Source: an uncultured Eubacteriales bacterium
GTDB taxonomy: Bacteria; Bacillota; Clostridia; Oscillospirales; Oscillospiraceae
Assembly: GCA_900554275.1 (NCBI GenBank)
Contig: USGS01000001.1
Span: 5,036 to 69,035 of the forward strand
Length of the DNA stretch: 64,000 bases
Direction: 5' to 3'
In this document: positions 1 to 64,000 of the stretch, piece by piece
Layout of the letters: each line of letters starts with the position of its first letter
Position numbering within the stretch: position 1 is the first letter of the stretch
Notes under the pieces: model-generated
Databases searched by the model: none
What the model was told of the DNA's origin: nothing
The model's input: only the letters and a program-made list of their open reading frames with translations
Made by a program: the position numbers and the translations under genes

Positions 1-290
1 TCAAGCTGCTCAATGACCTCCGCATCGTTTTCCACGTGCAGCGCAAGCCGATAGTTTCTATATAACTCCTTGCGTGCATCGTTGATCCTCTTCACATTTT
101 TAGCCTGATACTTTCGGTTGGCAGCCTTCTGCTTTTCATAGTAGTCCGGGCGACACACCCGCATGATCGTCGCATTGGATACTTTGTACTGAACTGCCAA
201 GGCCGTATACGGAACTCCCGCCTCATGAGCCTCTTTGATCGCCACTTTCTGTTCTTCCGTCAATTTGTGTTCTCGAGCCATAGACTTAGA
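1..290 (-). CDS. Partial HTH-domain protein (resolvase/transposase-type HTH), 5' end only; gene continues beyond window start
   Basis: Reverse translation from ATG (rc of 288-290) gives MAREHKLTEEQKVAIKEAHEAGVPYTALAVQYKVSNATIMRVC...; AAGGAGGA RBS 7 nt upstream; not in ORF track because no stop inside window. Confidence 0.45.
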
Positions 291-459
291 TCCTCCTTGC
301 TTCTTAATGGTTTACTTGATATTATCATATATCTTTATATATGTCAATACCTTTTTCTGCTTTTTTGAAAAAACTTTACAAGGCAGGCGGCTCTGTACTC
401 TTACGGCAGCAGGCGGCACTTGTCTAAGTGCCGCCTGCTGCCATAAAAAGATGTGTCCT

Positions 460-1794
460 TTACCGCTGTTCCCGCTCCGGCCTCCGCGTTTGCTCCCGTT
501 CCGCCGCATATTGTATGGTGCGGATGCTCGTTTGCAGCATTTGCAGCTTACGCCACTCGTCCAGCGCAGCTTCCAATGCAGACTGGTCACAGTCCATCCT
601 GGCGCGGCGGATGGCGGCACGGAGCTCCGCCTCCTTCCATTCGATCTCCTGCGGCGTTTGCAGATCCTGCTCGCGGGCGTATGCCAACCCCTGAAAGGCT
701 TCCGTCTCCGCTTTGTCCGGCGGGCCGAACAGAGCAAGGCATTCCGGCTCGCTATATGCCGCCCGCGGCTTCGGCACGTCTCCCAACAGTAGAAACAAAA
801 CCAGTATCAGCAAGCTGTCCAGTGCACCGCGAGAATGGCCGTATACCTCGCGCCGGGCCTCGTACCACCGGCGGCGGACGCAGCGCACATACGCCCACCA
901 CTGCTGCTCCGCCAGCCGTTCGCGCTCTCGCCGCAGTGCCATCAGGTGCTCTATGTCCGCCCATTCCAGCCCCAGTGTCCGCAGCCGCACCGCCCTGCGG
1001 CCTCCCGGCGGCAGGACGCTGACCGTGTTTCCCCGCCGCTTGAGGGTAATGCCGTAGGCGCGGAGACGGCGCGTCAGTTCTTTGGCGCTGCGGCACTGGG
1101 ACGCCACAGAGGCCAATACATGGCGGAGATACTCGTTCCGTTTTTCGTACCGCTCCCGCCTTCGCTTGGCGGCGATGGCGTTGTTGTCCTTGACCTCCCA
1201 GCCGTGCGTGCGCGTGTAGTCCCGCAGCCAGTCGTTCATGGCCCTCCGCAGCTCCGCACTGTCCTGATGCTTGCCGCCCGCCTTGATCTCACAGGGCAAA
1301 ATGTTCCCCTCGCCATCCCGCATCATCCACTCCCGCTCCGCCCGTGCTCCGGCGCGGACAGAGTTGAGGGAGATGTGGATGTGGTCGTTGTCCGTGTCGC
1401 GATGGACGGCGATCAGGCAGTCATAGCCCTGCAAAAACGCCTTGGCGAAAGCCCGTCCTTCCTCCAAAAGGTCGTCCAGGGATAGCTTGTCCCGATCCGC
1501 CGCCGGATGACTGAGGATATATTCGTGGCTCTTGCGGTCGCCGGGCTTGTTGTTCTTGCCGTAGCGCAGGTTGGTGCGGCGGCAGGCAGATGCCCACCGC
1601 TCCGACGCAGCCTCCGTCCCGTCGGCGGTCAGGTACAATGCGGCGCAATTGCTGCGGGGCTGCATCAAGCCATACTCATCCAAAATCGGTTCGTAATGCC
1701 CGGTGCGGCTGTCCTCCCGATGCCGGCAGGTATAGTACTCCAATACATCTTCATAACGGGCGTTTTTGGAGCTGTTATGCTTAACAATAGCCAT
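460..1794 (-). CDS. Conjugative/mobilisation relaxase (MobA/VirD2-type relaxase-mobilisation nuclease domain)
   Basis: 444 aa; histidine triad HRDTDNDHIHISLNSV (HxDxxxHxH motif III of MOB relaxases); GGAGGT RBS; overlaps downstream MobC-like gene. Confidence 0.8.
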   Translation of the reverse strand: MAIVKHNSSKNARYEDVLEYYTCRHREDSRTGHYEPILDEYGLMQPRSNCAALYLTADGTEAASERWASACRRTNLRYGKNNKPGDRKSHEYILSHPAADRDKLSLDDLLEEGRAFAKAFLQGYDCLIAVHRDTDNDHIHISLNSVRAGARAEREWMMRDGEGNILPCEIKAGGKHQDSAELRRAMNDWLRDYTRTHGWEVKDNNAIAAKRRRERYEKRNEYLRHVLASVASQCRSAKELTRRLRAYGITLKRRGNTVSVLPPGGRRAVRLRTLGLEWADIEHLMALRRERERLAEQQWWAYVRCVRRRWYEARREVYGHSRGALDSLLILVLFLLLGDVPKPRAAYSEPECLALFGPPDKAETEAFQGLAYAREQDLQTPQEIEWKEAELRAAIRRARMDCDQSALEAALDEWRKLQMLQTSIRTIQYAAEREQTRRPEREQR

Positions 1795-2308
1795 CGGCGA
1801 TCTTTACCTCCAACTCCGCCAGCCGCTTTGCCATACGCTCCGCCTGCCGGGCCGCGTGCAGCAGTTCCTCCCACTCCGCCGGGTGCAGCGTCCGCTGTCC
1901 TTCGTTGGGACGGATGGTCATTTTCAGCAGACCGCCAATACGCCCTATATCGGCCTTGAGCAGCGCCAACTCATCCAGCAGGGCAATAGCCAATTCCGTG
2001 TGCATGGAGATCGTGATCCGTTCGGTCAGCGCGGCGCGGCGCAAAAATTCGCTGGCGGACAACTCGCTGCGTTTTACACGCGCCAGGAAAGTGCGGTACT
2101 CGCCGTCGGACATTTTGGTTTTCACGATCCGCTTGCGGACGCTCCGCGGCTTCGCCGGCGGCGAAACAGCCGGCGCTGCGATCTCCGTATGTTCCTTGGG
2201 AGGGGCGATCTCCTCCCGGCTCGGTGGCGGGAGCGATCGCTCCCGCCGCCGGCCAGCATCGGACACCAATGCGTCCAACCCCGGCCTGTGCTGTTCATTC
2301 TCGTGCAT
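1781..2308 (-). CDS. MobC-like relaxosome accessory protein (start chosen at MHENEQ.. with GGGAGGA RBS; ORF extends to 2368)
   Basis: Located immediately upstream of relaxase, 4-codon overlap; C-terminal RFLARVKRSELSASEFLRRAAL-like MobC/RHH segment; start uncertain. Confidence 0.55.
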   Translation of the reverse strand: MHENEQHRPGLDALVSDAGRRRERSLPPPSREEIAPPKEHTEIAAPAVSPPAKPRSVRKRIVKTKMSDGEYRTFLARVKRSELSASEFLRRAALTERITISMHTELAIALLDELALLKADIGRIGGLLKMTIRPNEGQRTLHPAEWEELLHAARQAERMAKRLAELEVKIADGYC

Positions 2309-2401
2309 GGTATTCCTCCCGGGGGTTTGAGGTCTCCCCAGCCGTTGTTCGGCTATCAGGGTACCCAAAAGGGTACCCTGATAGGGAACTTGTCCTCAGT
2401 T

Positions 2402-2791
2402 TTACATACTACCGCTTTCCGCGGCACGCCGCCGGTCCGCATCGTACTTTTCCAGCATTCCATCTTCTTCCGAAATATCCCGCACGCATTCCCAGCCATC
2501 GATCTGTGCGTCTGCACCGACCAGGTAGTAGCATTCGTGGCAAGGTATCTTTTCCGGCCTCAGTGCGTTCCAATGGACGCAGCATTGACAGTTGCCGTGC
2601 AGCAGCTCGTTGGCATTGTGGAGTTTCGCACAGGCTATCCAGTAGCGGTAGGCCAGCACGTGGATATATTTCTCGTCCGTCTGGCGCTTCAGGGTTTTTA
2701 TGTCTTCGGGTGTCAAGCCACTCCTGCGATACTCTGCCAACAGGGTCTTCTCATCCGCCGTCAGGTGGGATGTACGGTTGTTTTTCGTCAT
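2402..2791 (-). CDS. Cysteine-rich VLP-domain protein (mobile-element associated)
   Basis: 129 aa with CxC...HGNCQCCVHW...CHEC cysteine pattern, typical partner of relaxase in Firmicutes ICE/IME; GAGGTGA RBS. Confidence 0.6.
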   Translation of the reverse strand: MTKNNRTSHLTADEKTLLAEYRRSGLTPEDIKTLKRQTDEKYIHVLAYRYWIACAKLHNANELLHGNCQCCVHWNALRPEKIPCHECYYLVGADAQIDGWECVRDISEEDGMLEKYDADRRRAAESGSM

Positions 2792-2804
2792 TTTCGATCA
2801 CCTC

Positions 2805-2990
2805 AAAATTGTTAGTCCGCTGTGCACCGCGGCTAACACCACAATAGTCGTTTTTCCGCGATTTGCAAGAGATTGGCCCATATACGGCGCACGCAAATGG
2901 GATATTTCCATTTGCGGCGGCATTGACCGCCGCAAAAAGCAGCACAGCACCACATAGAAATCGTTCTATGCGGTGCTGTGCTGCTTTTTT
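2805..2990. repeat. Copy A of a ~180-bp conserved promoter/leader module (paralog at 7990-8200); contains 10-bp-arm palindrome (2887-2919) and a strong bidirectional intrinsic terminator hairpin (2933-2990)
   Basis: gttagtccgctgtgcaccgcgg... / cgcacgcaaatgggatatttccatttgcg / aaaaagcagcacagcacc...ggtgctgtgctgctttttt; ~75% identical to 8021-8200. Confidence 0.6.
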
Positions 2991-3097
2991 AAGAAACAAA
3001 TTTGCTTCTCAAGTCAGATCGACTAGATCCGCCGCTTTTGCCATTGCCCCACCCTTCTGCTACAATACTCAAAAATGACCGGGAGGCGTAGCACATC

Positions 3098-3954
3098 ATG
3101 CGGAAGAAATTGGAGATCACGGAGAAGGAATTGGCGCGATTTGCGGGGTATCTGCGGCGGGAGGAGCGGGAAGCATCCACCATCGAATCTTACATGAGGG
3201 CGGCGAGGCAGTTTGCCGCGTGGCTGGATGGCCGCGTGGTGACGAAGGAGCTGGCGGCGGCGTGGAAGGCGCAGCTGCCGGAGCAGGGTTACCGCCCCGT
3301 CAGCGTCAATGCCATGCTGGCGGCGGTAAACAAGCTGTTCGTCTGCATGGGGCGGGAGGACTGCAAGGTGCGGTACCTCAAGCTCCAGCGGCAGATGTTC
3401 CGCAAATCGGAACGGGAGCTGACCCGTGCCGAATACCAGCGGCTGCTGGACGCAGCCCAGACGAGGGGGGACATACGCCTGCTGCTCCTGCTGGAAACCC
3501 TCTGCGCCACGGGCATCCGGGTCAGCGAGCTGCAATACATCACCGTGGAGGCGGCACGAAACGGCGTAGCAGAAATCGCACTGAAGGGCAAAATAAGAAC
3601 TATTCTTCTGCCCACAAAGCTGTGTCGCAAGCTATTGAAATACGCCAAAAAGTGTGGCATCGTCCACGGGCAGATATTCCTGACAAAAAGGGAAACAGGC
3701 TGTCCCGGAAATTCATCTGGGCGGAGATGAAAAAGCTGTGCGAGGCGGCGAAGGTGGCGCGGAGCAAGGTGTTTCCTCACAACCTGCGGGGGCTGTTCGC
3801 CCGGGCATTCTACGCCGCCTGCCGGGATGTGGTGCGGTTGGCGGACGTGCTGGGGCACAGCAGCATCGAGACGACCCGGATCTACCTGCTGTCCACGGCA
3901 AAAGAAAGTGCCCGCCAGCTGGACAGGCTCGGTCTGCTCAGCGGGTGGGCATAA
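3098..3954 (+). pseudogene. Tyrosine site-specific recombinase/integrase (XerC/D-phage integrase family), interrupted by -1 frameshift in A5 tract at 3685-3689
   Basis: N-terminal SAM-like domain in frame of 3098..3730; C-terminal catalytic region (HNLRG...LGHSSIETTRIY, R..H.xR..Y) in frame ending 3954; one extra A would give LTKKGNRLSRKFIW continuous protein. Confidence 0.7.
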
Positions 3955-4270
3955 TTATTATTTTGTAACATAGAAAACGGGCGAAAAATAGAATGATTAT
4001 CCGCGAATGTGCGTTTAACAAAATGGGCGCAGCTGGAAATGGTAGTGCGAAAAACGACAAAACGGCAACGCCGTGTCACTGAGAAATGGCTGGTTTGCTT
4101 GACTTTGTCCACAAAGTGTGGTACGCAACCGTTGGAATTTTGGCACAAACGCACAGGGCTTGTTTTGAAGTGTGTCGGAATAACAATTGCGTATATTTAG
4201 CCGATGAACTTTACGCCACCTGCAAGTGCATCCTTTTGCCAGATCGTCCCCGCAAGCGCCCCCCTGATAC

Positions 4271-4316
4271 GCAGCAGGAGCGCGGCAAAATGCCGCGCTC
4301 CTGCTGTCTTGTTTTA
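4271..4316 (+). terminator. Intrinsic terminator hairpin (gcagcaggagcgcggc-aaaatg-ccgcgctcctgctg + T-tract)
   Basis: 14-bp perfect stem followed by tcttgtttta; lies at 3' end of AT-rich non-coding stretch 3955-4313. Confidence 0.5.
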
Positions 4317-4574
4317 CGCCACAGGCTCTGCCGTCAGGTAGCACATATAGCGCGTTGTGCTCTCCGAATAGCTGAGATTGCTGAAATAGGCGCACTCGCC
4401 GCGGTCGATGAGCCATCCGTCCTCGTAGGGCACAGCCGTGATGCCCAGCAGCGCCGTCATATCGGCATCCGGCGCATCCTTCCCCGCCTCCCACGCTTCG
4501 CACCACTGGCGGATCAGCATCGCGGGCGTGTCCAGGCCGCTGATCACGTTGATGTGCTCCGCTGCCGACACCAT
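4314..4574 (-). CDS. Hypothetical protein (86 aa), last gene of ClpX-like operon
   Basis: ORF in operon arrangement with 4648..5118 and 5102..6229; no recognisable motif. Confidence 0.4.
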   Translation of the reverse strand: MVSAAEHINVISGLDTPAMLIRQWCEAWEAGKDAPDADMTALLGITAVPYEDGWLIDRGECAYFSNLSYSESTTRYMCYLTAEPVA

Positions 4575-4647
4575 CCGGGAGATACACGCTTACGAGGGAA
4601 ACAAAAACGCATGAATTTCTCAAAGTTTTTAGGTTAGACGCAAAACC

Positions 4648-5118
4648 TTATTGCATATCTCTCAGCTTTCCCGCCTCGCTGATTGACATCACGCAGACGA
4701 CCTCCAGCCCTTTCAAAATCCGCGGCATATCCTCATCACTGCGGATGGGGTCATCGGCGGAGTGGTGCTCTGCAAATAGTTCAAAGCGCGTGCCCTGCGG
4801 CAGTTCCGTCAGCTTGAGGAGATAATAAAACGTGCGCTCTCTGGGCGGGCAGCAGTGGAGCAGATAGCTCACGCAGCCCTCCAACCAGCGCTTTGCCCTC
4901 CGCAGCGCAGCACGGCCGGAGCAGGATGCCAGCGAGAACAGCAGCCTGTCGGCGATGTAGTCGGCCATAAGCGGTTTGGACAGCCCCTGTAAATGCTGCG
5001 GCAGCAGGATCGTCAGCGGTGTATCCAGCGCCAGCAGCCTGCGGCGCTGCTGATAGAGCTCATTGTCTACCTTGCGGATAAAATCCTCCGCCTGATGGCG
5101 GTCAAGAGACGTGGCCAT
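4648..5118 (-). CDS. Hypothetical protein (156 aa), overlaps ClpX-like gene stop by 17 nt
   Basis: Translational coupling with upstream clpX-like; no recognisable domain. Confidence 0.45.
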   Translation of the reverse strand: MATSLDRHQAEDFIRKVDNELYQQRRRLLALDTPLTILLPQHLQGLSKPLMADYIADRLLFSLASCSGRAALRRAKRWLEGCVSYLLHCCPPRERTFYYLLKLTELPQGTRFELFAEHHSADDPIRSDEDMPRILKGLEVVCVMSISEAGKLRDMQ

Positions 5119-6229
5119 AGACGTTACCTCCCAGTGTTACAGCGCCGGAGAGCTTGCCCTCCGCCAACGCATACAGCAGCGGCTGCACCAACGCTTCCAC
5201 CGCGCCGTCCAGCCCCCGGGCGCCCGTTCCCTGCACCACAGCCTCACAGGCCAACTGCTCCACCAGTTCATCCGGCAGCTTGAGCCGAACCTTGTGGGCG
5301 CGGAAAAATTTCCTGTACTTCACGAATGCTGAGAGGTTGGATTCAGTCAGGATGCGCCGCATCTGCTCCGTGGTCAACTGCTCCACCGGCACGAACCGAC
5401 CGATGCGGCCCATCAGCTCCCGTTCCATGCCGTAGGCGCAGAAATCCTCGGCGGTGCGCTGAGTGACCGTGGGATGGGACGGCTCGTCCCGCACGAAGCC
5501 GATAGGATCGGCGTATCTCTGTGCATCCCGCATCCTGCCGAACGCGCCGCCGAACAGGAACAGCAGATCGGCGGTGTTGATGGTCGCCCTCTCCGTGGTG
5601 ACCTCCATCCCCTCCACCATCTTCAAAAGCGCGTGCTGCGTCCCCTGACAGTACGATTGACGCCAATCATTACCGTGAGCGGACAGCTTGTCCACCTCAT
5701 CGATGAAAATGATGGCGTGTCGGACTCGAGGGTGCTCCTTGAAGCCCGCCAACAGGTCTGTCACGATGTCCGCCGCGTTTTTCCCGCGATACCCCGTCTC
5801 GGTGATGCCGGTGGCATCCACAGTGAGAAACGGCAGCCCGGCGATCCTGGCTGCCTCACGGATGATAGCCGTCTTGCCGCAGCCGCTGGGTCCATACAGC
5901 AGCAGATTGGTTCGGGGAACGCCGGCATCCCCGTTGGCGCGGAGCATCTGCTTCCAAACTGCCAGCGCCACGGCAGCCTTTGCCTGCTCCTGCCCGATGA
6001 TGGACTTATCCAGTTCCTGAACGATGTGCTGCGGCGTGATAGATGGCGCAGATACAGCCTCCTCCGTGACCTCGTCAGACGCTTCCAAAATATGAAACGA
6101 GGTTTGGAGACAACCGCGGCAGACCATCCTGCCGGTGCTGCCCACCACATGATCGTTGCCGAGGATGTTGATGACGCCCTTGCACAGGGCGCAGCGCGAG
6201 ACGACCGGGGTTCGTTTTTTCTTGCTCAT
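5102..6229 (-). CDS. ClpX-like AAA+ ATPase (ATP-dependent unfoldase paralog) with N-terminal C4 zinc-ribbon
   Basis: CALCKG...CRGC zinc finger; IGQEQAK; Walker A LLYGPSGCGKT; Walker B IIFIDEVDKL; sensor/GYVG-region; AGGAG RBS. Confidence 0.8.
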   Translation of the reverse strand: MSKKKRTPVVSRCALCKGVINILGNDHVVGSTGRMVCRGCLQTSFHILEASDEVTEEAVSAPSITPQHIVQELDKSIIGQEQAKAAVALAVWKQMLRANGDAGVPRTNLLLYGPSGCGKTAIIREAARIAGLPFLTVDATGITETGYRGKNAADIVTDLLAGFKEHPRVRHAIIFIDEVDKLSAHGNDWRQSYCQGTQHALLKMVEGMEVTTERATINTADLLFLFGGAFGRMRDAQRYADPIGFVRDEPSHPTVTQRTAEDFCAYGMERELMGRIGRFVPVEQLTTEQMRRILTESNLSAFVKYRKFFRAHKVRLKLPDELVEQLACEAVVQGTGARGLDGAVEALVQPLLYALAEGKLSGAVTLGGNVYGHVS

Positions 6230-6411
6230 GTGATCACTCCTTATTTCAGAATGATCGGGGGTGGATGTAAAAGACGTTTCTCCTTATTTTCATCATCAAA
6301 CCTCCATGCAAAGTACTGATATGCCGAATGGCACGACACCCGTTTTCACACGCGGTGCTTTTCTCTGTGGTCGGCGCATAGAAAAAAAACGCACCTCTCC
6401 GTCTATTTTAT

Positions 6412-6447
6412 GTCACAAATAATATTCATTTTTGTGACTTTGTCAAT
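6412..6447 (-). promoter_or_regulatory. Consensus sigma-A promoter (TTGACA-16-TATTAT) for ClpX-like operon, overlapped by 8-bp-arm inverted repeat GTCACAAA...TTTGTGAC (putative operator)
   Basis: minus-strand reading ttgacaaagtcacaaaaatgaatattatttgtgac ~190 nt upstream of ATG at 6229. Confidence 0.5.
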
Positions 6448-6650
6448 AGCGGATTTGCTGTTTCTGTACTTTTTGCGTCAATTCGTGCACCATGCATATA
6501 TATCACCTGCATTTTGCACGCCATAATTGGACGTTTTGAACATATTTCATTGGTACGTCACACAAAACAAACGCAGGCGACTCCCGCTTACAACGGAGAG
6601 CCGCCTGCTGCTCGATGTTCATTTCAGCCTGCATTCGATCGACGCACGGA

Positions 6651-7292
6651 CTATCGCCCCGCCCTGCCATAGCAGTCGCATATAAGCTCAATAATGGGGC
6701 GCAGTCTCGGAGGCACAAGAGAGAGTTTCTCTATCAGGTCCTTTTTGACCTCGGGCGCAAGCGTTCGGGACAGCTCCGCAATCTCGTCGATGGTAATCCT
6801 GTGCCTGTCCAGATCCGAAAGCGCGCTGATAACAACAGCGCCCTCATCCGAGAGGCCATCAAACAGCTTTGCCGCGGAATGAACCAGCAGCACCTCATGA
6901 CCGGGGGCATATTCGACACGTGTCTTAGGGCCTGTGCTCAGGTACTTCGGCAGCTTCGGGTCTTCATCGGACAGACCGATCCTGCGCCTCGCAAGCTCTG
7001 TAGCCGGAAGTATCCTCCAGTGGTTTCTCCGGGCAAGGGCCTGCGCCACAGCTTCATGAGACGGCAGCGCAGGGACATCGTCACACTGTTTCGGGTTCAG
7101 CCGATACAGGCCCATGCAGATACGCTCTATACGCTCACTCTGCGCAAGGCGGGACAGCGCCTTGCGGACCGCATCATAGCTGCCCAGCGCATCGAAATCC
7201 TCCACAGCAAACACCGCATCGTGCGGCTTGGCATACATAAACGAAATGATCTCCCGTTCACACGCGTACAGCTGCTCCTGCATCGTCCCCAC
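6651..7292 (-). CDS. DUF6088-like (AbiEi-type wHTH) family protein
   Basis: 213 aa; pattern R..R.G.Y...P......A.ALA....W.I.P....A..LGLS...P..Y...GP.. resembling DUF6088/AbiEi-like proteins common on Firmicutes mobile elements; assignment from memory only. Confidence 0.45.
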   Translation of the reverse strand: MGTMQEQLYACEREIISFMYAKPHDAVFAVEDFDALGSYDAVRKALSRLAQSERIERICMGLYRLNPKQCDDVPALPSHEAVAQALARRNHWRILPATELARRRIGLSDEDPKLPKYLSTGPKTRVEYAPGHEVLLVHSAAKLFDGLSDEGAVVISALSDLDRHRITIDEIAELSRTLAPEVKKDLIEKLSLVPPRLRPIIELICDCYGRAGR

Positions 7293-7561
7293 CTCCGTTC
7301 GTACTTGTCACAAATTATACTGGTTTTCGCAGAATTGTCAAGTTTGGCGCATTTCGGCTATTCCATTTCGAGGCAAGCTACCCACGTATCTTGCCCCACT
7401 ATGCTGCAACCGCACGGCTCATGCAACAGGCTGCCGGCCCACATTTGGACAATCAGTGAATGATCAGTCGCCGATCCCTTGCACCAACATGGGACAGATA
7501 TACCACATGTAGCCATCCCCCACAGCCAGGGAGGACAGACACTCTCCCCGCATCCATAGTA

Positions 7562-7927
7562 TCAAGACAGAGGACAGATCCCCTTCCACGTGAGAGAAAA
7601 CCGATACTCATTAGGCTTGCGGAGAGCCTTCATGCTCCGCACTTCGATCCATCCTCCGGCCTCAAGCTCCCGGATATACCGGCAGAGCGACGAGTGCGGG
7701 ATGCCGTACTTCTTCGCCGCACTCCGGGGCAGGCGAAATTCGCGCCGCGGCCCGGCCTCCATCGCCATACACAGGAAACAGTATCGCGCTCCGTGGGAAA
7801 GCCGCTGAAACCGATACGACAGCAGCAGCGTATTGCCGAGCTGGATGAAACGCTTTTCATCGCAGTCTACCCGCGCCGTCAGCCACGGCCGGAGCGTCGC
7901 TCCGGCTTTTCTTCTGGAAGCGCTCAT
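7562..7927 (-). CDS. Small HTH-domain protein
   Basis: 121 aa; RLPRSAAKKYGIPHSSLCRYIRELEAGGWIE helix-turn-helix segment; GGAGGTGA RBS. Confidence 0.45.
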   Translation of the reverse strand: MSASRRKAGATLRPWLTARVDCDEKRFIQLGNTLLLSYRFQRLSHGARYCFLCMAMEAGPRREFRLPRSAAKKYGIPHSSLCRYIRELEAGGWIEVRSMKALRKPNEYRFSLTWKGICPLS

Positions 7928-7989
7928 CTCGTCACCTCCCGTGCCGCAGTGCCTGCATCTTTCGCCGCCGGCATATAAGTGTTATTGGT

Positions 7990-8200
7990 GTTATTGGTCA
8001 TGTGTGACCACCTCCATAGTGTAAGTCCGCTGCGCGCCGCGGCCAATAACACATTAGCCCATATTTCACCATAAATCAATGGATCTGCCCGTATATGGCG
8101 CACGCAAATGGGATCTTTCCATTTGCGTCAGTGTCCTATATGCAAAAGCAGCACAGCCCCGCGTGTTCCACGCGATGCCGTGCTGCTTTGTCGTGACAAC
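7990..8200. repeat. Copy B of conserved promoter/leader module; includes remnant 5' end of a second Cys-rich-VLP-like gene (minus-strand mini-ORF 7925-8001, MTNNTNNTYMPAAKDAG..), palindrome 8099-8128 and terminator-like hairpin 8146-8195
   Basis: gtaagtccgctgcgcgccgcgg.../cgcacgcaaatgggatctttccatttgcg/ aaaagcagcacagcc..gtgctgcttt; N-terminus MTNNTNN.. parallels MTKNNRTSHL of 2402..2791. Confidence 0.55.
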
Positions 8201-8309
8201 GGAAGTCTTCAGTCCCCGTTCGCAGATTGACGATAACAAACTATGCAGATGTCAGACTACACCAACGCCGCATGAAGCACTGCCGCTAACATATTGCTTC
8301 CTCTCCGCG

Positions 8310-9473
8310 TCATGTAAGCTTAGTAAAGTTCAGTTCATCCATCTGGTCTGCCAGCCAGTCCATAGCCTCGGTTTCGTTGGAGAAGGAAGAGTCGAAGATA
8401 ACAAAGTCGTTCTCACTGTAAGTCAGGTGGCCGTCATCGCCCATCATGCAGTCGGGGTATACAACAAAGATGACGTCCTCATAGGGCTCATCGTCCCAAG
8501 GATTGTCAAGTACGACCTTGGCAACGCCGATGATGCCGCAGTACCCGCTAAAACCGTGGGTCATATCAAAGAAGTAAGTGCCAGGCATCTTGGGCTCAAA
8601 GTAATACAGAGACCAGAACTCGGAATCCAGGACGGGCATGTCTTTGGTGAGAATGTCCTCGGCAGCATAAGACAGAGCGGAAGACATAGTCAACTCTTCA
8701 AAACGGGTACGCTCGGAAACGGACAGCCCGTCAGAGGGGCGGAAAAAGTCCTTCAGGCCGGAGACAGTATATGTCTTACTGCACTGCTCGGGGACAGTAT
8801 AGCCCAAAGAAGCAAAATACTGCTGGTCGAAAACGGCAGTCAGGGTGATTTCATCGCCGTTGGACAGGTTGTAGTTATTGGCGAAGCTATAGGTCACACC
8901 CTTATACATCGCATCATCAGAGACCAGGCCGACAATGGCCTCGCCACCGCCAGAGGCACCGATGAGGGCAACGGAAATGACGTCCTCGGAGAAGGGGTCA
9001 AAAGGCAGGCCGTCAGCCAGGCCTTCCACGGTATAGGTGATCTTGCCGCCGCGCAGCTCGAAGTCCAGCTTCTCATTGGTAGGGTTATCGAAGCTGACGG
9101 TCAGCGTCACCTTGTCGCCGTTGGACAGGTTGTCGGACTTGTCTGCCACCACAGAGACTCCCTCCAGAGCGGCCCAGATCTTCTCGGTCTTCAACAGGTT
9201 CTCCTCGCTGAAAAGGGCTTCAACATCCTTATCGTTCTTGACGTCGATGCCGGCGATCTTCTGATACACGGAGTAGCTGTCAAAGGAATACTCCAAATGA
9301 CCATATCCGTCTGCGCCGGATACGGCATCGATACTCACGTAATCTGTCAGGTCAATACTCTTGCCGCTGCAGGCGGTCAAGGTCAGCGCCGCCGCCATCA
9401 ACAGCAGGGACAGGCAAATAGTTCGGAAATTCGTGTGTTTCATAATAGTCTCTCTCCTATTGTTTTTATTCAC
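8310..9473 (-). CDS. Secreted lipoprotein (signal peptide + lipobox LTAC)
   Basis: MKHTNFRTICLSLLLMAAALTLTACSG; 4-nt overlap with upstream sigma-fusion gene. Confidence 0.7.
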   Translation of the reverse strand: MNKNNRRETIMKHTNFRTICLSLLLMAAALTLTACSGKSIDLTDYVSIDAVSGADGYGHLEYSFDSYSVYQKIAGIDVKNDKDVEALFSEENLLKTEKIWAALEGVSVVADKSDNLSNGDKVTLTVSFDNPTNEKLDFELRGGKITYTVEGLADGLPFDPFSEDVISVALIGASGGGEAIVGLVSDDAMYKGVTYSFANNYNLSNGDEITLTAVFDQQYFASLGYTVPEQCSKTYTVSGLKDFFRPSDGLSVSERTRFEELTMSSALSYAAEDILTKDMPVLDSEFWSLYYFEPKMPGTYFFDMTHGFSGYCGIIGVAKVVLDNPWDDEPYEDVIFVVYPDCMMGDDGHLTYSENDFVIFDSSFSNETEAMDWLADQMDELNFTKLT

Positions 9474-11164
9474 CCCTCATAGGGCCGCCATATCCATTCG
9501 ATGTTGTCCAAGATTGTATCGTACTGCTCGATCATCGCCGTATATGTGTTCTGCGTTTCGGGCGTAAATTGGACGTCGGTGGGACGGCTGGCGACGAATT
9601 GCCGGATGATGCCGCTGGCGGGGTGTGCGTATGTGCCGAGGTACGTGTAGTCGGGCCAGTGCAGATAGTCCGTGCTGTCAGGGCCAAACAGCGTGACAGA
9701 AAATAATTCGCCCGCGCCTGCGGCATAGCTTTCGACCTCATACACGGTGTAGTACTCCCGCAGGCCGTCATCGCTGAAATTGTTGTCAATAATGACCTTA
9801 CCCTCCCAATCCGCCGGGAAATGGAGGATAAGCTCCACCATCTCAACAGTAAAGTCGCTTTTGGGCGTGAACTCGTTGGGCTTCAATTCCAGCCGCTCGG
9901 CGGTTTTGACAAAGGTGTCGCCGTCTGTTTCGCCCGGGAAATAGTAATAATCCTCGTAATCGGCATCCATTCGGTCTTTATAAAACTGTTCTGCCTTACC
10001 GACATAAGAGATACCGGGACGCCCCATACAGCGAAGGTAGGTATCATTGATGAGATAGATTGAATCGTAATAGCTGCCGACATCGCCGACCAGCCGAAGG
10101 CCGTCATCGTCATAGGCGTAGAACTGGGCATCCGTCAGCCACTCCGCTGTCCCGGGATTGTTGGCTGTCAGAAGCTCAGGGATACTGTCCTTCTCCAGGT
10201 CAAAGGTGGTGTAATACTTGATCTCCAAGCCGCTGTCCGTGACACCTCGCCGGAGCAATTCTTCATAAGCAGCGTATGCCTCCGCCGCCTGTTCTTCCAC
10301 CGACACTGCCGTTTGCACGACAGCATCCGACACATCGACAGCTCTGTCGACGACTGCATTTTTTGCCGCGGCTGCGCCGCCTGCGACCAGGCCTGCCGCC
10401 AGCACACCTGCGGCGATTTTGACCGCCAAACCGCCCGCGGCCTTGCCGGTGACCGCAGCCGCCGCGCCCGAAGCAACCACATCGGTTGCCGTGGCCGCGG
10501 CAGCGCCCGCCGCCGTAAGCCCGGCGGGCAGCGGCATCGCCTCGGCCTCCTGCCGCAGCAGCAGGGTCAGCAGCGCCATAGGTGCGAGGCCGTACAGCTT
10601 CGTGTCCTGCTTTTCCAGCGCTTCCACCTTGGACTTGACCTTCCGCCGCCCATAGTTCAGACGGCTTTTTACCGTGCCCTCTGACACCTGCAGCGCCTGG
10701 GCGATCTGTGACACAGACAGTTCATCCCGATAATACAGCAACAGACACAGCTTCTGATCCTCCGGCAGTCCGTCGATAATCTCCGCCACCAGGCGCACCG
10801 TCTCCTGATGCTCCAGCCGCACCTCCGGCAGATTCTCCTCCCGGTCGTCCGCCCAATCCGGCGCTGGGGCATCGTCCTTTTGCAGCTCGGTGAACAGGGC
10901 AGGTTTTTTCTTCTTCAGATAGTCCCGGCACTTGTTGGCCACGATCATATATAGCCACGAGGGGAATTTCTCCGCCTCCTTCAGCTGCGACAGTCTCCCA
11001 AGGGCGGCCAGGTACGCCTCCTGCGTCAAGTCCTCCGCGTCCTGCGAATTGCCGCAGACCTTCAGCGCCACGAAGTACACCTCCCGACAGGTGGCGTTAT
11101 AGAGCTCCTCCCACGCGGCAGTGTCCCCCTGTACGGCGCGAGGAACAGTTTTCGCCCAGTTCAC
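9470..11164 (-). CDS. ECF (sigma-70 family) sigma factor fused to a transmembrane segment and ~330-aa extracytoplasmic C-terminal domain (single-chain sigma/anti-sigma-like)
   Basis: Region 2 (DLTQEAYL..FPSWLYMIVANKCRDYLKKKK) and region 4 (LPEDQKLCLLLYYRDELSVSQIAQALQVSEGTVKSRLNYGRRKV), then Ala/Gly-rich hydrophobic stretch, then acidic/aromatic-rich domain. Confidence 0.75.
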   Translation of the reverse strand: MNWAKTVPRAVQGDTAAWEELYNATCREVYFVALKVCGNSQDAEDLTQEAYLAALGRLSQLKEAEKFPSWLYMIVANKCRDYLKKKKPALFTELQKDDAPAPDWADDREENLPEVRLEHQETVRLVAEIIDGLPEDQKLCLLLYYRDELSVSQIAQALQVSEGTVKSRLNYGRRKVKSKVEALEKQDTKLYGLAPMALLTLLLRQEAEAMPLPAGLTAAGAAAATATDVVASGAAAAVTGKAAGGLAVKIAAGVLAAGLVAGGAAAAKNAVVDRAVDVSDAVVQTAVSVEEQAAEAYAAYEELLRRGVTDSGLEIKYYTTFDLEKDSIPELLTANNPGTAEWLTDAQFYAYDDDGLRLVGDVGSYYDSIYLINDTYLRCMGRPGISYVGKAEQFYKDRMDADYEDYYYFPGETDGDTFVKTAERLELKPNEFTPKSDFTVEMVELILHFPADWEGKVIIDNNFSDDGLREYYTVYEVESYAAGAGELFSVTLFGPDSTDYLHWPDYTYLGTYAHPASGIIRQFVASRPTDVQFTPETQNTYTAMIEQYDTILDNIEWIWRPYEG

Positions 11165-11493
11165 TCCTGCGCCTCCGCTTCCTCCGGGGCACGCAGTCGG
11201 ACGACGGCCCGGATCAACGCGATAGGATAGGCGACCCAGCCCGTGATCATGGCCACCACCAGCCGCAGCATATAGAAGATGATCATGACAGGCAAACTTC
11301 CCACCAAGCCAAAGGTGATGACCTTACCACTGAGCTGCCAGCCGTAGGGTACACCGGCAAAAAAGATGGCAAAGAGCAGCACGCCCCACCATTCCTTGTC
11401 GCCGCTGCTGGTGGCAAGAATGACACCTACCACCACGCCGATCAGGCCCTTAATGATGAGCTTTTTCAGTTCTTCTTTTCTCGTGTTCATTTT
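11161..11493 (-). CDS. Small integral membrane protein (3 TM), start at MNTRKEEL (GGGAGGA RBS); ORF track extends to 11622
   Basis: Hydrophobic helices; ATGA overlap with sigma gene start. Confidence 0.5.
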   Translation of the reverse strand, partial: KMNTRKEELKKLIIKGLIGVVVGVILATSSGDKEWWGVLLFAIFFAGVPYGWQLSGKVITFGLVGSLPVMIIFYMLRLVVAMITGWVAYPIALIRAVVRLRAPEEAEAQE

Positions 11494-11715
11494 GTTTCCT
11501 CCCGTTTCTCCTCTGCTTTGTTTGTGTTGTCCCAACCTCTGGGGAATTGAAGCGATTGAAACAGTGCTGCCAGCGCTTCCCGGATAAGCTGACCCAGCCG
11601 GTCCATATAGACGTACCTCCATCTCTGTGATGCCTATAAGACGAGCACGGGTCTATGACGGTTTTATGAAATAGAAAAACTTTTTTAGTTTCCAAATTCC
11701 GCCACCGTCAAGCGT

Positions 11716-11790
11716 ATTGACCAGTATAGCGGTCAATATCTAAACCGAGTGTAGCATACAATAGCCTCAGTTGCAACCAATACTGGTCAA
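11716..11790. promoter_or_regulatory. 11-bp inverted repeat TTGACCAGTAT...ATACTGGTCAA (plus internal TTGACC-N8-GGTCAA) in divergent promoter region upstream of XRE gene
   Basis: seen directly at 11716-11726 and 11780-11790. Confidence 0.35.
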
Positions 11791-11811
11791 AAATTTGCCT
11801 GAGGTGAGAGA

Positions 11812-12063
11812 ATGGAACAGAAAATCAGACGTGACCGCAATATGGGCGATAATCTGCGGCGGCTGCGGAAAACACACAAGCTGTCACAGGAGAAGCTGTG
11901 CGCCGAATTGCAGCGGCGTGGCTGCGACATCGGGCGCACGACCTACGCCAAGTATGAGTCCGGTGAGCTGAACATCCGCGCCAGTGTGCTTATCGAGCTG
12001 CGGAGCATTTACGACTGCGCGTATGAGGAATTCTTTACGGGGCTGGAGATGCGGAACGAGTAA
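11812..12063 (+). CDS. XRE-family HTH transcriptional regulator
   Basis: 83 aa; LRRLRKTHKLSQEKLCAEL...TTYAKYESGE; GAGGTGAGAG RBS. Confidence 0.75.
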   Translation: MEQKIRRDRNMGDNLRRLRKTHKLSQEKLCAELQRRGCDIGRTTYAKYESGELNIRASVLIELRSIYDCAYEEFFTGLEMRNE

Positions 12064-12136
12064 CGCGCCTCCCGGCATCCTCTTTCCTTTCGGATGCGCC
12101 CATAATGCAGAAATACGCGCAGCGATCTCCAACAAA

Positions 12137-12175
12137 CTGAGCCGCGGCCAAATAGCCGCGGCTCAGTTTTGCACT
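12137..12175 (+). terminator. Intrinsic terminator (ctgagccgcggc-caaata-gccgcggctcag + TTTT)
   Basis: 12-bp perfect stem and T-tract downstream of XRE gene. Confidence 0.55.
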
Positions 12176-12190
12176 GCGCCTTCCAGAACC

Positions 12191-12222
12191 GCACGCAAAT
12201 AGAAATTTCCCATTTGCGTGCG
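12191..12222. promoter_or_regulatory. Copy C of palindromic operator GCACGCAAAT-N11-ATTTGCGTGC, ~20 bp upstream of -35 of promoter (tgacgt-16-tataat) for 12341 gene
   Basis: same 10-bp arms as in copies at 2887-2919 and 8099-8128, same position relative to a promoter. Confidence 0.5.
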
Positions 12223-12340
12223 CCTAAAACGCCGTAAGCTAGTGACGTCCGAAGTCCTCACCCGTATAATATAGCCAAATGCAGCGCTGTGTAATTTATC
12301 CTACAAATGGCAATACTATCCAGTACAGGGAGGGTACAAA

Positions 12341-12589
12341 ATGGAACTCGACATTAAAAAGGATCAGGGCATCGCTCTGATCTGGCTGACTCGGGCAGAG
12401 TCCGCAGACCCCGCCGTCAGTGAACATCTGAAGCCGATCTACGCAGAGTGCCGCGCACAGGGGCTGATGCCTGTCGTCATGCACTCCGGCAGCGGAGATC
12501 TCTACGCCAACACCCGCGATCTGCTGGTCGATACCCGCCGCCGTCAGGCGGAGAAGGCGGTGCGGGCAGAGCGGGCGGCCTCACGCTGA
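12341..12589 (+). CDS. Hypothetical small protein (82 aa)
   Basis: ORF downstream of predicted promoter; no recognisable domain. Confidence 0.4.
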   Translation: MELDIKKDQGIALIWLTRAESADPAVSEHLKPIYAECRAQGLMPVVMHSGSGDLYANTRDLLVDTRRRQAEKAVRAERAASR

Positions 12590-12716
12590 GAATATAGGGA
12601 GGCCGATGGGCCTCCCTATATCACATTTGGCCTTGCATACCGCCGCAGCGTATGATACAATGTAGTCTATAATCAGATTGCATTATCTAAACAAAATTGG
12701 TAGGTCGAGGTGTGCT

Positions 12717-13727
12717 ATGGAACAGAAAATTTCGGAAACCAGTGAGATCCTGCTGTATCAAAACGGCGACGACAAGGAGTACATCCGCGTTATCTTTCAA
12801 GATGAAAATTTTTGGCTGACACAGGCCGGTATGGCAGAGCTGTTTGACTCCAGCAAATCCAACATCAGCGAACACCTGACACATATCTTCGATGAGGAAG
12901 AACTTGATAAAGCCGCCTGCATGAGAAAATTCGGAATTTCCGAATTTTCTACGAAACCCACCCACTTCTACAACCTCGACGCCATCATCGCCGTCGGCTA
13001 TCGCGTGAATTCCAAAAAGGCCACGCGCTTCCGCCAGTGGGCGACGAGGACGCTGAAAGAGTACATCCAAAAGGGCTTTGTGCTCAATGACGAGCTGATG
13101 AAAAACGGCCACCCCTTCGGCAAGGATTACTTCGAGGAACTGCTGGAGCGCATACGTGAGATCCGCGCCAGCGAGCGCCGGGCCTATCAGAAAATCGCAG
13201 ATGTCTTCGAGCAGTGCAGCTACGACTACGACAAGAACAGCGAGACCACGAAAGCCTTTTACGCCTTCGTACAGAACAAGCTGCATTATGCCGTCACCGG
13301 CAAAACCGCCGCGGAGCTGATCTCCGAACGGGCCACGCTGGACAGCCCCACTATGGGTCTGACTAACTGGAAAGGTGCGCCGGACGGAAAAATTCTGAAA
13401 AGCGACACGCTGGTGGCAAAGAACTATCTGAGTGAAAAGGAACTGTCCCGTCTGAATCGCTTGGTGACCATGTTCATCGACTATGCCGAGCTGATGGCGG
13501 AGGATGAACAGTTGATGTCCATGCAGGACTGGCTGGAGGAGACGGATCGCTTCCTGACCAACAATCGCCGTCAGGTACTGGAGAGCAAAGGACACATCTC
13601 TCGAGATGCAGCCATGAAGAAAGTCGGTGCGATTTACGATGAATTCCGCAGGAAGCAGGACGCGGAATACATCTCCGAGTTCGACCGCGAGATAGCAAAA
13701 TATCTGAAAGGCGGTGAGACTCAATGA
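12717..13727 (+). CDS. RhuM-family virulence/Fic-DOC-associated protein
   Basis: YQNGDDKEYIRVIFQDENFWLTQAGMAELF... characteristic RhuM N-terminus; stop overlaps recombinase start (ATGA). Confidence 0.7.
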   Translation: MEQKISETSEILLYQNGDDKEYIRVIFQDENFWLTQAGMAELFDSSKSNISEHLTHIFDEEELDKAACMRKFGISEFSTKPTHFYNLDAIIAVGYRVNSKKATRFRQWATRTLKEYIQKGFVLNDELMKNGHPFGKDYFEELLERIREIRASERRAYQKIADVFEQCSYDYDKNSETTKAFYAFVQNKLHYAVTGKTAAELISERATLDSPTMGLTNWKGAPDGKILKSDTLVAKNYLSEKELSRLNRLVTMFIDYAELMAEDEQLMSMQDWLEETDRFLTNNRRQVLESKGHISRDAAMKKVGAIYDEFRRKQDAEYISEFDREIAKYLKGGETQ

Positions 13728-15892
13728 TCGAACGCTTTGACATCGCGGGCTACTGCCGCATCTCCGTGGATGAGGAGCTGGATCGGGACAACACCTCCAT
13801 CGAGAACCAAAAGGCGATCATTACCGACTTCGTCAAGCATCGCTTTCCGGACAGTACCTTGACCTTCTACGAGGACCGCGACCGCTCCGGCTACACCTTC
13901 GAGCAGCGGGAGAATTACCAGGCCATGCGCCGGGGGCTGATGTCCCGCAAATATGACATCCTCATCGTCAAGGACTTCTCCCGCTTCTCCCGCCGCAACT
14001 CCCGCGGTTTGGTGGAGCTGGAGGACCTGCGGGACGCAGGCGTCCGCATCATCTCCATCGGCGACAATATCGACTTCCCCAACGACGATGACTGGCTGAA
14101 GATTCAGTTTCAATTCCTCATCAATGAGATGCCCGTCACCGACACCAGCAAAAAGGTCAGGTCCGTCATCAAGCGCCGCCAGACCGATGGCAAATGGCTC
14201 TGCGCCGCGCCCTACGGCTACCTCATCAACAAGGCGCAGCAGTTCGAGATCGTCCCCACCGAGGCAGACATCGTGCGGCAGATCTTTCAGCTTTACAACG
14301 ATGGCTGGGGCTACAAGAAGATCGCCAACCACCTCACCGACCAGGGCATCCCCACGCCCCGTATGTCCGAGCGGGAGCGCCGCGAAGCCCAGGGCGAGAG
14401 CGTCAAGCGCGCCGCCAAGTCCGCGTGGGCCATCGTCACCGTGCAGGGCATATTGGACAACGATTTCTACATCGGCACGCTGCGGCAGGGCAAATACACC
14501 CGCCGGAAGATCAACGGCGCGGAGGTCAAGCGGGACGAGAGCGACCACCTGGTGTTCGAGCACCACCATCAGGCCATCATCGATTACCGCACCTTCGCCA
14601 CCACCCGCGCCCTGCGCCAGCAGCGCACCACCAGCCATTACCGGGGCGTAAAGATCAACGATAACACCTACTCCGGCTTTCTCTTCTGCGGCGACTGCGG
14701 CAGCCCCATGTTTGCCATGAGCCGTTCCGATCTCAAGGACGCCTACCGCTGCGGCGAGTACCACAGGCGGGGTCTGAAGGCCTGCACCAGCCACCATATC
14801 CGGGTAGACAGGCTGGACCAGCTGCTGAAGCTGTATATCCAAAAGGTGAAGGACAACTCCGCTTCCATGCTGGAGCGGCTCAACGACGATCTTGCCCGCG
14901 AGCAGGAGGACGTGGCCGAGACGGAGCGCGCCGCCGAAAACCTGGAGCAGCTGCTGCTGGACGCGCAGGAGGAGCTGAAGGCCACCAAGCGCCAGCGCAT
15001 CCGGGACATCATGAAGCACCCGGAAAACGAGGAAACGCTGGCGGAGACCTACGACGAGCTGGAAAACGACCTCCTGCACCGCATTGAGGGACTGCACCAT
15101 CGGATCGCCATGGCTGAGGACAAGCGCAACACCATCATCCGGGTCAACCGCGCCGCCAAAACGGCTATGGAGGTCTTTGATGACCTGCTGCACAAGGAGC
15201 GGCTGGACCGCAGCGACCTGCAGCTCATCATCGACAAGATCAAGGTCTACGAGGATCACCTGGAGGTCTGGCTCAAGTCCGACATCGACACGCTGCTGCG
15301 CTGCGGCACGCTGCCTGAGGAGGGTGCGCCCGCCGCCGTGGAGGGTGATATTATCTCCTTCCCCAAAGACGCGGAGAGCGCCCCTCCCATCACCCTCATT
15401 CAACAGACCTCCAACCGCCCCGACAAGGTCTTTCGTGTCAATGTCATCAGCAACGGCGACCCGTTGGAGATCTACACCACCCGGGACGGGGAGGTCATCT
15501 TCAAGAAGTATTCCCTCATCAGCGGGCTGGAGGATTTTGCCGCCCAGTTCTGCGACACGCTGGCCCGCAGCACCGACTTCACCGCCGCCGTCACCGACCG
15601 GGACGCGGTCATCGCCATCGCCGGGGCGGGCAAGCGGGAGCTGCTGGGCAAGCGGATCTCCGTGGAGCTGGAGCGCATCATGGGCGAGCGCGGGGTGTAC
15701 TGCGGGCCGGGGGTGGCCGTCAGCGACGAGAACGGGCAGTTCCGCGTCACCGTGGCCGCGCCCATCCTCTGCGAGGGCGACGTGCTGGGCGCGGTGCTGT
15801 TCCTCTCCGCCGATGACCGCACCGGCGGCGAGACGGAGTGCAAGCTGGCCCAGACCGTGGCCGCCTTTCTGGGCAAAAATATGGAGAGCTGA
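13724..15892 (+). CDS. Large serine recombinase (resolvase/TndX-SpoIVCA family) fused in-frame to the C-terminal GAF-like domain of stage V sporulation protein T (SpoVT); probable right end of an intervening element in spoVT
   Basis: N-term resolvase domain (catalytic S in YCRIS), recombinase and Zn-ribbon (CGDCGSPM...CGEYHRR..C) domains, coiled coil; residues ~560-722 GDPLEIYTTRDGEVIFKKYSLISGLEDFAAQF...GDVLGAVLFLS....ECKLAQTVAAFLGKNMES align with B. subtilis SpoVT 30-178. Confidence 0.8.
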   Translation: MIERFDIAGYCRISVDEELDRDNTSIENQKAIITDFVKHRFPDSTLTFYEDRDRSGYTFEQRENYQAMRRGLMSRKYDILIVKDFSRFSRRNSRGLVELEDLRDAGVRIISIGDNIDFPNDDDWLKIQFQFLINEMPVTDTSKKVRSVIKRRQTDGKWLCAAPYGYLINKAQQFEIVPTEADIVRQIFQLYNDGWGYKKIANHLTDQGIPTPRMSERERREAQGESVKRAAKSAWAIVTVQGILDNDFYIGTLRQGKYTRRKINGAEVKRDESDHLVFEHHHQAIIDYRTFATTRALRQQRTTSHYRGVKINDNTYSGFLFCGDCGSPMFAMSRSDLKDAYRCGEYHRRGLKACTSHHIRVDRLDQLLKLYIQKVKDNSASMLERLNDDLAREQEDVAETERAAENLEQLLLDAQEELKATKRQRIRDIMKHPENEETLAETYDELENDLLHRIEGLHHRIAMAEDKRNTIIRVNRAAKTAMEVFDDLLHKERLDRSDLQLIIDKIKVYEDHLEVWLKSDIDTLLRCGTLPEEGAPAAVEGDIISFPKDAESAPPITLIQQTSNRPDKVFRVNVISNGDPLEIYTTRDGEVIFKKYSLISGLEDFAAQFCDTLARSTDFTAAVTDRDAVIAIAGAGKRELLGKRISVELERIMGERGVYCGPGVAVSDENGQFRVTVAAPILCEGDVLGAVLFLSADDRTGGETECKLAQTVAAFLGKNMES

Positions 15893-15904
15893 GGGACAGC
15901 AAAA

Positions 15905-15940
15905 CACCGCCCGCCCGGGAGACCCGGGCGGGCGGCGGTT
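15905..15940. terminator. Bidirectional intrinsic terminator with 26-nt palindrome gcccgcccgggagacccgggcgggcg (identical copy at 26704-26730)
   Basis: perfect GC-rich stem, flanked by A/T runs on both sides. Confidence 0.6.
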
Positions 15941-15943
15941 TGC

Positions 15944-16651
15944 TTATTTCAGGGAGTAGGCTTTTATCATCTTCCTGATTTCCTCCGGTGAATTGTACAT
16001 CATCACATCAATGATGGAAAGGCCCGGCTCAAAGCGGCCAATGCCCTGCGTATCCGGCAGCAACTCAGGCTGAAGAAATTCCAGTTTGATCCCTGCCTGC
16101 CGGTATTTTGACTTGTCAAAAAACGCTTCGCCTCCGGGTGCATTGACGTATTCATCCGCTCCCAATGTCCTGCATATCTCCAGCGCCCATTCATCTGGCT
16201 CACAATCACTTGGAACATTCAATCCCATTTGAGAGAAAATGTCCCAATCCAAATCCAGGCCCATGTACTTGCACGACTCTACCACACTTGCAACACTCAT
16301 CTCGACCAGCGAGTCCGTCTCCCTGTCGATCACGCTGCGGACGATCTCCATCGCCTCCCGATAGTACGGCGCCCGCTTTTTATATACCTCCAGCTGGGCC
16401 AGCAGCTTCTGCCGCCAATCGGTACTGTTATTGATGTGCATATCGCAAATAGCCGTTTTCTGCGGGACCTTTACCACCGGGACAGAAATATACGTCGATC
16501 CCTCTGCGATGTTGATGATCCTGTTCCTGTTCATCCAGCCGCGGCGTTCAAACTGCGGCGTATTGAAGAAAATAAATTTGTCACAGGCCGCTATCAGCTG
16601 AAAATAACCGATATACGGGAAAAAGTACGGCTGCATGATCCCTAACTTCAT
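15944..16651 (-). CDS. WbqC-family protein (polysaccharide biosynthesis)
   Basis: MKLGIMQPYFFPYIGYFQLI N-terminus typical of WbqC-like family. Confidence 0.75.
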   Translation of the reverse strand: MKLGIMQPYFFPYIGYFQLIAACDKFIFFNTPQFERRGWMNRNRIINIAEGSTYISVPVVKVPQKTAICDMHINNSTDWRQKLLAQLEVYKKRAPYYREAMEIVRSVIDRETDSLVEMSVASVVESCKYMGLDLDWDIFSQMGLNVPSDCEPDEWALEICRTLGADEYVNAPGGEAFFDKSKYRQAGIKLEFLQPELLPDTQGIGRFEPGLSIIDVMMYNSPEEIRKMIKAYSLK

Positions 16652-17772
16652 ATCTCTTCACCTCTCCTGACGGCGATCTGTTCCCGGGCGCAGTCCAGCG
16701 CCGCGCGCACCACCTGGTCCATGTCGTAGTAGCGGTACTCGCCCAGCCGGCCGCCGAAGATCACGCGATGCTCCCGCTGCGCCAGCTCACGGTACGCCCG
16801 GTACAGCGCCGCGTTCTTCCCATCGTTGACGGGGTAGTACGGCTCGTCTCCCGGCCGCCACTCCGCGCTGTATTCCCGGGTGATGACGGTCTTCGGCTGC
16901 GTGCCGTACACAAAATGCTTGTGCTCGATGATGCGGGTGTAGGGCGTCTCCGCGTCGGTGTAGTTCACCACCGCGTTGCCCTGATAATTGTCCGTGTCCA
17001 GCAGCTCCGTCTCGAAGCGTAGGCTGCGGTATTCCAGCGCACCCAATCGGTAGTCAAAGTACGCGTCGATGGGGCCTGTATACAGCACGCGCTCCGCCAG
17101 GGCCGACAGTTCCTCCCGCCGGGGGAGGAAATCCGTGTGCAGATGCACCGGGATGCCCTCCAGCATCCGCTCCACCAAGGCGGTGTAGCCGTCCTCCGGG
17201 ATGCCCTGATGGTAGGCGTTGAAGTAGTTGTTGTCATAGGTGAACCGCACCGGCAGCCGCCGGATGATGAACGACGGCAGCTCCGTACACGGACGCCCCC
17301 ACTGCTTCTGCGTATACCCCTTTATCAGCTTCTCGTAGATGTCCCGGCCCACCAGCCGGATGGCCTGCTCCTCCAGATTTTGCGGTTCGCCGCCGGAGGC
17401 CTCCTGCTGCCGCCGTATCTCCGCCCGGGCCTGGGCCGGCGTCGTAACGCCCCACATCTGGTGGAACGTATTCATATTGAAGGGCAGGTTGTAAAGCTCC
17501 CCCTTGTAGTTGGCGATGGGGCTGTTGGTGAACCGGTTGAAGCGAGCGAAGCGGTTTACATAACTCCATACTGTGTCGTCGTTCGTGTGGAAAATGTGCG
17601 CGCCGTAGCGGTGGACGGCGATCCCTTCCACCGTCTCGGTGCAGGCATTCCCCGCCACATGATCCCGCCGGTCGATCACAAGACAGCGCTTGCCGGCGTC
17701 CGTCATCTCTCGGGCGAACACCGCGCCGAACAGGCCCGCGCCCACGATAAGATAGTCGTACTCTCTGCTCAT
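16648..17772 (-). CDS. glf: UDP-galactopyranose mutase
   Basis: YDYLIVGAGLFGAVFA FAD-binding motif, 374 aa, strong similarity pattern to Glf. Confidence 0.9.
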   Translation of the reverse strand: MSREYDYLIVGAGLFGAVFAREMTDAGKRCLVIDRRDHVAGNACTETVEGIAVHRYGAHIFHTNDDTVWSYVNRFARFNRFTNSPIANYKGELYNLPFNMNTFHQMWGVTTPAQARAEIRRQQEASGGEPQNLEEQAIRLVGRDIYEKLIKGYTQKQWGRPCTELPSFIIRRLPVRFTYDNNYFNAYHQGIPEDGYTALVERMLEGIPVHLHTDFLPRREELSALAERVLYTGPIDAYFDYRLGALEYRSLRFETELLDTDNYQGNAVVNYTDAETPYTRIIEHKHFVYGTQPKTVITREYSAEWRPGDEPYYPVNDGKNAALYRAYRELAQREHRVIFGGRLGEYRYYDMDQVVRAALDCAREQIAVRRGEEI

Positions 17773-18518
17773 AGCTTCAATTTCCCCGCCAAAAAGGCCT
17801 CGTACCGGTCACAAATCTGCTGCACATCGTCCCCAAACTCGATCTGCCGGCCCTTGTGCAGCCACAGGATCTTGCTGCACAGCTGCCGTACCTGGGTAAT
17901 GGAGTGGGAAACCAGGATGGTGGTCGCGCCGGACGCCAGGATTTCCCGCATCTTCGCCTCGCTCTTCTTCCGGAACGCCCCATCGCCCACGGACAGTACC
18001 TCGTCCAAAATCAGGATGTCCGGCTGCACCAGACTGGCGATGGAGAAAGCCAGGCGGCTCTTCATGCCGGAGGACAGCTGCTTGAACGGACGGTCCTCAA
18101 ATTCCTTCAGCTCCGAAAACTGCATGATCTGCTCGTACATCTCGTCCATGAATTTGCGGGTGTAGCCCAGCATAGCGCCGCGGAGATACGTGTTCTCCCG
18201 CACCGTCAGGTCGCCGTCGAACCCGCTGGCCAGCTCCAGCAGCGCCGCGATCGTGCCCTCCCGGTAAACGCTGCCCTGGGTGGGCTCCATGATGCCGGAA
18301 ATCACCTTCAGCAGCGTGGACTTACCCGCGCCGTTGGTGCCGATAATCCCCAGCATATCCCCCTGCTCCAGGGTGAAACTGATGTCCCTGTCCGCCCAGA
18401 ATTCCTTGACGTGGTAGTCGTGGCGCAGCCTCCGCAGCACGTATTCCTTCAGTCCAATGTCCTTGAAATCCCCTGTGATATAGCGGATGGAGACATCGCG
18501 GACCTCTAAAATGCTCAT
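17769..18518 (-). CDS. Polysaccharide ABC exporter ATP-binding protein (Wzt/TagH-type; start at MSILEVRDVSI)
   Basis: Walker A GIIGTNGAGKST, signature LSSGMKSRLAFS, Walker B ILILDE. Confidence 0.8.
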   Translation of the reverse strand: MSILEVRDVSIRYITGDFKDIGLKEYVLRRLRHDYHVKEFWADRDISFTLEQGDMLGIIGTNGAGKSTLLKVISGIMEPTQGSVYREGTIAALLELASGFDGDLTVRENTYLRGAMLGYTRKFMDEMYEQIMQFSELKEFEDRPFKQLSSGMKSRLAFSIASLVQPDILILDEVLSVGDGAFRKKSEAKMREILASGATTILVSHSITQVRQLCSKILWLHKGRQIEFGDDVQQICDRYEAFLAGKLKL

Positions 18519-18528
18519 TTCCGCCTCC

Positions 18529-19335
18529 TTACACGTAGTACAGAAACCGCGTGTTGTACTTCTTATACATCCAGCAGCCCAAGCCCAGCACCGCCAGCAC
18601 ATCTGCCGCCATCAGCAGGTGAAACCACACTGTCGGGATCGCGCCGTCAATGACGATCTTCCGGAAGTAGCGGATAAAGAGGTATATCGGGTTGACGAGG
18701 AACAGGCACTGCACCGTGTAGTCATAGTGGTCGATGGTGTAGAAGATCGCGGAGGCGTACAGCAGGATCTGGGTAAAGATGCCCCAGAGGTACTGGATGT
18801 CCCGGAAGAACACATACAGCGCCGACAGTATCAGGCCCACACCGATGTTGAACAGCACCAGCAGGCAGACGGGATACAGCAGCAGCAGGAATTTCCAGGT
18901 AAACAGAATGTGGTCAAGCCCGCAGAACACGAAGAAAATGCACAGCGTCAGGCTGAAGTTGATCAGCGTCTGCACGTTTTTGGAGAACAGGAACAGGTAC
19001 TTGGGGATGTTGACCTTGGTGAAGATGGCCGCGTTGTTCACAAGGGATGTCATCCCCTGGGACGTAGACTCGTTGAAATAAGAGAACACCAGGTTGCCGC
19101 AAAACAGGTAGATGGTGTAATGCTCCATGGTCCTGCCGAAAAACTGGGTGAACACCAGCTTCATCACCAGCAGCATGAGCAGCGGCGAGAGCAGACTCCA
19201 CGCCATGCCCAGTACCGTGCGTTTGTATTTTTTCTTGAAATCACGCTTCACCAGCTCCTCAAAGAGAAAGCGGTGGCGCAGGTATTGCTGCATCATGTCA
19301 AAATCCCGACGGCGCGTCTTTCGCGCCTGCTCCAT
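18529..19335 (-). CDS. ABC-2 type polysaccharide exporter permease (Wzm/TagG-type)
   Basis: 6 predicted TM helices, ABC-2 family profile, adjacent to Wzt-like ATPase. Confidence 0.75.
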   Translation of the reverse strand: MEQARKTRRRDFDMMQQYLRHRFLFEELVKRDFKKKYKRTVLGMAWSLLSPLLMLLVMKLVFTQFFGRTMEHYTIYLFCGNLVFSYFNESTSQGMTSLVNNAAIFTKVNIPKYLFLFSKNVQTLINFSLTLCIFFVFCGLDHILFTWKFLLLLYPVCLLVLFNIGVGLILSALYVFFRDIQYLWGIFTQILLYASAIFYTIDHYDYTVQCLFLVNPIYLFIRYFRKIVIDGAIPTVWFHLLMAADVLAVLGLGCWMYKKYNTRFLYYV

Positions 19336-19353
19336 TGGTTTCGCTTCGGTCTA

Positions 19354-20256
19354 TTACTTCGCCGCCCCGGTGTAGGTCTCAAGCAGCCAGTCCACCGTGT
19401 CGGCCAGCGTATACTGCGGTCTCCATCCCATCTGCGCATAGAACAGGGACGAATCCATCTCGTCGATAAGCGCCGCGTCCCGCTTCTGCCGGGTGATGGA
19501 CACCCGCCAGCCGTACAGCCGCTGTGCCTCTTTCTGGATGATGGGCGCGATGTCCTTCAGCCGGGTCGCCTGCTCCGCGCCGAAATTATACAAGGGCCGC
19601 CATGCCGTCGGCTCTTTCCGCAGCAGCGCCCGTATGCCTGCGGCGGCGTCCCGTATGTCCAGCATGGAGAACTGCTGCTCTCCTCCCATGACGGTGAGTG
19701 CGCGGTCGTGAATGGCCCGCATGGTCATCTGCGACACCAGCCGTGCCTCCATGCCGACGCCGATGAGCCCGGCCATACGCAGCACCGTATAGCGAAAGCC
19801 ATACGCCTCCGCCGCCTGGCGGGTCAACAGTTCCTGGGCCGCCTTCGCCAGGGCATACGGCGAGGCCGGCATCAGCTCCGCCGTCTCCGTCCAGGGAGTC
19901 TGCTCATTCTGGCCGTACACGCTGCGAGAGGAAATGTCCACCCATGCGATCTCTTTTCCGGATGTGCCCGCCTTTTTCAGCAGCGTACCGGTCAGATCCA
20001 GCGCCTCCGTCAGCTCCTGTCCGTTCTCCTGCCTGGGAAACGCGCCGTGGACGATCACGTCACCGTCCGCCAGGGGCATCTGCGCTAACTCGTCCCAGGA
20101 GCAGCATTTCATATTCGCATAGCCCTGCCAGCGCCGGGTCAGTGCCTGTGGCTGCCGCGTGACCGCGACGATCTCCGCCTGCGGGTCGGCCCGCAGGGTC
20201 TGTTCGATCAGTTCACTGCCCAAAACACCGGCCGCGCCGGTCACGATCAGCCGCAT
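19354..20256 (-). CDS. NAD-dependent sugar epimerase/reductase (SDR family, RmlD-like)
   Basis: MRLIVTGAAGVLGSEL Rossmann motif; 300 aa. Confidence 0.7.
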   Translation of the reverse strand: MRLIVTGAAGVLGSELIEQTLRADPQAEIVAVTRQPQALTRRWQGYANMKCCSWDELAQMPLADGDVIVHGAFPRQENGQELTEALDLTGTLLKKAGTSGKEIAWVDISSRSVYGQNEQTPWTETAELMPASPYALAKAAQELLTRQAAEAYGFRYTVLRMAGLIGVGMEARLVSQMTMRAIHDRALTVMGGEQQFSMLDIRDAAAGIRALLRKEPTAWRPLYNFGAEQATRLKDIAPIIQKEAQRLYGWRVSITRQKRDAALIDEMDSSLFYAQMGWRPQYTLADTVDWLLETYTGAAK

Positions 20257-22130
20257 ACCGCACCTCTTTCGCCTGCAATATCTTCCTTCACCACGGCAAA
20301 CGGCTCGACGGTGCAGCCGTCGCCCACCGTGACGCCCGGCGCGATCCGCGCAAAAGCGCCCACGGTGACGCCGCGGCCCAGCACCGCGCCCTCACCGACC
20401 CAGCTGTCGTGCAGCAGCACGCAGCATTCGCCCAGCACCGCGCCGTATTCCACCGTGGCGGAGTGCAGCAGGCAGCACCGGCCCACCGTACTCCCGGCGT
20501 GGATATAGCTGTGTCCCATCACCGTGCAGCCGGCCTCCACCGCCGCCCCGCGTTCGATGACCGCGGTGTCGGCGCAGTACGTATACAGCGCCGCCCGTTT
20601 TTCCTCCGGCAATCTCTCCAGAAAGCGTCCGCGCTGTGCTGCCGTCTCCAGCGCGTTGACCAGCCCGTCGCCCTCCTCCAGCCGGATGTCCTCCATCCGG
20701 CCGATCACATCGCAGCCGTCGATGTCCTCCGGCAGGCACGCCAATTCCTCGTCCGCGAAGCCCCGCACGTCCCACTTCATACCGCTCTCGTTGCTCCGGA
20801 GCATCTGGCAGCAGACGCTCTGACCCAGGCGGCCCGCGCCGGCGATGACCACGCTCCTGACATCCGCCAGCACCGTATTTTTCGGCAGGGCCACGTACCG
20901 GGAGAAGTCGATGTAGTTCAGCTTTCTGCGCGCCGCGCCGCCCTGCTCTGTTTTCGGGAAAACCTTCTCCAGCCTCCGCCGTATCTCCTGCTGCCGCTGT
21001 TCATCGGAGGGCACATACGTTTTCCCCTCCTTCCGGCAGCGCAGCGCCTCGAACATATCCCTCCAATAGACCACAGACGCTTCCGGATGGTGATGCTCCC
21101 GTATCCACGCCACGGCCCTGTCGGACGGCAGCGGCCTTACAAATTCCTCAAAGGACATCTTTTCGATGTCGTCCGTGCACCCCAGCTCGATGCCACTGGC
21201 TGTAAAGCAGGTATAGACCGGGTTGTCCCGTGGCAGGAACACCTTATTCCCCACGTAGAGGGAGCGGAAAATATTCCCCAGCGCGTTCTGCCGGTGGGCC
21301 CCGTACACGCTGACATCGATGTCGCACAGCGCGTCGGTATACTTCTCCGCCGGCATAAGGCGCTTGAGACACACCGCCTTGTCGCCGAAATAGCCGTCGG
21401 CCCGCTTCTGCACCTCCGCCACGTACCCGTTCTTCTGGTTGTACCAGTCGTTGCCGTAGCTCAAGGGCAGCACCACGCGGATGTTCTCGTTCCGGTACTG
21501 CGCCAGCGCGTCCAGCAGCTCCAAATGGTGGTTGAACGCATAGGCGTTGTGCGCCACCTGGATATAGACCTTGCCGTTGGCCCGGGGCGCACGGCCGCGA
21601 AGGGATTCCATAGACGCAAAGGCGTTCTCCGAAAGGGGATAGGGCGTATAGAACACCTTGGCCCTTTGGCCGAACTGCTGGTGATAGACCTCCTCGTCCG
21701 GCTCAAAGATCACACACACATAGGGCATATTTTTCCGCCCGTGGTAGTTCACAAAGTTGATCGCCCAGCTCTTCGGCCCGCGCTCCTGCTTCCGCCAGTT
21801 ATACAGGTCGATGCCCCGGATGATCCAAACGGACTTCCGCATATATTTGCGGAACAGCAGCGGGATCAGCACCCTCTTGGCGCCGGACATCAGCCCGTGC
21901 CAAATGATATAGTCCGCCGCGTCGAATTCCTCGCAGATGGTACGAAACCTCTGGCGCAGCGAACCCATTACCTCCTTGGAGTTGCCGTATTCCAGCAGCC
22001 TTCTGTCCTCTCCGCCCACCTCGTCGCAGTAGAGGAAGCGATGCTCCTCCTCCGGGAAATTGCTTCGGATCATGCGCGTATAGGTGTCCATCATACGCAC
22101 GCTGGACAGCGATACGTGTAAAAAGCGCAT
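20247..22130 (-). CDS. Bifunctional fusion: GT56/WecF-like 4-amino-sugar transferase domain + NeuD/PglD-like hexapeptide-repeat N-acetyltransferase domain (start at MRFLHVS with AGGAGGGG RBS)
   Basis: N-terminal ~400 aa WecF-like; C-terminal VIAGAGRLGQ... Rossmann-like + left-handed beta-helix repeats (VGDGCTVEPFAVV..). Confidence 0.55.
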   Translation of the reverse strand: MRFLHVSLSSVRMMDTYTRMIRSNFPEEEHRFLYCDEVGGEDRRLLEYGNSKEVMGSLRQRFRTICEEFDAADYIIWHGLMSGAKRVLIPLLFRKYMRKSVWIIRGIDLYNWRKQERGPKSWAINFVNYHGRKNMPYVCVIFEPDEEVYHQQFGQRAKVFYTPYPLSENAFASMESLRGRAPRANGKVYIQVAHNAYAFNHHLELLDALAQYRNENIRVVLPLSYGNDWYNQKNGYVAEVQKRADGYFGDKAVCLKRLMPAEKYTDALCDIDVSVYGAHRQNALGNIFRSLYVGNKVFLPRDNPVYTCFTASGIELGCTDDIEKMSFEEFVRPLPSDRAVAWIREHHHPEASVVYWRDMFEALRCRKEGKTYVPSDEQRQQEIRRRLEKVFPKTEQGGAARRKLNYIDFSRYVALPKNTVLADVRSVVIAGAGRLGQSVCCQMLRSNESGMKWDVRGFADEELACLPEDIDGCDVIGRMEDIRLEEGDGLVNALETAAQRGRFLERLPEEKRAALYTYCADTAVIERGAAVEAGCTVMGHSYIHAGSTVGRCCLLHSATVEYGAVLGECCVLLHDSWVGEGAVLGRGVTVGAFARIAPGVTVGDGCTVEPFAVVKEDIAGERGAVCG

Positions 22131-22167
22131 TTCTTCCCCTCCTGTGTTGTTTCTTTCTCCATATCGG

Positions 22168-23154
22168 TCATAAAGACCGCAGGCGGCGCACACACCTGCG
22201 CCACGTCAGCTTTATCAGCTCAAGCGGCAGCAGCACCACGCAACACCAGCCGCCATCCTCCCCCCGGAGTTGGGCCGCCTCGCCCTGCATGGTCTCCGAC
22301 CGTCCAAGCACCGCCCGCACCCACGCCTTCGCGTACAGCTCTCTGCGGAAGCGGGAGAAAACGATCCTCCGGCCGAATTCCTCATACGCATACCGCTCCA
22401 TGGCCCGTGTGATCTGCACATCCCGCACTATGGAGGCCTCCCCGGCCAGCTGGGACGTAACGTTGCCGCCCTGCAACGCCGGCACGTAGCGGTACACGCT
22501 CATGGGCTGGTCAAAGCAGTAAAAATCGCCCTGCAGCAGAAAGATAAGCATGGCAGTCCTGTCGGAGATCATGGTGTCCGCCTCCGTCAGAACGGAGTAA
22601 TCGTGGGCGGGTGCTCGGAAAATATTCCGGCGCATCAGGCTGGACGCCTGGCCAGGCAGATGCACCCCGTCAAAGTCCGCCAGTGTGAATACCCGCTTCT
22701 GCCTGATCCATTCCGGCTTTCCCCGGATGGCGCAGCCGTTTTCATCCACGCACCGTATCCGGGAGGTGCAGCCGATGAAGCCCGGCGACTCTCTGAGAAA
22801 TGCCGCCTGTTTTTCCAGCTTGCGGGGGTCGATCCAGTAGTCGTCGCCCTCCAGCGACGCGATGAGCTCTCCCCTCGCCTGCTGCAGCAGCAATACGGCG
22901 TTCCGCGCCGCGCCTACGTTTTCCGGCCTGATAAATGCTTTGATAATATCCGGGTACGCCCGTGCGTACTCCGCCACGATGTCGCTCGTCCCGTCGTCGG
23001 ATGCGTCGTCCCCGATCAGCAGCTCATAGGGGAAGGACGTCTCCTGGGCCAACACGCTCTCGATGGCCTGGCGAATATAACGCCGCTGGTTGTACGCGAT
23101 GAGTATCACGCTGACCAGCGGCTTTTCATCGCACCGTTTCCTCTTATCGTTCAT
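22168..23154 (-). CDS. Family 2 glycosyltransferase
   Basis: VSVILIAYNQRRYIRQAIESVLAQ...GDDASDDGT (DxD region) GT2 signature. Confidence 0.75.
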   Translation of the reverse strand: MNDKRKRCDEKPLVSVILIAYNQRRYIRQAIESVLAQETSFPYELLIGDDASDDGTSDIVAEYARAYPDIIKAFIRPENVGAARNAVLLLQQARGELIASLEGDDYWIDPRKLEKQAAFLRESPGFIGCTSRIRCVDENGCAIRGKPEWIRQKRVFTLADFDGVHLPGQASSLMRRNIFRAPAHDYSVLTEADTMISDRTAMLIFLLQGDFYCFDQPMSVYRYVPALQGGNVTSQLAGEASIVRDVQITRAMERYAYEEFGRRIVFSRFRRELYAKAWVRAVLGRSETMQGEAAQLRGEDGGWCCVVLLPLELIKLTWRRCVRRLRSL

Positions 23155-23168
23155 AACCATACACCCGG

Positions 23169-24458
23169 TCAAAACGGCTCATGGAGACGCCGGACGTCAA
23201 ATGGGCAGAACAGCATATTCCGTCCCTCCGTGTCCTCCACCCGGATCAGCATCTGGATGGCCCGGATCACCTCCGCCAGCTCCTCCAAACTTTGCCCTTT
23301 TATGTGGGTACGGAACACAGACTGGGTCATGGCCGCGTCGTCGGCGATCACATCGCCCTCTGTTTTCAGGTACTCCGCCGCCAGAACGTTTTCCAGCGCC
23401 AGCACCCGCTCCCGGCCGCTCAGGCGACCGATGACGCCGCTCCTCGCGGTCATGTTGAAGATGCCGCTGTAGCCCCGCATATCGGAATAGACCTCCCGAA
23501 GCGTCCCCTCGCCCATGCTTCCGGTGAGGGCAAAGCGGATCATCATCTCCAGATAGTCCACCCCATAGGCATCGCGGATGTTGTGATAGTCGCACAGGGC
23601 GTTGAGCCTGTAGCCGCACTCGAAAAAGGTGACCCTGTCCGGCGCGGCGATGCCCTGAAAGAAAACACAGCCGTTGGACGCGCCCACGCGCGCCAGCAGC
23701 CGCCTGAACCCGGGGTCGCTCTGCCGCAGGAACAGGTTCATATATTTGGAGGGCATCAGCGACAGGTCATACTGGGATGTGACCCGCTCATGCTCCCTGG
23801 TGGGATAGCGATCCCGGAGGCAGACAAAGCTGATGACGCCGTCCTTGATGACGTACACCGCCGTGACCTCGCGGCCCACCACATATTCCTCCGCCACGAT
23901 CTGCCCGCTGGGGGACTCCCGTACCGCCAGCGCCACGGCCTGCCGCAGCTCTGCCTCATCGGTGCAGATCGTCACGCCCACCCCGCCGCCGCCATCCCGG
24001 GGCTTGATGATGAGCGGATACCGCAGCGCCCGCAGCTCGTCCGCTCCCAGGGTTGGCGTTATCCCATAGCTCTCCGGCACATCGATGCCCGTCCGCTTGC
24101 AGCTTTCCTTGAAAAACACCTTGTCGAAGTTCAGCCGCAGCTGCTCCTCCGACGCATAAAAAGGCTTTCCGCACAGGGCGCAAAGCTCTTTTGTCCTCTT
24201 CAGGTTGAACTCATGCACGCCGGTGAAGATACCGTCCACGCCCTCGTCCCGGACGCGCTCCGCCAGGCGCTCCACCTCCGCCGTGCTGATGTCCCAGTAT
24301 TCGTCCGCCATGAGCTTGGCCGGTGACCTCTCCGGTGGGACGTTGTCCGTCACGATGGTGTAGACTCCCATCCGTTTGGCCGCACGCACAATGTCCGGCG
24401 TTGCCGCCGGACGGCCGCCCATGATGAGCAGCTTTTTTCCTGCTACGCTCTGTTCCAT
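23169..24458 (-). CDS. ATP-grasp domain protein (putative amino-acid/carboxylate ligase acting on sugar intermediate)
   Basis: 429 aa, ATP-grasp fold pattern (RYPLIIKPRDGGGGVGV, EEYVVGRE). Confidence 0.65.
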   Translation of the reverse strand: MEQSVAGKKLLIMGGRPAATPDIVRAAKRMGVYTIVTDNVPPERSPAKLMADEYWDISTAEVERLAERVRDEGVDGIFTGVHEFNLKRTKELCALCGKPFYASEEQLRLNFDKVFFKESCKRTGIDVPESYGITPTLGADELRALRYPLIIKPRDGGGGVGVTICTDEAELRQAVALAVRESPSGQIVAEEYVVGREVTAVYVIKDGVISFVCLRDRYPTREHERVTSQYDLSLMPSKYMNLFLRQSDPGFRRLLARVGASNGCVFFQGIAAPDRVTFFECGYRLNALCDYHNIRDAYGVDYLEMMIRFALTGSMGEGTLREVYSDMRGYSGIFNMTARSGVIGRLSGRERVLALENVLAAEYLKTEGDVIADDAAMTQSVFRTHIKGQSLEELAEVIRAIQMLIRVEDTEGRNMLFCPFDVRRLHEPF

Positions 24459-24471
24459 CCTGTTCTCTTCC

Positions 24472-25344
24472 TCACTTATCGCGCTCCATGACGAGCTTTT
24501 TCACCCTGGCCCGCAGACCGCTTCCCGGCGGCAGCAGTGCGTTGATGACCTGCTGCTTCACCCGCCGGCCCGTGTCCGGCTCAAAATGCACGCGAGGCAG
24601 CTCCAGACAGGCCAGCGATGCCCGCCGCTTCGTGTAGTACACGCCGAACAGCCGCTCCGCCAAATACCCGTCCACCCGCAGCTCCTGGGCGCTATACCCG
24701 CTGAGATCAGCGGTCTCGTCAAACTCCCGCAGGATCGGGAACAGCCAGCCGCAGTAGTCGAAAAACGTCTCCCGGTCCATGATATAGATATTGCCCCAAT
24801 AGCATATCGTTCCCGACAGATAGTGCTCCATGGCCTCCGCGTACTCCGGGTATCTTCGGGCCACGATGCGCTCCGCCAGCTCCAGATCCTTCGCTCTGTG
24901 GAACGGCGCCGCACCGTAGTGTTCCCGCACGGAGACGTGCATATCCTCCCCTACGGGCGCAATGAGCTGGTATTGCCCGATCAGCCCGGCAAACGTACCG
25001 TAGCCCAGCTTCTCCAGAAGTGGCCCGTCGGGCTCGGACCGGATGATATATGGCCTGCGGCAGTGCGTGTCGGGGTAGAGATACCGCCGGTAATGGAAAA
25101 AGCCGTAGTATTCGGCGTCCGCATTCTTCCAGGCCCAGTACTGGCCCGTCAGCTCGCAGTAGCGCCTGTTCAGGCGGGAGATATTCTCTCCGCTGTCATC
25201 CCGGATGTAACCGTCCAGCGGCCGGTCAGCCAGCGCCGCCCCCACATGGATGGGATACAGCAGGCCGCCTTCAGGCACGGGAAACGCCTTGTGGCACGAG
25301 ACGAATATTCGGATGTCAGGCGCGTGTCTCTCAGCCATGGGCAT
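24472..25344 (-). CDS. DUF4422-family protein (polysaccharide-locus associated, putative glycosyltransferase)
   Basis: IRIFVSCHKAFPVP... typical DUF4422 start; exact start codon ambiguous (25338/25344/25362). Confidence 0.55.
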   Translation of the reverse strand: MPMAERHAPDIRIFVSCHKAFPVPEGGLLYPIHVGAALADRPLDGYIRDDSGENISRLNRRYCELTGQYWAWKNADAEYYGFFHYRRYLYPDTHCRRPYIIRSEPDGPLLEKLGYGTFAGLIGQYQLIAPVGEDMHVSVREHYGAAPFHRAKDLELAERIVARRYPEYAEAMEHYLSGTICYWGNIYIMDRETFFDYCGWLFPILREFDETADLSGYSAQELRVDGYLAERLFGVYYTKRRASLACLELPRVHFEPDTGRRVKQQVINALLPPGSGLRARVKKLVMERDK

Positions 25345-25404
25345 CTTCCCTTTTCTCTGCATCTGTCAGCCATACACGGGCCGCCTGCAGGCGCGTCCCG
25401 TCGT

Positions 25405-26505
25405 TTACAGTCCTTCGATCACGTCGCAGACGCGGTCCACCTGCTCCAGTGTCAGGTCCGCGTACAGCGGCAGACACAGGATCTCCTCCGCCGCCTTCTG
25501 CGCCACCGGTGTCTCCTGCACCGGGTAATTCTGCCGTACCAGCGGGAACGATGAGGTCAGCGGATAGAAATACTTCCGGGCGAAGATCTCCCGCTCCGCC
25601 AGCGCCGTCAGCACCGCGTCCCGGCCATAGCCCAGCTGTTCCGGCAGGAAGCGCACCGGCATATAGGCGTAGTTGGACACCACGCCCATCTGCTCTGGGG
25701 ACAGCACGACACCGTCCCGCCCGCTCAGCCGCTGGCGGTAACGCTCTGCCGCCTGACGGCGGCAGGCGATCTGCTCGTCCAAATGCCGCAGGTTGCAAAG
25801 CCCCATAGCGGCGGAGAATTCCGTCATCTTGGCGTTGGTCCCCAGCATCTCCGACTGCTCGCCGTCGTACATACCGAACCGCTCCCACGCCGTGAAAAAC
25901 GGCTTCAGCGTCCCATCACCATAGGTAAGGCAGCCGCCCTCCGCCGTGTGGAACACCTTGGTGGCGTGAAAGCTGAACATGGACACGTCGCCCATGGCTG
26001 CGGCGCTGACGCCGTTTTCGCTGATGCCGAAGGCGTGGGCCGCGTCGTAAATGACCTTCAGCCCGTGTCTGTCCGCGATCTCCCGGATGGCCTGCCAGCG
26101 GCAGATGTGTCCGTACACATGGACCGGCAGGATCGCCACAGTCTTATCCGTGATCAGCGTCTCCAGCTTCTCCGGGTCTAACGTGTACTGCTCCTCCTCG
26201 ATGTCGCAGAACACCGGCGTCAGCCCTGCCCGCGCAATGGCCAGCGTGGTCGAGCCATAGGTAAACGGTGTGGTGATGACCTCACCGCCCCGGGGGAATT
26301 GGGCCAGCGCCGCCTCCAGCGCCTGGTGGCCGTTGCAGAACAGCGACACGTTCTCCACCTGGAAATACGCCCGCAGCGATGCCGCCAACTGCTGGTGCTT
26401 CGTGCCCATGTTGGTCAGCCAGCGGCTGTCCCATATATCCCGGATCTCCTCCACGTACTCCTCAAAGGGCGGCATAGAGGATCTCGTTACCAAAATCTTG
26501 TCCAT
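25405..26505 (-). CDS. DegT/DnrJ/EryC1/StrS-family PLP-dependent sugar aminotransferase (start at MDKILV, GGGAGGGA RBS)
   Basis: HATKVFHTAEGG lysine motif, 366 aa. Confidence 0.85.
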   Translation of the reverse strand: MDKILVTRSSMPPFEEYVEEIRDIWDSRWLTNMGTKHQQLAASLRAYFQVENVSLFCNGHQALEAALAQFPRGGEVITTPFTYGSTTLAIARAGLTPVFCDIEEEQYTLDPEKLETLITDKTVAILPVHVYGHICRWQAIREIADRHGLKVIYDAAHAFGISENGVSAAAMGDVSMFSFHATKVFHTAEGGCLTYGDGTLKPFFTAWERFGMYDGEQSEMLGTNAKMTEFSAAMGLCNLRHLDEQIACRRQAAERYRQRLSGRDGVVLSPEQMGVVSNYAYMPVRFLPEQLGYGRDAVLTALAEREIFARKYFYPLTSSFPLVRQNYPVQETPVAQKAAEEILCLPLYADLTLEQVDRVCDVIEGL

Positions 26506-26639
26506 CGTCTGTCCCTCCCGCTTCCCGGCGGTATACAGGACCGTGCTCCCGCTGCCATCAGCGGCCGGTCCAATGCGAATGTTCTTTGCTTCGCAAAGAA
26601 CGAACCCCACAGGGGTTCAGCACATAATACATATTCTGT

Positions 26640-26672
26640 ATTATTATACCCAAATAAAGGGCAGAACGCAAG
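26640..26672 (-). promoter_or_regulatory. Sigma-A-type promoter TTGCGT-17-TATAAT for polysaccharide operon, followed by ~130-nt leader with two hairpins
   Basis: minus strand ttgcgttctgccctttatttgggtataat. Confidence 0.5.
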
Positions 26673-26699
26673 AACTTTTCCCACGCGAACAGCATATAT

Positions 26700-26732
26700 A
26701 GTGCCCGCCCGGGAGACCCGGGCGGGCGTTCG
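26700..26732. terminator. Second copy of 26-nt palindromic terminator gcccgcccgggagacccgggcgggcg
   Basis: identical to 15908-15935; downstream of exonuclease gene. Confidence 0.6.
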
Positions 26733-26733
26733 T

Positions 26734-27642
26734 TCACTTTTTCCGCTTCCGACGGCAGCGCACCGGCTCATTTCGCCGCGCGCTGCGCAGCGCCGAGCGC
26801 TCCTGCTCCGTCACCTGGGGCACAGTCCGCCGCCCCTGCCACTGGCCGTCCTTCCGCTGTACCACCGCCATACGCACGGGAAACCGCCCGTGCTCCTCGC
26901 AGCAGAACGTGCCGTAATACAGCTCCTTCCCCTGGGGATACCAGCAGCTCACCGTGCCCCGGCGCTGGCAGATGGGGCAGGTCACGAACCGCGCCGAACG
27001 GCTGTTCAGCACATCCTCCCGGTCCGGACAGCACTCCGTCCGCTGCCGGGCCTGCTTCGGATACTCCAGCGTTGTCAGCGATCTGCCCCGCACCCGGCGC
27101 GCCTTCTCCTGCTTCGGCTCTTCCACCGCCTCCGGCTTGATCCAGCCGCTGACCAGCGCCGCATACATGGCGTCGTGCAGCGCGTTGTGGTACTCAAACA
27201 CCTCCGGTATCCCGCAGTACGCCACCGCGTTCTCCAGCGCCAGCCGCCGCCCCGTACCGATGCCCAGCGTGCGGTTGAACGACGCCTGCAGGTCCACGTA
27301 TTCCGGCATCTCCAGCAGCGGCAGCTTCCACAGCCGGGCGTTTTTCGTCAGCACGCCGTCGTCCTGTCCGCCCCAGCCGGCAAACACCGTCTCGCCGCCG
27401 CACCACGCCAGGAACGCCTCATACCCCTCCGCAAAGGGGACACCCTCCGTCATGGACAGCCTGCCGTCCGGCAGCTTCCGGGCGATGGGCGACAGCTTTT
27501 TCTGTATGGCCGGTTTTATGTAAACATTAAAGCGCCCCGACAGCGGCGCACCCAGGTGGTCCAGCCGCACCGCGCCGATCTGCAGGATCTCCTCCATCCC
27601 GCCGCCGTAGGGCTGACTCCACTCCAGATCCAAAACGATCAT
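26734..27642 (-). CDS. DEDD-family 3'-5' exonuclease domain protein with C-terminal Cys-rich/basic tail
   Basis: MIVLDLEWSQ...EILQIGAV (Exo I), YHNALHDAMY (Exo III). Confidence 0.7.
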   Translation of the reverse strand: MIVLDLEWSQPYGGGMEEILQIGAVRLDHLGAPLSGRFNVYIKPAIQKKLSPIARKLPDGRLSMTEGVPFAEGYEAFLAWCGGETVFAGWGGQDDGVLTKNARLWKLPLLEMPEYVDLQASFNRTLGIGTGRRLALENAVAYCGIPEVFEYHNALHDAMYAALVSGWIKPEAVEEPKQEKARRVRGRSLTTLEYPKQARQRTECCPDREDVLNSRSARFVTCPICQRRGTVSCWYPQGKELYYGTFCCEEHGRFPVRMAVVQRKDGQWQGRRTVPQVTEQERSALRSARRNEPVRCRRKRKK

Positions 27643-27953
27643 CGTACTCCACGCTCTCTCCTGTGAAAATATAAATTCCTCCGTATTGTATCACTTTTCC
27701 CCCTGCCGCGCAACCTCCTTCACGTTCTCCCATTTTTTGGAATTATGTAAGCCCGGCTTGCGCGGCGGCCCGTCCCCGTTTCCCCTTCCCATGTGCAAAA
27801 CTCGCGCAAATCTACGCAAAATATGCACAAAAGGGCTCTGCTGAGAAATTGAAAACTCCCACCCCTCGATGATATACTATATGTGTTAAATTGCGCGTTC
27901 CACCGTGCGCGTGCGCCGTTTCCATTTCCTTTGCATGGGATGTGAGAATTGCT

Positions 27954-30200
27954 ATGGAGCTATGCCGTATGTCCGCTGTGTTCGCCGCCGCCGATGCCGC
28001 GCGTCCCCCTCACAGCGACCCCACTCAGGCTATTTATATCGTTCTGGCCGTCCTGCTGGTCATCGCCGTTCTGGTAATGCTCCGCATGAGCGGCCTGCTT
28101 CGCGCGCTGCGCCGCCAGCGGAACGACAGCGTCCCTGCCGATGACCTGCTGGGTGACAACAGCCGCTTTCTCCGCCGGGATAACCTGGTGGGCTCGTTCC
28201 GCATCGACCTGACGGCGGATACCGTTTCCGGCGGCTGTAAGCCCGTTTTTGGGTTCCCCTCCAACCGCTACGACGGCCCGCTGGACGAGCTGGCCGACCG
28301 TATGCGCCGGCTGGTGCATCCCTCCATGCAGGACGCCTTCTTCAACCAATTCCGCCGTCAGAACCTGCTCTTCCTCTACGACAGCGGCACCTACTCCGTC
28401 CGCGAGCCCTATCTCTTCCTGCTGGAGGGCAAGGGCTACGCCTGGCTCCGCATCTACGCCGAGCTGAACCGCGACCCCCACACCGGCCACATCATGGCTT
28501 TGGGCTACGGCCTGGACATCAACCGCCTCAAGCGCCTGGAGGAGATCGGCGAAACGCTCATCACCACCGAGTATACCCGCATGGGCCTGCTGGATGCGCA
28601 CTCCGGCTGGTATCTCCCCTTCCGCACCGGCCACGAGCTCTCCGGCACGGTGGACGAGGACGCCGGCTTCCGCAGCTACGAGGGCGATATGCTCCATGAC
28701 CTCGAGAGCCTTATGTACCCTGCGGAGTACAAGGACCTTCGTCCCTCTCTTTCGCTGGACCGCATCGTCGCCGCCCTGGAGCACCAGCCCTTCTACGACC
28801 TGACGTTCCGCACCGCTCCCACGGCGGAGCGCCCCATGCGCTACCTGAAGCTGCGCTACCGCTACCTCAACGACCTGCGGGAGAGCATCGTCATCACCTC
28901 TGTGGACATCTCCGCCCTGGTGGCCACCACCATCGACCCCCTTACCGCCCTCTACAACTCCCACGGCTTCGTCCAGCGTGTGGACGGCTGGCTGCAGGAC
29001 AACCCGGGCCGCCCCTACCGCCTGATCTTCTTCGACTTCGACGATTTCCGCTACATCAACGCCACCTTCGGCCACCAGGCCAGCATGGACCTGCTCCATG
29101 ACAGCGGTCTCCACCTCCACGAGCACGACGGCCCGAGCTCCTTCTCCGGCCACCTGAACTCGGGCCAGTTCGTCCGCTTCTGCGCCGTGGACGACGGCCT
29201 CACCCCGGAGGAGAGCTACGCCCTGTTCCTCAAGCACTATCGCCGCTACAAGCTGGATTACCCCATTCATATCCACGTGGGCGTCTACGACCTGTGCGAG
29301 CCGGACTGCGACGCCTACACCATGATCTACAAGGCCCTGCTGGCCCAGCAGACCATCCTCGGCGACCAGACCCGGCGCATCGCCTACTACACCGCGGACA
29401 TGGGCGAGCGCTCCCAGCGGCGGCACACACTCCTCAGCGATGTGCGCACTGCCCTGGAGGAGGATCAGTTCCAGGTCTGGTTTCAGCCCCAGTTCAACTA
29501 CACCAGCGGCACCCTCATCGGCGCGGAGGCCCTGGTGCGCTGGCAGCATCCCACCCGCGGCCTGGTCTCCCCCGGCGAGTTCATCCCTCTGCTGGAGCAC
29601 AGCAACCTGATCTCCCGGCTGGACCGCATCGTGTGGGAAAAGGCCTGCCGCTGGGTCAGGCGCTGGAGCGATATGGGCCTTCACTTCCCCGTGTCCGTCA
29701 ACATCTCCCGCAACGAGCTGCAATTTCACGACCTGTGCGGCGGCCTCATCAGCCTGACCTCCCGCTATCAGCTTTCCCCCTCCCAGCTCCATTTGGAGAT
29801 CACGGAGAGCATCTGCGCGGAAAACACCGAGCTCATGTCCCTTCAGATCGCCCGCCTGCGTCAGGCCGGCTTCACCGTGGAGCTGGACGACTTCGGCGCG
29901 GGCCATTCCTGCCTGAACATTCTGAAGGACATCCCCGTGGACGTGCTGAAGCTGGACATGAAGTTCCTCTCCGGCTACAAGGACGACGACCGCACCCGCA
30001 CCATCCTCTCCTCCGTGATTTGGATGGCCCGCGGCCTGAACACCGAGGTCATCGCCGAGGGCGTGGAGACGGAGCAGCAGGCCCAGGGCCTGCGCCGCCT
30101 GGGCTGCCGCCGGATGCAGGGCTACTGGTTCGCCCGCCCCATGACGCCGGAGGAGCTGGAGCACCACCTTCTCTCCGGCGAATACAAGCTCTTTGAATGA
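27954..30200 (+). CDS. Membrane-anchored c-di-GMP phosphodiesterase: TM - degenerate GGDEF-like - EAL domain (start uncertain, ORF from 27891)
   Basis: EAL motifs GAEALVRW, EITES, ELDDFGAG, EGVETE..Q; no intact GG(D/E)EF motif in middle domain. Confidence 0.75.
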   Translation: MELCRMSAVFAAADAARPPHSDPTQAIYIVLAVLLVIAVLVMLRMSGLLRALRRQRNDSVPADDLLGDNSRFLRRDNLVGSFRIDLTADTVSGGCKPVFGFPSNRYDGPLDELADRMRRLVHPSMQDAFFNQFRRQNLLFLYDSGTYSVREPYLFLLEGKGYAWLRIYAELNRDPHTGHIMALGYGLDINRLKRLEEIGETLITTEYTRMGLLDAHSGWYLPFRTGHELSGTVDEDAGFRSYEGDMLHDLESLMYPAEYKDLRPSLSLDRIVAALEHQPFYDLTFRTAPTAERPMRYLKLRYRYLNDLRESIVITSVDISALVATTIDPLTALYNSHGFVQRVDGWLQDNPGRPYRLIFFDFDDFRYINATFGHQASMDLLHDSGLHLHEHDGPSSFSGHLNSGQFVRFCAVDDGLTPEESYALFLKHYRRYKLDYPIHIHVGVYDLCEPDCDAYTMIYKALLAQQTILGDQTRRIAYYTADMGERSQRRHTLLSDVRTALEEDQFQVWFQPQFNYTSGTLIGAEALVRWQHPTRGLVSPGEFIPLLEHSNLISRLDRIVWEKACRWVRRWSDMGLHFPVSVNISRNELQFHDLCGGLISLTSRYQLSPSQLHLEITESICAENTELMSLQIARLRQAGFTVELDDFGAGHSCLNILKDIPVDVLKLDMKFLSGYKDDDRTRTILSSVIWMARGLNTEVIAEGVETEQQAQGLRRLGCRRMQGYWFARPMTPEELEHHLLSGEYKLFE

Positions 30201-30221
30201 TCATCAAGAAAGGAGGCGCGT

Positions 30222-31914
30222 TATGGCCTATATGCGTTTGGGCGACCTGCTGATCGCCGCCGGTGCGATCACCGACGAGCAGCTGCAAACCGCGCTGCAA
30301 GCCCAAAAAAACAGCGGCCAGCGGCTGGGCGACGTGCTCATCGACAGCGGCATCATCACCCAGCGTCAGCTCATCGACGCCCTGCAGCTGCAGCTGGGCG
30401 TGGACTACATCGACCTGACCCGCGTCTCCATCCCGGTGGAGCTGGCCAAATACGTCCCCCGGGCCATCGCCAAAAAATACTGCGTCGTCCCCGTCAAGCT
30501 GGTGAAGGACGAGCTGTACGTGGCCATGAGCGACCCGCTGGACTTTATGGCCCAGGAGGAGCTGAAGGCCGCCTCCCGCAAGCAGATCATCCCCATGATC
30601 TCCACCCGCCGGGCCACGGAGCAGGCCATCGCCACCCTCTACGGCAACGAGGGCACAGCCCGCGTCATCGAGGAGATGAAGCGGGAGGCCGGCGACACCG
30701 GTGCGGACATCGTTCCCGCTCAGATGGTCTCCGGCCCGGAGGACGCCGACGCCGCGCCCACCATTCGCTTCGTCAACTCCCTCATCGAGCGGGCGTTCAG
30801 CGAGCGGGCCAGCGACATCCATCTTGAACCTCAGGACGGCGAAATGGTGGTCCGTATGCGTATCGACGGTCTGCTCCACAGGATGCTCACCGTCCCCGCC
30901 AACCTGCAAAGCACCGTTATCTCCCGCCTGAAGATCATGGGCGGTATGAATATCTCCGAGCGCAAGATCCCCCAGGACGGCCGGGCTATGATCCGCCTCC
31001 GCCAGCACGAGCTGGATCTGCGTATCTCCTCCATGCCCACCATCTACGGCGAGAAGATCGTCCTGCGCCTGCTGGACAAGTCCCGCCGCGACATCAGCCG
31101 GGAGAGCCTCGGTCTCACCGGCGAGGACCTGCGGAAATACGACGCCCTGCTGCAGAACAGCTCCGGCGTTATCCTCATCGTCGGCCCTACCGGCTCGGGC
31201 AAGTCCACCACCATGTGCGCCATGCTCCAGCAGCTTTCCAGCGAGGAGACCAACATCATGACGCTGGAGGACCCGGTGGAGTACGACATCCCCGGCGTCA
31301 GCCAGTGTCAGATCAACGAAAAGGCGGGCATGACCTTTGCCGCCGGACTGCGGGCCATCCTCCGGCAGGACCCGGACATCATCTCCGTGGGCGAGATCCG
31401 GGACGGCGAGACCGGCTCTATCGCCATCCGCTCCGCCATCACCGGCCACCTGGTGCTGTCCACCCTCCATACCAACGACGCCGTCTCCGCCATCCCCCGT
31501 TTGGTGGACATCGGCGTAGAGCCTTACCTCATCGCCAACGCCCTTCGGGGCGTCATCTCCCAGCGGCTGGTGCGCCGCATCTGCCCCCACTGCAAAAAGC
31601 CCTACCGCCCCGGCGGCGACGAGCTGGATCTGCTGAAGCTGCCCGACGACGCCGACGTGACGTTCTACCGCGGCGAGGGCTGCCCCGAATGCCGCCACAC
31701 CGGCTACCACGGCCGCCGGGCCGTGTTCGAGATCCTCACGGTGAACAACGGCCTGCGCCGCCTCATCAGCCGGGGCGCCGACTACGACGCGCTGCTGAAG
31801 GCCGCCGCCGACACCGATTTCACCTCCATGCGGGACAACTGCCGCCAGCTGGTGCTGGCCGGTGAGACCACCGCCGCCGAGGCCGCCCGCGCCATCCATT
31901 CCACCATCGACTGA
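30222..31914 (+). CDS. pilB: Type IV pilus assembly ATPase PilB (GspE family with N-terminal MshEN/T2SSE_N domain)
   Basis: Walker A GPTGSGKST, Asp box, His box, tetracysteine CPHC...CPEC; AAAGGAGG RBS. Confidence 0.9.
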
Positions 31915-31927
31915 GGAGGTCCGCGCC

Positions 31928-32986
31928 ATGCTCTCCCTGAACCAGCTTTTGGAAAAGGCCCACGGCCTGCACGCCTCCGACGTCCATCTCGTCTGCGGCC
32001 TGCCGGCCAAGTGCCGCATCGACGGCGCTGTCACCGACCTGACCGATGAGGTCCTTACCGCGCAGGACTGCGAGCTGTATGCTCGCACACTGGCCGGTAA
32101 CGTTTACGAGACCATGTCCTCCATCGGTGAGCTGGACCTGGCCCGTTCCTTCCCCGGCATCGCCCGCACCCGTGTCAACCTGTTCCGCCAGCAGGGCTGC
32201 GTCTCCGCCGCCATCCGTCTGCTGGCCGACCATATCCCCTCTTTGGAGGAGCTGTCCCTGCCCCCGGTGGTGGCCGATTTCGCCGCCTACCGCAGCGGCA
32301 TCGTCCTCGTCACCGGCGAGACGGGCTCGGGCAAATCCACCACCCTGGCCGCGCTGCTGGACCTCATCAACCACTCCCGCCCCGGCCACATCATCACCCT
32401 GGAGGACCCCATCGAGTACGTCTACACCCCCGACCGCTGCATCATCAACCAGCGGGAGATCGGCGCGGACACCCGCTCCTATGCCGACGGTCTCCGGGCC
32501 ATTCTCCGGGAAGACCCGGACGTGATCCTCATCGGCGAGATGCGGGATCTGAACACCATCGAGACGGCTCTCACCGCCGCCGAGACCGGCCATCTGGTCT
32601 TTGCCACGCTGCACACCAACTCCGCCGCCGATGCCGTTGACCGCATGGTCAACGTGTTCCCCGACGGGCAGCAAGCGCAGATACGGCTTCAGCTGTCCAC
32701 CACCCTCCGGGCCGTTTTGTCCCAGCAGCTCCTGCCCAAACGGGCCAGCTCCGGGCGCATCGCCGCCTGCGAGATCATGGTGGTCACGGATGCCATCCGC
32801 AACCTGATCCGGGAGGCCAAGACCCCTCAGATCGACAGCTTCATCACCATGGACGGCCGCAGCGGCAGCATCACCATGGACCAATCCCTTCGCCGCCTGG
32901 TGGAGGATCGCACCGTGTCCTTCGACACCGCCCTGTCCTACGCCCGCGACCGGGAGGCCTTCCAGGCCGCCGTCCGCCCCTATTGA
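31928..32986 (+). CDS. pilT: Type IV pilus retraction ATPase PilT
   Basis: 352 aa, GETGSGKSTT Walker A, PilT family pattern (AIRNLIRE). Confidence 0.9.
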   Translation: MLSLNQLLEKAHGLHASDVHLVCGLPAKCRIDGAVTDLTDEVLTAQDCELYARTLAGNVYETMSSIGELDLARSFPGIARTRVNLFRQQGCVSAAIRLLADHIPSLEELSLPPVVADFAAYRSGIVLVTGETGSGKSTTLAALLDLINHSRPGHIITLEDPIEYVYTPDRCIINQREIGADTRSYADGLRAILREDPDVILIGEMRDLNTIETALTAAETGHLVFATLHTNSAADAVDRMVNVFPDGQQAQIRLQLSTTLRAVLSQQLLPKRASSGRIAACEIMVVTDAIRNLIREAKTPQIDSFITMDGRSGSITMDQSLRRLVEDRTVSFDTALSYARDREAFQAAVRPY

Positions 32987-33009
32987 CCCGTCTCTCCCAC
33001 CGCGCTGTG

Positions 33010-33053
33010 TTGTCATTCCGAGCCAGTGACCGATGTCACTGGCGTGGGAATCC
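33010..33053. repeat. REP-like 44-bp intergenic element with 8-bp-arm hairpin ccagtgac-cgat-gtcactgg (second copy at 38094-38137)
   Basis: tgtcattccgagccagtgaccgatgtcactggcgtgggaatccg vs cgtcattccgagccagtgaccgacgtcactggcgtgggaatccg. Confidence 0.6.
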
Positions 33054-33089
33054 GTTCCCCCATCCCACTCCGAACCGAGGTGACGCCCC

Positions 33090-34298
33090 TTGACCACCTT
33101 CAAATACAAAGGTCTCTCCCCCGACGGCGCAAAGGTCGCCGGCGTCATCAAGGCCTACGACGAGTACGAAGCCGTCGCCCAGCTCCGGGAGACCTGCTCC
33201 GTGGTGACGAAGATCGAACCCGTCCCCGAGCAGCGCAGCGGCCCGATCACCATCGGCCGCAGGCGCATCAAGGACAAGGAGCTGGCCATCCTCTGCTCCC
33301 AGTTCGCCATCATCCTCACCTCCGGCCTGCCCATCGTCCGCTGCGTGGAGATGGTGGCCGCCCAGGCCCGCACCCGGGAGGTGCGCCAGCTGCTGGAGCG
33401 CGTGGCCGAGGACGTGTCCGGCGGCTACAGCCTGGCCCAGAGCTTTTCCAACGCCGGCACGCTGCTGCCCGTCACATTCATCGAGACCGTCCGGGCCGGC
33501 GAGCAGTCCGGCACGCTGGAGCTGTGCTTCCAGCGTCTCCACACCTACTACGACAAGTCCGCCAAGACCCGCGCCAAGCTGGTCAGCACCCTGACCTACC
33601 CCGTGCTGGTCCTCATCGTGGCGGCCATCGTCTTTCTCATCATCATGGTGGTGGCCGTCCCCATGTTCACCGCCGCCTTCGCGGAGATGGGCAGCGAGCT
33701 GCCCGCCGTCACCCGCGGCCTCATGGCCGTGTCCGGGTTCTTCCAGCACTACTGGTGGGCGCTCCTCCTCATCGTGCTGGTGATCCTCATCGTCCGTCTG
33801 CTGCTGCGCCGCAGCGAGCAGGGCCGCCTGTTCCTTGCCGCCGGCAAGCTCAAGCGCTCGCCCCTCCGCCGCCTGCACCAGATGAACGCCGCGTCCCAGT
33901 TCGCCTCCACCATGGCCACCATGCTCACGGCGGGCCTGCCCGTCACCCGGGCGCTGGAGGTCACCTCCGGCGTGGTCAGCAACTACCTGTTTGCCGACGC
34001 CGTCCGCCGCGTCCGTCAGGGCGTGGAGCAGGGCCGCGCCCTGGCCGACTGTATGCTCACCGACCCCGCCTTTCCCCGCCTGCTGACGGAGATGACCGGC
34101 GTGGGCGAGCGCTCCGGCAACCTGGAGCAGACCCTCACCGTCATCGGCGACTACTTCGACAACGAGGTCAGCGTCACCACCCAGCGGCTGCTGTCCCTCC
34201 TCGAGCCCGCCATCACCATCGCCCTGGCCGTCATCACGGTCGTCCTGCTGCTGGCGGTCTACCTGCCCATGTTCACCATGTACGGCAGTCTCATCTGA
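33090..34298 (+). CDS. pilC: Type IV pilus platform protein PilC (GspF family), TTG start
   Basis: 402 aa, two T2SSF repeats, 3 TM; GAGGTGA RBS. Confidence 0.85.
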   Translation: MTTFKYKGLSPDGAKVAGVIKAYDEYEAVAQLRETCSVVTKIEPVPEQRSGPITIGRRRIKDKELAILCSQFAIILTSGLPIVRCVEMVAAQARTREVRQLLERVAEDVSGGYSLAQSFSNAGTLLPVTFIETVRAGEQSGTLELCFQRLHTYYDKSAKTRAKLVSTLTYPVLVLIVAAIVFLIIMVVAVPMFTAAFAEMGSELPAVTRGLMAVSGFFQHYWWALLLIVLVILIVRLLLRRSEQGRLFLAAGKLKRSPLRRLHQMNAASQFASTMATMLTAGLPVTRALEVTSGVVSNYLFADAVRRVRQGVEQGRALADCMLTDPAFPRLLTEMTGVGERSGNLEQTLTVIGDYFDNEVSVTTQRLLSLLEPAITIALAVITVVLLLAVYLPMFTMYGSLI

Positions 34299-34377
34299 AC
34301 GAGTTGTATCTCGCCCCGGCAACCCTTTCAAGCGGGCGGTTACATAGATAAAAAAACACAAAAGGAGAAAAAACAAA

Positions 34378-34797
34378 ATGCTTTCCAAGATCAAGAAGAA
34401 TGAAAAAGGCTTCACCCTGATGGAGATGCTCATCGTCGTCGCCATCATCGCCGTCCTGGTGGCCATCGCCATCCCCACCTTCACCAGCTCCCTGAACAAG
34501 GCCAAGACCGCCACCGACGCCGCCAACATCCGCGCCGGCTATGCCTCCGCCATGCTGAAGGTCCTGGAGTCCGACATGGATGCTACTAAGCCCTCCATCA
34601 CTAACAATACTAAGTTCTACCTGCAGAAGGACGGCACCGTCAGCACTGAGACCACCAATGCTTACGTGTGCAAGGGCGCTTCCGCCGATGATGTCGATGT
34701 TGCCGGCCAGGGTGTCACCTGGGCTAAGGACAACAAGATAACCTACACCTATACCACTGCCGACGGCAAAGTGGCAATCGCTGCGGAAACCAACTAA
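34378..34797 (+). CDS. pilA: Major type IV pilin (prepilin, class III signal)
   Basis: KG|FTLMEMLIVVAIIAVL cleavage/methylation motif with E+5; strong RBS AAAAGGAGAAAAAAC. Confidence 0.8.
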   Translation: MLSKIKKNEKGFTLMEMLIVVAIIAVLVAIAIPTFTSSLNKAKTATDAANIRAGYASAMLKVLESDMDATKPSITNNTKFYLQKDGTVSTETTNAYVCKGASADDVDVAGQGVTWAKDNKITYTYTTADGKVAIAAETN

Positions 34798-34895
34798 CCC
34801 CCTCCCCCTCAACCCATGTACCCCTATATCACCTGCACCACAGAAGCCGAAGGGTTGCGGCTTCTGTGGTGCAGGCATCAGAAAGGATCGCCGCC

Positions 34896-35693
34896 ATGCT
34901 CTACCTCTCCCCCGCCATCACCGCCTACTGCTGCCTCCTGGCCCTGCTGCTGGGCGCCTGCATGGGCAGCTTTCTCAACTGCATGGCCTCCCGCCGGGTA
35001 CACGGCCAGTCCGCCCTCCGCGGCCGCTCCCACTGCGACGCCTGCGGCCACACCCTCGCCCCCCGCGACCTGATCCCCGTCCTCAGCTATCTGCTCTCCA
35101 AGGGCCGCTGCCGCTACTGCGGCGCGAAGCTCTCCCCCCGCCATCTGTGGGCCGAGGTCTGCACCGCCCTCACGTTCCTGCTGCTCCTGCTGCGCTATGA
35201 TATTTCGCTCCAAATGCTCCAAGCCCTGCTGCTGGCCTGCGTCCTGCTGGCCTGCGCCTTTGCGGATTTGGAGGGATATATCATCCCCGACCGGTATGTG
35301 CTGGTCGGCGTTGTCCTTCGTATCCCCTTTTTCTTCCTGCTCCCCGACCTGAAGGGCCAGCTCCTCAGCGCCGCCCTGGGCGGCTTCGCCGTAGGCGGCG
35401 GCCTGCTGCTGGTGGTGCTGCTCTATGAGAAGCTCCGCCGCGTGGACGCCATGGGCGGCGGCGATCTGAAGCTGCTGTTCCTCACCGGCCTGTACCTGGG
35501 CTGGCTGGAAAACCTGCTCTGCCTGCTGCTGGCCTGCCTGCTGGGCATCGTCTTCGGCCTGGCCACACAGAAGCGCCGCGCCGCCCGGGAAAATGCCCAT
35601 CTCATTCCCTGGGGGCCGTCTATCGCCGCCGCCGCCATTCTCACCCTGCTCTTTGGCGACGCCGTCACCTCCGCCTACCTCTCCCTCTTCTGA
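34896..35693 (+). CDS. pilD: Prepilin peptidase PilD (A24 family) with N-terminal zinc-ribbon
   Basis: CDACGHTL..CRYCGAKL; catalytic Asp-containing motifs (FADLEGYIIPD; GGGDLKLL). Confidence 0.85.
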   Translation: MLYLSPAITAYCCLLALLLGACMGSFLNCMASRRVHGQSALRGRSHCDACGHTLAPRDLIPVLSYLLSKGRCRYCGAKLSPRHLWAEVCTALTFLLLLLRYDISLQMLQALLLACVLLACAFADLEGYIIPDRYVLVGVVLRIPFFFLLPDLKGQLLSAALGGFAVGGGLLLVVLLYEKLRRVDAMGGGDLKLLFLTGLYLGWLENLLCLLLACLLGIVFGLATQKRRAARENAHLIPWGPSIAAAAILTLLFGDAVTSAYLSLF

Positions 35694-35704
35694 AGGCGCA
35701 CCCC

Positions 35705-35812
35705 CTTGGCTCTCCCTCTGGGAGAGCTGTCACCGCAGGTGACTGAGAGGGCCTTGGCTCTCCCTCTGGGAGAGCTGTCACCGCAGGTGACTGAGAGGGC
35801 CTTGGCTCTCAA
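35705..35812. repeat. 48-bp tandem direct repeat x2.25, each unit carrying two short palindromes (gctctccctctgggagagc; gtcaccgcaggtgac)
   Basis: cttggctctccctctgggagagctgtcaccgcaggtgactgagagggc repeated; between pilD and pilM. Confidence 0.7.
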
Positions 35813-35920
35813 CAGACCTTCCGCAGGGGGCGATGCCCACGCCGCGAAGCAAGTACCCTTGGGGTGCGCCGCCCCTCCCGCCCAAACCACAAACGCACCC
35901 CCGAAAGTGAGGTAATCCCC

Positions 35921-36919
35921 ATGCCCTCCAACATCATCGCCTTTGACATCGGCACAGCCCAGCTCAAGCTGGTTTGGTTCGCCGGTAAGACCTATAAGCT
36001 GGCCGTCTCCGCCCCTGTCCCCGACGGACTGGTCCGCGGCGGCGTCATCGTCTCCATGGACGCCATGGCGGACTTCCTTTGGCAGCTGGCCAAGGAAAAC
36101 GGCCTGCCCCGCAGGGCGCAGGCCGCCGTGGTGCTGCCCGCCGCCCTGACCTTCACCCGCGTCACCGAGCTGCCCCCCATGACCGCCGGCCAGCTGACCT
36201 ATAACCTGCCCTTCGAGTTCAAGGACTACCTGACCCATGAGAAGAACCAGTATTACTTCGACTACGCCGTGCAGGAGCTGACCCGCGATGAAAACGGCCA
36301 GGTGAAGCAGATGAAGCTCTTCGCCTGCGCCGCCCTCAGGTCCACCGTGGAGGACTACCGCAATATGTTCGCCCGTGCGGGCATGAGGCTGGTGTCCGCC
36401 ATCCCCGAGGAGGCCGCCTACGCCGCTCTGCTGGCCGCCGGCAGCGCCCAGCCGGGCAGCGACGCCGACCACTGTCTGGTGGACGTGGGCCACACCGGCA
36501 TCCGTATGTATGTCCTCCGGGGCGACCGCTTTATCACCCGCCGCACCATCGACCTGGGCGTGGCCGATCTGATCCGCTCCATCTCCCAGCGGCAGGGCGT
36601 GGACGAGCACATCGCCCTGGCCCACCTGCTCTCCGATTACGACGGCGCGACCACCGACCCCGCCAGCCTGGACATCTACCACCGCATGGCCGCCGAGATC
36701 ACCAAGGCCGTCAACTTCTACAACTACAACAACCGGGAAAAGACGCTGGAGCGCGTCTATCTCTGCGGCGGCGGCGCGGCCATCCCCCAAATACACGACG
36801 CCATCCGCCAGCTCACGGATTTGGAGATCATCCCTATCTCCGCCCTGCTGCCCGAGGGCGTCGCCCCCGACGCGCCCTATCTCTATCCCCGCGCCATCGG
36901 CTGCGCCCTGCAAGACTAA
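35921..36919 (+). CDS. pilM: Type IV pilus assembly protein PilM (actin-like ATPase fold)
   Basis: 332 aa; FDIGTAQLKL, PilM family; GAGGTAA RBS. Confidence 0.8.
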   Translation: MPSNIIAFDIGTAQLKLVWFAGKTYKLAVSAPVPDGLVRGGVIVSMDAMADFLWQLAKENGLPRRAQAAVVLPAALTFTRVTELPPMTAGQLTYNLPFEFKDYLTHEKNQYYFDYAVQELTRDENGQVKQMKLFACAALRSTVEDYRNMFARAGMRLVSAIPEEAAYAALLAAGSAQPGSDADHCLVDVGHTGIRMYVLRGDRFITRRTIDLGVADLIRSISQRQGVDEHIALAHLLSDYDGATTDPASLDIYHRMAAEITKAVNFYNYNNREKTLERVYLCGGGAAIPQIHDAIRQLTDLEIIPISALLPEGVAPDAPYLYPRAIGCALQD

Positions 36920-36931
36920 GGAGGTCTCGCC

Positions 36932-37549
36932 ATGAAAACCATATCCGGCGCTGCGTCCTCCCGTGTCAAAGCGCCAAAATACCCCAGCAAACGCACCGTC
37001 AACCTGGCCCAGCGGGAGAGCCATTCCCGCAGCACCCTCACCCTGTCCCTGGGTCTGCTCATCATCCTGCTTCTGTCCTTCTGTGTGGCCAACTTCGGCG
37101 TGCTCCGCCAGCTGGACCGCCAGCGGGCCGCCGAGCAGGCGTACAGCACCGCCCACTCCCAGTACACCGAGATGCAGACGGCGCTGGCGGACTACGACCG
37201 GGTGGAGCTGCAATACCGCACCTGGTCGCGTGCCTGGATGCACGATGAGAACTCCCCCGTCTACGTCCCCGTGGACCGCATGGAGGTGCTGGACCTGGTG
37301 CAGGAGTACCTGATGCCCTACGGCACGGTCAACACCCTGGTGGTGGATGAGGATGTGATGATCGTCACCATGTCCGGTATGAATTTGGAGCAGATCTCCG
37401 CCATGTTCCAGCGGCTTCAGCTCCAGCCCCCCGTCAAGGCCGCCACCCTGACCCTGGCCGCCACACCCAGCGTCAATCCCGGCGACAAGGTGGATTTCTC
37501 CATCACCGTCACCCTCCGGAGCACCGCAGAAAGGGAGGCCGCCCAATGA
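36932..37549 (+). CDS. pilN: PilN-like inner-membrane pilus assembly protein (single TM + coiled coil)
   Basis: TM helix LSLGLLIILLLSFCVANFGVL followed by coiled coil; position after pilM. Confidence 0.6.
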   Translation: MKTISGAASSRVKAPKYPSKRTVNLAQRESHSRSTLTLSLGLLIILLLSFCVANFGVLRQLDRQRAAEQAYSTAHSQYTEMQTALADYDRVELQYRTWSRAWMHDENSPVYVPVDRMEVLDLVQEYLMPYGTVNTLVVDEDVMIVTMSGMNLEQISAMFQRLQLQPPVKAATLTLAATPSVNPGDKVDFSITVTLRSTAEREAAQ

Positions 37550-38076
37550 AGCACGTCTTTACCAACCGCGAAAAGATCCTGCTGGTGATCCTGGCCATCA
37601 TGCTCATCGCCGTGGGCTACTGGAAGCTCATCCTCACCCCCATCAACGACGACATCGCCGATCTCCAGTCCAGAACCGCCTCCGAGCAGGACGCCATGAT
37701 CCAAAGCGCCGCCCGGCTCTCCCAGCTCAACCGCATGAAGTCCGAGCTGGAAACGGTGCTGGCCGATCCCGATGCCAAGCCCCTGCCGGACTATGACAAT
37801 TCCGAGCGGCTGCTGGTGGAGCTGAACACCATTCTCTCCGGCACGGACTATACACTGAATTTCGGCAACACCGTCCCGCTGGAGGACGGCAGCGCCATTA
37901 TGTGCCGCCCCATCACCCTCACCTTTGAGGTCAGCAGCTACACCTCGGCCCGGGCCGTGCTGGACGCCCTGCATGACAGCCAGTATGTGAACCTGATCTC
38001 CGACCTCCGCATGGACCTGGAGGGCCGCACCGTTCAGACCTCCCTCTCCATCACCTACTTTGAATTGCAGAAATGA
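37546..38076 (+). CDS. pilO: PilO-like pilus assembly protein
   Basis: N-terminal TM ILLVILAIMLIAVGYW, coiled-coil; overlaps pilN stop. Confidence 0.55.
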   Translation: MKHVFTNREKILLVILAIMLIAVGYWKLILTPINDDIADLQSRTASEQDAMIQSAARLSQLNRMKSELETVLADPDAKPLPDYDNSERLLVELNTILSGTDYTLNFGNTVPLEDGSAIMCRPITLTFEVSSYTSARAVLDALHDSQYVNLISDLRMDLEGRTVQTSLSITYFELQK

Positions 38077-38093
38077 CCCCCCGCCTGCCCCCC

Positions 38094-38137
38094 CGTCATT
38101 CCGAGCCAGTGACCGACGTCACTGGCGTGGGAATCCG
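38094..38137. repeat. Second copy of REP-like hairpin element
   Basis: see 33010-33053. Confidence 0.6.
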
Positions 38138-38292
38138 CGTCCCCCGTCCCCGCGCCCGCAGGCGCGGAACACCCCCATCCCTTTTTCAAATTTATCCCGT
38201 TTTTTTCAACCTCCTTTATAGAAAAATCCCCATCCTCTTTCATGCTTTTATAAGGTAATTTCAAGTTTTTTTCAACCTCTCAGGAGCATCTC

Positions 38293-38820
38293 ATGACCCC
38301 ATTTTTCTCTCAAAAAACGAAATATCGCAAATATGAAACGGCAAATTCCGGCTTCACCATGGTCGAGCTTCTCACCGTCATCGCCATACTCCTCCTGGTG
38401 GGCCTTATTGCCGTTTTTTCGTTGAGCAAGCTCCGCCGCTCCCTGCGCCAGCACGAGCTGGACGCCAGGGCTGAGATCATCTACGTGGCCGCACAGAACC
38501 GCATGGCCGAGCTGCGTGCCGCGGGCTGCGAGGGCTTATACAGCAAGGGCTTGAGCGATGGAGACAACGGTGTCTATGCCATGGCTTTCGACGGCACGCA
38601 CATGGATGAAAGCTCCCGCGACGTGGAATTCTGCTATCTCTATGTCAACGATGCTTCGGATAAACGCACCGGTGCGCCCGCCGCCCTCCTTCCCGACACC
38701 GCGGTGGACAAGGACCTGTGGAACGGCTGCTGGTGCATCGAATATGCCCCCTCAACCGGCAGTATTTACGCTGTTTTTTACAGCGAGTCCCCCCTCCCCT
38801 CCCCTCCCACACCGCTCTGA
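38293..38820 (+). CDS. Minor (pseudo)pilin with prepilin N-terminal cleavage/methylation domain
   Basis: NSG|FTMVELLTVIAILLLVGLIAVF; ends in C-rich tract where giant ORF continues in -1 frame. Confidence 0.7.
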   Translation: MTPFFSQKTKYRKYETANSGFTMVELLTVIAILLLVGLIAVFSLSKLRRSLRQHELDARAEIIYVAAQNRMAELRAAGCEGLYSKGLSDGDNGVYAMAFDGTHMDESSRDVEFCYLYVNDASDKRTGAPAALLPDTAVDKDLWNGCWCIEYAPSTGSIYAVFYSESPLPSPPTPL

Positions 38821-41800
38821 ACGACGATTATCGAAATTTCAACTACCGCATCCGCACCGCCTCCGTCGGCTATTACGGCGGAGATATTGCACAAACACAG
38901 GATATTAGCAAATTTAACCCCAGTATCAGCATAGAAAATACAGAAAAGCTCACTGTTACTTTTTATTCCAACAACCCCTCCGATGACACCTCCGCCCATC
39001 CTTTGACCTTCACCATTACCATTTCTGACCAGTTCGGCGGCAGCTATACCCGCACCGTCACCGGCCTGCAGGGCGGCCTGCAGCAGCTGGACAGCCGCAA
39101 CTATAAATACCAGTGGGTGCTGGACGATCTCACCTCCTCAAATAAACGATTTTTCGCGCAGACCGTCGGTAAAGTTTCCTGCGGCACCCCCATCACCATC
39201 AAGCTCACCGTATCGTCCACCGATCCTTCTATTGACACGGTTTTCACCACCCGGACCACCAACGGTCTGTTCGATGACAGGACCGATCTGGGCTATGGTG
39301 AGAACACGGCGCTGCTGGCGTATGGACGACATTTGGCTAATTTGTCCGATACGTCCCATGTCAATGCTGCCATCATCACCTCCGCCGTCCAGGTTGACGA
39401 TATTTCGTTTTTCGATGACCCCGCCGACAAAACCGACTGGTACAGCCTTTACACCGCAAATGGTGTAAGATTTTCTCCAATTTACAACAAAAATCTGACT
39501 TCTTTCAGCGGAATACATTTTACCAGCGGCAGTTATGAACAACATATCATCAACGGGCTGACCGTTTCCTCCCCGTCCGCCGCCGGGCTGTTTTCCACCT
39601 TTTCCGGTAAAATTTCCAATGCCATTTTAGTCAATTCCCAGATCACCGGCGGCGTTGCCGGCGGGCTGGCCGCCCGGACCGACGGCACTCTGACGCTGGA
39701 AAACTGCCGCGTCTATCTGACAGAACTGAGCGGGCTGAAGGCCGCCTCCGCCGACGCTGTTCCGGCGCGCATCACCGGCACGACGGTCGGCGGCCTGGTG
39801 GGTATTGCCGACCATTCGCTAACTATTCAGAACTCCTTTGCTTCCACTATTATTAAAGGCAGCACCGCCGCCGCCGGCCTGGTGGGCCACGCGCAGGGCG
39901 CTGTCAGCGTCAGCCGGTCCTACGCCGACAGCTACCTCACCGCGCCGGTCACCGGAGGGCTGGTGGGCACGACCGGCAGCATTAGCGGTCTGTCGCTCAT
40001 AGACAGCTATGCCGCCGGATACCAGGTGGCCACCGATGCGGCAGCAGGCTTTGTGGCCGGGCGGCTGGCCAACGCGCACAGCGCGTACAGCGCCTGCGCC
40101 TTCCCCGGCACGCCCCAGATCATATACACCACCGCGGCGGAAGGGAATGCCGCGAATGTCAGCTCGGTATTCTACCTGACCAGTGGCCTGGACGGGCGGA
40201 GCATCCACAGCCTTACCGGGACAACCCAGGGCCTGCCCTATGCGCAGATGAGCGCCGCATCGTTCCTGACAGCACTGAACAGCACCGCCTTCACCACCGC
40301 CAGCGCGGACACCACTGTGCCCTACAACCTGCTGAGCCAGGGTCTGAGCACCTACTCCTATCCGCTGCTGACGGGAATGAACCACTACGGCGACTGGCAG
40401 GCGGAGTTTGAGGCCGAGGCGCTGGTGTACTACGAGCGGTACGCGGACGATACGGTGGGCTTCTTCGGCGGCAACGTGGACAATTTGGCCGATGACAAGA
40501 CTATCGTCGGCGACGGCTACGCCGTGGCCCTGTCCGCGCCGCTGGGCGGCGCACAGACCATCACGGTGCAGTGCGGCACGGTGAGTACGGTGCTGAATGC
40601 CTCCTCCCTGTACTATTCCAACAGCTATGAGGGCATCTCCTATTACCTGTACCCCGTCAGCGCGCTGACCTCCGAGATCTCTCACAGCGGGAGCTTCTAC
40701 CGGACGGTGACCGTCAATCAGCGAAGCTACCAATTCAACCCCTACTTTGCCAAGACAGTGACCACCGGCAGCGGCGCGGACAGCGCTCCCGGCACGATCT
40801 ATCTGCGGACGGCGCGCCATCTGTACGAGCTAAGCCTCCATTATGACGACCTTGCCGCGGCCACGGTGAACACCACGTTCCGGCAGGAGCGGGATATTAA
40901 CTACGCCGCCTATGGGTGGACTACATACACCAGTTCCACCGATGCCGTCACCAGCCAAGCGCCTATCCACAGCGCGGCAAACACGGCGGATGTGAGCGAT
41001 ACCGGCGGCTTCCGGGCCGCCTACAACGGCGACTACCACACTATTCAGGGCGTGTCCTTCGTGAGCGCGGGGAACGATGTGGGCATGTTCGCCGTGGTCG
41101 CGCCCACGGGTACGGTGCGGAACGTGACGCTGCTGTCCTCGGGGACGGAGCGCGTGGAGCGCAGCGGGCTGATCCAGGGCAGCACCACCGTCGTCTACAT
41201 GGGTGTGCTGGCCGGGCGGAACTACGGCACGATCAGCAACTGTGCCGTGTCCGACTACGGCTTCGGCAACGGCATGGGCATACTGGCCTATCAGCACAGC
41301 ACAGTCTATATGGGCGGCCTGGTGGGCGGCAACCTGTACCACAAGACCCACAGCGGGCGCATCCTCTCCAGCGAGGCCAACTGCCCCCTGGTGCAGGTAT
41401 CCTCCTACAATGCCTCCATTTACGCCGGCGGGTTTGCCGGCAGCAACGCCGGCGGCAGCATCCAGTCCTGCTACGCGCTGGGTGTACTGAAGGCGCTGGA
41501 CGTGAGCAGCAGTACGGTGCGGCTGTGCGGCTTCGCCGGTGAAAACACCGGCGGCGCGCTGGCCTACTGCTACAGCGCCACGGCCCTGACCGCCGCCGGT
41601 GAGGCGGAGGTATACGGCCTGACCCGCACCGGCGGCAGCGCGGCCCAGTGCTACTATCTGGACGGCGGCACATACGCCTACAACAACGCGCTGTATGCCT
41701 ACAACGTATCCCACAACAGCTTCAGCGCCAACGCGGCCCAGTCGCCCATTACGGGAGAAAGGCTGGAGAGCCAGCGCCTGTACGGCTTTTCCAAGGTCAC

Positions 41801-44800
41801 CGGCAGCGGTACGGAAACGGTGTACCCTTACCCCGCCGTGGTGCGGGATCGCATCGGCCGCGCCGTACACTACGGCACATGGCCGGTGCAGCAGCACATC
41901 GGCACGATGGGCGTGTTCTACTGGGAGCGGGAGCAGGGCGGCAACGCCGGCTACCACCTGAGCTACATCGGTACAGACAACGGCGTGGCCTTTTCCGGCA
42001 GCACGCTGTGCGTCCAGCACAACGACAGCGGCGTGGTGACGGAGTACGGCTACGGCTACTTCTTCAAGCCCGGCGGCCTGACGGACACGGTGCAGCTCGA
42101 TGTGTCCGCCAACTGCTACCTGGGCGCGGCCAACTCCACGGCGGCCAGCGCGCTGGAGGCACAGATGCCGGAGTATGAGTTCGTGGCCTACACCACCGGG
42201 GCAGGAAAGGCCACCGACACCGAGTTCACCGGGGCGATGTACCTGACTGGCGAAGAAACCAACTGCACGTGGACACTGACGTATGGCGGCGCAACAAACA
42301 TATACACGCTGTGCCCGTTCTTCGCCGACGCTATGAGTCTGGACAGCATCACCGACACACAGTTCAGCGATGCCCACAAGCCGGGTACGGCGGGCAAGCC
42401 TTATCAGGTGCGCTCCGTGAGCCAGCTGCAGAATATCAACTGGAACTGCGTTGAATTGGATGCCACCTCCTCCATCAAGGGTGCGCCGGAGCAAATGCCT
42501 TTTATGGATGATCAAGGCAAAAACTACTGGAGCGCGTATCCCTATTTGGTACGGTATCAGCCCAAGGACACTACCCACGTAAAAAATAACCAGTGGCAGG
42601 ATCAGCGCGATGCGGCCATCACCCTTATCTCCAACAGCGGAAAGGGGCTGTACTGGGCGCAGTCACATGACGTAGATGCCTATGTCGAAGTGGGCAAGGC
42701 GGACGACAACTTTACACCGATCGGCGGCCTTCAGGACATCATGGAGATAGAAAGTCCGTACTCAAAGCCCTGCACCGCCTTCTTCGCGGGCAGCTTTGAC
42801 GGACAGGACTACACCATCCGCAACATTTCCATCACCAGCAGTGCCCAATGCGTGGGGCTGTTCGGCTTCACCTCCGGCGCACAGCTTCGGAACATCATCA
42901 TGTACTCCGACCGGGGCAGCGTTATCAAGAATACCGCTGACGGGCAAAACTGGTACTGCCTGGGCGGTTTGGTGGGCTTTGCCGGGGCTGGTTCTGCTGA
43001 CACCAGCACTGCCGCCCTTACCAACTGCTCTGTGTCCGGCTACACCATTCAGGACAACTGGAAGAATATCCCCGGCTGGGGCGGCGGCTGCGTGGGCGGC
43101 CTGGTGGGCGCGACCAACATGAACATCACCGGCTGCACCGCCGTAACGGACATCGTGCTGCGCATCGCTTATGAAAAGGGATGGACCAACCTGCGCGTGG
43201 GCGGCATCGCCGGCGTGTGCCGGGCCACGCTGGATAAGTGCTATGCCGGCGGCTCAATCAAGAGCATCTCTACCGTGCCTCTGAAGGAAAATGCCAGCAA
43301 AAGCACCAGCATTTGGGCCAGTGGGCTGGTGGGCGGTATTATGCTCCGCTATGAGGGCGGGCTCTCCAAGCTGGTGGGAAAGGCGGACAACACGCTCTAT
43401 GTAAAGAACAGCTACACCTTTGTGGAGATGCCTAAGAGCGGCGAGAATACCGTCCGCCGGTCTATGGCCATCGCTTCCAACGGCGAGATGCAGGACAATA
43501 ACTTCGACCAGGTGAACAACTCGAACGCCTATATTGAAAACTGCTACGCACTGGTGGACGCTGTGCAGAGCACCGATGATCACAAGGCGCAAAAAGGTGC
43601 CAACTGGAACAACCAGGTCGAGCTCAGTCGTGCTAATAAAGCCGGATGGCGCTACACATATCTCACCAACAACGGCAAGACCCCCTACATCACCTATGAG
43701 CAGATGCAGACGGAGCTGAAGGACTGGCTCAACGGCGGAGCATCCGCCTCGTCCCTGCGCTTCGACACCGTCACCGTGACGGAGAACGGCGCGCCCATCC
43801 CCGGCAAGTACAGCTTCCCCGGCGCGAACGCGGAGATGCTGGACGGCCTGGATTTCCCCTTCCCCACCATCCTGACCCAAAAGGACGTGGCCGGAAGAAC
43901 CGTGAACGTACACTACGGGCGCTGGCCCACCAGCGGCCTGTACTGGGCGCGGACGCGAACCACGCTGGACCTGTGCGCGGACCGCACCGGCCAGGGTGCG
44001 CCCACGCTGACGGTGAAGCTGTATCTCAAGCCCGACGGCACGACGCTGAGCGGGACGCCCACGCTGACGCTGGTGAACGACACCGACGGGCAGGTCAGCA
44101 CTCTGCTGGACTGCACCGCGCCGGCCTACAACAGCGCCGAGCGCTGCTGGGAGGTCACGTTCACCGGCAAGGGGCGGACGGGGCTTGCCGTTGCCCGGGC
44201 CGCGCTGGGCGGCCATACCGCCGAGCTGACCATTGACGTGACACAGACGCTGCGGCTGACCAACGACAAGGCCTCCTCCGGTGTGACCGTGACCTACGGC
44301 GGTGGAGAGCAGACCGTACAGCTGCTGCTGACGGACTCCAAAAACAATCCCATCGTGGTCAAGAGCGGCGAACGGCTGGTCTGGGAGGTCACCGCCACGA
44401 AGCAGGGCGGCGGGTACGATCCCGGCGACGAGAGCATCGTGGAATGCAGCGCCGTTACGGCAGTGGACGCGGCCAGTGGGCTGTATCAGTTCACCATCTC
44501 CGGGTTCTCCAGCGGCGTCTCCACCGTGACGGCAGCGTGTACCTATACCTATCCGGAGGGCGACGAGCTCAAGACCGTGACGGCGCGGTCGCTGCTGTCC
44601 GCCAAGTCCACCCGCGACGCGGTGGGACTTGTGTACGACGCGGCGGAGGATACCTCCGTGTATACCGTCGCCAGCGGCGTGTACCGCCGGGCGGAGAATG
44701 ACGTCGCCCAGCAGGGCACGGCGGACGTGACCGTGCCGGAGTTCCCCCGGGAGGCTGGGAAGCTGTATCTGTTCGCCGGCAGCGGCTATACCGGGCTGGG

Positions 44801-45032
44801 AGGCTTTACGGTCGATCTCACCGGGCTGACCGCCGTGGACGCGGCGGGCGATCCCGCGGCGGTGACCGCCGCCGGGCTGGGCGACATACAGTCGGCCGAG
44901 GGCGTGCAGTACCGGGAGGTGCTGTTCACCGGCGCGGACGCGGCACTTATCAGCGGCGAGATCCGCTTGACCCACAGCATGACCGGTACCGTCTATACGC
45001 TGTATCTGAAGGACTACACATACGCACCGTAA
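38718..45032 (+). CDS. Giant (2104 aa) GLUG-motif repeat surface/adhesin protein; GTG start overlapping minor pilin by 103 nt, or 3' continuation of it via frameshift in C-rich tract 38797-38817
   Basis: Multiple GGLVG/AAGLVG/GGLVGG GLUG-type repeats; no internal ATG for >280 codons after overlap; beta-rich low-charge composition. Confidence 0.7.
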   Translation: MERLLVHRICPLNRQYLRCFLQRVPPPLPSHTALNDDYRNFNYRIRTASVGYYGGDIAQTQDISKFNPSISIENTEKLTVTFYSNNPSDDTSAHPLTFTITISDQFGGSYTRTVTGLQGGLQQLDSRNYKYQWVLDDLTSSNKRFFAQTVGKVSCGTPITIKLTVSSTDPSIDTVFTTRTTNGLFDDRTDLGYGENTALLAYGRHLANLSDTSHVNAAIITSAVQVDDISFFDDPADKTDWYSLYTANGVRFSPIYNKNLTSFSGIHFTSGSYEQHIINGLTVSSPSAAGLFSTFSGKISNAILVNSQITGGVAGGLAARTDGTLTLENCRVYLTELSGLKAASADAVPARITGTTVGGLVGIADHSLTIQNSFASTIIKGSTAAAGLVGHAQGAVSVSRSYADSYLTAPVTGGLVGTTGSISGLSLIDSYAAGYQVATDAAAGFVAGRLANAHSAYSACAFPGTPQIIYTTAAEGNAANVSSVFYLTSGLDGRSIHSLTGTTQGLPYAQMSAASFLTALNSTAFTTASADTTVPYNLLSQGLSTYSYPLLTGMNHYGDWQAEFEAEALVYYERYADDTVGFFGGNVDNLADDKTIVGDGYAVALSAPLGGAQTITVQCGTVSTVLNASSLYYSNSYEGISYYLYPVSALTSEISHSGSFYRTVTVNQRSYQFNPYFAKTVTTGSGADSAPGTIYLRTARHLYELSLHYDDLAAATVNTTFRQERDINYAAYGWTTYTSSTDAVTSQAPIHSAANTADVSDTGGFRAAYNGDYHTIQGVSFVSAGNDVGMFAVVAPTGTVRNVTLLSSGTERVERSGLIQGSTTVVYMGVLAGRNYGTISNCAVSDYGFGNGMGILAYQHSTVYMGGLVGGNLYHKTHSGRILSSEANCPLVQVSSYNASIYAGGFAGSNAGGSIQSCYALGVLKALDVSSSTVRLCGFAGENTGGALAYCYSATALTAAGEAEVYGLTRTGGSAAQCYYLDGGTYAYNNALYAYNVSHNSFSANAAQSPITGERLESQRLYGFSKVTGSGTETVYPYPAVVRDRIGRAVHYGTWPVQQHIGTMGVFYWEREQGGNAGYHLSYIGTDNGVAFSGSTLCVQHNDSGVVTEYGYGYFFKPGGLTDTVQLDVSANCYLGAANSTAASALEAQMPEYEFVAYTTGAGKATDTEFTGAMYLTGEETNCTWTLTYGGATNIYTLCPFFADAMSLDSITDTQFSDAHKPGTAGKPYQVRSVSQLQNINWNCVELDATSSIKGAPEQMPFMDDQGKNYWSAYPYLVRYQPKDTTHVKNNQWQDQRDAAITLISNSGKGLYWAQSHDVDAYVEVGKADDNFTPIGGLQDIMEIESPYSKPCTAFFAGSFDGQDYTIRNISITSSAQCVGLFGFTSGAQLRNIIMYSDRGSVIKNTADGQNWYCLGGLVGFAGAGSADTSTAALTNCSVSGYTIQDNWKNIPGWGGGCVGGLVGATNMNITGCTAVTDIVLRIAYEKGWTNLRVGGIAGVCRATLDKCYAGGSIKSISTVPLKENASKSTSIWASGLVGGIMLRYEGGLSKLVGKADNTLYVKNSYTFVEMPKSGENTVRRSMAIASNGEMQDNNFDQVNNSNAYIENCYALVDAVQSTDDHKAQKGANWNNQVELSRANKAGWRYTYLTNNGKTPYITYEQMQTELKDWLNGGASASSLRFDTVTVTENGAPIPGKYSFPGANAEMLDGLDFPFPTILTQKDVAGRTVNVHYGRWPTSGLYWARTRTTLDLCADRTGQGAPTLTVKLYLKPDGTTLSGTPTLTLVNDTDGQVSTLLDCTAPAYNSAERCWEVTFTGKGRTGLAVARAALGGHTAELTIDVTQTLRLTNDKASSGVTVTYGGGEQTVQLLLTDSKNNPIVVKSGERLVWEVTATKQGGGYDPGDESIVECSAVTAVDAASGLYQFTISGFSSGVSTVTAACTYTYPEGDELKTVTARSLLSAKSTRDAVGLVYDAAEDTSVYTVASGVYRRAENDVAQQGTADVTVPEFPREAGKLYLFAGSGYTGLGGFTVDLTGLTAVDAAGDPAAVTAAGLGDIQSAEGVQYREVLFTGADAALISGEIRLTHSMTGTVYTLYLKDYTYAP

Positions 45033-45054
45033 AAGGGAAGGCAGGTGACATTCC

Positions 45055-45660
45055 ATGGGCGCACTCCACAGAAAATTGCATGAGCAGCGGGGCGCGTCCA
45101 TGCTGATGGCCCTGTTCCTACTGCTGGTGGCGCTGATGGTCAGCGCGGTGGTCATCGCCGCGGCCTCCAGCGCCGCCACCACCCTGCGCTCCGACAAGAC
45201 CCAGGAGCAGTCGTCGCTGGCGGTATCGTCGGCGGCGGAGTATGTGCGGGACGCCTTCCTCGGCAAAGAGATGGACGGTACGATCACCACAGACTACTGG
45301 ACAGGCAGCGCATCGTACAGCAGCGACAGCGGCGGGGCGTTCCGGGACTTCGTGTCCTACGCCATACCGGAGCTGTACCGAAACCAGAATGCGCTGCCCC
45401 GGCGGACGTACAGGCTGCGTCTGTCCGACGACGCCGTGGAGGACGTCTGGGCCGACTTTGAGATGAGCTACGGGCAGAACGAGAACACGGAATACCCCAC
45501 CTACATTCTCACCGTGACGCTGCGGAACTGGGAGACCACGCCGGGGGAGCACCCATGCAGCATGACGCTGCTGCTGTGCAGCAATCTGACCGAGCGCTCC
45601 CAATGGGGTTACACATACACAGATGTGACCTGGGACGGGTACAACGTGATACAGCGATAG
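45055..45660 (+). CDS. PilX-like minor pilin (prepilin-like N-terminus lacking Glu+5)
   Basis: QRGASMLMALFLLLVALMVSAVVIAAAS. Confidence 0.55.
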   Translation: MGALHRKLHEQRGASMLMALFLLLVALMVSAVVIAAASSAATTLRSDKTQEQSSLAVSSAAEYVRDAFLGKEMDGTITTDYWTGSASYSSDSGGAFRDFVSYAIPELYRNQNALPRRTYRLRLSDDAVEDVWADFEMSYGQNENTEYPTYILTVTLRNWETTPGEHPCSMTLLLCSNLTERSQWGYTYTDVTWDGYNVIQR

Positions 45661-45666
45661 GAGGCG

Positions 45667-45969
45667 TTGGGCATGAGGAAAAAACTGCGCTCCCAAAGGG
45701 GCGACACGCTGGTGGAGACGCTGGCGGCGCTGCTGATCGTGGTGCTGACCATGGCGTTCCTGGCCACCTCCCTTGTGACGGCGGCCCGCATCAACGCCGG
45801 TGTGCGGGAGACGGACACCTCCCTGCACTATGACGGCAGTGCCATCCCTGTCCAGGGGACGCTGACCATCACGCGGCAGGGCGGCACGGGGACAGGCAGC
45901 GCCGTGCGCAAGAGCGTGTCCGTGTATGAAACAGATGGCGGCTATCGCTACTACGTCTACCAGGAGTGA
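45667..45969 (+). CDS. Minor pilin (prepilin N-terminal domain)
   Basis: QRG|DTLVETLAALLIVVL. Confidence 0.7.
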   Translation: MGMRKKLRSQRGDTLVETLAALLIVVLTMAFLATSLVTAARINAGVRETDTSLHYDGSAIPVQGTLTITRQGGTGTGSAVRKSVSVYETDGGYRYYVYQE

Positions 45970-45994
45970 TCGCCCCGGAAGGCAGGTGACGCAC

Positions 45995-46495
45995 ATGAAG
46001 CAAAAGAGAATAGCGGGCATGACGCTGATGGAGCTTCTGTGCGCCCTGGCGGTGGTGCTGCTGGTCAGCGCGGGCATGGTGTTGGGCGTGTCGCTGGCGG
46101 TGCGGAGCTACGAGCGCTCCGTGACCAATTCCGAGGCCCAGGTGCTGTGCTCCACGCTGCAGACCATCGTCAACGACGAGCTGCGCTACGCCGGTACGCT
46201 GGAGTATGAAAACGGCAGGGTGGTGGGCTTTTTCAGTCAGGAGCACGCCAACGCGGACAGCAAGTACTCCCGGTTCACCACCGACAGCGACGGCCGGGTG
46301 CTGCTGGGCGGTCAGAAGCTGCTGCCCAACAACGCCTATCCCCATGGGCTGCGGGCCGCGGTGGAGCTGACGGACTATGATAAAGCGACGCGCATTTTCA
46401 CCGCCGTCGTCACCGTGACGGACCGCAGCGGCGACACGCTGGCCCAGACGGAGTTTCAGGTGAAGCAGCTGAACGAACCGGCAGAGCAGACATAA
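45995..46495 (+). CDS. Minor pilin (prepilin N-terminal domain)
   Basis: IAG|MTLMELLCALAVVLLV. Confidence 0.7.
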   Translation: MKQKRIAGMTLMELLCALAVVLLVSAGMVLGVSLAVRSYERSVTNSEAQVLCSTLQTIVNDELRYAGTLEYENGRVVGFFSQEHANADSKYSRFTTDSDGRVLLGGQKLLPNNAYPHGLRAAVELTDYDKATRIFTAVVTVTDRSGDTLAQTEFQVKQLNEPAEQT

Positions 46496-46499
46496 GGAC

Positions 46500-46536
46500 A
46501 CAAAAAAGAACCGCCCGCAGGCGGTTCTTTTTTATG
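46500..46536. terminator. Bidirectional intrinsic terminator aaaaaagaaccgcccgcaggcggttctttttt (same hairpin at 48806-48828)
   Basis: perfect stem gaaccgcc-cgca-ggcggttc with A and T runs on both sides. Confidence 0.7.
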
Positions 46537-46561
46537 CGGTTTAGGTGTTGACGCGGTGTGC

Positions 46562-48595
46562 TTACTCATTCACCGGGTACTCGCTGTTGGCCAATTTCAT
46601 AGTATAGCCCACAACAGGCGCGTCATAGCTGCTGTTGCCATAGGAGACATAGTAATCGCCGTAGGCGCACCAATAGTAGCCACTTTCGACCAAGTACTTG
46701 CCGGAAATTTCTTTGGTCACGTCCGTACCACTGGGCTGGTCATTGGACTTGAAGGTGGAAGTCCCGGTCACCATTTCATAGGTATCATTACTGTCATATA
46801 CCACACTGATGTTCTCCACGGTGCAGTTCTCCACGGTGGCGTTGTCCACGCCGTTGCCGCGCTGGATGTTGCCAGCCAGGCCACCGATGTCATAGGCCGC
46901 ATGGATGGTGTTGTTCTGGGACACGCAATTCTTGAAGGCGACCTTCACGCCGGGGTCTGCGCCCATGCCCAGCAGGCAGCCGATCTTACCATAGCCGCCG
47001 ATGAAGCTGTTGGTGACCGTAACATTTTCAAATAGGGTCGTACCGTAGGTATAGGCCACGACGATGCCGCCGACATTGCCGCTGTAATAGTTCTCATAGC
47101 CTTTAGCCCTAAGCACACTCGCGCCGTCAAAGGTCAGGTTCTTGATGGTGAGATTGCCGGTAGCATTGCTGATAAAGCCGAAGCCATAACCTCCATTATT
47201 GGAATTGGTGCAGCTGCGGACCAGCAGGTTTCTGATGGTATGGCCGTTGCCGTTGATGGTCAGATTGTTGACGGGGTTAATGGGACGCCAGAAGCCTGCG
47301 CCCAGGTCGATATCCGCCGTGATGTTCAGGGTGTAGCCGTTGTAATTGACCTTTTCATTCGTGACCTCATACTTGAACAGGGCCAGCTCCTCAGCGGAAG
47401 CGATGGTGATGACCTTGTTCTCCGTATCAACGGGGGTGGCATAGGTATTGGCCTTGTTGTTATCCCACTGGAACTTGTCGGACGTATAGGTGAAGGGGGA
47501 GAAGGTCTTGGTGAGCATGGTCACCAGGCCGGTGGCGCTGTCATAGTAGAACTCCTGGTCAGCGTCCAGCCACTGCATCGCGCTGCAGCGGCTCATCTTC
47601 TGACCATTGTGGTCGATCTCAACCTGCGACAGCCCTTTCTCGATGTAGAACTCCACCTTGATGGGCTGGTCGTTATCAGCGGCCAGACCGTTCATGGAGA
47701 TGTCCAGTGTCTTGGGAGCGTTCTGAGTAACTTCGACCGTAAAGTTGGCGGGGGTCTCTGCGTCCTCGATGACCAGCTCCAGCTGGGTCGTGCCGCTGTC
47801 CACCTTAGCACCGGCGGGAACGGTGGCCCGGGCAACGGGATTGCCGTCGGCATTGGTCTCACCGGATGTCAGCGTCGCTTTCTTAGTCACAAGACCGGTC
47901 TCCGCGTCCACCTCAACGGCCGCGGCGGCATAGACGGGATACTGCGCGTCCTTATCGTAGTCGTTTTTGCTGCTGTCGTACTCGCCGGTCATCTGGGTGG
48001 CGTAGACCGTAACGGCCACACCGTCGATGGACAGGCCCTGATAGTCGTTGTTGGCGCTGGTCTTCATCGTGCCGGAAATCTTGATGACATCCTTGTTGGT
48101 CTCGTTGGCGTTCAGCACATACTCATCGCTGCCAGTCGCAAGAGGTGTTCCACCGTAAGTAATGGTCCAGTCGATGACGTCATTCAGGTTCGCCGTGCTG
48201 GTGGGCGTACGGTTCGTCTCAATGCCGGTGATCTGCACCTTATATTTCAGGTTCAGGTTTCCGGCGTTGCTGACACGCAGCTCAGGCAGCCGATAGGTAG
48301 CGCCCGGCTCCCACAGGATGTCAGCGTTCTGCTCCACAGTCCCATCATCCTTCATTCGCAGGAAGCTCAGCGTCTCGCCCCTGGCATCCGCCCAAGCGAT
48401 GGGCTTGCCACTTCCATCCCAAGCCGTCGCCATTTCCAGGCCCAGCTTCAGATCACCCGCCTTGATGGTGTTGACGTTGGCGGTGGCGGTGTCCGTGAAC
48501 CACGCGAAGGTCGTGCCCACCAGCATGACCACGCACATGACCAGCGCCATGATACTGGTCAGCAGTGCGCGCTTGGTTGCTCTGCGTTCTCTCAT
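46562..48595 (-). CDS. Secreted 677-aa protein with SipW-cognate-type (TasA/camelysin-like) signal peptide and GLUG-motif repeats
   Basis: N-terminus ...MLVGTTFAWFTDTATANVNTIKAGDLKLGL matches AxFSD/NtF.AG.L.L SipW-type signal; internal IGGLAGN, GNVGGIV motifs. Confidence 0.7.
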   Translation of the reverse strand: MRERRATKRALLTSIMALVMCVVMLVGTTFAWFTDTATANVNTIKAGDLKLGLEMATAWDGSGKPIAWADARGETLSFLRMKDDGTVEQNADILWEPGATYRLPELRVSNAGNLNLKYKVQITGIETNRTPTSTANLNDVIDWTITYGGTPLATGSDEYVLNANETNKDVIKISGTMKTSANNDYQGLSIDGVAVTVYATQMTGEYDSSKNDYDKDAQYPVYAAAAVEVDAETGLVTKKATLTSGETNADGNPVARATVPAGAKVDSGTTQLELVIEDAETPANFTVEVTQNAPKTLDISMNGLAADNDQPIKVEFYIEKGLSQVEIDHNGQKMSRCSAMQWLDADQEFYYDSATGLVTMLTKTFSPFTYTSDKFQWDNNKANTYATPVDTENKVITIASAEELALFKYEVTNEKVNYNGYTLNITADIDLGAGFWRPINPVNNLTINGNGHTIRNLLVRSCTNSNNGGYGFGFISNATGNLTIKNLTFDGASVLRAKGYENYYSGNVGGIVVAYTYGTTLFENVTVTNSFIGGYGKIGCLLGMGADPGVKVAFKNCVSQNNTIHAAYDIGGLAGNIQRGNGVDNATVENCTVENISVVYDSNDTYEMVTGTSTFKSNDQPSGTDVTKEISGKYLVESGYYWCAYGDYYVSYGNSSYDAPVVGYTMKLANSEYPVNE

Positions 48596-48796
48596 GTCTT
48601 TGTACCCCTTTCAAAATTTCCGGCAGACACAACACACTATCCTTTGTACCACAAAGGATAAAACGCCCATGGGCGTTTTGCAGTTCTGCGCTTATGCCCA
48701 AAGTATAGCACCTCGCCGCATGAGTTGCAAGCACCGGGCGGGATAATTAACTATATTTCAGCACATTTGACAAAAACAGTTGTCGAAATTCAGCAA

Positions 48797-48832
48797 AACA
48801 GCGAAAGAACCGCCCGCAGGCGGTTCTTTTGC
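48797..48832 (-). terminator. Intrinsic terminator, second copy of gaaccgcccgcaggcggttc hairpin, downstream of XRE gene
   Basis: identical 20-nt stem-loop + tract. Confidence 0.6.
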
Positions 48833-49056
48833 TATTCCTCCTCCCGGGGCAGGTCCAGCAGCTCGGTCAGAGATATGTCCAGTGCGGCCGCGATACGCCG
48901 CATCGTGCCGACGCGGGCGTGCCGTGTCGTGCCGGAAAGGATACGCTTCATGGTCAGCGGCGTCACACCGCACAGGTCGGCCAGCTGCTCCGGCGTGATG
49001 CCGCGCTGGACGCAGATCCGGCAGATGGCCTGGGCGTATAGCTGGGCATACGACAT
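48832..49056 (-). CDS. XRE-family HTH transcriptional regulator
   Basis: 74 aa; ITPEQLADLCGVTPLTMKRILSG. Confidence 0.7.
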   Translation of the reverse strand: MSYAQLYAQAICRICVQRGITPEQLADLCGVTPLTMKRILSGTTRHARVGTMRRIAAALDISLTELLDLPREEE

Positions 49057-49130
49057 ACTGTCACCCTCCTATTTCCCAAATCGACCAGATAATACCACTT
49101 TTTGCCTACGGATGCAAGGGGTAAATGCCG

Positions 49131-50105
49131 TTATCCGGCGGCATATCCGCCGCCTACGTCATTGCCCAGATCGCAGGTGTAGAGCCACTCCACCACATCG
49201 CCGTTCTGCAGCGCGTAGCGGGAGCAGCCGTAGTTGGGAAACCAGCCGTTGACCCGGTACATCCAGCCCGAGCCCTGGCTTACATCGAACTCGTACAGAT
49301 TGTTGATGCCCTCCACATAGGCGCTGTTATACATGGGCGTCCAGCTGGCCTCCATGTGGATGCCGTTCTCCCGACAGACCCGCTGCAGCACGTCATAGAC
49401 GCTCTCGCCCTCGCTGAACGTGACGGTGGTGCTGGGAAGGATCACGCCGTCGGAGGGGACTAAGGGCTTCTTCGCCGCGGCGGTGTCTGCGTCCCACTCG
49501 TCCCAGGCGTCCCAGTTGGCCAGGATCGTGCCGCAGGAGATGGAGATGGTGCAGGTATACTTGGTGGTCTCGTCCACCGTGGTGTCCTGCGGCTCGGAGG
49601 GTGTGGGCTTTCCCTCGGGAACGGGGTCAGTCTCATACTTGTCCTTGCCCGTATCAGGATCAATGACCTGCTCCGGCTGCTTCTTCTGCTCGTCCTGTTT
49701 CTTTTTTTCTTCCTCTAACCGTTTCTGTTCCTCTTGCTTTTTCTGTTCCTCTTGCTTTTTCTGTTCCTCTTGCTTTTTCTGTTCTTCTAACCGCTTCTGC
49801 TCCTCCAGCTTTTTGGCCTCGTCAGCGGCTGTCTGGCCCGCGTTCGCCGCGTCTGTCTTTGTATTGGTCTTGGTGTCAGTCGTATCGGTCTTGGCGTCGG
49901 TCTTGTCTCCAGCCGCCGTGCCGTCCTTCTTGTCCTCCGTCCTGGCCGTGTCGCCGGTCTTGCTGTCAACGGTCTGTTCCTGTTTGGTATCGGGCGCTGC
50001 GTCGCCGTCAGCCGCCTTTTTCTTGCCGCAGGCGGTGCAGGTCAGCAGCATGGCCAGGGCCAGCGCCACCAGCCAAAAGCTACGTTTTCTCATCATGCTC
50101 TCCAT
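49131..50105 (-). CDS. Lipoprotein with E/K/Q-rich repeat linker and C-terminal DUF4430 (transcobalamin-beta-like) domain
   Basis: Lipobox LLTCTAC; (EEQKKQ)n repeats; C-terminal SGWMYRVNGWFPNYGCSRYALQNGDVVEWLYT matches DUF4430 pattern. Confidence 0.7.
   Translation of the reverse strand: MESMMRKRSFWLVALALAMLLTCTACGKKKAADGDAAPDTKQEQTVDSKTGDTARTEDKKDGTAAGDKTDAKTDTTDTKTNTKTDAANAGQTAADEAKKLEEQKRLEEQKKQEEQKKQEEQKKQEEQKRLEEEKKKQDEQKKQPEQVIDPDTGKDKYETDPVPEGKPTPSEPQDTTVDETTKYTCTISISCGTILANWDAWDEWDADTAAAKKPLVPSDGVILPSTTVTFSEGESVYDVLQRVCRENGIHMEASWTPMYNSAYVEGINNLYEFDVSQGSGWMYRVNGWFPNYGCSRYALQNGDVVEWLYTCDLGNDVGGGYAAG
49690..49810. repeat. 18-bp tandem repeat (ctgttcctcttgcttttt) x~4 encoding EEQKKQ repeats
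   Basis: seen directly; in-frame so length variation would keep frame. Confidence 0.7.
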
Positions 50106-50167
50106 TCCTCTTAAAAGCGCCGCACGCAGAGGCGCTAAAGCGCCTCTGCGTCGGCTGTTTGGTTGTG

Positions 50168-53100
50168 TTACTTGGATGCACGCTTTTTCTTCTGTGTCAG
50201 TACCACCACGGCGGCTGCCGCCAGGATGGCGCTGCCCATCCAGATAGTCATCTGGCTGTCGTCAGCCGTGTTGGCGGAGGTGGGCTTGACAACAGTGGTG
50301 CTGCCGCTGCCGCCACCGCTGCTGCTGCGCTCCGTGTAGCTTATCGCCACCGGGGACAGGCCCGTCAGCGTGACCAGCAGGCCGTCCGCCGTCATAACGG
50401 CGGCGGGGAATTCCACCGTGCCCACGTCCTTGCCGCAGCCGGCCATGGTCACCAGGTGGGCCACCGTGAAGCTGTAGCTTCTGTAGTCACCGGCCACCTC
50501 GCTGGGATAGGGCAGCAGCACGGTGATCCGGCCGCCAGTCAGGTCGTCCTTTGTGGCAGGGCGTGACACGCCGTTCTCCGTGACCGTCAGGGTCACCTCC
50601 ATCATCACAGTGTTCTTCTCCGTGATGGCGTTGTTCTCCCGGCTGATCTCCAGCTGCAGGGTGCTCTTCACCTTTTCGGGGGTGTTCAGCTTCTCGTTGT
50701 CCGCCACGACGGAGGAAACGTCCGCCTTGACGTCCACCTTCTTCACAGTGCTGTCGCTGGTCTTCATCAGGCCGCAGACGCACTGTACGCCCTGTACGTA
50801 GGTGTGGGACTCCTTGGTCAGCACCGCACCGCAGACGGTGCAGGTGAGCCAGTGGCTGTCCTTATCCATGGCGTAGACCGTACCGGCCTTGTGGCCCAGT
50901 GCGGGGATGTCCTTGGTCTCCTTCGCCTCACCGCACACGGTGCAGGTACGGGTGGAGACACCGGTCTCAGTGCAGGTAGCCGCCTTGGTAACGGTCCATT
51001 CGCCGAACTTGTGGCCCAGCGCGGGAATGTCCTTGGTCTCCTTCGCCTCACCGCACACGGTGCAGGTACGGGTGGAGACACCGGTCTCGGTGCAGGTAGC
51101 CGCCTTGGTAACGGTCCATTCACCGAACTTGTGTCCCAGCGCCGGGACGGTCAGGGTCTCCTCCGCGCCGCACACGGTGCAGATACGGGTGGAAACGCCG
51201 GCCTCGGTGCAGGTGGCCGCCTTGGTAACGGTCCATTCGCCGAACACGTGCTTGATGCACACGTCGTTCATGTCATACAGGAAGCTCCGGCCTCCGGTCA
51301 GGCGCATATACGCCGCCAGGGCATAGTAGGATTGCTCAGTGCCCATCTGATCCACGGTGGCGTCCGCGAGCTGATGCTTGAAGGCCTCGCCCGTGTAGAA
51401 GGTCAGCAGGCCGTCCACCACATGGAAGGAATTCTTGGCGAAGCGTGCGTCCGCGGTGGGATCGATACCCAGGGCGCACAGGGCCACCAGTACCTGGGCG
51501 GTGGACTCGCTGCTGCTGGCCGCGCCCGCCATTTCGGCAAACGAGCCGTCGGACTTCTGCATGGTGCTGAGCCAGGTCAGCGCCTTGTCCACAGCGGCCT
51601 TCACCGCTTCGTTGGTCTTGTAGTAGGGAGCAAGCGCCTGGATGGCCATGGCGGTCATGTCCACGTCATCCGTGGCGTTGGTGCTGTTGATGTACCACGC
51701 GCCGCTGTCCTTCTGCAGAGACAGGATGGTCTCCACCAGCGCGTCGCGGGTCACGCTGCCTGCGGGGGTATAGCCGTGGCTGTCCAGGGCGATCAGCGTC
51801 CACACCGGACCGTTGGTGCCCTGCCGCTTGACGTACTTCATATCGTCCAGACCGGCCAGCAGATCGAAGCCGCCCACATCGGTGACATCCTTGCCGATGG
51901 CCGTCAGGGCCAGGATCAGCCGGGCGTTGTCCGTGGACTTATTACGGTCGAGCCGGTTGGTGGTGGTGTTGATCTCGGCCTTGACGTAGGCCACAGCGTT
52001 GTCGTAGTAGCCCTCCGGCACGGTGCGGCCGCTGCGGGCCAGGCCGATGGTCAGCCACTCGCCGCCGATGCTGCCCACGATGGGCGTGCCCTTGCCGGAC
52101 AGATAGTCGCCGGTGGTCTTATAGGCCTCCTGCACGTCCGGACCGGCGGGCTTGGCCACCGTCAGGGTGACGGTATAGGGCGTGCTGGTCTTCTCGCCGT
52201 CGCTGGCGGTAAACACCAGCGTGGTCTTGCCCACGAGAACGGCGGTGTAGCGGAAGGATGCCTCCGCCGCCACAGGCGCAGCGCCGTTGATGCTGACCGC
52301 GTAGGTCATCTCGTCGCCGTCCGCGTCGGTGAAGATAGCGGACAGGTCAATGGTGTACTCGTCGTGGAGCGTCACACCGGCCTCCGCACCCTCGGCGGCC
52401 GCCGCGGGCGCGGTGTCGGCGATGGTCAGGCCGCTGACATAGGCCATGTCAGCGCCGTTGTTGCCGCCGCTGTCCTTCACATAGGTCACGGTGAGCGTCC
52501 ATGTACCGGCGGTCAGAATGCCGTTGTAGGTATCCGCCTTTGTGCCGCTGATGCCGCTGGCAACGGTGTTGGTCTCCGTGCCGTTGCTCAGGGTGATGGT
52601 GGCCTTGTCGTAGTTCTCCTCGGAGGAAACGCCGAAGTCGAAGGCGATGGTGCGCTGGCGATCCAGCGTGAACACGAAGGAGGTCGTGGAGGTGGAGCTG
52701 TTCGCGCCCGCGTTGCCGCTCTCGAAGCGCTCAGCGGCGCTGTTGTAGGTCCAGGGATACTTGCCCTCGTCCGTCATGGCGGCGCTGACAACGCCGGTGG
52801 CGGGCAGGGTCACATACTCCAGACGTGTATCGGCCCAAACCGTGATGAGCTCATTGCAGACATCGCAGGTGTAGGTGTAATAGGCGGGATAGACCGTCCT
52901 CGTGCCGGCGCGCTCCGTGTGGCCGGTGGCGGCCACATAGGTGTCGCGATAGGACTCCCGGCACAGGGTGCAGGTGCGGAGGGTGTAGCCCTTCTCCGTG
53001 CAGGTGGGCGGGACCACCGTGCCGCCCTCGGCCTTGTGGAAGGTCACGTCCTTCTGCCACTTCAGAGCGGGATAGCCGCCGCAGGTCGGGCCAAAGGCCT

Positions 53101-56100
53101 CTGCGTTCAGCTCGGCGGATTTCATCTGTTCCTCCGTCAGCACGGCGGCGTTGGCGTCCGCCGCCAGGGCGTAGCAGTTGGTGACGGTGGCAGAGCCTGC
53201 GTCCACGCTGCCGAACGCGCCGTTGCCGCCGGTGACAGCGCCCACGCTGTAGCAGTCGGACACAGCGGAGGTGGCCAGCAGGCTGCCGGTCCAATTCGTC
53301 TCGCCCTTCGCAACGCCGCCGATACCGCCGGCATTGCTGCTGGCGCTGACCGCGCCGGTGTTGTAGCAGTTGGTCACGGTAATGCCGTAGTTGCCGTTGC
53401 CGAAGATGCCTCCGGCGGTGCTGCCGGTGGCGGCGACAGCGCCGGTGTTGTAGCAGCCGGTGATGACGGCGCCGCTGCCGACGAAGCCGCCGATGATGCC
53501 GCCCACGCTGCCGCTGCCGGTGACAGCGCCGAGGTTGGCGCAGTTCCTGATGGTGGTGGTGCTGTTGGCATAGCCCACGATACCGCCCACATTGCTGCCT
53601 GTGCCGCTGATGGTCACATGGCTGAAGCAGTTCTCAATAACGATGTCCTTGCCATAGGCGTAGCCCGCCACAGAGCCGCCGCCGGCGGACGTGCCGCGCA
53701 GGGTCAGGCTCTGGATGTGAGAGCCGCCGCCGATCTGCTTGAACAGGCCGCTGGTGGCGTTCAGGCCGGTGATCTCATGGCCCGCGCCGTCCAGCTCGAC
53801 CTTCTTGCTGCTGTCGATATTCAGCCAGGCGTACTTGCCCAGATCAATGTCGGCAGTCAGAACGCCGGACACATCGGCGGTCTTGCTCTCGTTCACGAAC
53901 CAGGCCAGCTCCGCGCCGGTGGCGATCTGATACACGCCGCTCTCGTTCTTCTGGGGCTCGGTCTTGCTGCTGCCGTTCCAGGCGCTGTCGGAGGTGACCG
54001 TCAGCGTGACGGAGAACTGGTTCGTGCCGTCCTCGGTGACGGTGACAGAGCCGGTGGTATACTCCACACCCTGGCCGGAGATGGTGTAAAAATACTCCTC
54101 GGCATAGCATTTGAAGCTGCCGTCGTCGGCCACATTGACCACGTTGCCCGCGGCATCCTTCAAGGTAACGGTCAGGCTTGTGCGGGCGATGGCCTTGCCG
54201 TCGCTGCCCACAAAGCTCAGCTTGCCGGTGAGGAAGTCCGTCTTGGCCAGCGCCAGCGTCAGCTCGGGCAGACGGGCCAGGACGCCGGAGGTGCTGGGTG
54301 CGTTGAAGCCGGGGTTTGTGCCGGCGGCATAGGTGATGCCGCGGTGGGTGGGCACGCCCGGCCACCCGGCCTGCTTGATCGCGCCGGAGAGGGAATAAGT
54401 CTCGCCGTCCCAATACTTGGGAATGGTGATGCTGATGCGCTGGCGGGCCGGGTTACCGCTGAAGTCGTACACGCCGAAGTTGCCGCCGGGGTCGGACTTG
54501 AAGAATGTGCCGTCCTCACCCTGGTAGTACAGGGAGAAGTTGAAGTTATACGCGCCGGACAGCTTCTCCTTGGGGCTGACCAGGTTGCTGAACTGCAGGT
54601 TCACGGTGTCGCCGGCCTTGAGGGCTTTCATCGCGGCCTCAGACAGCTCCTTGCCATCGTTGTCCACCAGCTTATAGCTGACGCCCCGGGCGGTGACGAC
54701 CTGATAGTTGGCCACGCCGTTCTTCTCCACCTTGATGATGTGGCGGCCCGTGGTCAGGCCGGTAACGGTGACCGTGCCGTCCTCCGCCACAGTCACACCA
54801 TTGTTGGTGAAACCGTTGAAGGTCATGGTATCGCCCACGGTAGAGCGGGCCACGGTGACGGTGCAGCCGCTTTCGGGCTTGAAGCTGTAGGAAGCGCCCT
54901 TATCGCCCAGATAGAACAGGATGTCGTGCTCCGCGTCCAAAATGCGCTGCTCATCCTTGGTGATGGCGGCATCCATACGATCCAGTGTCATGTTGGTCTC
55001 GATGCCCGTGCCGTCGCTGCCCACCGTCACCACGAACACGCCGGTGCACTCCGGCCAGATGGCGGAGAACTCCTTGCTGGAGGTGCTGCTCTGACCCTGC
55101 TTATGGATCATGGCGTCGTAGGTCACCAGCACGATGGCCGTACCGGCCTTGTTGGCGGTCATAGTGGCCACATTGCTGTTTACCGCGTCCGGGGTGATGG
55201 TCACCACGTCGCTGGGATTGCCGTTGACGTCGATGACCTGATAGTGCATATCGGGCAGGGCCACCTTGGCGTTCATATAGCTCTCGATGGCGAACCAGTT
55301 GCGGAAGGAGTTCAGCTCGAACGTCTCGCCCACGGCCATGCTCTTGTAGCCCTGGGTATTGATGTTCAGGTAGATGTCGGCGCGGTCATACACGTTCTTC
55401 TCGAAGCGGTAGATCGTGTCCTTGGTGAAGCTCGTATCGCCGATGTGCAGATCCTCCGCCGTCAGGGTGATGGCGTCGTCCGCGCTCCAGCGCTTATAGT
55501 CCCAGTAGGTCACGCCGTCGGGGTTCTGCACGCGGTAGAAATAGTCCGTGTTCTGATCCACGCGGTAGGCGACGGTGTTGGTCGCCTCATCGCGGCTCAC
55601 GGGCTCGATATAGGAGTACACATAGTACTTGGCCAGCGTACCCATGGTGACAGTGGAGCCTGCCGGAACGGTAAGGGTCACGTTCACGCCAGCCTTGCAG
55701 TTGATGGAGAAACTGTCGTTCATGGTGGGGGTCTTCTTCGCGGTGGCCGTATTGAAGGTGGGCCGGGTCACCGGGTCGGGCGTGACCGTGGCCTGCACGG
55801 TATCGCCTACCACGAAGATGCAGCTGTCGTAGGTTTTCTCCCACGTCTGGCCCTTGCCGCTGACAGTCCGGCCCGGTGCAGCGGTGCGCACCTGGTTGTC
55901 GGCGGAGGTGACCTTCACATCCAGGGTGTAGTCCGTGCCCAGCACCCAACCGGAGTTCACGGAGATCTGATAGATGCGCTGGATCTTGGCCGCGTTCTCG
56001 CCGGCCTTGACCGTCAGGGACAGGCCGCCGTTGCAGTCGTCGTTGGCGTCATAGCCCTCCACCCAGTAGTCGCCCACGGGCAGCGTCAGGGTATAGGCGG

Positions 56101-57850
56101 CATTGGCGATCGTCACATCCGCCAGCAGGTCGGTGTCGCCCTTGACGCCATCAATATAGGTATACAGCTTGAGATACTTGACCTGCGCGTCATGGAGACC
56201 GCTGAGGGTCAGCTCGGCTTCTTCCACCGCGTTCACATCCACCGTGACCGGCAGGATGCTGAGAACGATGGGAGTCGCGTAGTTATCTTTGATCTCCGCT
56301 TTCGGCATATACGCCGTCAGATAATATGTACCATCCGTCTCCGGAGCGGTAAAGGACACTGTGCCGTCCTCTGCCACCACAGCGCCGCTGATGTCCGTCA
56401 GCTTGCCGCTTTCCGCATTGACCCAGGCCAGCTGGGCGCCTTCCAGCGCACTGATCTGATTATTGGCTTCCAGCGCCTCCATAGGCACGCAGCCATAGTA
56501 ACCGATGCAATAGCCCATCACGGTCATATTCACCGCCGCCTTGGGCTTTATCGTCAGGCTGTCCAGCTTGGCATCAGCCTTCTCCCAGATCGGGTAATTA
56601 TCCAGTGCAGAGTCGTCCTGATACAGGAAGAAATCCACAACATTGCCGGTATTCACCTCCGCCTGTGCGACGGTGTAGCCGGTATAGCTCTTCCCGCCGG
56701 GAGCGTAGGTGTCATCCGCCAGTACGCCGTTATGCGGCACAGAGCCGTTGATGGTAAAGCCGCAGTTCCCCGTCTTTTCGCCGAAAATAGTGGTGATAAA
56801 ACCGCTGCTGCTTACGACCAAATAGTCCGCAGCCGTCTCCTTGGTGAACGCCTCACCGAAGGTCAGCTCATGGGCGCGGACCAGCACGTCCAGCGCGGAC
56901 ACGCCGTCCACCTCGTCGGTAAAGCCGTACTTCTCCGCCAGATCAGACGCCACGGTCTGCTTCTCCGCGAAGCCGTGGAGATATGCGCCCGCCGCCTGAG
57001 AGCGGATGGTCACCTCCGCCGTGGTAACCACCGGCGCGTGGGGCGCGATCATCGTAACAGTATAGGTGGTGGGGGTAACAGCCGGCGTGGCGTTCTCGCC
57101 CTCGCCGCTGGCCTCCTGTGCGTCGCCGCAGCGGATGGTCAGCACCGTGCCGTCCGCCACGGGGATAGACGCCGTGCGGCGGTAGGAGGTCTCGCCCACA
57201 GACAGATAGACCTGGTTCTGCTTGTTGGCTGCGGAGGCCGCGACAGTGACCTGCTCCACGCCCTCCGTCAGCTCCAGGGTATAGCTGGTGGTGTCCTTGT
57301 CGAATTCGGGCGCCAGCTTACCGGCGCTGAAGCTCAGGGCCGTCAGGCTGGTGTCGTTCATCGTCGTCCAGTTGCCGCCGATGTCCGCGCCCAAATTGCA
57401 GGTATACATGACGCGGATCTGGTCGCCGTTGGCCAGCGTACCGTCTGCCACGGTAAATTCTTTAAAGCCGCGGTTGGTGAACCAGTCGTTCAGCGTGCCC
57501 ATCCAGCCGCCGCCCTGGCTGCCGTCAAAATGGCCCAGAGCCGCATCGCCCTTGGTGATCTCGCTGATATAACCCTTGTCCGCGCCTACGGCGGTGTAGC
57601 CCGCCCCACGCAGCGCGCTGTCTACGCAGCTCATCATGGTGGCATCCGCCGTCAGGGTCACGTCGGTGTCCACCAGCGTACCCTTCATCTCATCATACTG
57701 GACGTCGGTATACGTGGTGTTCTCCACGATGACGTGGACACTGCCGAGGCTGCTTTCGCTCCCCTCGGCCACTTCGGCCCACACGGTGGTGGGGATCAGG
57801 CTCAGCGCCATGACCAGTGCCAGGAAGAGCGAAACTAAGCGTTTCTTCAT
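50168..57850 (-). CDS. Giant (2560 aa) cell-surface protein: signal peptide, N-terminal DUF4430-like domain, cadherin-like/Ig-like modules, GLUG-motif repeats, alpha/alpha-toroid (prenyltransferase/squalene-cyclase-like) region, three ~40-aa Cys-containing tandem repeats, C-terminal hydrophobic anchor + KKKR tail
   Basis: MKKRLVSLFLALVMALSLIPTTVWA; GWMGTLNDWFTNRGFKEFTVADGTLANGDQIRVMYT; GGIVGYA/VGGIIGG/AGGIFGN; GHKFGEWTVTKAATCTE.GVSTR.CTVCG x3; ...IWMGSAILAAAAVVVLTQKKKRASK. Confidence 0.8.
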   Translation of the reverse strand: MKKRLVSLFLALVMALSLIPTTVWAEVAEGSESSLGSVHVIVENTTYTDVQYDEMKGTLVDTDVTLTADATMMSCVDSALRGAGYTAVGADKGYISEITKGDAALGHFDGSQGGGWMGTLNDWFTNRGFKEFTVADGTLANGDQIRVMYTCNLGADIGGNWTTMNDTSLTALSFSAGKLAPEFDKDTTSYTLELTEGVEQVTVAASAANKQNQVYLSVGETSYRRTASIPVADGTVLTIRCGDAQEASGEGENATPAVTPTTYTVTMIAPHAPVVTTAEVTIRSQAAGAYLHGFAEKQTVASDLAEKYGFTDEVDGVSALDVLVRAHELTFGEAFTKETAADYLVVSSSGFITTIFGEKTGNCGFTINGSVPHNGVLADDTYAPGGKSYTGYTVAQAEVNTGNVVDFFLYQDDSALDNYPIWEKADAKLDSLTIKPKAAVNMTVMGYCIGYYGCVPMEALEANNQISALEGAQLAWVNAESGKLTDISGAVVAEDGTVSFTAPETDGTYYLTAYMPKAEIKDNYATPIVLSILPVTVDVNAVEEAELTLSGLHDAQVKYLKLYTYIDGVKGDTDLLADVTIANAAYTLTLPVGDYWVEGYDANDDCNGGLSLTVKAGENAAKIQRIYQISVNSGWVLGTDYTLDVKVTSADNQVRTAAPGRTVSGKGQTWEKTYDSCIFVVGDTVQATVTPDPVTRPTFNTATAKKTPTMNDSFSINCKAGVNVTLTVPAGSTVTMGTLAKYYVYSYIEPVSRDEATNTVAYRVDQNTDYFYRVQNPDGVTYWDYKRWSADDAITLTAEDLHIGDTSFTKDTIYRFEKNVYDRADIYLNINTQGYKSMAVGETFELNSFRNWFAIESYMNAKVALPDMHYQVIDVNGNPSDVVTITPDAVNSNVATMTANKAGTAIVLVTYDAMIHKQGQSSTSSKEFSAIWPECTGVFVVTVGSDGTGIETNMTLDRMDAAITKDEQRILDAEHDILFYLGDKGASYSFKPESGCTVTVARSTVGDTMTFNGFTNNGVTVAEDGTVTVTGLTTGRHIIKVEKNGVANYQVVTARGVSYKLVDNDGKELSEAAMKALKAGDTVNLQFSNLVSPKEKLSGAYNFNFSLYYQGEDGTFFKSDPGGNFGVYDFSGNPARQRISITIPKYWDGETYSLSGAIKQAGWPGVPTHRGITYAAGTNPGFNAPSTSGVLARLPELTLALAKTDFLTGKLSFVGSDGKAIARTSLTVTLKDAAGNVVNVADDGSFKCYAEEYFYTISGQGVEYTTGSVTVTEDGTNQFSVTLTVTSDSAWNGSSKTEPQKNESGVYQIATGAELAWFVNESKTADVSGVLTADIDLGKYAWLNIDSSKKVELDGAGHEITGLNATSGLFKQIGGGSHIQSLTLRGTSAGGGSVAGYAYGKDIVIENCFSHVTISGTGSNVGGIVGYANSTTTIRNCANLGAVTGSGSVGGIIGGFVGSGAVITGCYNTGAVAATGSTAGGIFGNGNYGITVTNCYNTGAVSASSNAGGIGGVAKGETNWTGSLLATSAVSDCYSVGAVTGGNGAFGSVDAGSATVTNCYALAADANAAVLTEEQMKSAELNAEAFGPTCGGYPALKWQKDVTFHKAEGGTVVPPTCTEKGYTLRTCTLCRESYRDTYVAATGHTERAGTRTVYPAYYTYTCDVCNELITVWADTRLEYVTLPATGVVSAAMTDEGKYPWTYNSAAERFESGNAGANSSTSTTSFVFTLDRQRTIAFDFGVSSEENYDKATITLSNGTETNTVASGISGTKADTYNGILTAGTWTLTVTYVKDSGGNNGADMAYVSGLTIADTAPAAAAEGAEAGVTLHDEYTIDLSAIFTDADGDEMTYAVSINGAAPVAAEASFRYTAVLVGKTTLVFTASDGEKTSTPYTVTLTVAKPAGPDVQEAYKTTGDYLSGKGTPIVGSIGGEWLTIGLARSGRTVPEGYYDNAVAYVKAEINTTTNRLDRNKSTDNARLILALTAIGKDVTDVGGFDLLAGLDDMKYVKRQGTNGPVWTLIALDSHGYTPAGSVTRDALVETILSLQKDSGAWYINSTNATDDVDMTAMAIQALAPYYKTNEAVKAAVDKALTWLSTMQKSDGSFAEMAGAASSSESTAQVLVALCALGIDPTADARFAKNSFHVVDGLLTFYTGEAFKHQLADATVDQMGTEQSYYALAAYMRLTGGRSFLYDMNDVCIKHVFGEWTVTKAATCTEAGVSTRICTVCGAEETLTVPALGHKFGEWTVTKAATCTETGVSTRTCTVCGEAKETKDIPALGHKFGEWTVTKAATCTETGVSTRTCTVCGEAKETKDIPALGHKAGTVYAMDKDSHWLTCTVCGAVLTKESHTYVQGVQCVCGLMKTSDSTVKKVDVKADVSSVVADNEKLNTPEKVKSTLQLEISRENNAITEKNTVMMEVTLTVTENGVSRPATKDDLTGGRITVLLPYPSEVAGDYRSYSFTVAHLVTMAGCGKDVGTVEFPAAVMTADGLLVTLTGLSPVAISYTERSSSGGGSGSTTVVKPTSANTADDSQMTIWMGSAILAAAAVVVLTQKKKRASK
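50888..51250. repeat. ~120-bp near-identical tandem repeat x3 inside giant gene (encodes GEWTVTKAATCTE..CTVCG modules)
   Basis: three successive units starting ~50888, 51008, 51128 with >90% identity. Confidence 0.75.
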
Positions 57851-58461
57851 CTGTTGTTTCCTCCTTGTGATTTTCTCTGCTCGTTATATAAACGCCTTTC
57901 GGCCTTGCTGCCCCTGTCTCCGCTCAGGAAGAGGAGGTGGGAGAGGCCCGGCTTGGCCTCTCCTACCCTTATGGAAAGCTGACGGTCTCCGTTCAGACCG
58001 CCAAGGCTTGGCAAAAATAAGGGTGCTGCGTGTTCCCTCCAATACGAAAAAACGCCGGTCATCCGCCTGCGCGGAAAACCAGCGAGTGCCGCAAGAAAAA
58101 AGCACCGACGCTTCCGTCACCGGAAACATCAGCGCGTACCCTTGCCTTGTCCATATCACACACGGAGAGAGCGCCCGCTGTTGTCGGCCCTCCTCCATGT
58201 AAGTCTCCTGCCTCGCGCCACGGAGCTTTCGCTCCCCGTCTGCCGCCTACCTTCTCAGGACTTGCGTCCCAATGGCTGACTTTCGTCACACAGCTCTCGC
58301 CGCTTCGGTGCATCCTTGCGCCCACAGTGCCGTTCGCGTGGGGTTCTTGCGCCCCGTTCCTTTCAAAACTGCCGCCTGACCGTGTTCGGTCGTTGCGGCG
58401 GCAGCCACACAGCATCCTCGGACCACTATTCACTTATCCGGGCCGTCCGGCCCACTGCAAA

Positions 58462-58493
58462 TCATTATAGCCGCCCCGTCTTTCCTTGTCAAG
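58462..58493 (-). promoter_or_regulatory. Consensus sigma-A promoter TTGACA-17-TATAAT driving a ~600-nt 5' leader of the giant surface-protein gene
   Basis: minus strand cttgacaaggaaagacggggcggctataatga; leader 58455->57851 contains multiple GC hairpins and two hairpin+U-tract candidates. Confidence 0.55.
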
Positions 58494-58513
58494 GGGGCTG
58501 GCATCGCAAACTG

Positions 58514-59398
58514 TCATTTTTCTCCATTCTCCGCCACCCAACGCCGCACATAGTCCACGAAACGCCGGGTAGACGCGGACAGCGCCCCCTTGTCCTTCAC
58601 GCCGATGCCGATGTTGCGGTAAAACCGCTCCGGCGCGTGGCACACCGCCACCGGGTACGGGCTGTGGCGCACCATCAGCTCCGGCAGCAGGCTGATGCCC
58701 AGTCCCTTGGACACCATGGCCAGCATGGTTCGGTCCTCCCGGGCGGTATAGCGGACGTTGGGCCGCACGTCCATCCGGTCCAGCGCCGCCGTGATCTCAT
58801 AGTCGTCGCCCTCCTCCAGCCGGATGAACGGCTCGCTGGCCAGCGCCTGCAGGGGAAACGTGTTGTTCCCCGCCAGCGGGTGGCCGCAGGGCGTCACCAC
58901 CACCAGCTCGTCCCGGTGCAGGGGATACGTCTGCAGCCGCTTGGCAGACGGCAGCCGCAGAAACCCGCAGTCCACCTTGCCCTGCAATATCCACTCCTCG
59001 CTCTGGCCGTAGAAATCGCCGGTGACCACCTCGAACTCAATATTGGGATACAGCTCCCCGAAGCTCTTGAGGATAGACGGCAGCCACTGGGCGGACACGC
59101 TGGAGAACGTGGCCACCTTCACAAGGCCCGCATCCATGCCCTTCAGATCCGCCGCCGACTGCATCAGCGCCCGGTGGGCGGCGCACAGCCGCTCGATCTT
59201 GGGCAGCAGGGCACGGCCGTCCGCCGTCAGCACCACGCCGCCCCGGTTGCGGCTCAGCAGCGTGACGCCCAGCTCGTCCTCCAGCGACTGCACCGCGTGG
59301 CTCACGCCGGACTGGGTAAAATTCAGCGCCTCCGCCGCCTTGGAAAAGCTGCCGCACTCCACCGTCTTGACGAACATCTGATATTTGGACACGCTCAT
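58514..59398 (-). CDS. LysR-family transcriptional regulator
   Basis: N-terminal HTH FSKAAEALNFTQSGVSHAVQSLEDELGVTLL; 294 aa. Confidence 0.85.
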   Translation of the reverse strand: MSVSKYQMFVKTVECGSFSKAAEALNFTQSGVSHAVQSLEDELGVTLLSRNRGGVVLTADGRALLPKIERLCAAHRALMQSAADLKGMDAGLVKVATFSSVSAQWLPSILKSFGELYPNIEFEVVTGDFYGQSEEWILQGKVDCGFLRLPSAKRLQTYPLHRDELVVVTPCGHPLAGNNTFPLQALASEPFIRLEEGDDYEITAALDRMDVRPNVRYTAREDRTMLAMVSKGLGISLLPELMVRHSPYPVAVCHAPERFYRNIGIGVKDKGALSASTRRFVDYVRRWVAENGEK

Positions 59399-59536
59399 GG
59401 TGCCACCTCCTTCTTGCCCTCTATCTTATCATACTTTTCCTCATACTTGCAAGTACAATTATGCGTTTTACAACTCAATAGCTTTGTGCTAATATAAGGA
59501 CAGTCAAACGAAGCAAATGAATGGAGGTAATTACTT

Positions 59537-59791
59537 ATGGCTTTGATTTCTAAGATGAACCGGTGCGCCGTCTGCGGCAGCAGCTCTGTGGTCTATAACG
59601 AGGAGGCCCGCACCTACCACTGCGCGTCCTGCGGCAGCGACTGCGCCCACACCATGCCCGCCGCCGATCTGGCCCTCATCAACCGCATCGCCGCTCTGGG
59701 CGACCTGAAGGGCGAGATGCCTGAGCTGCGTAAGCGCTATCCCCGTTTGGACATGACCACCTGGACGCGGGAGAACCGTGTGCAGGCCTGA
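59537..59791 (+). CDS. Small zinc-ribbon protein (two CxxC pairs)
   Basis: CAVCGSS...CASCGSDC; 84 aa. Confidence 0.4.
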   Translation: MALISKMNRCAVCGSSSVVYNEEARTYHCASCGSDCAHTMPAADLALINRIAALGDLKGEMPELRKRYPRLDMTTWTRENRVQA

Positions 59792-59882
59792 CCCCGATAC
59801 CATTTCTTTTCCATACTACCCCTCCACAAGAGGGAAGCCCCGGCCGACGGCCGGGGCTTCCCTCTTTATCTCATTCCTGTCA

Positions 59883-61766
59883 TTACAGATCATGCACCCG
59901 CAGGGCGCGGATGGCGTTCAGCACCGCCAGCACCATCACGCCCACGTCCGCAAAGATAGCCGCCCACATATCCGCCGCGCCCACGGCCACCAGCACCAGG
60001 CACGCGAACTTCACCGCCAGCGCGAACACGATGTTCTGATACACGATGCCGATGCACTTGCGGGAAATTTTGATGGCCTTGCTGATCTTGGCCGGGTCGT
60101 CGTCCATCAGCACGATGTCGGCGGCCTCGATGGCGGCGTCAGACCCCATCGCGCCCATGGCGATGCCGATGTCAGCCCGGCTCAGCACCGGCGCATCGTT
60201 GATGCCGTCGCCCACGAAGGCCAGCTTGTCCCGGCCCTTCTGCTGCGCCAGCAGCGCCTCCACCTGAGCCACCTTGTCGCCGGGGAGCAGCTCGCTGTGG
60301 ACCTCGTCCACGCCCAGCTCCGCCGCCACCGCCTCCGCCACCTTTTTGGCGTCGCCGGTGAGCATAACAGTCCTGCTCACCCCGGCCTTATGCAGCGCGG
60401 CCAGCGCCTCCCTGGCGTGGGGCTTCACCACGTCGGAGATGACGATATGGCCGGCGTACTGCCCGTCCACCGCCATGTGGATGATCGTGCCCACGCTGTG
60501 GCAGTCGTGGTACGGGATGCCCAGCCGCTCCATGAGCTTGCTGTTGCCCGCCGCCACCGTATGGCCGTCCACACAGGCGGTGACGCCGTGGCCGCTGATC
60601 TCCTGAATGTCGGTGACGCGGCTGCGGTCGATGGCCTTGCCGTAGGCGCGCTGCAAGCTCCTGCTGATGGGGTGGGAGGACGCACACTCCGCCAGCGCCG
60701 CGTACTCCAGCAGCTTGCTCTCGTCCATGTCGCTGTGGTGGACGGCGGTGACCTCAAACACGCCCTTCGTCAGCGTACCGGTCTTGTCGAACACCACTGT
60801 TTTCACCTGGGACAGCGTCTCCAGATAGTTAGACCCCTTAATGAGCACGCCCTCCTTGCTGGCGCCGCCGATACCGGCGAAGAAGCTCAGGGGGATGCTG
60901 ACCACCAGCGCGCAGGGGCAGCTGGTGACCAAAAACGTCAGCGCACGGTAGACCCACTGCTCCCACTGGCCGTCCATGCCGCCGATCAGCCGGATCACCG
61001 GGGGCAGCACCGCCAGCGCCAGGGCGCTGTAACACACGGCGGGGGTGTAGACGCGGGCGAACTTGGCGATGAAGTCCTCGCTGCGGGACTTGCGGGAGCT
61101 GGAGTTCTCCACCAGCTCCAGGATCTTGGAAACGGTGGACTCTCCGAACTCCTTGGTGGTGCGGATCTTCAAAAGGCCCGTCATGTTGATGCAGCCGCTG
61201 ATGATCTCGTCCCCCTCGCGGGCGTCCCGGGGCAAGCTCTCGCCGGTGAGGGCGCTGGTGTTCAGGGTGGAGCTGCCCTCCACCACCACGCCGTCGATGG
61301 GGACTTTTTCGCCGGGCTGCACCACGATGACCGTGCCCACGGCCACCTCGTCCGGATCGACCTGCACCAGCTGGCCGTCCCGCTCCACGTTGGCGTAGTC
61401 GGGACGGATGTCCATCAATGCGCTGATGTTCTTCCGGCTCTTGCCTACGGCGTAGCTCTGGAACAGCTCGCCGATCTGATAGAACAGCATAACGGCGATG
61501 GCCTCGTTGTAGTCGCCGCTCTTTTCATAGATGGCCAGCGCGAACGCGCCCACGGTGGCCACGGCCATCAGGAAGTTCTCGTCGAACACCCGGCCGTTCA
61601 GAATGCCCTGCCCCGCCTTTTTCAGGATGTCATAGCCGATGACCAGGTACGCCGCCAGATACAGCGCCAGCCGCGGCCAGCCCGTCACCGGCAGGAAGTA
61701 CAGCGCCGCCAGCATGACGGCGGTGATCAGGATGCGCGAGAGCATCTTTTTCTGTTTCTTCGTCAT
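59883..61766 (-). CDS. Heavy-metal translocating P1B-type ATPase (Cd/Zn/Co-type; no N-terminal HMA domain), start at MTKKQKK
   Basis: CPC in TM6 (SCPCALVVSIP), DKTGTLT, TGD, GDGINDAP; AAAGGAGCGGG RBS. Confidence 0.85.
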   Translation of the reverse strand: MTKKQKKMLSRILITAVMLAALYFLPVTGWPRLALYLAAYLVIGYDILKKAGQGILNGRVFDENFLMAVATVGAFALAIYEKSGDYNEAIAVMLFYQIGELFQSYAVGKSRKNISALMDIRPDYANVERDGQLVQVDPDEVAVGTVIVVQPGEKVPIDGVVVEGSSTLNTSALTGESLPRDAREGDEIISGCINMTGLLKIRTTKEFGESTVSKILELVENSSSRKSRSEDFIAKFARVYTPAVCYSALALAVLPPVIRLIGGMDGQWEQWVYRALTFLVTSCPCALVVSIPLSFFAGIGGASKEGVLIKGSNYLETLSQVKTVVFDKTGTLTKGVFEVTAVHHSDMDESKLLEYAALAECASSHPISRSLQRAYGKAIDRSRVTDIQEISGHGVTACVDGHTVAAGNSKLMERLGIPYHDCHSVGTIIHMAVDGQYAGHIVISDVVKPHAREALAALHKAGVSRTVMLTGDAKKVAEAVAAELGVDEVHSELLPGDKVAQVEALLAQQKGRDKLAFVGDGINDAPVLSRADIGIAMGAMGSDAAIEAADIVLMDDDPAKISKAIKISRKCIGIVYQNIVFALAVKFACLVLVAVGAADMWAAIFADVGVMVLAVLNAIRALRVHDL

Positions 61767-61834
61767 AGTCCCGCTCCTTTCCTCGATGGGAGAAAACGCG
61801 CCCTGCATGGGTGCAGGGCGCGGCTGAATATGTC

Positions 61835-62050
61835 TTACAGCTCGATCTCGCAGTCAGGCTCGACCTTCTTGCAGGCCTTCAGAACGGCCTTCATGGTGGC
61901 CTTCACGTCCGCACCCTCAGCAAATTCCACGATCATCTTTTGGGTCATGAAGTTCACCACCGCGGAAGCCACGCCCTCGGTCTTGCCCGCGGCCTCCTCC
62001 ATCAGGTTGGCGCAGTTGGCGCAGTCCACTTCAATGCTGTACGTCTTTTT
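61835..62050 (-). CDS. CopZ-like heavy-metal-associated (HMA) domain metallochaperone
   Basis: 71 aa; MKKTYSIEVDCANCANLMEEA (CxxC), ferredoxin-like HMA pattern. Confidence 0.7.
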   Translation of the reverse strand, partial: KKTYSIEVDCANCANLMEEAAGKTEGVASAVVNFMTQKMIVEFAEGADVKATMKAVLKACKKVEPDCEIEL

Positions 62051-62216
62051 CATGGGTATGCTCCTCTCCGTGCCGGTAGTTTTACCATTAAGCACTTGTT
62101 TAATCATCATGGCCGTAGTATACTGTCCCTGCGCCCAAAAGTCAACAGCTCCGCCCCACTCTCTGCCAAAGGGGCGAAAAGCATTTCCGTTCGGGCGAAA
62201 AGGGAGGATACCGACA

Positions 62217-62914
62217 TGGATGACCGTCAGCTGCCCCACTACCACGGCGAAGAGCCCACCCATACCGACGTGATCCGCCAGCTGCTGGACAGGGCGGATA
62301 CCTTCCAGCGACTGGCGGACATTTTTCGCCAGCTGGGCGACGCCAACCGCATCCGCATCTTCTGGCTGCTGTGCCACTGCGAGGAGTGCGTGGTGAACAT
62401 CGCCGCCATGATGGATATGTCCAGCCCCGCCGTGTCCCACCACCTGCGGACGCTGCGTGACAGCGGACTGCTGGTCACGCGGCGGGACGGCAAGGAGGTG
62501 TACTACCACGCCGCCGACACCGCCCAGGCCCGGCTGCTCCACGAGATGGTCGAGCAGGTCATGGACGTGGCCTGTCCCCAGTGGCGCTCCCAGGCGGAGC
62601 AGGTGCAGCTCATCCGGGAGATACACGACTACCTGACGGAGCACATGGACCGGCGCATCACCATTGACGAGCTGGCCCACCTGTACCCCATCAACCCCAC
62701 CACACTGAAAGAGGTGTTCAAATCGGTGTATGGCACGTCCATCGCCGCCCACCTGAAGGAGCACCGGCTGGAAAAGGCATCCCAGCTGCTGCGGGAGACG
62801 GGCCTGAGCGTGGCGGAGATCGCCCGTCAGGTGGGCTACGAGAGCCAAAGCAAGTTCACCGCCGCCTTCAAGGAGCAGTACGGCCTTCTCCCCACCGCCT
62901 ACCGCAGGACCTGA
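62217..62914 (+). CDS. Fusion transcriptional regulator: ArsR/SmtB (CadC-like) metal-sensing domain + AraC-family C-terminal HTH domain
   Basis: LGDANRIRIFWLLCHCEECVVNIAAMMDMSSPAVSHHLRTLRDSGLL (ArsR wHTH with C-x-C); C-terminal ITIDELAHLYPINPTTLKEVFK...SVAEIARQVGYESQSKFTAAFKEQYG (AraC HTH). Confidence 0.7.
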
Positions 62915-62977
62915 CCCTCCGCAGGCGCGCCCCCAACAAAACACCAGGACCTCCGGCCGCAGCCGGAGGTCCTGGTC

Positions 62978-63982
62978 TCAGTTCTCATATAATATATCCC
63001 GCGCCACGGGCCGGTAAAACAGCTTCTCCGCCTCGTCAAAGTCCCGGGTGCGTCCCAGTATCCACATCAGCTTGGCCACCGCCGCCTCCGTGGTCATGTC
63101 GTATGCCTCCAGCAGCCGCAGCGTGCTTTTCAGCCGCCCGCCCACGTGATACACCGTCAGGTCGCTGCCCTCGTTGGGCACCTGGGTGGTCATGACCACG
63201 ATCTTGCCCCGCTCCACGCCCCGGCGGATGATGTCGTAATAGCTGTCGTCCCCCTCGTATTCCGGCAGACCGCCTACGCCGAAGGACTCGATGACCAGCC
63301 CGTCATACCGCTCCAGCATGAATTCCAGCACCGCCGCCGGCGTGCCGGGGATCAGCTTCAGCAGCCCCACGTTATCGTCCAGCCTGTCGTAGAACAGCGG
63401 CCTGGGATAGCAGGCGCAGCGCATATATTGCAGCAGATGCTCGTCCTGCACCACCGCCAGGTCGGGATAATTCACGCTGGAAAACGCCTGAAAGCTCTTG
63501 GAGCAGGTCTTTCGCGCCCGCGTACCCAGGATCACCTTTCCGTTGAACACGATCTGCACGCCGCCGCAGCCCCGGCAGGCGTATAAGAACGCGTCCGTCA
63601 GGTTGCGCTTGGAGTCCGTGCCGTCGAACCATATGGGCTTCTGCGCCCCGGTGAGGATGATGGGCTTGGGGCTGCCCTGGATGAGATAGCTCAGCGCCGC
63701 GGCGGTGTAGGCCATGGTGTCCGTGCCGTGGGAGATGACAAAGCCGTCATAGTCGTCATACCGCTCCCGGATGGTCTGTGCCGCGCCCAGCCAGTGGGCC
63801 GGGCGGATGTTGGTGCTGTCCAGACTGTATAGCTGGATGCAGTCCACGTGGCACAGCTCCCCGATTCGGGGCACGAAGGATAAAAGCTGCGCGCTGTTCA
63901 GCTCCGGTGTCAGCCCGGAGGGTGACATCTCGCTGGCGATGGTGCCGCCTGTGCCGATCATCAGAATACGCTTCACGGTCAT
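62978..63982 (-). CDS. ansA: L-asparaginase (type I family)
   Basis: ILMIGTGGTIASE threonine-containing active-site motif, HGTDTM motif; 334 aa. Confidence 0.85.
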   Translation of the reverse strand: MTVKRILMIGTGGTIASEMSPSGLTPELNSAQLLSFVPRIGELCHVDCIQLYSLDSTNIRPAHWLGAAQTIRERYDDYDGFVISHGTDTMAYTAAALSYLIQGSPKPIILTGAQKPIWFDGTDSKRNLTDAFLYACRGCGGVQIVFNGKVILGTRARKTCSKSFQAFSSVNYPDLAVVQDEHLLQYMRCACYPRPLFYDRLDDNVGLLKLIPGTPAAVLEFMLERYDGLVIESFGVGGLPEYEGDDSYYDIIRRGVERGKIVVMTTQVPNEGSDLTVYHVGGRLKSTLRLLEAYDMTTEAAVAKLMWILGRTRDFDEAEKLFYRPVARDILYEN

Positions 63983-64000
63983 ACCTCCCTGTTGTCCATA

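Follow-up and report, generated by a model that had tools for sequence, protein, structure and literature searches.

Tn4451/Tn4453-type mobilisable transposons, like other integrative mobilisable elements (IMEs) of Firmicutes, combine a large serine recombinase with a Mob relaxase. In the Tn4451/Tn4453 type the recombinase is located at one end, the excised circle carries attP, the relaxase is accompanied by an upstream cis site and there are no pore genes. The gene spoVT is forespore-expressed in B. subtilis. Several described elements intervene in sporulation genes, namely skin (sigK), SPbeta (spsM), gin (gerE), vfbin and vrin (PMC4191935, PMC5595907). A nick consensus, NcgtNtaAgtGCG|CcCTta, is described for RSF1010/R1162 (PMC6008420).

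Here we analyzed a window of 64,000 nucleotides from an uncultured Eubacteriales bacterium. Positions 1-13727 are the shuffled and partly decayed inside of a mobilisable genomic island, which a serine recombinase put into spoVT of a gut Oscillospiraceae bacterium. With a probability of roughly 0.7, this region is most of the interior of a single IME in an Oscillospiraceae-type genome and not a set of nested elements. The kind of element is ordinary, whereas its family appears undescribed. A first-pass annotation had viewed the region as mobile-element cargo carried within a larger serine-recombinase element. The region is indeed mobile-element DNA; it varies between relatives and lies to the left of a large serine recombinase that marks an element end. 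The one or two nested IMEs that the annotation proposed are not supported, and its gene inventory is real (Pfam, NCBIfam, PADLOC) apart from two wrong labels. The element's interior forms a mosaic in which every transcription unit is self-contained, having a promoter and a terminator of its own and beginning with a promoter common to its homologue elsewhere.

The recombinase unit and its junction with spoVT

The rightmost unit is headed by a promoter block, B3, followed by p82, a RhuM-family gene and the large serine recombinase. The recombinase gene (13724-15892(+); Pfam Resolvase, Recombinase, Zn_ribbon_recom and SpoVT_C) extends beyond the region. Its ORF crosses attR in frame and continues into spoVT from about codon 34 to the stop codon, giving a protein of 722 aa when integrated versus 606 aa at attP. 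attR (15440-15472, core GGCGACCCGT) is located inside spoVT and forms the element's right end. The element belongs to a large family whose recombinase integrates at this core, at spoVT codons ~31-33 (Gly-Asp-Pro). In contig L008 the matching attP has the dyad arms AATGTCATC...GATGACATT, and attL is present in L079 and L109. Excision in silico yields a SpoVT of 175 aa with a full-length match to TIGR02851 (204 bits). The serine-recombinase element is itself an IME.

The gene of the small protein p82 (12341-12589(+)) is conserved in the whole family, where it directly precedes either the recombinase or RhuM and the recombinase. The protein is represented by 35 distinct sequences, with 12 invariant columns among 16 aligned, and searches of Pfam, PADLOC, PHROG and TIGR gave no family match. 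The recombinase would excise a circle, probably with p82, the candidate recombination directionality factor. The RhuM-family gene (12717-13727(+)) matches PF13310 (E 4e-101) and the PADLOC candidate defence family PDC-S05 (1e-135).

The mobilisation unit

The mob unit starts at promoter block B1 and comprises cys129, a NikA-like gene and the relaxase, followed by hth118 and, outside the window, p433. The relaxase (460-1794(-)) belongs to the MobA/VirD2 superfamily (PF03432, E 1.4e-10), as first annotated, and carries the histidine triad HRDTDNDHIH. Its best NCBIfam match, TraI/MobA(P) (TraI_MobP_relax), is weak (E 3.9e-6, 26 bits versus a cut-off of 250). PLSDB plasmids and the PDB gave no matches, and relatives of 53-60% identity are found in Oscillospiraceae MAGs. 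The gene before it (1781-2308(-)), previously labelled MobC-like, encodes instead a NikA-like ribbon-helix-helix relaxosome accessory protein (PF21983, E 1.2e-8) and does not match Pfam MobC; it shows weak MbpA/TraJ/MobA matches, and its length of 175 aa is called in other contigs as well. The first gene of the operon, cys129 (2402-2791(-)), was taken for a Cys-rich VLP protein, but its product of 129 aa with 7 Cys is an orphan that matches nothing in Pfam (even at E<=10), NCBIfam or PHROG. Only 7 relatives were found among 1.84 billion representatives. In related contigs the gene is always ahead of NikA-relaxase.

Upstream of the operon is a bidirectional terminator hairpin with 26-nt arms (2934-2989); Rfam miRNA matches to this hairpin were rejected as spurious. 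At the other end, a hairpin with 21-nt arms (401-446) separates the relaxase stop from the promoter of hth118 (347->319). hth118 (1-281(-), start codon at 281, last 25 codons to the left of the window) encodes a small HTH protein with a weak HTH_38 match, and the following p433 (433 aa) has no family match in NCBIfam or Pfam, weak matches included.

Wherever the sequence of a related element reaches far enough upstream, NikA/MobC and a PF03432 relaxase are found beside the p82-(RhuM)-recombinase core. The complete relative L079, 10.7 kb long with both att sites, reads attL-...-DUF6088-AbiEii-AAA_25-NikA/MobC-relaxase-p82-RhuM-rec-attR, and in ~30 further loci NikA-relaxase is directly upstream of p82. 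The window-type relaxase itself adjoins the same recombinase in L029, L111, L113, L114 and L015, and the window's mob operon has the opposite orientation to that in the canonical family order. Judged by this gene order, relaxase modules belong to the backbone of the recombinase's element family.

The relaxase and the NikA-like protein would nick an oriT, for which block B1 is the candidate, and a co-resident conjugative element would supply the coupling protein and pore. No T4SS/T4CP genes were identified in positions 1-15892 or in L079, which speaks against a fragment of an ICE. It is highly improbable that the region comes from an ICE or a defective prophage instead of an IME: RhuM, XRE and large serine recombinase genes are common in prophages, and the element's left part is unseen, but a PHROG search matched no phage gene family among the unknown proteins, p433 has no match in viral contigs, and outside the element the window consists of chromosomal DNA, including polysaccharide genes and a type IV pilus cluster.

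A lone tyrosine-recombinase pseudogene

Next to the mob operon is a unit of a single gene, an Xer-like tyrosine recombinase identified by Pfam (3098-3954(+), promoter 3038-3066). The frameshift noticed in the first pass is a deletion of 1 nt at ~3685, located by comparison with an intact gene of 285 aa in L109, and this one lesion inactivates the gene. The two copies are 92.7% identical in nucleotides, and their codons differ by 45 synonymous versus 13 non-synonymous changes. The identical frameshift is present in contigs of several other samples. The gene is followed by a non-coding spacer (3955-4313) with a terminator hairpin (4271-4307), in which assemblies break (L119 stops at ~4212). This spacer and a second non-coding stretch at 6230-6650 are indeed GC-poor, 0.479 and 0.442, respectively, versus 0.563 for the whole region.

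The pseudogene bears on the proposal that the cargo of the serine-recombinase element received a separate small IME, made of mob operon and tyrosine integrase, and perhaps another (p121-DUF6088-ClpX), with decay setting in afterwards. The integrase directly adjoins the mob operon, assemblies break at both sides of the int segment, and contig L002 covers exactly window positions 2907 to -1514. In sample ERZ18739868 the mob-unit contig has 9.9x coverage versus 14.9x for the recombinase-side contig. Unrelated genes flank the mob unit in L025 and in the type II contigs (L023, L110, L112 and L115), which carry the whole mob/ClpX unit with no recombinase within 10 kb; the unit could, on that pattern, lead a life of its own. 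Blocks B1 and B2, moreover, are direct repeats.

We nevertheless consider the insertion of separate IMEs unlikely. The relaxase module is general across the recombinase family, and type I relatives have the same mob operon and the recombinase side by side but lack a tyrosine integrase. Homology with L109 is limited to the gene and its promoter (window 3057-3963), and the intact L109 copy sits outside the spoVT element. Neither flanking direct repeats nor a tRNA target were found around the tyrosine recombinase, and no single position serves as a fixed breakpoint. At the p433 end the breakpoints vary by context (-1462, -1523 and -1558), and at the other end homology of the mob unit with other contexts stops at ~2907-2940, near the terminator hairpin; there the breakpoints are ~15-45 nt upstream of CATTTGCGTGCG, the invariant core of a 31-nt motif described below. 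Module breakpoints, too, lack flanking repeats, and they look like products of general recombination and deletion, not of site-specific nesting. Synteny holds only in relatives of at least 97% identity; in other contigs the same units occur in different orders and contexts with imprecise borders. The window's units are reordered in L023/L110 and in L029/L111, and in L023-type relatives a DUF6088-ClpX-p156 block is inserted in the intergenic space between relaxase and hth118. An 85-bp filler in L008 is a remnant of the lipoprotein gene, and L008 is therefore a deletion derivative.

The ClpX-like and ECF sigma units

The ClpX-like unit consists of block B2 followed by p121, a promoter followed by a DUF6088/AbiEi-like gene, and a further promoter followed by the ClpX-like gene, p156 and a truncated p168. 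p121 (7562-7927(-)) encodes a small putative winged-helix protein with weak HTH_psq/MarR_2 matches; in 84%-type relatives it is on the opposite strand, directly upstream of p82-rec. The DUF6088/AbiEi-like winged-helix regulator (6651-7292(-)) matches PF19570 (E 3.5e-17) and PADLOC AbiEi (2.7e-35). In the window it has no AbiEii partner, whereas its L079 homologue is paired with AbiEii. Its promoter (7341->7314) and that of the ClpX-like gene (6446->6419) are both of the form TTGACA-16-TATAAT/TATTAT with a TTTGTGACA box.

The ClpX paralogue (5102-6229(-)), identified by Pfam, carries a C4 zinc ribbon at its N-terminus, Walker A and B motifs, a pore loop (GYRG) and an IGF loop (PIGFV). In gut metagenomes it is represented by more than 120 clusters (85-86% identity). 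Its overlapping partner p156 (4648-5118(-)) travels with it in all relatives; Pfam, NCBIfam, PADLOC and PHROG gave no family for p156, and its AF2 single-sequence model is poor (pLDDT 53.9). The ClpX paralog operon of the first-pass annotation holds. Downstream, p86 (4314-4574(-)) is a shortened copy of a 168-aa protein, which by comparison with L116 has lost 82 codons in an in-frame internal deletion.

In the ECF unit an XRE-family HTH regulator (11812-12063(+); PF01381, E 2e-8) diverges from an operon of membrane protein, ECF sigma fusion and lipoprotein. Pfam/PADLOC models match the XRE gene as they do the DUF6088 and RhuM genes, all three as first annotated. The first gene of the operon (11161-11490(-)) encodes a small membrane protein of 109 aa, and in L023 a homologue, p108, is ahead of the ECF gene. 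The sigma fusion (9470-11164(-); Sigma70_r2 and r4_2; TIGR02937 1.6e-31), also correctly recognized, has a C-terminal extension of ~380 aa made of an Ala/Gly-rich, apparently membrane-spanning stretch and a domain of ~300 aa. The lipoprotein (8310-9443(-), 377 aa) has the lipobox LTLTAC and an internal repeat, and no family match in Pfam, PADLOC or PHROG. The operon ends at a terminator hairpin (8145-8189) whose stem is homologous to the one at 2934-2989. The XRE/membrane/ECF arrangement is also present after p433 in L023, L110 and L111. The ECF/lipoprotein unit and RhuM would be the cargo of the IME.

A 31-nt motif heads three operons

The promoter modules described earlier as duplicated fall into two sets, the two TTGACA promoters above and a palindromic motif of 31 nt present at 2886-2916(-), 8097-8127(-) and 12194-12224(+) (three matches versus none in 100 shuffles). 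Each copy heads an operon, with a promoter-like -35 box 17 nt downstream. Block B1 (2811-2916(-)) is built of four pieces, including the motif, a weak promoter, TTGCAA-16-TATTGT (2868-2841), and a hairpin in the 5' leader (2837-2811). Block B2 (8021-8127(-)) combines the second copy with a promoter (8079-8051) and a leader hairpin (8047-8021). In B3, which with a preceding terminator-like hairpin (12134-12169) spans 12134-12270(+), the third copy is inverted and is followed by GTGACG-17-TATAAT (12242-12270). B1 and B2 are 5.2 kb apart, and the sequences around them (2779-2987 versus 7989-8189) are ~72% identical.

The left arm of the motif varies with no compensation. No copy of the motif is present near the relaxase relatives of 53-60% identity, or ahead of p82 in other members of the family. 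In the proposed IME the three copies would let a single DNA-binding protein control the mobilisation, ClpX-like and excision operons, and B1 may serve the mob operon as operator, as oriT or as both.

Decay and the missing left end

Only the right junction is seen in the window, and its own attL was not recovered. The homology that relatives show to the attL-proximal DUF4143 segment ends 1558 bp left of the window, and four independent assemblies stop ~1.7 kb left of its start. Because attL was not recovered and this homology is lost, the window's copy may no longer be excisable. As an alternative, plausible but less likely, the region could be a fixed, non-mobile remnant that has lost attL and decays in place, with spoVT split for good and the genes surviving as relics or as domesticated cargo. 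Sequence comparison establishes two marks of decay, the int frameshift and the internal deletion of p86, and to these and the homology lost at -1558 are added type I relatives in which p431 is followed, without an attL, by genes for a surface protein and for citrate lyase, and truncated relaxase or p433 genes and IS insertions in L108, L109 and L114. However, the L008 sibling, 98.6% identical in the recombinase gene region, was caught as attP. Several samples share identical, intact ORFs for the relaxase, the NikA-like protein, the ClpX-like protein and the recombinase, and the excess of synonymous differences indicates that int was under purifying selection until recently. These observations speak against a remnant.

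Comparison with known systems

Components of the ClpX-like unit resemble two known systems. The DUF6088 protein matches models of AbiEi, of the AbiE (AbiEi/AbiEii) type IV TA/abortive infection system, over its full length, and its own promoter bears a palindromic box; in the window, however, the AbiEii nucleotidyltransferase is absent and the downstream genes encode the ClpX paralogue and p156. The paralogue shares with ClpX of ClpXP the zinc-ribbon N-domain, AAA+ module, aromatic pore loop (GYRG) and IGF loop. It differs in scoring below the equivalog cut-off (NF003745, 201 versus 359 bits), in being shorter, when aligned to ClpX (6vfs), at the insert before the IGF loop, and in its location on a mobile element in an operon shared with orphan proteins.

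As in the RSF1010/R1162 mobilisation region, a relaxase is encoded with small accessory proteins, and a cis site between or upstream of mob promoters is proposed. GTGCGCC, the core of the 31-nt motif, agrees with part of the nick consensus, over only 7-8 bases. In contrast, the window motif, a candidate site predicted from sequence, occurs three times, also before non-mob operons, and the best weak match of the relaxase is MOBP-type TraI.

With Tn4451/Tn4453-type elements the window's family shares a recombinase at one end, a circular form bearing attP, its own relaxase with a candidate cis site upstream, and the lack of conjugation pore genes; dependence on a helper element would be a further likeness. 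The window's relaxase, however, belongs to the PF03432 (MobA/VirD2) superfamily, is partnered by a NikA-like protein and has no plasmid relatives (PLSDB). The family's target is a fixed site within spoVT, the window's element is far larger and more of a mosaic, and its accessory genes are ClpX-like, AbiEi-like, ECF sigma and RhuM instead of resistance genes.

Like skin, SPbeta, gin, vfbin and vrin, the element is inserted within a sporulation gene, whose frame is restored by excision in silico, and has a large serine recombinase gene at its edge adjoining the 3' gene fragment. Those elements target mother-cell genes, whereas the target here, spoVT, is forespore-expressed in B. subtilis; the window's element, in addition, carries a relaxase, and its recombinase ORF runs in frame into the target, which extends the protein from 606 aa at attP to 722 aa.

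Gene content of the region

The region at 1-13727 is best read as most of the interior of one integrative mobilisable element (IME) and not as a set of nested ones, and its mosaic, correctly observed, is ordinary. Gene calls in 1-16000 relied on third-position GC and ORF length, which left one clear gene per interval, and protein family scans supplied the identities. The mobilisation (mob) unit lies on the minus strand and comprises a Cys-rich 129-aa orphan (cys129, 2402-2791), a NikA-like RHH protein (1781-2308, PF21983) and a PF03432 relaxase with an HRDTDNDHIH motif (460-1794, E 1.4e-10), followed by a small HTH gene that runs off the left edge (1-281, minus). A tyrosine recombinase split over two frames follows on the plus strand (3098-3954). 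The minus strand then carries p86 (4314-4574), p156 (4648-5118), a ClpX paralogue (5102-6229), a DUF6088/AbiEi-like gene (6651-7292), p121 (7562-7927), a lipoprotein gene (8310-9443), a gene for an ECF sigma factor that is greatly extended at its C-terminus (9470-11164) and one for a small membrane protein (11161-11490). On the plus strand are XRE (11812-12063), the ORF p82 (12341-12589), RhuM (12717-13727) and a 722-aa large serine recombinase (13724-15892; Resolvase, Recombinase and Zn_ribbon_recom domains), whose last ~150 residues are SpoVT.

The first-pass annotation had listed a relaxase, a frameshifted tyrosine integrase, DUF6088/AbiEi-like, RhuM and XRE genes, a ClpX paralogue and an ECF sigma fusion, and the family scans recovered all of them; the two GC-poor spacers and duplicated promoters are also real. 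Two of its labels had to be changed. The gene called MobC-like does not match MobC (PF05713), its sole family match being PF21983, and its homologue in the related contig L079 matches both families. The protein called a Cys-rich VLP does not match PF14194 or any other Pfam family at E<=10, and in a set of 1.84 billion representative proteins its relatives number just 7. A PHROGs search with the orphan proteins of the region gave zero matches.

A contig 97-98% identical to the window (L116) encodes an intact 168-aa protein, of which p86 is an in-frame internally deleted form, 82 codons shorter. The lipoprotein gene, without a family match, contains an internal repeat (8827-8872 and 9088-9133, spacing 261 nt), which suggests tandem domains.

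The mobilisation module belongs to the family backbone

A complete 10.7-kb relative with both att sites, L079, has the order attL, GNAT, 205 aa, DUF6088, AbiEii, AAA_25, NikA/MobC, PF03432 relaxase, p82, RhuM, recombinase, attR. At about 30 other loci, AAA_25-NikA-relaxase stands directly 5' of p82. Because L079 and these loci carry the module next to p82, the relaxase module is part of the family backbone, and the family members are therefore IMEs. Genes for a conjugative pore or coupling protein were found neither in 1-15892 nor in L079. The relaxase had no match among PLSDB plasmids or in the PDB.

The earlier proposal that the mob genes and the broken integrase mark one or two IMEs nested in a larger element therefore needs revising: its reading of the region as mobile-element cargo stands, whereas the relaxase is part of the family backbone. 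No flanking repeats that would bound the integrase as a discrete unit were found, nor were tRNA genes. The mob unit does not travel with the tyrosine integrase, since it occurs without it in ten related contigs (L023, L025, L029, L108, L110-L115), and L109 has the integrase and lacks the mob unit. A relaxase of the window's type (84-85% identical) lies beside an 84% identical recombinase in L029, L111, L113 and L114 (type I contigs), divergent from p121-p82-recombinase, and a 55% relative occupies the canonical position in L015; the tyrosine recombinase is absent from all five. L109 has an intact form of this recombinase, 285 aa with 92.7% nucleotide identity, which lies 2.2 kb upstream of the start of spoVT and thus not within the spoVT element; the similarity covers window 3057-3963, the gene with its promoter, and nothing beyond. 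The window copy carries one 1-nt deletion at ~3685, and its codon changes number 45 synonymous versus 13 non-synonymous. By these sequence comparisons, the integrase is best read as a recently inactivated lone gene and not as one that belongs to a discrete element nested here.

Units, breakpoints and rearrangement

The contigs differ in how the same units are joined. Type II contigs (L023, L110, L112, L115) have the order motif block-cys129-NikA-relaxase-DUF6088-ClpX-p155-hth-p431, followed by XRE/membrane/ECF/lipoprotein; the type I contigs have this order too, abutting p121-p82-recombinase. In the window and in L116-L122, the mob unit leads directly into hth118-p433, DUF6088-ClpX-p156 sits behind an inverted p121, and the ECF unit lies between the second and third of three motif blocks (B1, B2 and B3). 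This order is common to close relatives (>=97% identity) from at least six samples, indicating that the arrangement is real and not an assembly artefact.

Every unit starts with a promoter common to its homologue elsewhere and ends at a hairpin; Rfam returned only spurious miRNA-type matches on the hairpin at 2934-2989. Breakpoints beyond p433 vary (-1462, -1523 and -1558, left of the window start). On the other side they fall at ~2907-2940, or around 30 nt (range ~15-45 nt) upstream of the core of the 31-nt motif found in each block. Movement of units by the relaxase at a nick in the motif was rejected on this position, upstream of the invariant CATTTGCGTGCG core, and context breakpoints are not located within GCGTGCG|CC. 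The pattern fits general recombination among modules, together with deletions, and does not fit site-specific nesting.

The ECF module was also considered as an insertion. L008 does lack window 8150-12140; its 85-bp filler encodes ...VEGLADG of the lipoprotein, and because this is a remnant of the lipoprotein gene, L008 carries a deletion and the insertion reading was rejected. Type II contigs have the mob/ClpX unit and no recombinase but share their right flank with type I, and we tentatively read them as deletion derivatives. A hairpin at 12134-12169, just upstream of B3, resembles the terminator after p433 in L029, which hints that the mob unit may once have stood co-directionally upstream of p82-recombinase, as in the canonical family order.

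Breaks recur in independent metagenome assemblies at ~6714-6721, ~1.7 kb left of the window start, ~4212 and ~2907 (contigs L001/L005, L116/L117 and L119/L002), and in one sample the mob-unit contig had 9.9x coverage versus 14.9x for the recombinase-side contig. These observations suggest strain-level polymorphism or a repeat at unit borders.

Attachment sites within spoVT

The recombinase gene adjoins attR, placing the site-specific recombinase at the element end. Its ORF runs across the junction of ...AATGTCATCAGCAACGGCGACCCGT and TGGAGATCTACACC... at 15440-15472 (attR), and from GDPLEIY on the protein it encodes is SpoVT; the core GGCGACCCGT reads Gly-Asp-Pro in the recombinase and in spoVT alike. 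The protein has 722 aa when integrated versus 606 aa at the attP of L008, where the 99% identical P0068 lacks the SpoVT part and the site carries AATGTCATCAGCAACGGCGACCCGTCACAGATGACATT, a dyad typical of attP. The reciprocal attL in L079 and L109 consists of the first 33 spoVT codons, the core, and then the recombinase's native 26-codon tail. When the L109 attL half and the window attR half were joined in silico, a 175-aa SpoVT resulted that covers profile positions 1-180 of TIGR02851 with 204 bits, slightly under the 235.9 cut-off. Excision is thus predicted, in silico, to restore an intact sporulation gene.

An attL of this element would be expected to carry GGCGACCCGTCACAGATGACATTGG, or an ORF with MKATGIVRRIDDLGRVVIPKEIRRT[ML]RIREGDP and then SQ[IM]TLA[RW]WERFC, and an attB to read ...CGCGAGGGCGACCCGTTGGAGATCTAC.... 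The SpoVT N-terminus, which would mark the window's own attL, is absent from the window and from a 1.7-kb left extension taken from L001. That extension contains hth118 and p433, then a terminator, beyond which a convergent gene encoding a membrane-anchored protein enters with its 3' end. Similarity to the attL-proximal DUF4143 segment stops at -1558. Contigs retrieved through the exact relaxase, cys129 and ClpX-like proteins all end ~1.7 kb left of the window, and as independent assemblies all end near -1700, a repeat is suggested there. A scan of GTDB yielded only 53-60% relatives of the relaxase, and p433 had no match in viral contigs.

In L109 (4542-10004) the spoVT element is cut down to attL-DUF4143-truncated p433 by IS insertions, with IS3-, IS21-, IS256-type and DUF772 transposases; L109 thus illustrates an element that has decayed completely while spoVT stays split.

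Right of 15892 the window is chromosomal throughout. Just 3' of spoVT, a polysaccharide locus differs among near-identical strains (window 15944-16651, L116 12228-13397), with a WbqC-family gene in the window where L116-L119 have an ATP-grasp gene. Also in the chromosomal part are genes of a type IV pilus cluster, PilB/PilC/PilM-like, together with two giant ORFs, one of 2104 aa that has a GLUG motif and one of 2560 aa (30193-38076, 38718-45032, 50168-57850).

A repeated motif heads three operons

The 31-nt motif CGCAAATRGRAANWTYCCATTTGCGTGCGCC occurs at 2886-2916 (minus), 8097-8127 (minus) and 12194-12224 (plus), with no other copy in the 64 kb and none in any shuffled sequence. A -35/-10 pair follows each copy at a distance of 17 nt and heads the mob (B1), p121-DUF6088-ClpX (B2) or p82-RhuM-recombinase (B3) operon. 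Among relatives the right half of the motif, CATTTGCGTGCG, does not vary, and the left arm changes without compensation. No copy was found upstream of p82 in the other members of the family, or in the vicinity of the relaxase relatives at 53-60% identity. The motif's core GTGCGCC is similar to a stretch of the RSF1010-type nick consensus (PMC6008420), a lead only, and CCCATTTGCGTGCGCCGTAT is a candidate relaxase target. The motif is a putative shared operator, which may double as oriT in B1.

Two other roles were discarded. As a core site for a tyrosine recombinase, the 9-7-9 palindrome would have to contend with the uncompensated variation of its left arm and with the sharing of that arm plus ~12 nt upstream between contexts. 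An ECF-type promoter within the motif was excluded by eye, its spacing being too short.

The ClpX-like and DUF6088 promoters (6411-6446 and 7306-7341) share TTGACA-16-TATnAT followed by TTTGTGACA, and the ClpX-like copy has a palindrome, GTCACAAA...TTTGTGAC, around its -10 box. This palindrome is likely an operator, perhaps for the AbiEi-like protein.

The ClpX-like and AbiEi-like genes

The ClpX paralogue retains the zinc ribbon CxxC...CxxC, Walker motifs, GYRG pore loop and PIGFV IGF loop, as judged from its sequence and an alignment to 6vfs. Against the NF003745 and TIGR00382 equivalogs it scores 201 and 168 bits versus cut-offs of 359 and 371. In the relatives examined the gene is always accompanied by DUF6088 and p156, and the unit is abundant (>120 clusters at 85-86% identity). 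The DUF6088 homologue in L079 is partnered by a canonical AbiEii toxin; among the proteins of the region, the AbiEi-like half of an AbiE toxin-antitoxin pair is present and AbiEii absent. Predicted structures were poor, with pLDDT 59.8 for P0121, a homologue of p433 (25-sequence alignment), and 53.9 for p156 (single sequence).

A far-reaching scheme, which we consider unlikely, would make the 31-nt motif one switch coupling excision from spoVT, mobilisation and the ClpX paralogue. The paralogue, which keeps its IGF loop and so could dock on host ClpP, would act with the AbiEi-like regulator and p156/p168 to set the element on or off by targeted proteolysis. Combined with the in-frame recombinase-SpoVT fusion, this would make the family a novel type of mobilisable element that splits a sporulation gene and controls whether gut Oscillospiraceae are able to sporulate.

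Distribution and comparison with known systems

SpoVT_C was found in 119 of the best 120 recombinase homologues, and relatives of the recombinase made up 553 of 600 pattern matches in a metagenome collection; the recombinase family is therefore very common. Its sources are mostly human gut samples, it forms hundreds of protein clusters, and the names on relatives are Oscillospiraceae or Oscillibacter. Serine-recombinase IMEs sited in spoVT, with the recombinase fused to the SpoVT C-terminal domain, are very abundant in the human gut. In the paper library searched, spoVT was nowhere described as a target of integration, nor was a spoVT-sited serine-recombinase IME family or the fusion.

The main value of the present analysis is a correction of annotation, to one IME instead of nested ones, the cargo being otherwise ordinary mosaicism. 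For annotating mobilomes the relaxase operon offers a useful new MOB lineage, because it includes orphan proteins and has no plasmid relatives. Regulated excision, or a permanent loss of SpoVT through the insertion, would make the family relevant to the poor sporulation of many gut Oscillospiraceae, and would also bring a forespore gene under 'regulated gene integrity'.

IMEs that combine a large serine recombinase with a relaxase are a known class, represented by Tn4451-like elements and Firmicute IMEs. In B. subtilis spoVT is a forespore gene, and this expression argues against a classical skin-like scheme. The position of the element resembles that of the intervening elements of sporulation genes (PMC4191935, PMC5595907), whose known targets are mother-cell genes. 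Four differences set it apart from known IMEs and intervening elements: the target spoVT, the relaxase lineage, the accessory genes and the in-frame recombinase-SpoVT fusion.

Follow-up and report, generated by a model that had tools for sequence, protein, structure and literature searches.

Gene content of the element and its relatives

The DNA analysed, referred to below as the window, is a stretch of 64 000 nt whose first ~15.5 kb are part of an integrative mobilizable element (IME) of human-gut Clostridia that is cut by the left end of the window. Genes were identified by Pfam and NCBIfam. The element encodes a MobA/VirD2-type relaxase (460-1794, minus strand) and a NikA-like accessory protein (1781-2368, minus strand), and both genes lie downstream of the gene for a 129-aa Cys-rich protein (2402-2791, minus strand). 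The Cys-rich protein matched no Pfam family even at E values of up to 10 and no NCBIfam model; an earlier sequence-only reading of this DNA had called it 'Cys-rich-VLP-like', a label that was not borne out, as gene 2402-2791 has no match to Pfam Cys_rich_VLP. A tyrosine integrase, split over two frames, follows on the plus strand (3098-3954). The minus strand then carries a ClpB-like AAA protein (5102-6229), a DUF6088/AbiEi-like protein (6651-7292), a 121-aa winged-helix protein with a CodY-like DNA-binding domain, termed HTH121 (7562-7927), and a 564-aa ECF-type sigma factor (9470-11164). Divergent from the sigma operon is the gene for an 83-aa XRE protein (11812-12063, plus strand), beyond which lies a plus-strand operon (12341-15892) comprising an 82-aa protein (12341-12589), RhuM (12678-13727) and a large serine recombinase (13724-15892). 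Mating-pore genes were not recognised in the parts of the element seen. Comparison of the relaxase with PDB sequences gave no match, and a PHROGs search returned nothing informative.

Homologue searches showed that the Cys-rich protein and HTH121 are restricted to a small family from human-gut metagenomes. The comparison set consisted of 40 related metagenome loci, all versions of one IME family, which fall into four lineages (window-type, D, E and F). HTH121, the Cys-rich protein, the NikA-like protein, the relaxase, the AAA protein, XRE and the sigma factor are found in all four lineages, while the gene order differs. In lineages D and E, a left arm (recombinase, in some cases RhuM, 82-aa protein, HTH121 and a short ORF, read towards the centre) and a right arm (Cys-rich protein, NikA, relaxase, DUF6088 and AAA, with XRE and sigma further on) diverge, each arm being headed by a copy of the promoter module described below. 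Lineage F has a single module in front of one long operon comprising a 72-aa ORF, HTH121, the tyrosine integrase, the Cys-rich protein, NikA and the relaxase, and it lacks the 82-aa protein and DUF6088. In the window lineage the recombinase operon is split from HTH121. Searches of plasmids with module A (blastn) and HTH121 (tblastn) gave no match, and no description of this element family or of its motif was found in the literature.

A symmetric site upstream of three operons

The pattern CGCAAAT-N11-ATTTGCG, with up to one mismatch, occurs at exactly three sites in the window (2892-2916, 8103-8127 and 12194-12218), compared with 0.02 expected, and none of 100 shuffled sequences reached three. 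A generalised pattern, MGNAAA-N13-TTTNCG, matched the same three sites only (0.13 expected). These counts uphold the earlier observation of a palindrome present three times. All three copies are inside the mobile element and none is in the rest of the 64 kb. The site, hereafter the dyad, is defined as a 25-bp two-fold-symmetric sequence with half-sites 19 bp apart from centre to centre (CGNAAA-N13-TTTNCG).

Dyad A (2888-2916, minus strand; CGCAAA-N13-TTTGCG plus a conserved TGCG) is upstream of the promoter of the Cys-rich/NikA-like/relaxase operon, dyad B (8099-8127, minus strand) is upstream of the promoter of the short-ORF/HTH121 operon, and dyad C (12194-12222, plus strand) is upstream of the promoter of the 82-aa/RhuM/serine-recombinase operon. 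The symmetry of the half-sites is perfect in all three, with C being the most perfect palindrome (GCACGCAAAT-N11-ATTTGCGTGC). The sequence GTGCGCC adjoins each of the three dyads. A-tracts are present in the A/T-rich spacer.

Modules A (~2792-2990) and B (~8002-8190) are homologous on the minus strand from the terminator through to the start codon, and the alignable parts comprise the terminator hairpin, dyad, 19-nt gap, -35, -10, leader, RBS and ATG with the first codons. The proposal of a duplicated promoter/leader module therefore stands for every one of its parts. The hairpin at the upstream edge of module A (2939-2984, minus strand) was called by a terminator scan and is homologous to that of module B; a terminator precedes each module both in the window and in the F type.

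Promoters and transcription starts were predicted from the sequence. Promoter A is a predicted weak sigma-A-type promoter (2841-2868, minus strand) with TTGCAA (2863-2868), a 16-nt spacer and TATTGT (2841-2846); promoter B, also predicted to be weak (8051-8079, minus strand), has TTGATT (8074-8079), 17 nt and TAATGT (8051-8056); and predicted promoter C (12242-12270, plus strand) has GTGACG (12242-12247), 17 nt and TATAAT (12265-12270). The hexamers given in the sequence-only reading for A and B are those found at these positions. Matches to the consensus number 8/12 for A, 7/12 for B, 10/12 for C and, in lineage D, 10/12 for the module of the mobilization operon (D1) and 9/12 for the other (D2). 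Promoters A, B, E2 and F have just 7-8 of 12 consensus positions. Among the module promoters, a promoter scan of the window called only C, with A falling below the scan threshold.

The gap between dyad and -35 is 23 nt when measured from the end of TTTGCG and 19 nt when measured from the end of the conserved core ATTTGCGTGCG, in agreement with the ~20 bp noted before. Copy C had been described as the palindrome alone. This was not the case, as its gap and its -35 and -10 hexamers are homologous to those of the D1 mob-operon module of the sister lineage; in module C the dyad, gap and promoter are D1-like and are followed by a different leader, the 82-aa gene's own.

The leader palindrome and the short ORF

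Each of modules A and B contains a second near-palindrome in the leader, at ~+1 to +20 of the predicted transcript. Leader element A (2815-2834, minus strand; AGCCGCGGTGCACAGCGGAC) contains the 14-bp near-palindrome CGCNGTGCACNGCG, and leader element B (8025-8044, minus strand; GGCCGCGGCGCGCAGCGGAC) has a central GCGCGC instead of GTGCAC. A consensus, AG(A/C)CGC(A/G)G(T/C)GC(A/G)CAGCGGAC, holds for every module class except C, where the leader palindrome is absent despite the presence of the dyad and the same 19-nt spacing. In the window this pattern occurs only at 2815-2831 and 8025-8041 (0.02 expected). The leader element persists in locus L042, where other DNA has taken the place of the upstream region.

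The central hexamer separates the modules by the operon served: GTGCAC is found in the mob-type modules (A, D1 and E1) and GCGCGC in the HTH-type modules (B, D2, E2 and F). The difference is a symmetric double change that keeps self-complementarity, and one variant (L048) has GCGCAC. A stable RNA hairpin is not favoured, because the leader RNA fold is significant for module A alone (z -3.3, compared with z -0.1 to -1.2 for B, D and F) and changes in the outer stem are uncompensated. The leader element may act as DNA, in the manner of a classical operator that covers the transcription start, or as RNA, in which case a 5' stem-loop would present a self-complementary loop. As a 5' hairpin, an 8-nt loop with GUGCAC or GCGCGC could allow class-specific RNA-RNA kissing between transcripts; these are the same two hexamers as those of the HIV-1 dimerisation loop.

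The ORF of module B (7924-8001, minus strand; MTNNTNNTYMPAAKDAGTAAREVTR) starts with an ATG at 8001, has 25 codons and ends in a TGA that overlaps the ATG of HTH121. It is conserved in the sister lineages (~30 codons in D, 33 codons in E), with a shared end, AAREVT, and a stop overlapping the HTH121 start. Its length and the stop/ATG overlap had been described correctly, whereas its interpretation as a truncated second copy of the Cys-rich gene did not hold up: the alignment score was 37 with the N-terminus of the 72-aa ORF of the F type (MTNNDNIYMLAAEAA), which occupies the place of the short ORF, and 25 with the Cys-rich protein. On these sequences, the short ORF looks like a remnant or leader peptide of the 72-aa ORF and not like a truncated Cys-rich gene. 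The similarity of its first codons to those of the Cys-rich gene is explained by the duplicated module extending a few codons into each.

Conservation of the site among related loci

Alignment of the upstream regions from the 40 loci gave eight module classes (A, B, C, D1, D2, E1, E2 and F). A common site, (C/A)GNAAA-N13-TTTNCG, is shared by the classes, and in all 40 loci this pattern matches the module sites only. The dyads are specific to the element, keep a fixed orientation and a 19-nt spacing, form a footprint of conservation and track their operons through rearrangements. Lineages D and E have two divergent copies, one before the mob operon and one before the HTH121/82-aa/recombinase operon, and lineage F has one copy before its single fused operon. 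In the window lineage, the recombinase operon that was separated from HTH121 has a dyad copy of its own.

Half-sites are CGCAAA...TTTGCG in A, B and C; CGAAAA...TTTTCG in F, where the change relative to the window is mirrored in both halves; AGAAAA...TTTGCG in D and E1; and AGAAAA...TTTACG in E2. The promoter-proximal half and the next 4 nt (ATTTGCGTGCG) are almost invariant across classes, while the distal half AGAAAA of D and E is one position off symmetry. The spacer has a conserved polarity, reading (T/A)(G/A)GAA distally and TC(C/T/G)C proximally. This polarity, together with the near-invariant proximal half, indicates that the site always faces its gene in the same way. The perfect two-fold symmetry implied by the term palindrome is thus a property of the window copies that is not conserved in the family, in which the D/E distal half is AGAAAA and the spacer is polar (GAA ... 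TCC), and the dyad is not a simple symmetric operator.

Mean pairwise identity was 0.82 for the left half, 0.71 for the spacer, 0.92 for the right half and 0.83 for the following 4 nt. Outside the dyad it was 0.41 for the 25 nt upstream, 0.48 for the 19-nt gap and 0.58 for the -35 hexamer, which takes the forms TTGCAA, TTGATT, GTGACG, GTGACT, TTGAAA and TTGTAA over the classes. The distance from the conserved core to the -35 is exactly 19 nt in 8/8 module classes, whereas the -35 and -10 hexamers are 16 to 18 nt apart. Among the unique sequences listed, 33 of 34 have the 19-nt spacing and the same orientation, the remaining entry being copy C on the opposite strand. All module classes descend from one ancestral cassette, and the constant gap could in part reflect descent from it without indels and not selection.

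This common descent bears on the possibility that the dyad has no function of its own and merely rides in a promoter cassette copied by recombination, with the copies being young or homogenised by gene conversion. All classes share a common ancestry, the modules sit at junctions of the rearrangements between lineages, and cassettes do recombine, since in L042 unrelated upstream DNA is joined to the same leader. However, identity within the same cassettes is down to 35-48 % in the upstream 25 nt and the gap, compared with 70-94 % in the dyad block. In the window, D and E lineages alike, the mob-type and HTH-type paralogues have also stayed different from each other in gap, -35 hexamer and leader, which indicates that the duplication is old and not recent. 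A passenger role is accordingly regarded as very unlikely.

Structural and other sequence-family readings of the dyad

The sequence-only reading had named a generic, genome-wide REP element with no promoter association as the outcome that would speak against a regulatory site. A genome-wide check with an exact 18-base pattern gave 17 matches in 185 579 representative genomes (596 Gb), compared with ~17 estimated by chance, and these were spread across unrelated taxa, among them Pseudomonas, Haemophilus and archaea; the sole match in Bacillota (L009) was unrelated on inspection. The same exact motif had no match in 2.9 million viral contigs. With three copies that are bound to the element and linked to promoters, and with genome matches at chance level, the dyad is not a REP-type or generic extragenic palindrome.

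An intrinsic terminator was rejected because no T-run follows the dyad, and the terminator scan called the separate hairpin at 2939-2984 instead. The dyad of class A can fold (-17.7 kcal/mol, z -5.5), but classes D, E and F have not kept the stem, with values for D1, D2 and F of -7.6 to -8.3 kcal/mol (z -0.6 to -1.8), and a role as an RNA hairpin was therefore also rejected. The conserved feature of the dyad is its sequence and not its structure. A search of the whole window on both strands against Rfam 15, at the gathering score, gave no RNA family match. An ECF-sigma promoter formed by GGAAA ... CGT inside the dyad was discarded, as its candidate -10 is not shared across the classes and its spacings are unsuitable. 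AbrB/SpoVT-type recognition of TGGNA was discarded as well: the AbrB motif is a direct repeat, whereas the two TGGNA-like pentamers in the spacer are inverted and only partly conserved.

The folding results also bear on an origin of transfer, in which the dyad and the adjacent conserved GTGCGCC would be where the relaxosome of the mobilization system binds and nicks the DNA. Copy A is just upstream of the NikA-like/relaxase operon, as are D1 and E1. GTGCGCC, which resembles the MOBQ nick core GTGCGCCCT, is found in A, B and C alike, and the gene-proximal arm is the better conserved one, as it is in R1162-type oriTs. Several observations do not fit this reading. Classes D, E and F lack a maintained hairpin, and there are two to three dyad copies per element, mutually inverted in D and E. 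In F, 2.6 kb and three genes separate the only copy from the NikA-like gene downstream, and the B, C, D2 and E2 copies precede other operons. The putative nick core varies (GTGCGTT, GTACGTT and GCACGGT) although the relaxases are ~84 % identical, and the fixed spacing runs to a promoter. An oriT is, on this balance, highly unlikely.

A candidate regulatory site for the mobility operons

The reading preferred here, to which a probability of roughly 0.55 is given, is that the dyad is an upstream, class-I-like transcription-factor site that would co-regulate sigma-A-type promoters. When the transcription start is taken as 7 nt after the -10 and the promoter spacer as 16-18 nt, the dyad centre is predicted to be at -70 to -72. 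This corresponds to class-I-type phasing (positions near -61, -71 or -82) and fits the activator-like position suggested earlier. A regulator, in the form of a dimer or higher oligomer, would bind at ~-84 to -55 on one helix face and control the adjacent, mostly weak or imperfect promoters, with class-I-like activation as the most probable mode. Activation is favoured over repression because a site centred near -71 cannot block RNA polymerase. The site is present at every operon that the element needs for its mobility, and these three would be switched together, namely those for mobilization, for the short ORF and HTH121, and for the 82-aa protein, RhuM and the serine recombinase. The strongest argument for such a regulon is the history of the family: the site stands before the mob and HTH/recombinase operons in D and E and before the fused operon in F, and the recombinase operon gained its own dyad once it was separated from HTH121 in the window lineage. 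The earlier notion of a small regulon under one dimeric protein is supported in that the sites are element-specific, oriented and placed before the mobility operons; its other half, the binder and the direction of regulation, is here a prediction from the sequence.

Alternatively, the dyad may be an upstream repressor or architectural site that acts by looping to the leader palindrome CGCNGYGCRCNGCG (~+5 to +18), by bending the DNA or by insulating the module against read-through. This is consistent with the presence of the second conserved near-palindrome ~80 bp downstream in A, B, D, E and F, with the terminator before each module in the window and in the F type, and with the A-tracts of the A/T-rich spacer. 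However, the dyad and the leader palindrome show no sequence relationship, module C combines the dyad and its 19-nt spacing with a leader that lacks the palindrome, RNA polymerase would not be occluded by a site near -71 alone, and several weak core promoters fit a need for activation. Such a role is considered improbable.

The most likely binder is HTH121, the CodY-like winged-helix protein of the element itself. Elimination of the other candidates points to it, as does the position of a dyad module directly before the HTH121 operon in every lineage, an arrangement that would provide feedback on its own operon. The AlphaFold model (pLDDT 72) has a winged helix-turn-helix behind a short beta-rich N-terminal part, and it comes closest to the CodY DNA-binding domain (Foldseek E 5e-3, 26-29 % identity) and to RepA_N-type initiator domains; the match to Pfam HTH_CodY is weak (E 0.05). 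Neither HTH121 nor XRE varies in its helix-turn-helix segment across the four lineages. No covariation between protein and site was detected, as this segment of HTH121 is invariant although the half-sites of the lineages differ at position 3. Distant homologues of HTH121 (45-60 % identical; L051-L054 and L059-L062) are found in phage-like early operons without the dyad, next to small HTH_17-like genes and integrases, and these neither support nor exclude HTH121 as the binder.

XRE, HTH121 and the DUF6088 protein had all been put forward as candidates, and only HTH121 is favoured. XRE and DUF6088 are disfavoured by conserved repeats of their own. XRE has its own inverted repeat, TTGACCAGTA, between XRE and the sigma operon (11717, plus strand, and 11790, minus strand, in the window), which is conserved in the D, E and F loci. 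DUF6088 has TTTGTGAC at its own promoter, and its gene is absent from the F type, which bears the dyad. The strong promoters of both DUF6088 and the AAA protein carry TTTGTGAC, that of the AAA protein in the form GTCACAAA-N13-TTTGTGAC. Like DUF6088, the 82-aa protein is missing from the F type, where the dyad is kept.

The binder may instead be encoded outside the island. By analogy with known islands, an activator of a co-resident conjugative element could bind the dyad and trigger excision and mobilization of the island. The element has a relaxase and a NikA-like protein and, in the parts seen, no recognisable mating-pore genes; the dyad precedes excision/recombinase and mobilization operons in a pattern like that of SGI1; no covariation links the dyad to the element's own proteins; and module A persists in loci without a nearby HTH121, as in L043, where none is present within 10 kb upstream. 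Against this, no conjugative element with the dyad was found, the exact 18-base pattern is at chance frequency in the 185 579 genomes and absent from the 2.9 million viral contigs, and the island has several DNA-binding proteins of its own, one of which is always directly behind a dyad. A helper-encoded activator is hence judged unlikely; if it were true, it would be a Firmicutes counterpart of SGI1/AcaCD piracy.

IMEs are abundant in gut Clostridia and, to our knowledge, almost nothing is known about how they decide on excision and transfer. The dyad gives a testable control point for one IME family, with a 25-bp site, three target promoters and a short list of candidate binders headed by HTH121. 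If confirmed as a regulatory site, it could be used to recognise family members, to predict the operons of the mobility programme and to decide between activation by the element and activation by a helper element. The finding leaves current ideas on gene regulation as they are.

Comparison with known regulatory systems

The class I sites of CAP/CRP (lac and malT, centred near -61.5 or -71.5) are compared here for mechanism, with no homology implied. The dyad resembles them in being two-fold symmetric, in lying on one helix face with rigid phasing to the -35, and in accompanying an imperfect sigma-70-type promoter. It differs in that its half-sites are unrelated and are 19 bp apart centre to centre, compared with about 10-11 bp, and in that its spacer is conserved and polar. 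No CRP-family protein is encoded in the element, and activation is here an inference.

SGI1 uses AcaCD boxes and the MGIs use SetCD boxes, so that excision and mobilization fire only with a helper. The likeness to these boxes is that one short motif precedes the excision/recombinase and mobilization operons and defines a small internal regulon. AcaCD and SetCD boxes are recognised by FlhDC-family activators of the helper plasmid or conjugative element, are found in Proteobacteria and are close to the -35. In contrast, the dyad is in a gut Clostridium host, has a different motif, is further upstream and is more readily assigned to a protein of the island itself.

ICEBs1 ImmR/Pxis and the cI/Cro operators of phages share with the preferred reading a helix-turn-helix protein of the element, repeated sites and a promoter for excision and transfer. 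Those operators overlap the core promoter, serve mainly repression and belong to a divergent repressor/target layout. The counterpart of that layout in this element is XRE and the sigma operon with TTGACCAGTA, and not the dyad.

CodY binds AATTTTCWGAAAATT, and both this box and the dyad have A/T-rich half-sites with a GAAAAT-like or CAAAT-like sequence, but the two differ in spacing and sequence. HTH121, a weak match to CodY, has 121 aa, no GAF sensor domain and a short beta-rich N-terminal part. The dyad fits no described sequence family found in Rfam or the literature, while the kind of control element that it represents is an ordinary one.

Apparent integration site and recombinase genes

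The large serine recombinase ORF (window positions 13724-15892, plus strand) was compared with its counterparts in two related loci, L037 (6079-8244) and L047 (5116-7293). Its C-terminal end is a SpoVT_C domain (Pfam 1e-35), with SpoVT homology starting at GDPLEIYTTRDGEVIFKKYS. Between lineages, conservation of the recombinase part was 85-93 %, and that of the C-terminal part was lower, at 58-83 %. DNA directly 3' of the stop codon was unrelated among the three loci. Because the ORF combines a SpoVT_C end, a less conserved C-terminal part and unrelated DNA past its stop codon, the element appears to have integrated within spoVT of the host, and its recombinase ORF to run on into the 3' part of that gene. 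This would place the right end of the element near 15500. In the host part of the window, tandem repeats were present at 49693-49800, 50883-51239 and 53200-53544, with unit lengths of 18 nt, 120 nt (three units) and 57 nt. Genes for repetitive surface proteins probably harbour these repeats, which have no connection with the dyad, the candidate regulator site of the element.

A tyrosine integrase gene (3098-3954, plus strand) adjoins module A, the dyad/promoter unit of the relaxase operon. Its coding sequence is spread over one frame at 3098-3730 and another at 3220-3954, and each of the two matched one half of the domain Phage_integrase. Metagenome contigs L018 and L020 carry this split too, so that it probably represents either a genuine pseudogene or a programmed frameshift.

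Sigma-factor genes and repeats at other promoters

An ECF-type sigma factor is encoded on the minus strand at 9470-11164, with regions 2 and 4 both falling within residues 1-180 and a C-terminal extension of approximately 380 aa for which no family match was found. The flanking genes, also on the minus strand and without assigned function, encode proteins of 387 aa (8310-9473) and 153 aa (11161-11622), and this trio is kept in all lineages of the element. The intergenic region (11700-11800) between the sigma operon (from 11622, minus strand) and the gene for the 83-aa XRE protein (from 11812, plus strand) contains an inverted repeat, TTGACCAGTA, at 11717 (plus) and 11790 (minus). It is kept in loci of the sister lineages D, E and F and is probably the operator of XRE itself.

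Consensus-grade minus-strand promoters precede the genes for the ClpB-like AAA protein (6410-6450; TTGACA-16-TATTAT) and the AbiEi-like DUF6088 protein (7305-7345; TTGACA-16-TATAAT). Both overlap TTTGTGAC repeats, arranged at the AAA promoter as GTCACAAA-N13-TTTGTGAC. Conservation of this repeat in D and E loci was observed, and it may be the operator of the DUF6088 protein. On the plus strand, a 282-aa ORF (6615-7463) overlaps the DUF6088 gene (6651-7292, minus strand) in antisense but was rejected as a genuine gene, as its tblastn matches in related loci arose only via shadowing of the real DUF6088 gene, an ORF-calling trap.

Leader element of modules A and B

Among the window modules, a short extra hairpin (2914-2935; GCGGCGG-TCAATG-CCGCCGC on the gene strand) is present in module A alone, in the stretch separating its terminator from the dyad, whose distal edge it overlaps; the hairpin is missing from modules B and C.

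Modules A and B share a conserved minus-strand leader element (2815-2834 and 8025-8044) at approximately +1 to +20, AG(A/C)CGC(A/G)G(T/C)GC(A/G)CAGCGGAC, which forms a 14-bp near-palindrome. At its centre, HTH-type modules (such as B) have the hexamer GCGCGC and mob-type modules (such as A) have GTGCAC, a symmetric double change. The element may act as an operator, or else as a 5' hairpin whose loop is self-complementary. The same two hexamers are those of the HIV-1 dimerisation loop.

Follow-up and report, generated by a model that had tools for sequence, protein, structure and literature searches.

All documented intervening elements of sporulation genes interrupt mother-cell genes and are excised only in the mother cell (PMC4191935); as this cell is a dead end, excision in skin-type elements is held to be safe. 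In integrative mobilizable elements (IMEs) of the Tn4451/Tn4453 type, short repeats contain the 2-bp sequence where crossover takes place (PMC5704250). The gene concerned here, spoVT, is in C. difficile a forespore-line gene (sigmaF/sigmaG) that is required for heat-resistant spores, and its product regulates the sigmaG regulon (PMC3789822). In the window, by which we mean the whole stretch of 64,000 nucleotides that was analysed, a 722-aa ORF joins a large serine recombinase (LSR) to the C-terminal part of SpoVT. We consider it highly probable that this ORF is the attR junction of a mobile island that the serine recombinase inserted in spoVT.

The hybrid ORF, made by integration, occupies 13724..15892 on the + strand and begins with ATG. 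Residues 1-580 correspond to the LSR and are followed in frame by SpoVT residues 34-175, with GDP (hybrid residues 578-580) encoded by a shared core. Pfam matches were obtained for Resolvase (PF00239, residues 7-158, E=4.5e-18), Recombinase (PF07508, 178-301), Zn_ribbon_recom (PF13408, 316-369), and SpoVT_C (602-721, E=1e-35), a four-domain architecture that was seen in 119 of the 120 best database matches. The R-x-S nucleophile motif is present as Y-C-R-I-S at residues 10-14, an alignment with CcrB spans residues 6-512, and the phrog_95 integrase profile matches at E=6e-89. The N-terminal part is a complete large serine recombinase, with predicted activity on the att sites. Hybrid residues 566-721 match only positions 18-180 of the TIGR02851 (spore_V_T) profile, and the score of 130.9 falls under the cutoff of 235.9 because the SpoVT N-terminus is missing. 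SpoVT is defined by an AbrB-type swapped-hairpin N-domain and a GAF-like C-domain in one polypeptide; the hybrid ORF lies outside this definition, and an AbrB-type SpoVT N-terminus is encoded nowhere in the window. A sequence-only reading of the window had described an in-frame fusion of an LSR to the C-part of SpoVT without the SpoVT N-terminus, all of which Pfam and TIGR02851 bear out, and its proposed checks of the SpoVT_C assignment and of the recurrence of the architecture both came out in its favor. It had also begun the SpoVT segment at about residue 560 with a length of about 165 aa; the segment is indeed present, but it starts at residue 578 (GDP), and its purely host-derived part comprises 142 aa (581-722). 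This host-derived spoVT 3' part (15465..15892, +) holds codons 34-175 plus the stop and the SpoVT_C match. From 15455 onward, the window is 99.3-99.8% identical to intact spoVT loci (L105-L110).

All four att sites were recovered, and they have in common a 10-bp core (GGCGACCCGT, window positions 15455-15464). The attR site lies at 15437..15464 (+) and is composed of the element-side half-site GTCAATGTCATCAGCAAC and the core; nowhere else in the window was the att pattern of the family matched, and the half-site is kept in 75 of 80 species loci. The earlier placement of attR at nucleotides 15370-15440 or thereabouts was too far to the left, the core falling in codons 578-581. In a four-way alignment of attB, attP, attL, and attR, dyad symmetry is centred on a predicted GA crossover dinucleotide at 15458-15459, with 18 of 25 positions symmetric in attP and 9 of 25 in attB. 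The core is read as G-D-P in both the recombinase gene and spoVT, and the insertion point corresponds to spoVT codons 31-34.

Each product of the reciprocal exchange was encountered on other contigs. The attP form was found on contig L004, where a 606-aa recombinase (P0068) is the same as the window protein up to ...VISNGDP and then continues into a 26-aa native tail. It was noted that L004 is identical to the window through 15464 and then diverges, with the breakpoint inside an imperfect inverted repeat, and that it represents a circular permutation of the window element. A second attP form was found on L041; attP-form contigs number only two, compared with hundreds of integrated ones. The attP right arm led to the attL site on L085, L086, and L088, and the exact 59-aa hybrid peptide predicted for attL (P0255), consisting of SpoVT(1-33) and the 26-aa native recombinase tail, is present on 58 contigs, which makes at least 58 contigs with attL. 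An empty attB was found in the same host species: the left side of the empty site on L108 matches the attL contig L097 at 99.0% and its right side matches the window at 99.5%, with a 10-bp overlap, while L097 from the core onward matches L004 at 99.8%. The homology of the window to the empty-site contigs begins only at 15455. These attP, attL, and empty attB alleles uphold the earlier proposal of an intervening mobile element in spoVT, and the spoVT 5' fragment it expected at the other junction does exist there in elements of this type and in this host species. When the attL and attR halves were joined in silico, an intact spoVT and the 606-aa recombinase were obtained, both of which occur in nature; the exact reconstituted SpoVT (P0241; 175 aa, with both PF04014 and PF15714) is present on 6 contigs. 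Precise excision would restore spoVT and the recombinase gene exactly; as long as the island stays integrated, spoVT remains in two pieces and presumably does not function.

Since attP sits within the 3' end of the recombinase gene, in the spoVT reading frame, integration swaps the two C-termini reciprocally. No in-frame stops were found across attP in 79 loci, while the other frames hold 3.5-4.2 stops per 60 codons, and an open frame across attP has a chance of approximately 6% from composition alone. Selection keeps translation across attP open.

The right-hand portion of the integrated island occupies 1..15464 (+), and the island runs on for at least 1.7 kb past position 1 before its left end (attL) is reached. 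The attL of this copy was found neither in the window nor in the 1683 nt to its left that are covered by L089. The island thus has a minimum length of 15.5 kb in the window, which rises to 17.1 kb when the leftward extension by L089 is included, in keeping with the earlier expectation of an element of at least 13.7 kb lying to the left. It encodes a MobA/VirD2-type relaxase (460..1794, -; PF03432, E=1.4e-10) and a NikA-like relaxosome accessory protein (1781..2308, -; PF21983), and DNA 88-94% identical to the NikA-like region adjoins attL in L097-L104 and attP in L004. The L097-type sister variant, which shows attL, has no relaxase, and the visible 17 kb of the element showed no type IV secretion genes. 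The cargo includes an AAA+/ClpB-like ATPase (5102..6229, -) common to L004 and a Sigma-70-family protein with a long C-terminal extension (9470..11164, -) that has no counterpart in L004, relative to which the window carries an insertion at 8150-12140. Metabolic cargo was found to vary among the islands. With its relaxase, NikA-like protein, variable metabolic cargo, and its own integration/excision module of LSR and att sites, the element is predicted to be an integrative, mobilizable genomic island and not a prophage remnant.

We identified 182 relatives in reference genomes, and the identical junction was present in 78 of the best 80; the reference species that carry it number at least 78 and fall in Oscillospiraceae, Ruminococcus, Acutalibacteraceae, and Lachnospiraceae. 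In each of the 78 junction loci, the match to the spoVT 3' part runs to the final residues (query residues up to 720-722) without any hint of truncation, and occupied and empty spoVT alleles are both common. In one set of proteins (P0010-24), the recombinase part is 95-99% identical and the SpoVT part about 91%, and in another (P0025-27) the recombinase part is 85-89% identical and the SpoVT part 98-99%. Because the identities of the two parts are discordant, horizontal transfer is indicated. Judged from these comparisons, the island family has a wide distribution, transfers from host to host, and varies in its cargo.

Besides the recombinase, only one gene is conserved across the island family, a small protein gene at 12341..12589 (+) that we refer to as orf82. 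Its homologues were found at most 4 kb upstream of the recombinase in 38 of 54 loci, usually on the recombinase strand and at a distance of 76-157 nt; a motif search added about 15 more, including one in R. albus, and an exhaustive search yielded 271 clusters. The conserved module is orf82, recombinase, and attP, in this order. No Pfam, NCBIfam, or PHROG family matched orf82, and it showed no structural match and no detectable similarity to any known recombination directionality factor (RDF); from its synteny and size, orf82 is a candidate RDF or regulator. Between orf82 and the recombinase lies a rhuM-family gene (12717..13727, +; Virulence_RhuM, E=4e-101), whose stop overlaps the recombinase start at 13724 through ATGA, as the sequence-only reading had observed in calling the two genes coupled. 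This gene was found in only 12 family loci and lies outside the conserved module. An intrinsic terminator of spoVT, with a 13-bp GC stem and a T-run, is located at 15907..15935 (+), no further + strand terminator was found between 12200 and 15900, and the spoVT terminator is predicted now also to end the orf82-rhuM-recombinase transcript.

Upstream of orf82, a sigmaF/sigmaG-like promoter was predicted at 12288..12318 (+), with the form TGTGTA-N16-GCAATACTA, ending 22 nt before the ATG. The sigmaF/G PWM was built from 43 mapped promoters of C. difficile, which belongs to a different order from the host. The score of 13.8 was reached by 0 of 200 shuffles and at only 2 sites on both strands of the 64-kb window. 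Across the orf82 family, the motif separated upstream regions from 1187 control upstream regions (Mann-Whitney; p=8e-16), with an AUC of 0.89 against GC-matched controls, 0.83-0.85 against strict intergenic controls, and 0.78 in a hold-out set (p=9e-4); the test sequences are kin by descent, though their flanks are randomised. Against the GC-matched controls, the sigmaE, sigmaK, and sigmaA models showed no enrichment upstream of orf82 (AUC 0.56, 0.57, and 0.41). The motif stands at a fixed position relative to the orf82 start codon, information content is confined to the two promoter blocks with the flanks at random identity, and the host spoVT promoters have the same forespore-type geometry. 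The motif was absent from the recombinase's own upstream region. A sigma70-like match (GTGACG-N17-TATAAT, 10 of 12 matches) was also found at 12242..12270 (+), with no enrichment across the island family. The predicted forespore-type promoter of orf82 suggests excision in the forespore.

An intriguing question is whether these islands take part in spore development. Orf82, and with it the recombinase, would be transcribed from the forespore-type (sigmaF/sigmaG) promoter, and the island would leave spoVT in the developing spore, at the very time and place that spoVT expression is needed, so that SpoVT could then be made. Once the directionality factor is gone, the island may re-integrate, or it may ride in the spore as a circle and re-integrate at germination. 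The swap of C-termini could also distinguish an "integrated-state" recombinase bearing the SpoVT GAF domain from a "free-state" recombinase bearing the native tail, with different directionality. Taken jointly, sigmaF/sigmaG-driven expression of orf82 and recombinase, forespore excision, re-integration or carriage as a circle, and a possible isoform-state role for the C-terminus appear to us nearly evenly poised, leaning slightly toward unlikely. The wider proposal of a programmed germline rearrangement, in which a widespread island of gut clostridia would reversibly gate the maturation of their spores, is tentative and rather doubtful. It was also noted that forespore excision without re-integration would cost the island its germline place, a cost without documented precedent in sporulation.

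A serious competitor, which we regard as quite possible while short of probable, is a "safe-harbour" insertion, where the island lands in a highly conserved stretch of a growth-dispensable gene and inactivates spoVT. Carriers would then sporulate poorly or never, excision would be sporadic and serve transfer, and the in-frame fusions and promoter resemblance would carry no developmental meaning. The relaxase and NikA-like protein fit such a transfer-oriented lifestyle, as do the common occurrence of both occupied and empty alleles, the sigma70-like promoter upstream of orf82 in the window copy, and the listing of relatives such as Flavonifractor plautii and Oscillibacter valericigenes as non-spore-forming (bioRxiv 10.1101/2022.02.25.481979). 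However, even very divergent members keep both the position and the sequence of the sigmaF/G-specific motif, which was replicated on the hold-out set, the spoVT 3' part shows no truncation in all 78 junction loci, and the ORF across attP is under selection; all of this speaks against a plain insertion.

The earlier suggestion of a skin-like element stands as far as an intervening element with a recombinase at its edge is concerned; its mother-cell excision fares poorly, given that spoVT is a forespore-line gene and orf82 has a forespore-type motif. An element that is excised under sigmaE/sigmaK in the terminally differentiated mother cell alone, with spoVT restored there, would fit the siting of the recombinase gene at the element edge, where it adjoins the 3' portion of a sporulation gene, as well as the possibility of precise spoVT reconstitution. 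We nevertheless find it very improbable: sigmaF/sigmaG direct the transcription of spoVT in the forespore (PMC3789822), for which a copy rebuilt in the mother cell would be of no use, while the known intervening elements all split mother-cell genes (PMC4191935). By computation, sigmaE and sigmaK motifs are not enriched upstream of orf82 (AUC 0.56 and 0.57), whereas the list of mapped sigmaE promoters includes CD1234, the RDF gene of skin(Cd).

The sequence-only reading had offered as its alternative a genuinely domesticated recombinase::SpoVT fusion protein. Such a recombinase::SpoVT_C protein would have become fixed in the genome and taken on a new function. The recurrence of the architecture in hundreds of sequences with the frame intact would agree with it, yet the reciprocal attL product, the attP forms, and the empty attB alleles in the same species rule it out, and the discordant identities of the two halves and the position of the gene on the margin of a mobile island with variable content leave it scarcely credible. 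An assembly chimera or a sequencing error that removed a stop codon, for which nothing speaks beyond its prior plausibility in metagenome-derived sequence, is practically out of the question, as the exact 722-aa protein occurs on 3 independent contigs (different samples and assemblers), hundreds of related junctions fall at the same nucleotide, and the junction follows att-site logic.

These results describe a large and taxonomically broad island family in a forespore regulator gene, with a recombination module that bears a forespore-type promoter signature, and such a signature would be unprecedented for this kind of element. If excision truly takes place in the forespore, the dead-end logic would be broken and a reversible germline rearrangement would need explaining. 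In hundreds of genomes of gut Oscillospiraceae and Ruminococcus, spoVT is annotated as missing or as an odd recombinase fusion, which affects the genome-based prediction of sporulating gut bacteria. The variable metabolic cargo of the islands creates a genetic link between the capacity to sporulate and accessory metabolism. Natural serine integrases whose attB/attP pairs are well defined and highly conserved are also provided by this family, and orf82 is a candidate for a new class of partner protein.

Compared with known systems, the spoVT islands resemble skin with SpoIVCA in sigK of B. subtilis and C. difficile in that a sporulation gene is split, an LSR lies at the element edge, and excision rebuilds the gene; the same likeness holds for SPbeta-spsM (SprA/SprB), vfbin-spoVFB, vrin-spoVR, gin-gerE, and yin-yabG. 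In both groups, no genes beyond the recombination module are common between elements. Skin-type elements, however, are prophages or their remnants found in few strains and target mother-cell genes, whereas the spoVT islands are integrative and mobilizable, with a relaxase and metabolic cargo, span several families of gut Clostridia, and target a forespore-line regulator. Their candidate partner gene has a promoter motif of the sigmaF/G type and not of the sigmaE/K type, and their attP lies inside the recombinase ORF, so that both junctions encode in-frame hybrids. With Tn4451/Tn4453 and other serine-recombinase IMEs, they have in common an LSR as sole integrase, insertion inside a gene, and a relaxase of their own without a visible conjugation apparatus (in the window copy, within the visible 17 kb); the 2-bp crossover of those elements has its parallel in the predicted GA dyad centre. 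In contrast, Tn4451 has low target specificity and its TnpX needs no RDF (PMC5704250), while the spoVT family uses one dedicated site and keeps the small partner gene orf82. No sporulation link has been described for the Tn4451/Tn4453 IMEs. In the active lysogeny of Listeria, the prophage phi10403S splits comK, with a tyrosine-type system and in a non-sporulating context; a developmental regulator is split in both cases, and reversible excision that allows expression without loss of the element, which occurs there, is a hypothesis here. In the myxophage Mx8, attP lies inside the int gene and integration changes the C-terminus of the integrase, a tyrosine recombinase. The spoVT islands likewise carry attP within the recombinase gene and have free and integrated forms that differ in C-terminus, but the new C-terminus here is a folded host domain, the GAF-like domain of SpoVT, and the reciprocal product combines the N-terminus of the host gene with the recombinase tail.

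The 722-aa open reading frame (ORF) at 13724-15892 (+) was found to be present as the sequence-only reading had described it, with a large serine recombinase continuing without a stop into the C-terminal part of SpoVT. Pfam placed Resolvase at residues 7-158, Recombinase at 178-301, Zn_ribbon_recom at 316-369 and SpoVT_C at 602-721 (E=1e-35), the last of these confirming the identity proposed for the C-terminus. The NCBIfam SpoVT equivalog matched over profile positions 18-180 only and scored under its cutoff, since the hybrid lacks the AbrB-type N-terminus, an absence that had been claimed as well, and a motif search for the SpoVT N-terminus anywhere in the window returned nothing relevant. 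It was also noted that the preceding rhuM gene (12717-13727, +), earlier described as translationally coupled to the recombinase, shares an ATGA overlap with the recombinase start. The junction itself, earlier estimated at codons ~550-565, had to be moved, as SpoVT homology begins at residue 578 (GDP) with the core at nt 15455-15464; the part derived from the host alone amounts to 142 aa. The exact protein was encountered on three independent contigs, and the four-domain architecture was seen in 119 of the 120 best database matches (75-99% identity, 711-741 aa). The hybrid ORF is neither an artefact nor unique.

The single exception among these 120 matches, P0068 (606 aa, 99% identical), lacked SpoVT_C and followed the window protein through ...VISNGDP before ending in a 26-aa tail, SQMTLAWWERFCAAMDDLAKRQGWKS. 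Its contig, L004, agreed fully with the window through nt 15464, was unrelated past that point, and further on matched window 1724-2936, and it therefore represents a circular permutation of the element. The breakpoint sits in an imperfect inverted repeat with dyad symmetry at 18 of 25 positions, centered on a GA dinucleotide. From this sequence we identify L004 as the attP form, derived from an excised circle or a tandem junction. L004 has no terminal overlap, so it spans a circular or tandem junction and is not a complete closed circle. Besides L004, L041 was the only other attP-form contig found.

Scanning metagenome contigs with the attP right arm revealed three attL junctions, all of which carried spoVT codons 1-33 (MKATGIVRRIDDLGRVVIPKEIRRTMRIREGDP) in frame with the recombinase tail. 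The spoVT 5' fragment that the sequence-only reading had proposed to look for exists, fused to the recombinase tail, in the same element type and host species; within the window, a search for the attL arm with three mismatches allowed gave 0 matches. Sequences were predicted in advance for the attL peptide of the present variant and for the host's reconstituted SpoVT, and both had exact matches in the public collection: the 59-aa attL hybrid (P0255) was on 58 contigs and the 175-aa SpoVT (P0241) on 6. In other attL-peptide clusters, membership ranged from 24 to 578. The empty site in the same host species was represented by L108, whose left side matches the attL contig L097 at 99.0% up to L108 nt 1194 and whose right side matches the window at 99.5% from L108 nt 1185 (window 15455), the two matches overlapping by the 10-bp core GGCGACCCGT. 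From the core onward, L097 and L004 were 99.8% identical. These junctions establish reciprocal site-specific recombination (attB x attP <-> attL + attR), and the window contains attR plus the right-hand 15.5 kb of the element. Empty-site contigs carried the same downstream genes as the window (WbqC, GLF, an ABC transporter and others). Two giant ORFs of the window, encoding 2104 aa with a GLUG motif (38718-45032, +) and 2560 aa (50168-57850, -), have almost no recognisable domains and are presumably host surface proteins.

Across 80 genome loci, no attL was found within 10 kb upstream, bar an inverted joint in L025, a metagenome-assembled genome of an uncultured Oscillospiraceae. At L025:6700-6830, the recombinase 3' end (...ATCAATAACGG) adjoins the spoVT 5' fragment in reverse complement (GTCGCCCTCGCGG...), so that the island is oppositely oriented at its joint with spoVT, and its recombinase ORF continues through antisense spoVT. 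This joint could be a variant attP (central dinucleotide TC, not GA, inverted), an inversion product or a misassembly. In P0062, a 725-aa fusion with the junction ...VNVIREGDPLEIY..., host-type R-E replaces element-type S-N just left of the core, which suggests that the exchange point shifts occasionally or that the att site underwent gene conversion. On a 3-kb contig, the 194-aa P0122 is a SpoVT identical to that of this host from residue ~11 (DDLGRVV...) with an unrelated 30-aa N-terminus, and may either be a chimera or mark where a different element inserted, ~20 codons upstream of this att site.

Because the 3' end of the recombinase ORF contains attP, whose core reads G-D-P in the frames of both genes, each integration in this orientation yields two hybrid ORFs. 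The linker of ~60 codons that joins the recombinase body to attP differs among loci in both length and sequence, and it contained 0 in-frame stops across 79 loci; the other two frames averaged 3.5 and 4.2 stops, and 5.1-5.8 in the 41 low-GC members. From base composition alone, an open linker frame would be expected with a chance of ~6%. The in-frame fusion is therefore no passive accident. Conservation of the native recombinase tail extended well past the attP arm, and its codon differences were 44:55 synonymous to non-synonymous, a simple count that is weak evidence of constraint. Translation across attP, with the resulting swap of the C-terminus upon integration, is a conserved trait of the family.

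When one genome per species was scanned, 182 relatives were recovered. The best 80 of the 182 came from Oscillospiraceae, Oscillibacter, Flavonifractor, Agathobaculum, Acutalibacteraceae, Ruminococcus, R. flavefaciens and some Lachnospiraceae, and included the cultured R. albus KH2T6. Other cultured carriers identified were Agathobaculum butyriciproducens DSM 100391, A. hominis M2, Oscillibacter sp. GMB15532, Eubacterium sp. MSJ-21 and Brotocaccenecus cirricatena CLA-AA-H272. In 75 of these 80 the join fell at the identical position (...V-I-S-x-GDP/LEIY..., the slash marking the join), and both the element-side half-site GTCAATGTTATCAG and the core GGYGACCC were kept in those loci; variant cores were present in 3 further loci of the best 80.

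The part of the island within the window encodes a MobA/VirD2 relaxase, a NikA-like protein, an AAA+ ATPase, DUF6088, a sigma-70-family protein, an HTH protein, RhuM and tyrosine-integrase fragments, and no phage structural genes were seen in it. The left ends of related elements differed markedly in cargo, with citrate-lyase accessory genes and Fic in L086, a sugar ABC transporter and ROK kinases in L088, and glycosyltransferases, a methyltransferase and IS110 in L097-L104. The mobilization genes and differing left-end cargo therefore characterize an integrative, mobilizable genomic island. A walk from the relaxase gene found no attL of the window copy within 1.7 kb left of the window, and the island is thus at least 17.1 kb in size. 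In P0010-P0024 the recombinase part was 95-99% identical and the SpoVT part ~91%, and in P0025-P0027 the values were 85-89% and 98-99%; this discordance indicates transfer of the island between hosts.

It was also noted that two adjacent tyrosine-integrase fragments inside the island (3098-3954, +; 210 and 75 aa; Phage_integrase, SAM-like N-terminal domain) are probably the remnant of another, nested element. Relative to the attP-form L004, a ~4-kb insertion at 8150-12140 holds genes for a 564-aa sigma-70-family protein (its C-terminal extension is long), for small membrane proteins and for an HTH_3 regulator, and shows cargo turnover among nearly identical islands. Straight after attL, L097-L104 carry a 139-aa DUF4143/PD-(D/E)XK-like ORF at the place where the window (1-1794) has an intact relaxase and two more genes; this variant may be a deletion derivative that lost the relaxase.

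When each element protein of the window was tested against 80 family loci, the small ORF orf82 (12341-12589, +) was the sole conserved one. Of the 54 loci with enough flank, 38 had homologues in the 4 kb preceding the recombinase, most of these homologues on the same strand and 76-157 nt upstream, and a motif search added ~15 more, R. albus and R. flavefaciens included. RhuM was found in 12 family loci only. No family assignment was obtained for orf82 in Pfam, NCBIfam or PHROGs, and a Foldseek search of the PDB with its AF2 model (pLDDT 78.6) gave no match at E<=0.001. A word-index homology search returned close relatives only, and an exhaustive search defined a family of 271 clusters. The top match of the exhaustive search, P0319 (1511 aa), gave 20 separate matches to orf82 residues 28-62 and is either a repeat protein of orf82-like segments or a low-complexity artefact. 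We consider orf82 a candidate partner of the recombinase, as a recombination directionality factor (RDF) or regulator.

By eye, the orf82 upstream regions shared a bipartite motif resembling forespore promoters; strict regexes for sigma-factor consensus gave no matches. Matrices of the -35 and -10 elements were built from mapped promoters of C. difficile, which belongs to a different order from the test loci (43 sigmaF/G, 47 sigmaE and 23 sigmaK; Saujet et al. 2013, Tables S6, S7). With these C. difficile matrices, orf82 upstream regions scored higher than 1187 control upstream regions under the sigmaF/G model (p=8e-16), and for 25 of the 28 regions the best site ended 18-32 nt ahead of the start codon. 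Against GC-matched controls, the AUC was 0.89 for sigmaF/G (p=3e-11), 0.56 for sigmaE, 0.57 for sigmaK and 0.41 for the sigmaA consensus; strict intergenic controls, which are more AT-rich than the test set, gave 0.83-0.85 for sigmaF/G. Information content was confined to two blocks with random flanks (median identity 23%). A hold-out set of 11 loci unused before gave an AUC of 0.78 (p=9e-4) with unchanged positioning, and most of its orf82 genes had TTG or GTG starts. Host spoVT promoters, taken as positive controls, had identical geometry and scores similar to the orf82 sites.

Only two sites on both strands of the 64-kb window reached the sigmaF/G score of the orf82 site (12288-12318). The sole other forespore-type site (62077-62106, -; TGATTA-N15-GTAAAACTA; score 16.6) lies upstream of or within a heavy-metal P-type ATPase region. 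The recombinase's own upstream region was without a forespore-type signal. The window holds no terminator between orf82 and the spoVT terminator, so co-transcription is plausible. A sigma70-like promoter is present as well in the window copy, at 12242-12270. By contrast with the forespore-type motif of orf82, the known RDF gene of skin(Cd), CD1234, is in the mapped sigmaE promoter list (Saujet et al. 2013).

We tentatively propose a developmental reading, to which we give slightly under an even chance. Here orf82 would partner the recombinase as RDF or regulator, and the module would be expressed from a forespore-type promoter; excision would, given such a promoter, fall in the forespore, and the island would leave spoVT when spoVT is needed. 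It would then re-integrate or persist as a circle, and so remain in the lineage. The main rival, a plain safe-harbour insertion with sporadic excision, we take to be somewhat less likely. In C. difficile, spoVT is sigmaF- and sigmaG-dependent, and no heat-resistant spores form when it is mutated (PMC3789822). Given that dependence, excision in the mother cell would not rescue the gene; of the skin-like element first proposed, the insertion in spoVT stands, with attP, attL and empty attB all found, and mother-cell excision is not supported. The other option then offered, a domesticated recombinase::SpoVT fusion, is refuted by these three forms and by the discordant recombinase and SpoVT identities.

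No prior description of an element in spoVT was found in the open-access literature searched. The developmental reading and the island are of interest because the family is broad, its anatomy is clean, and a programmed rearrangement in the germline (forespore) is a prospect that can be tested. In myxophage Mx8, attP lies inside the integrase, an arrangement of which the island is reminiscent. The island resembles skin-type elements in working as an intervening element of a sporulation gene, yet it is without two of their defining features, a mother-cell target and mother-cell control. It works like the Tn4451-type serine-recombinase IMEs (PMC5704250), and differs from Tn4451 in its strict site specificity and conserved partner gene.
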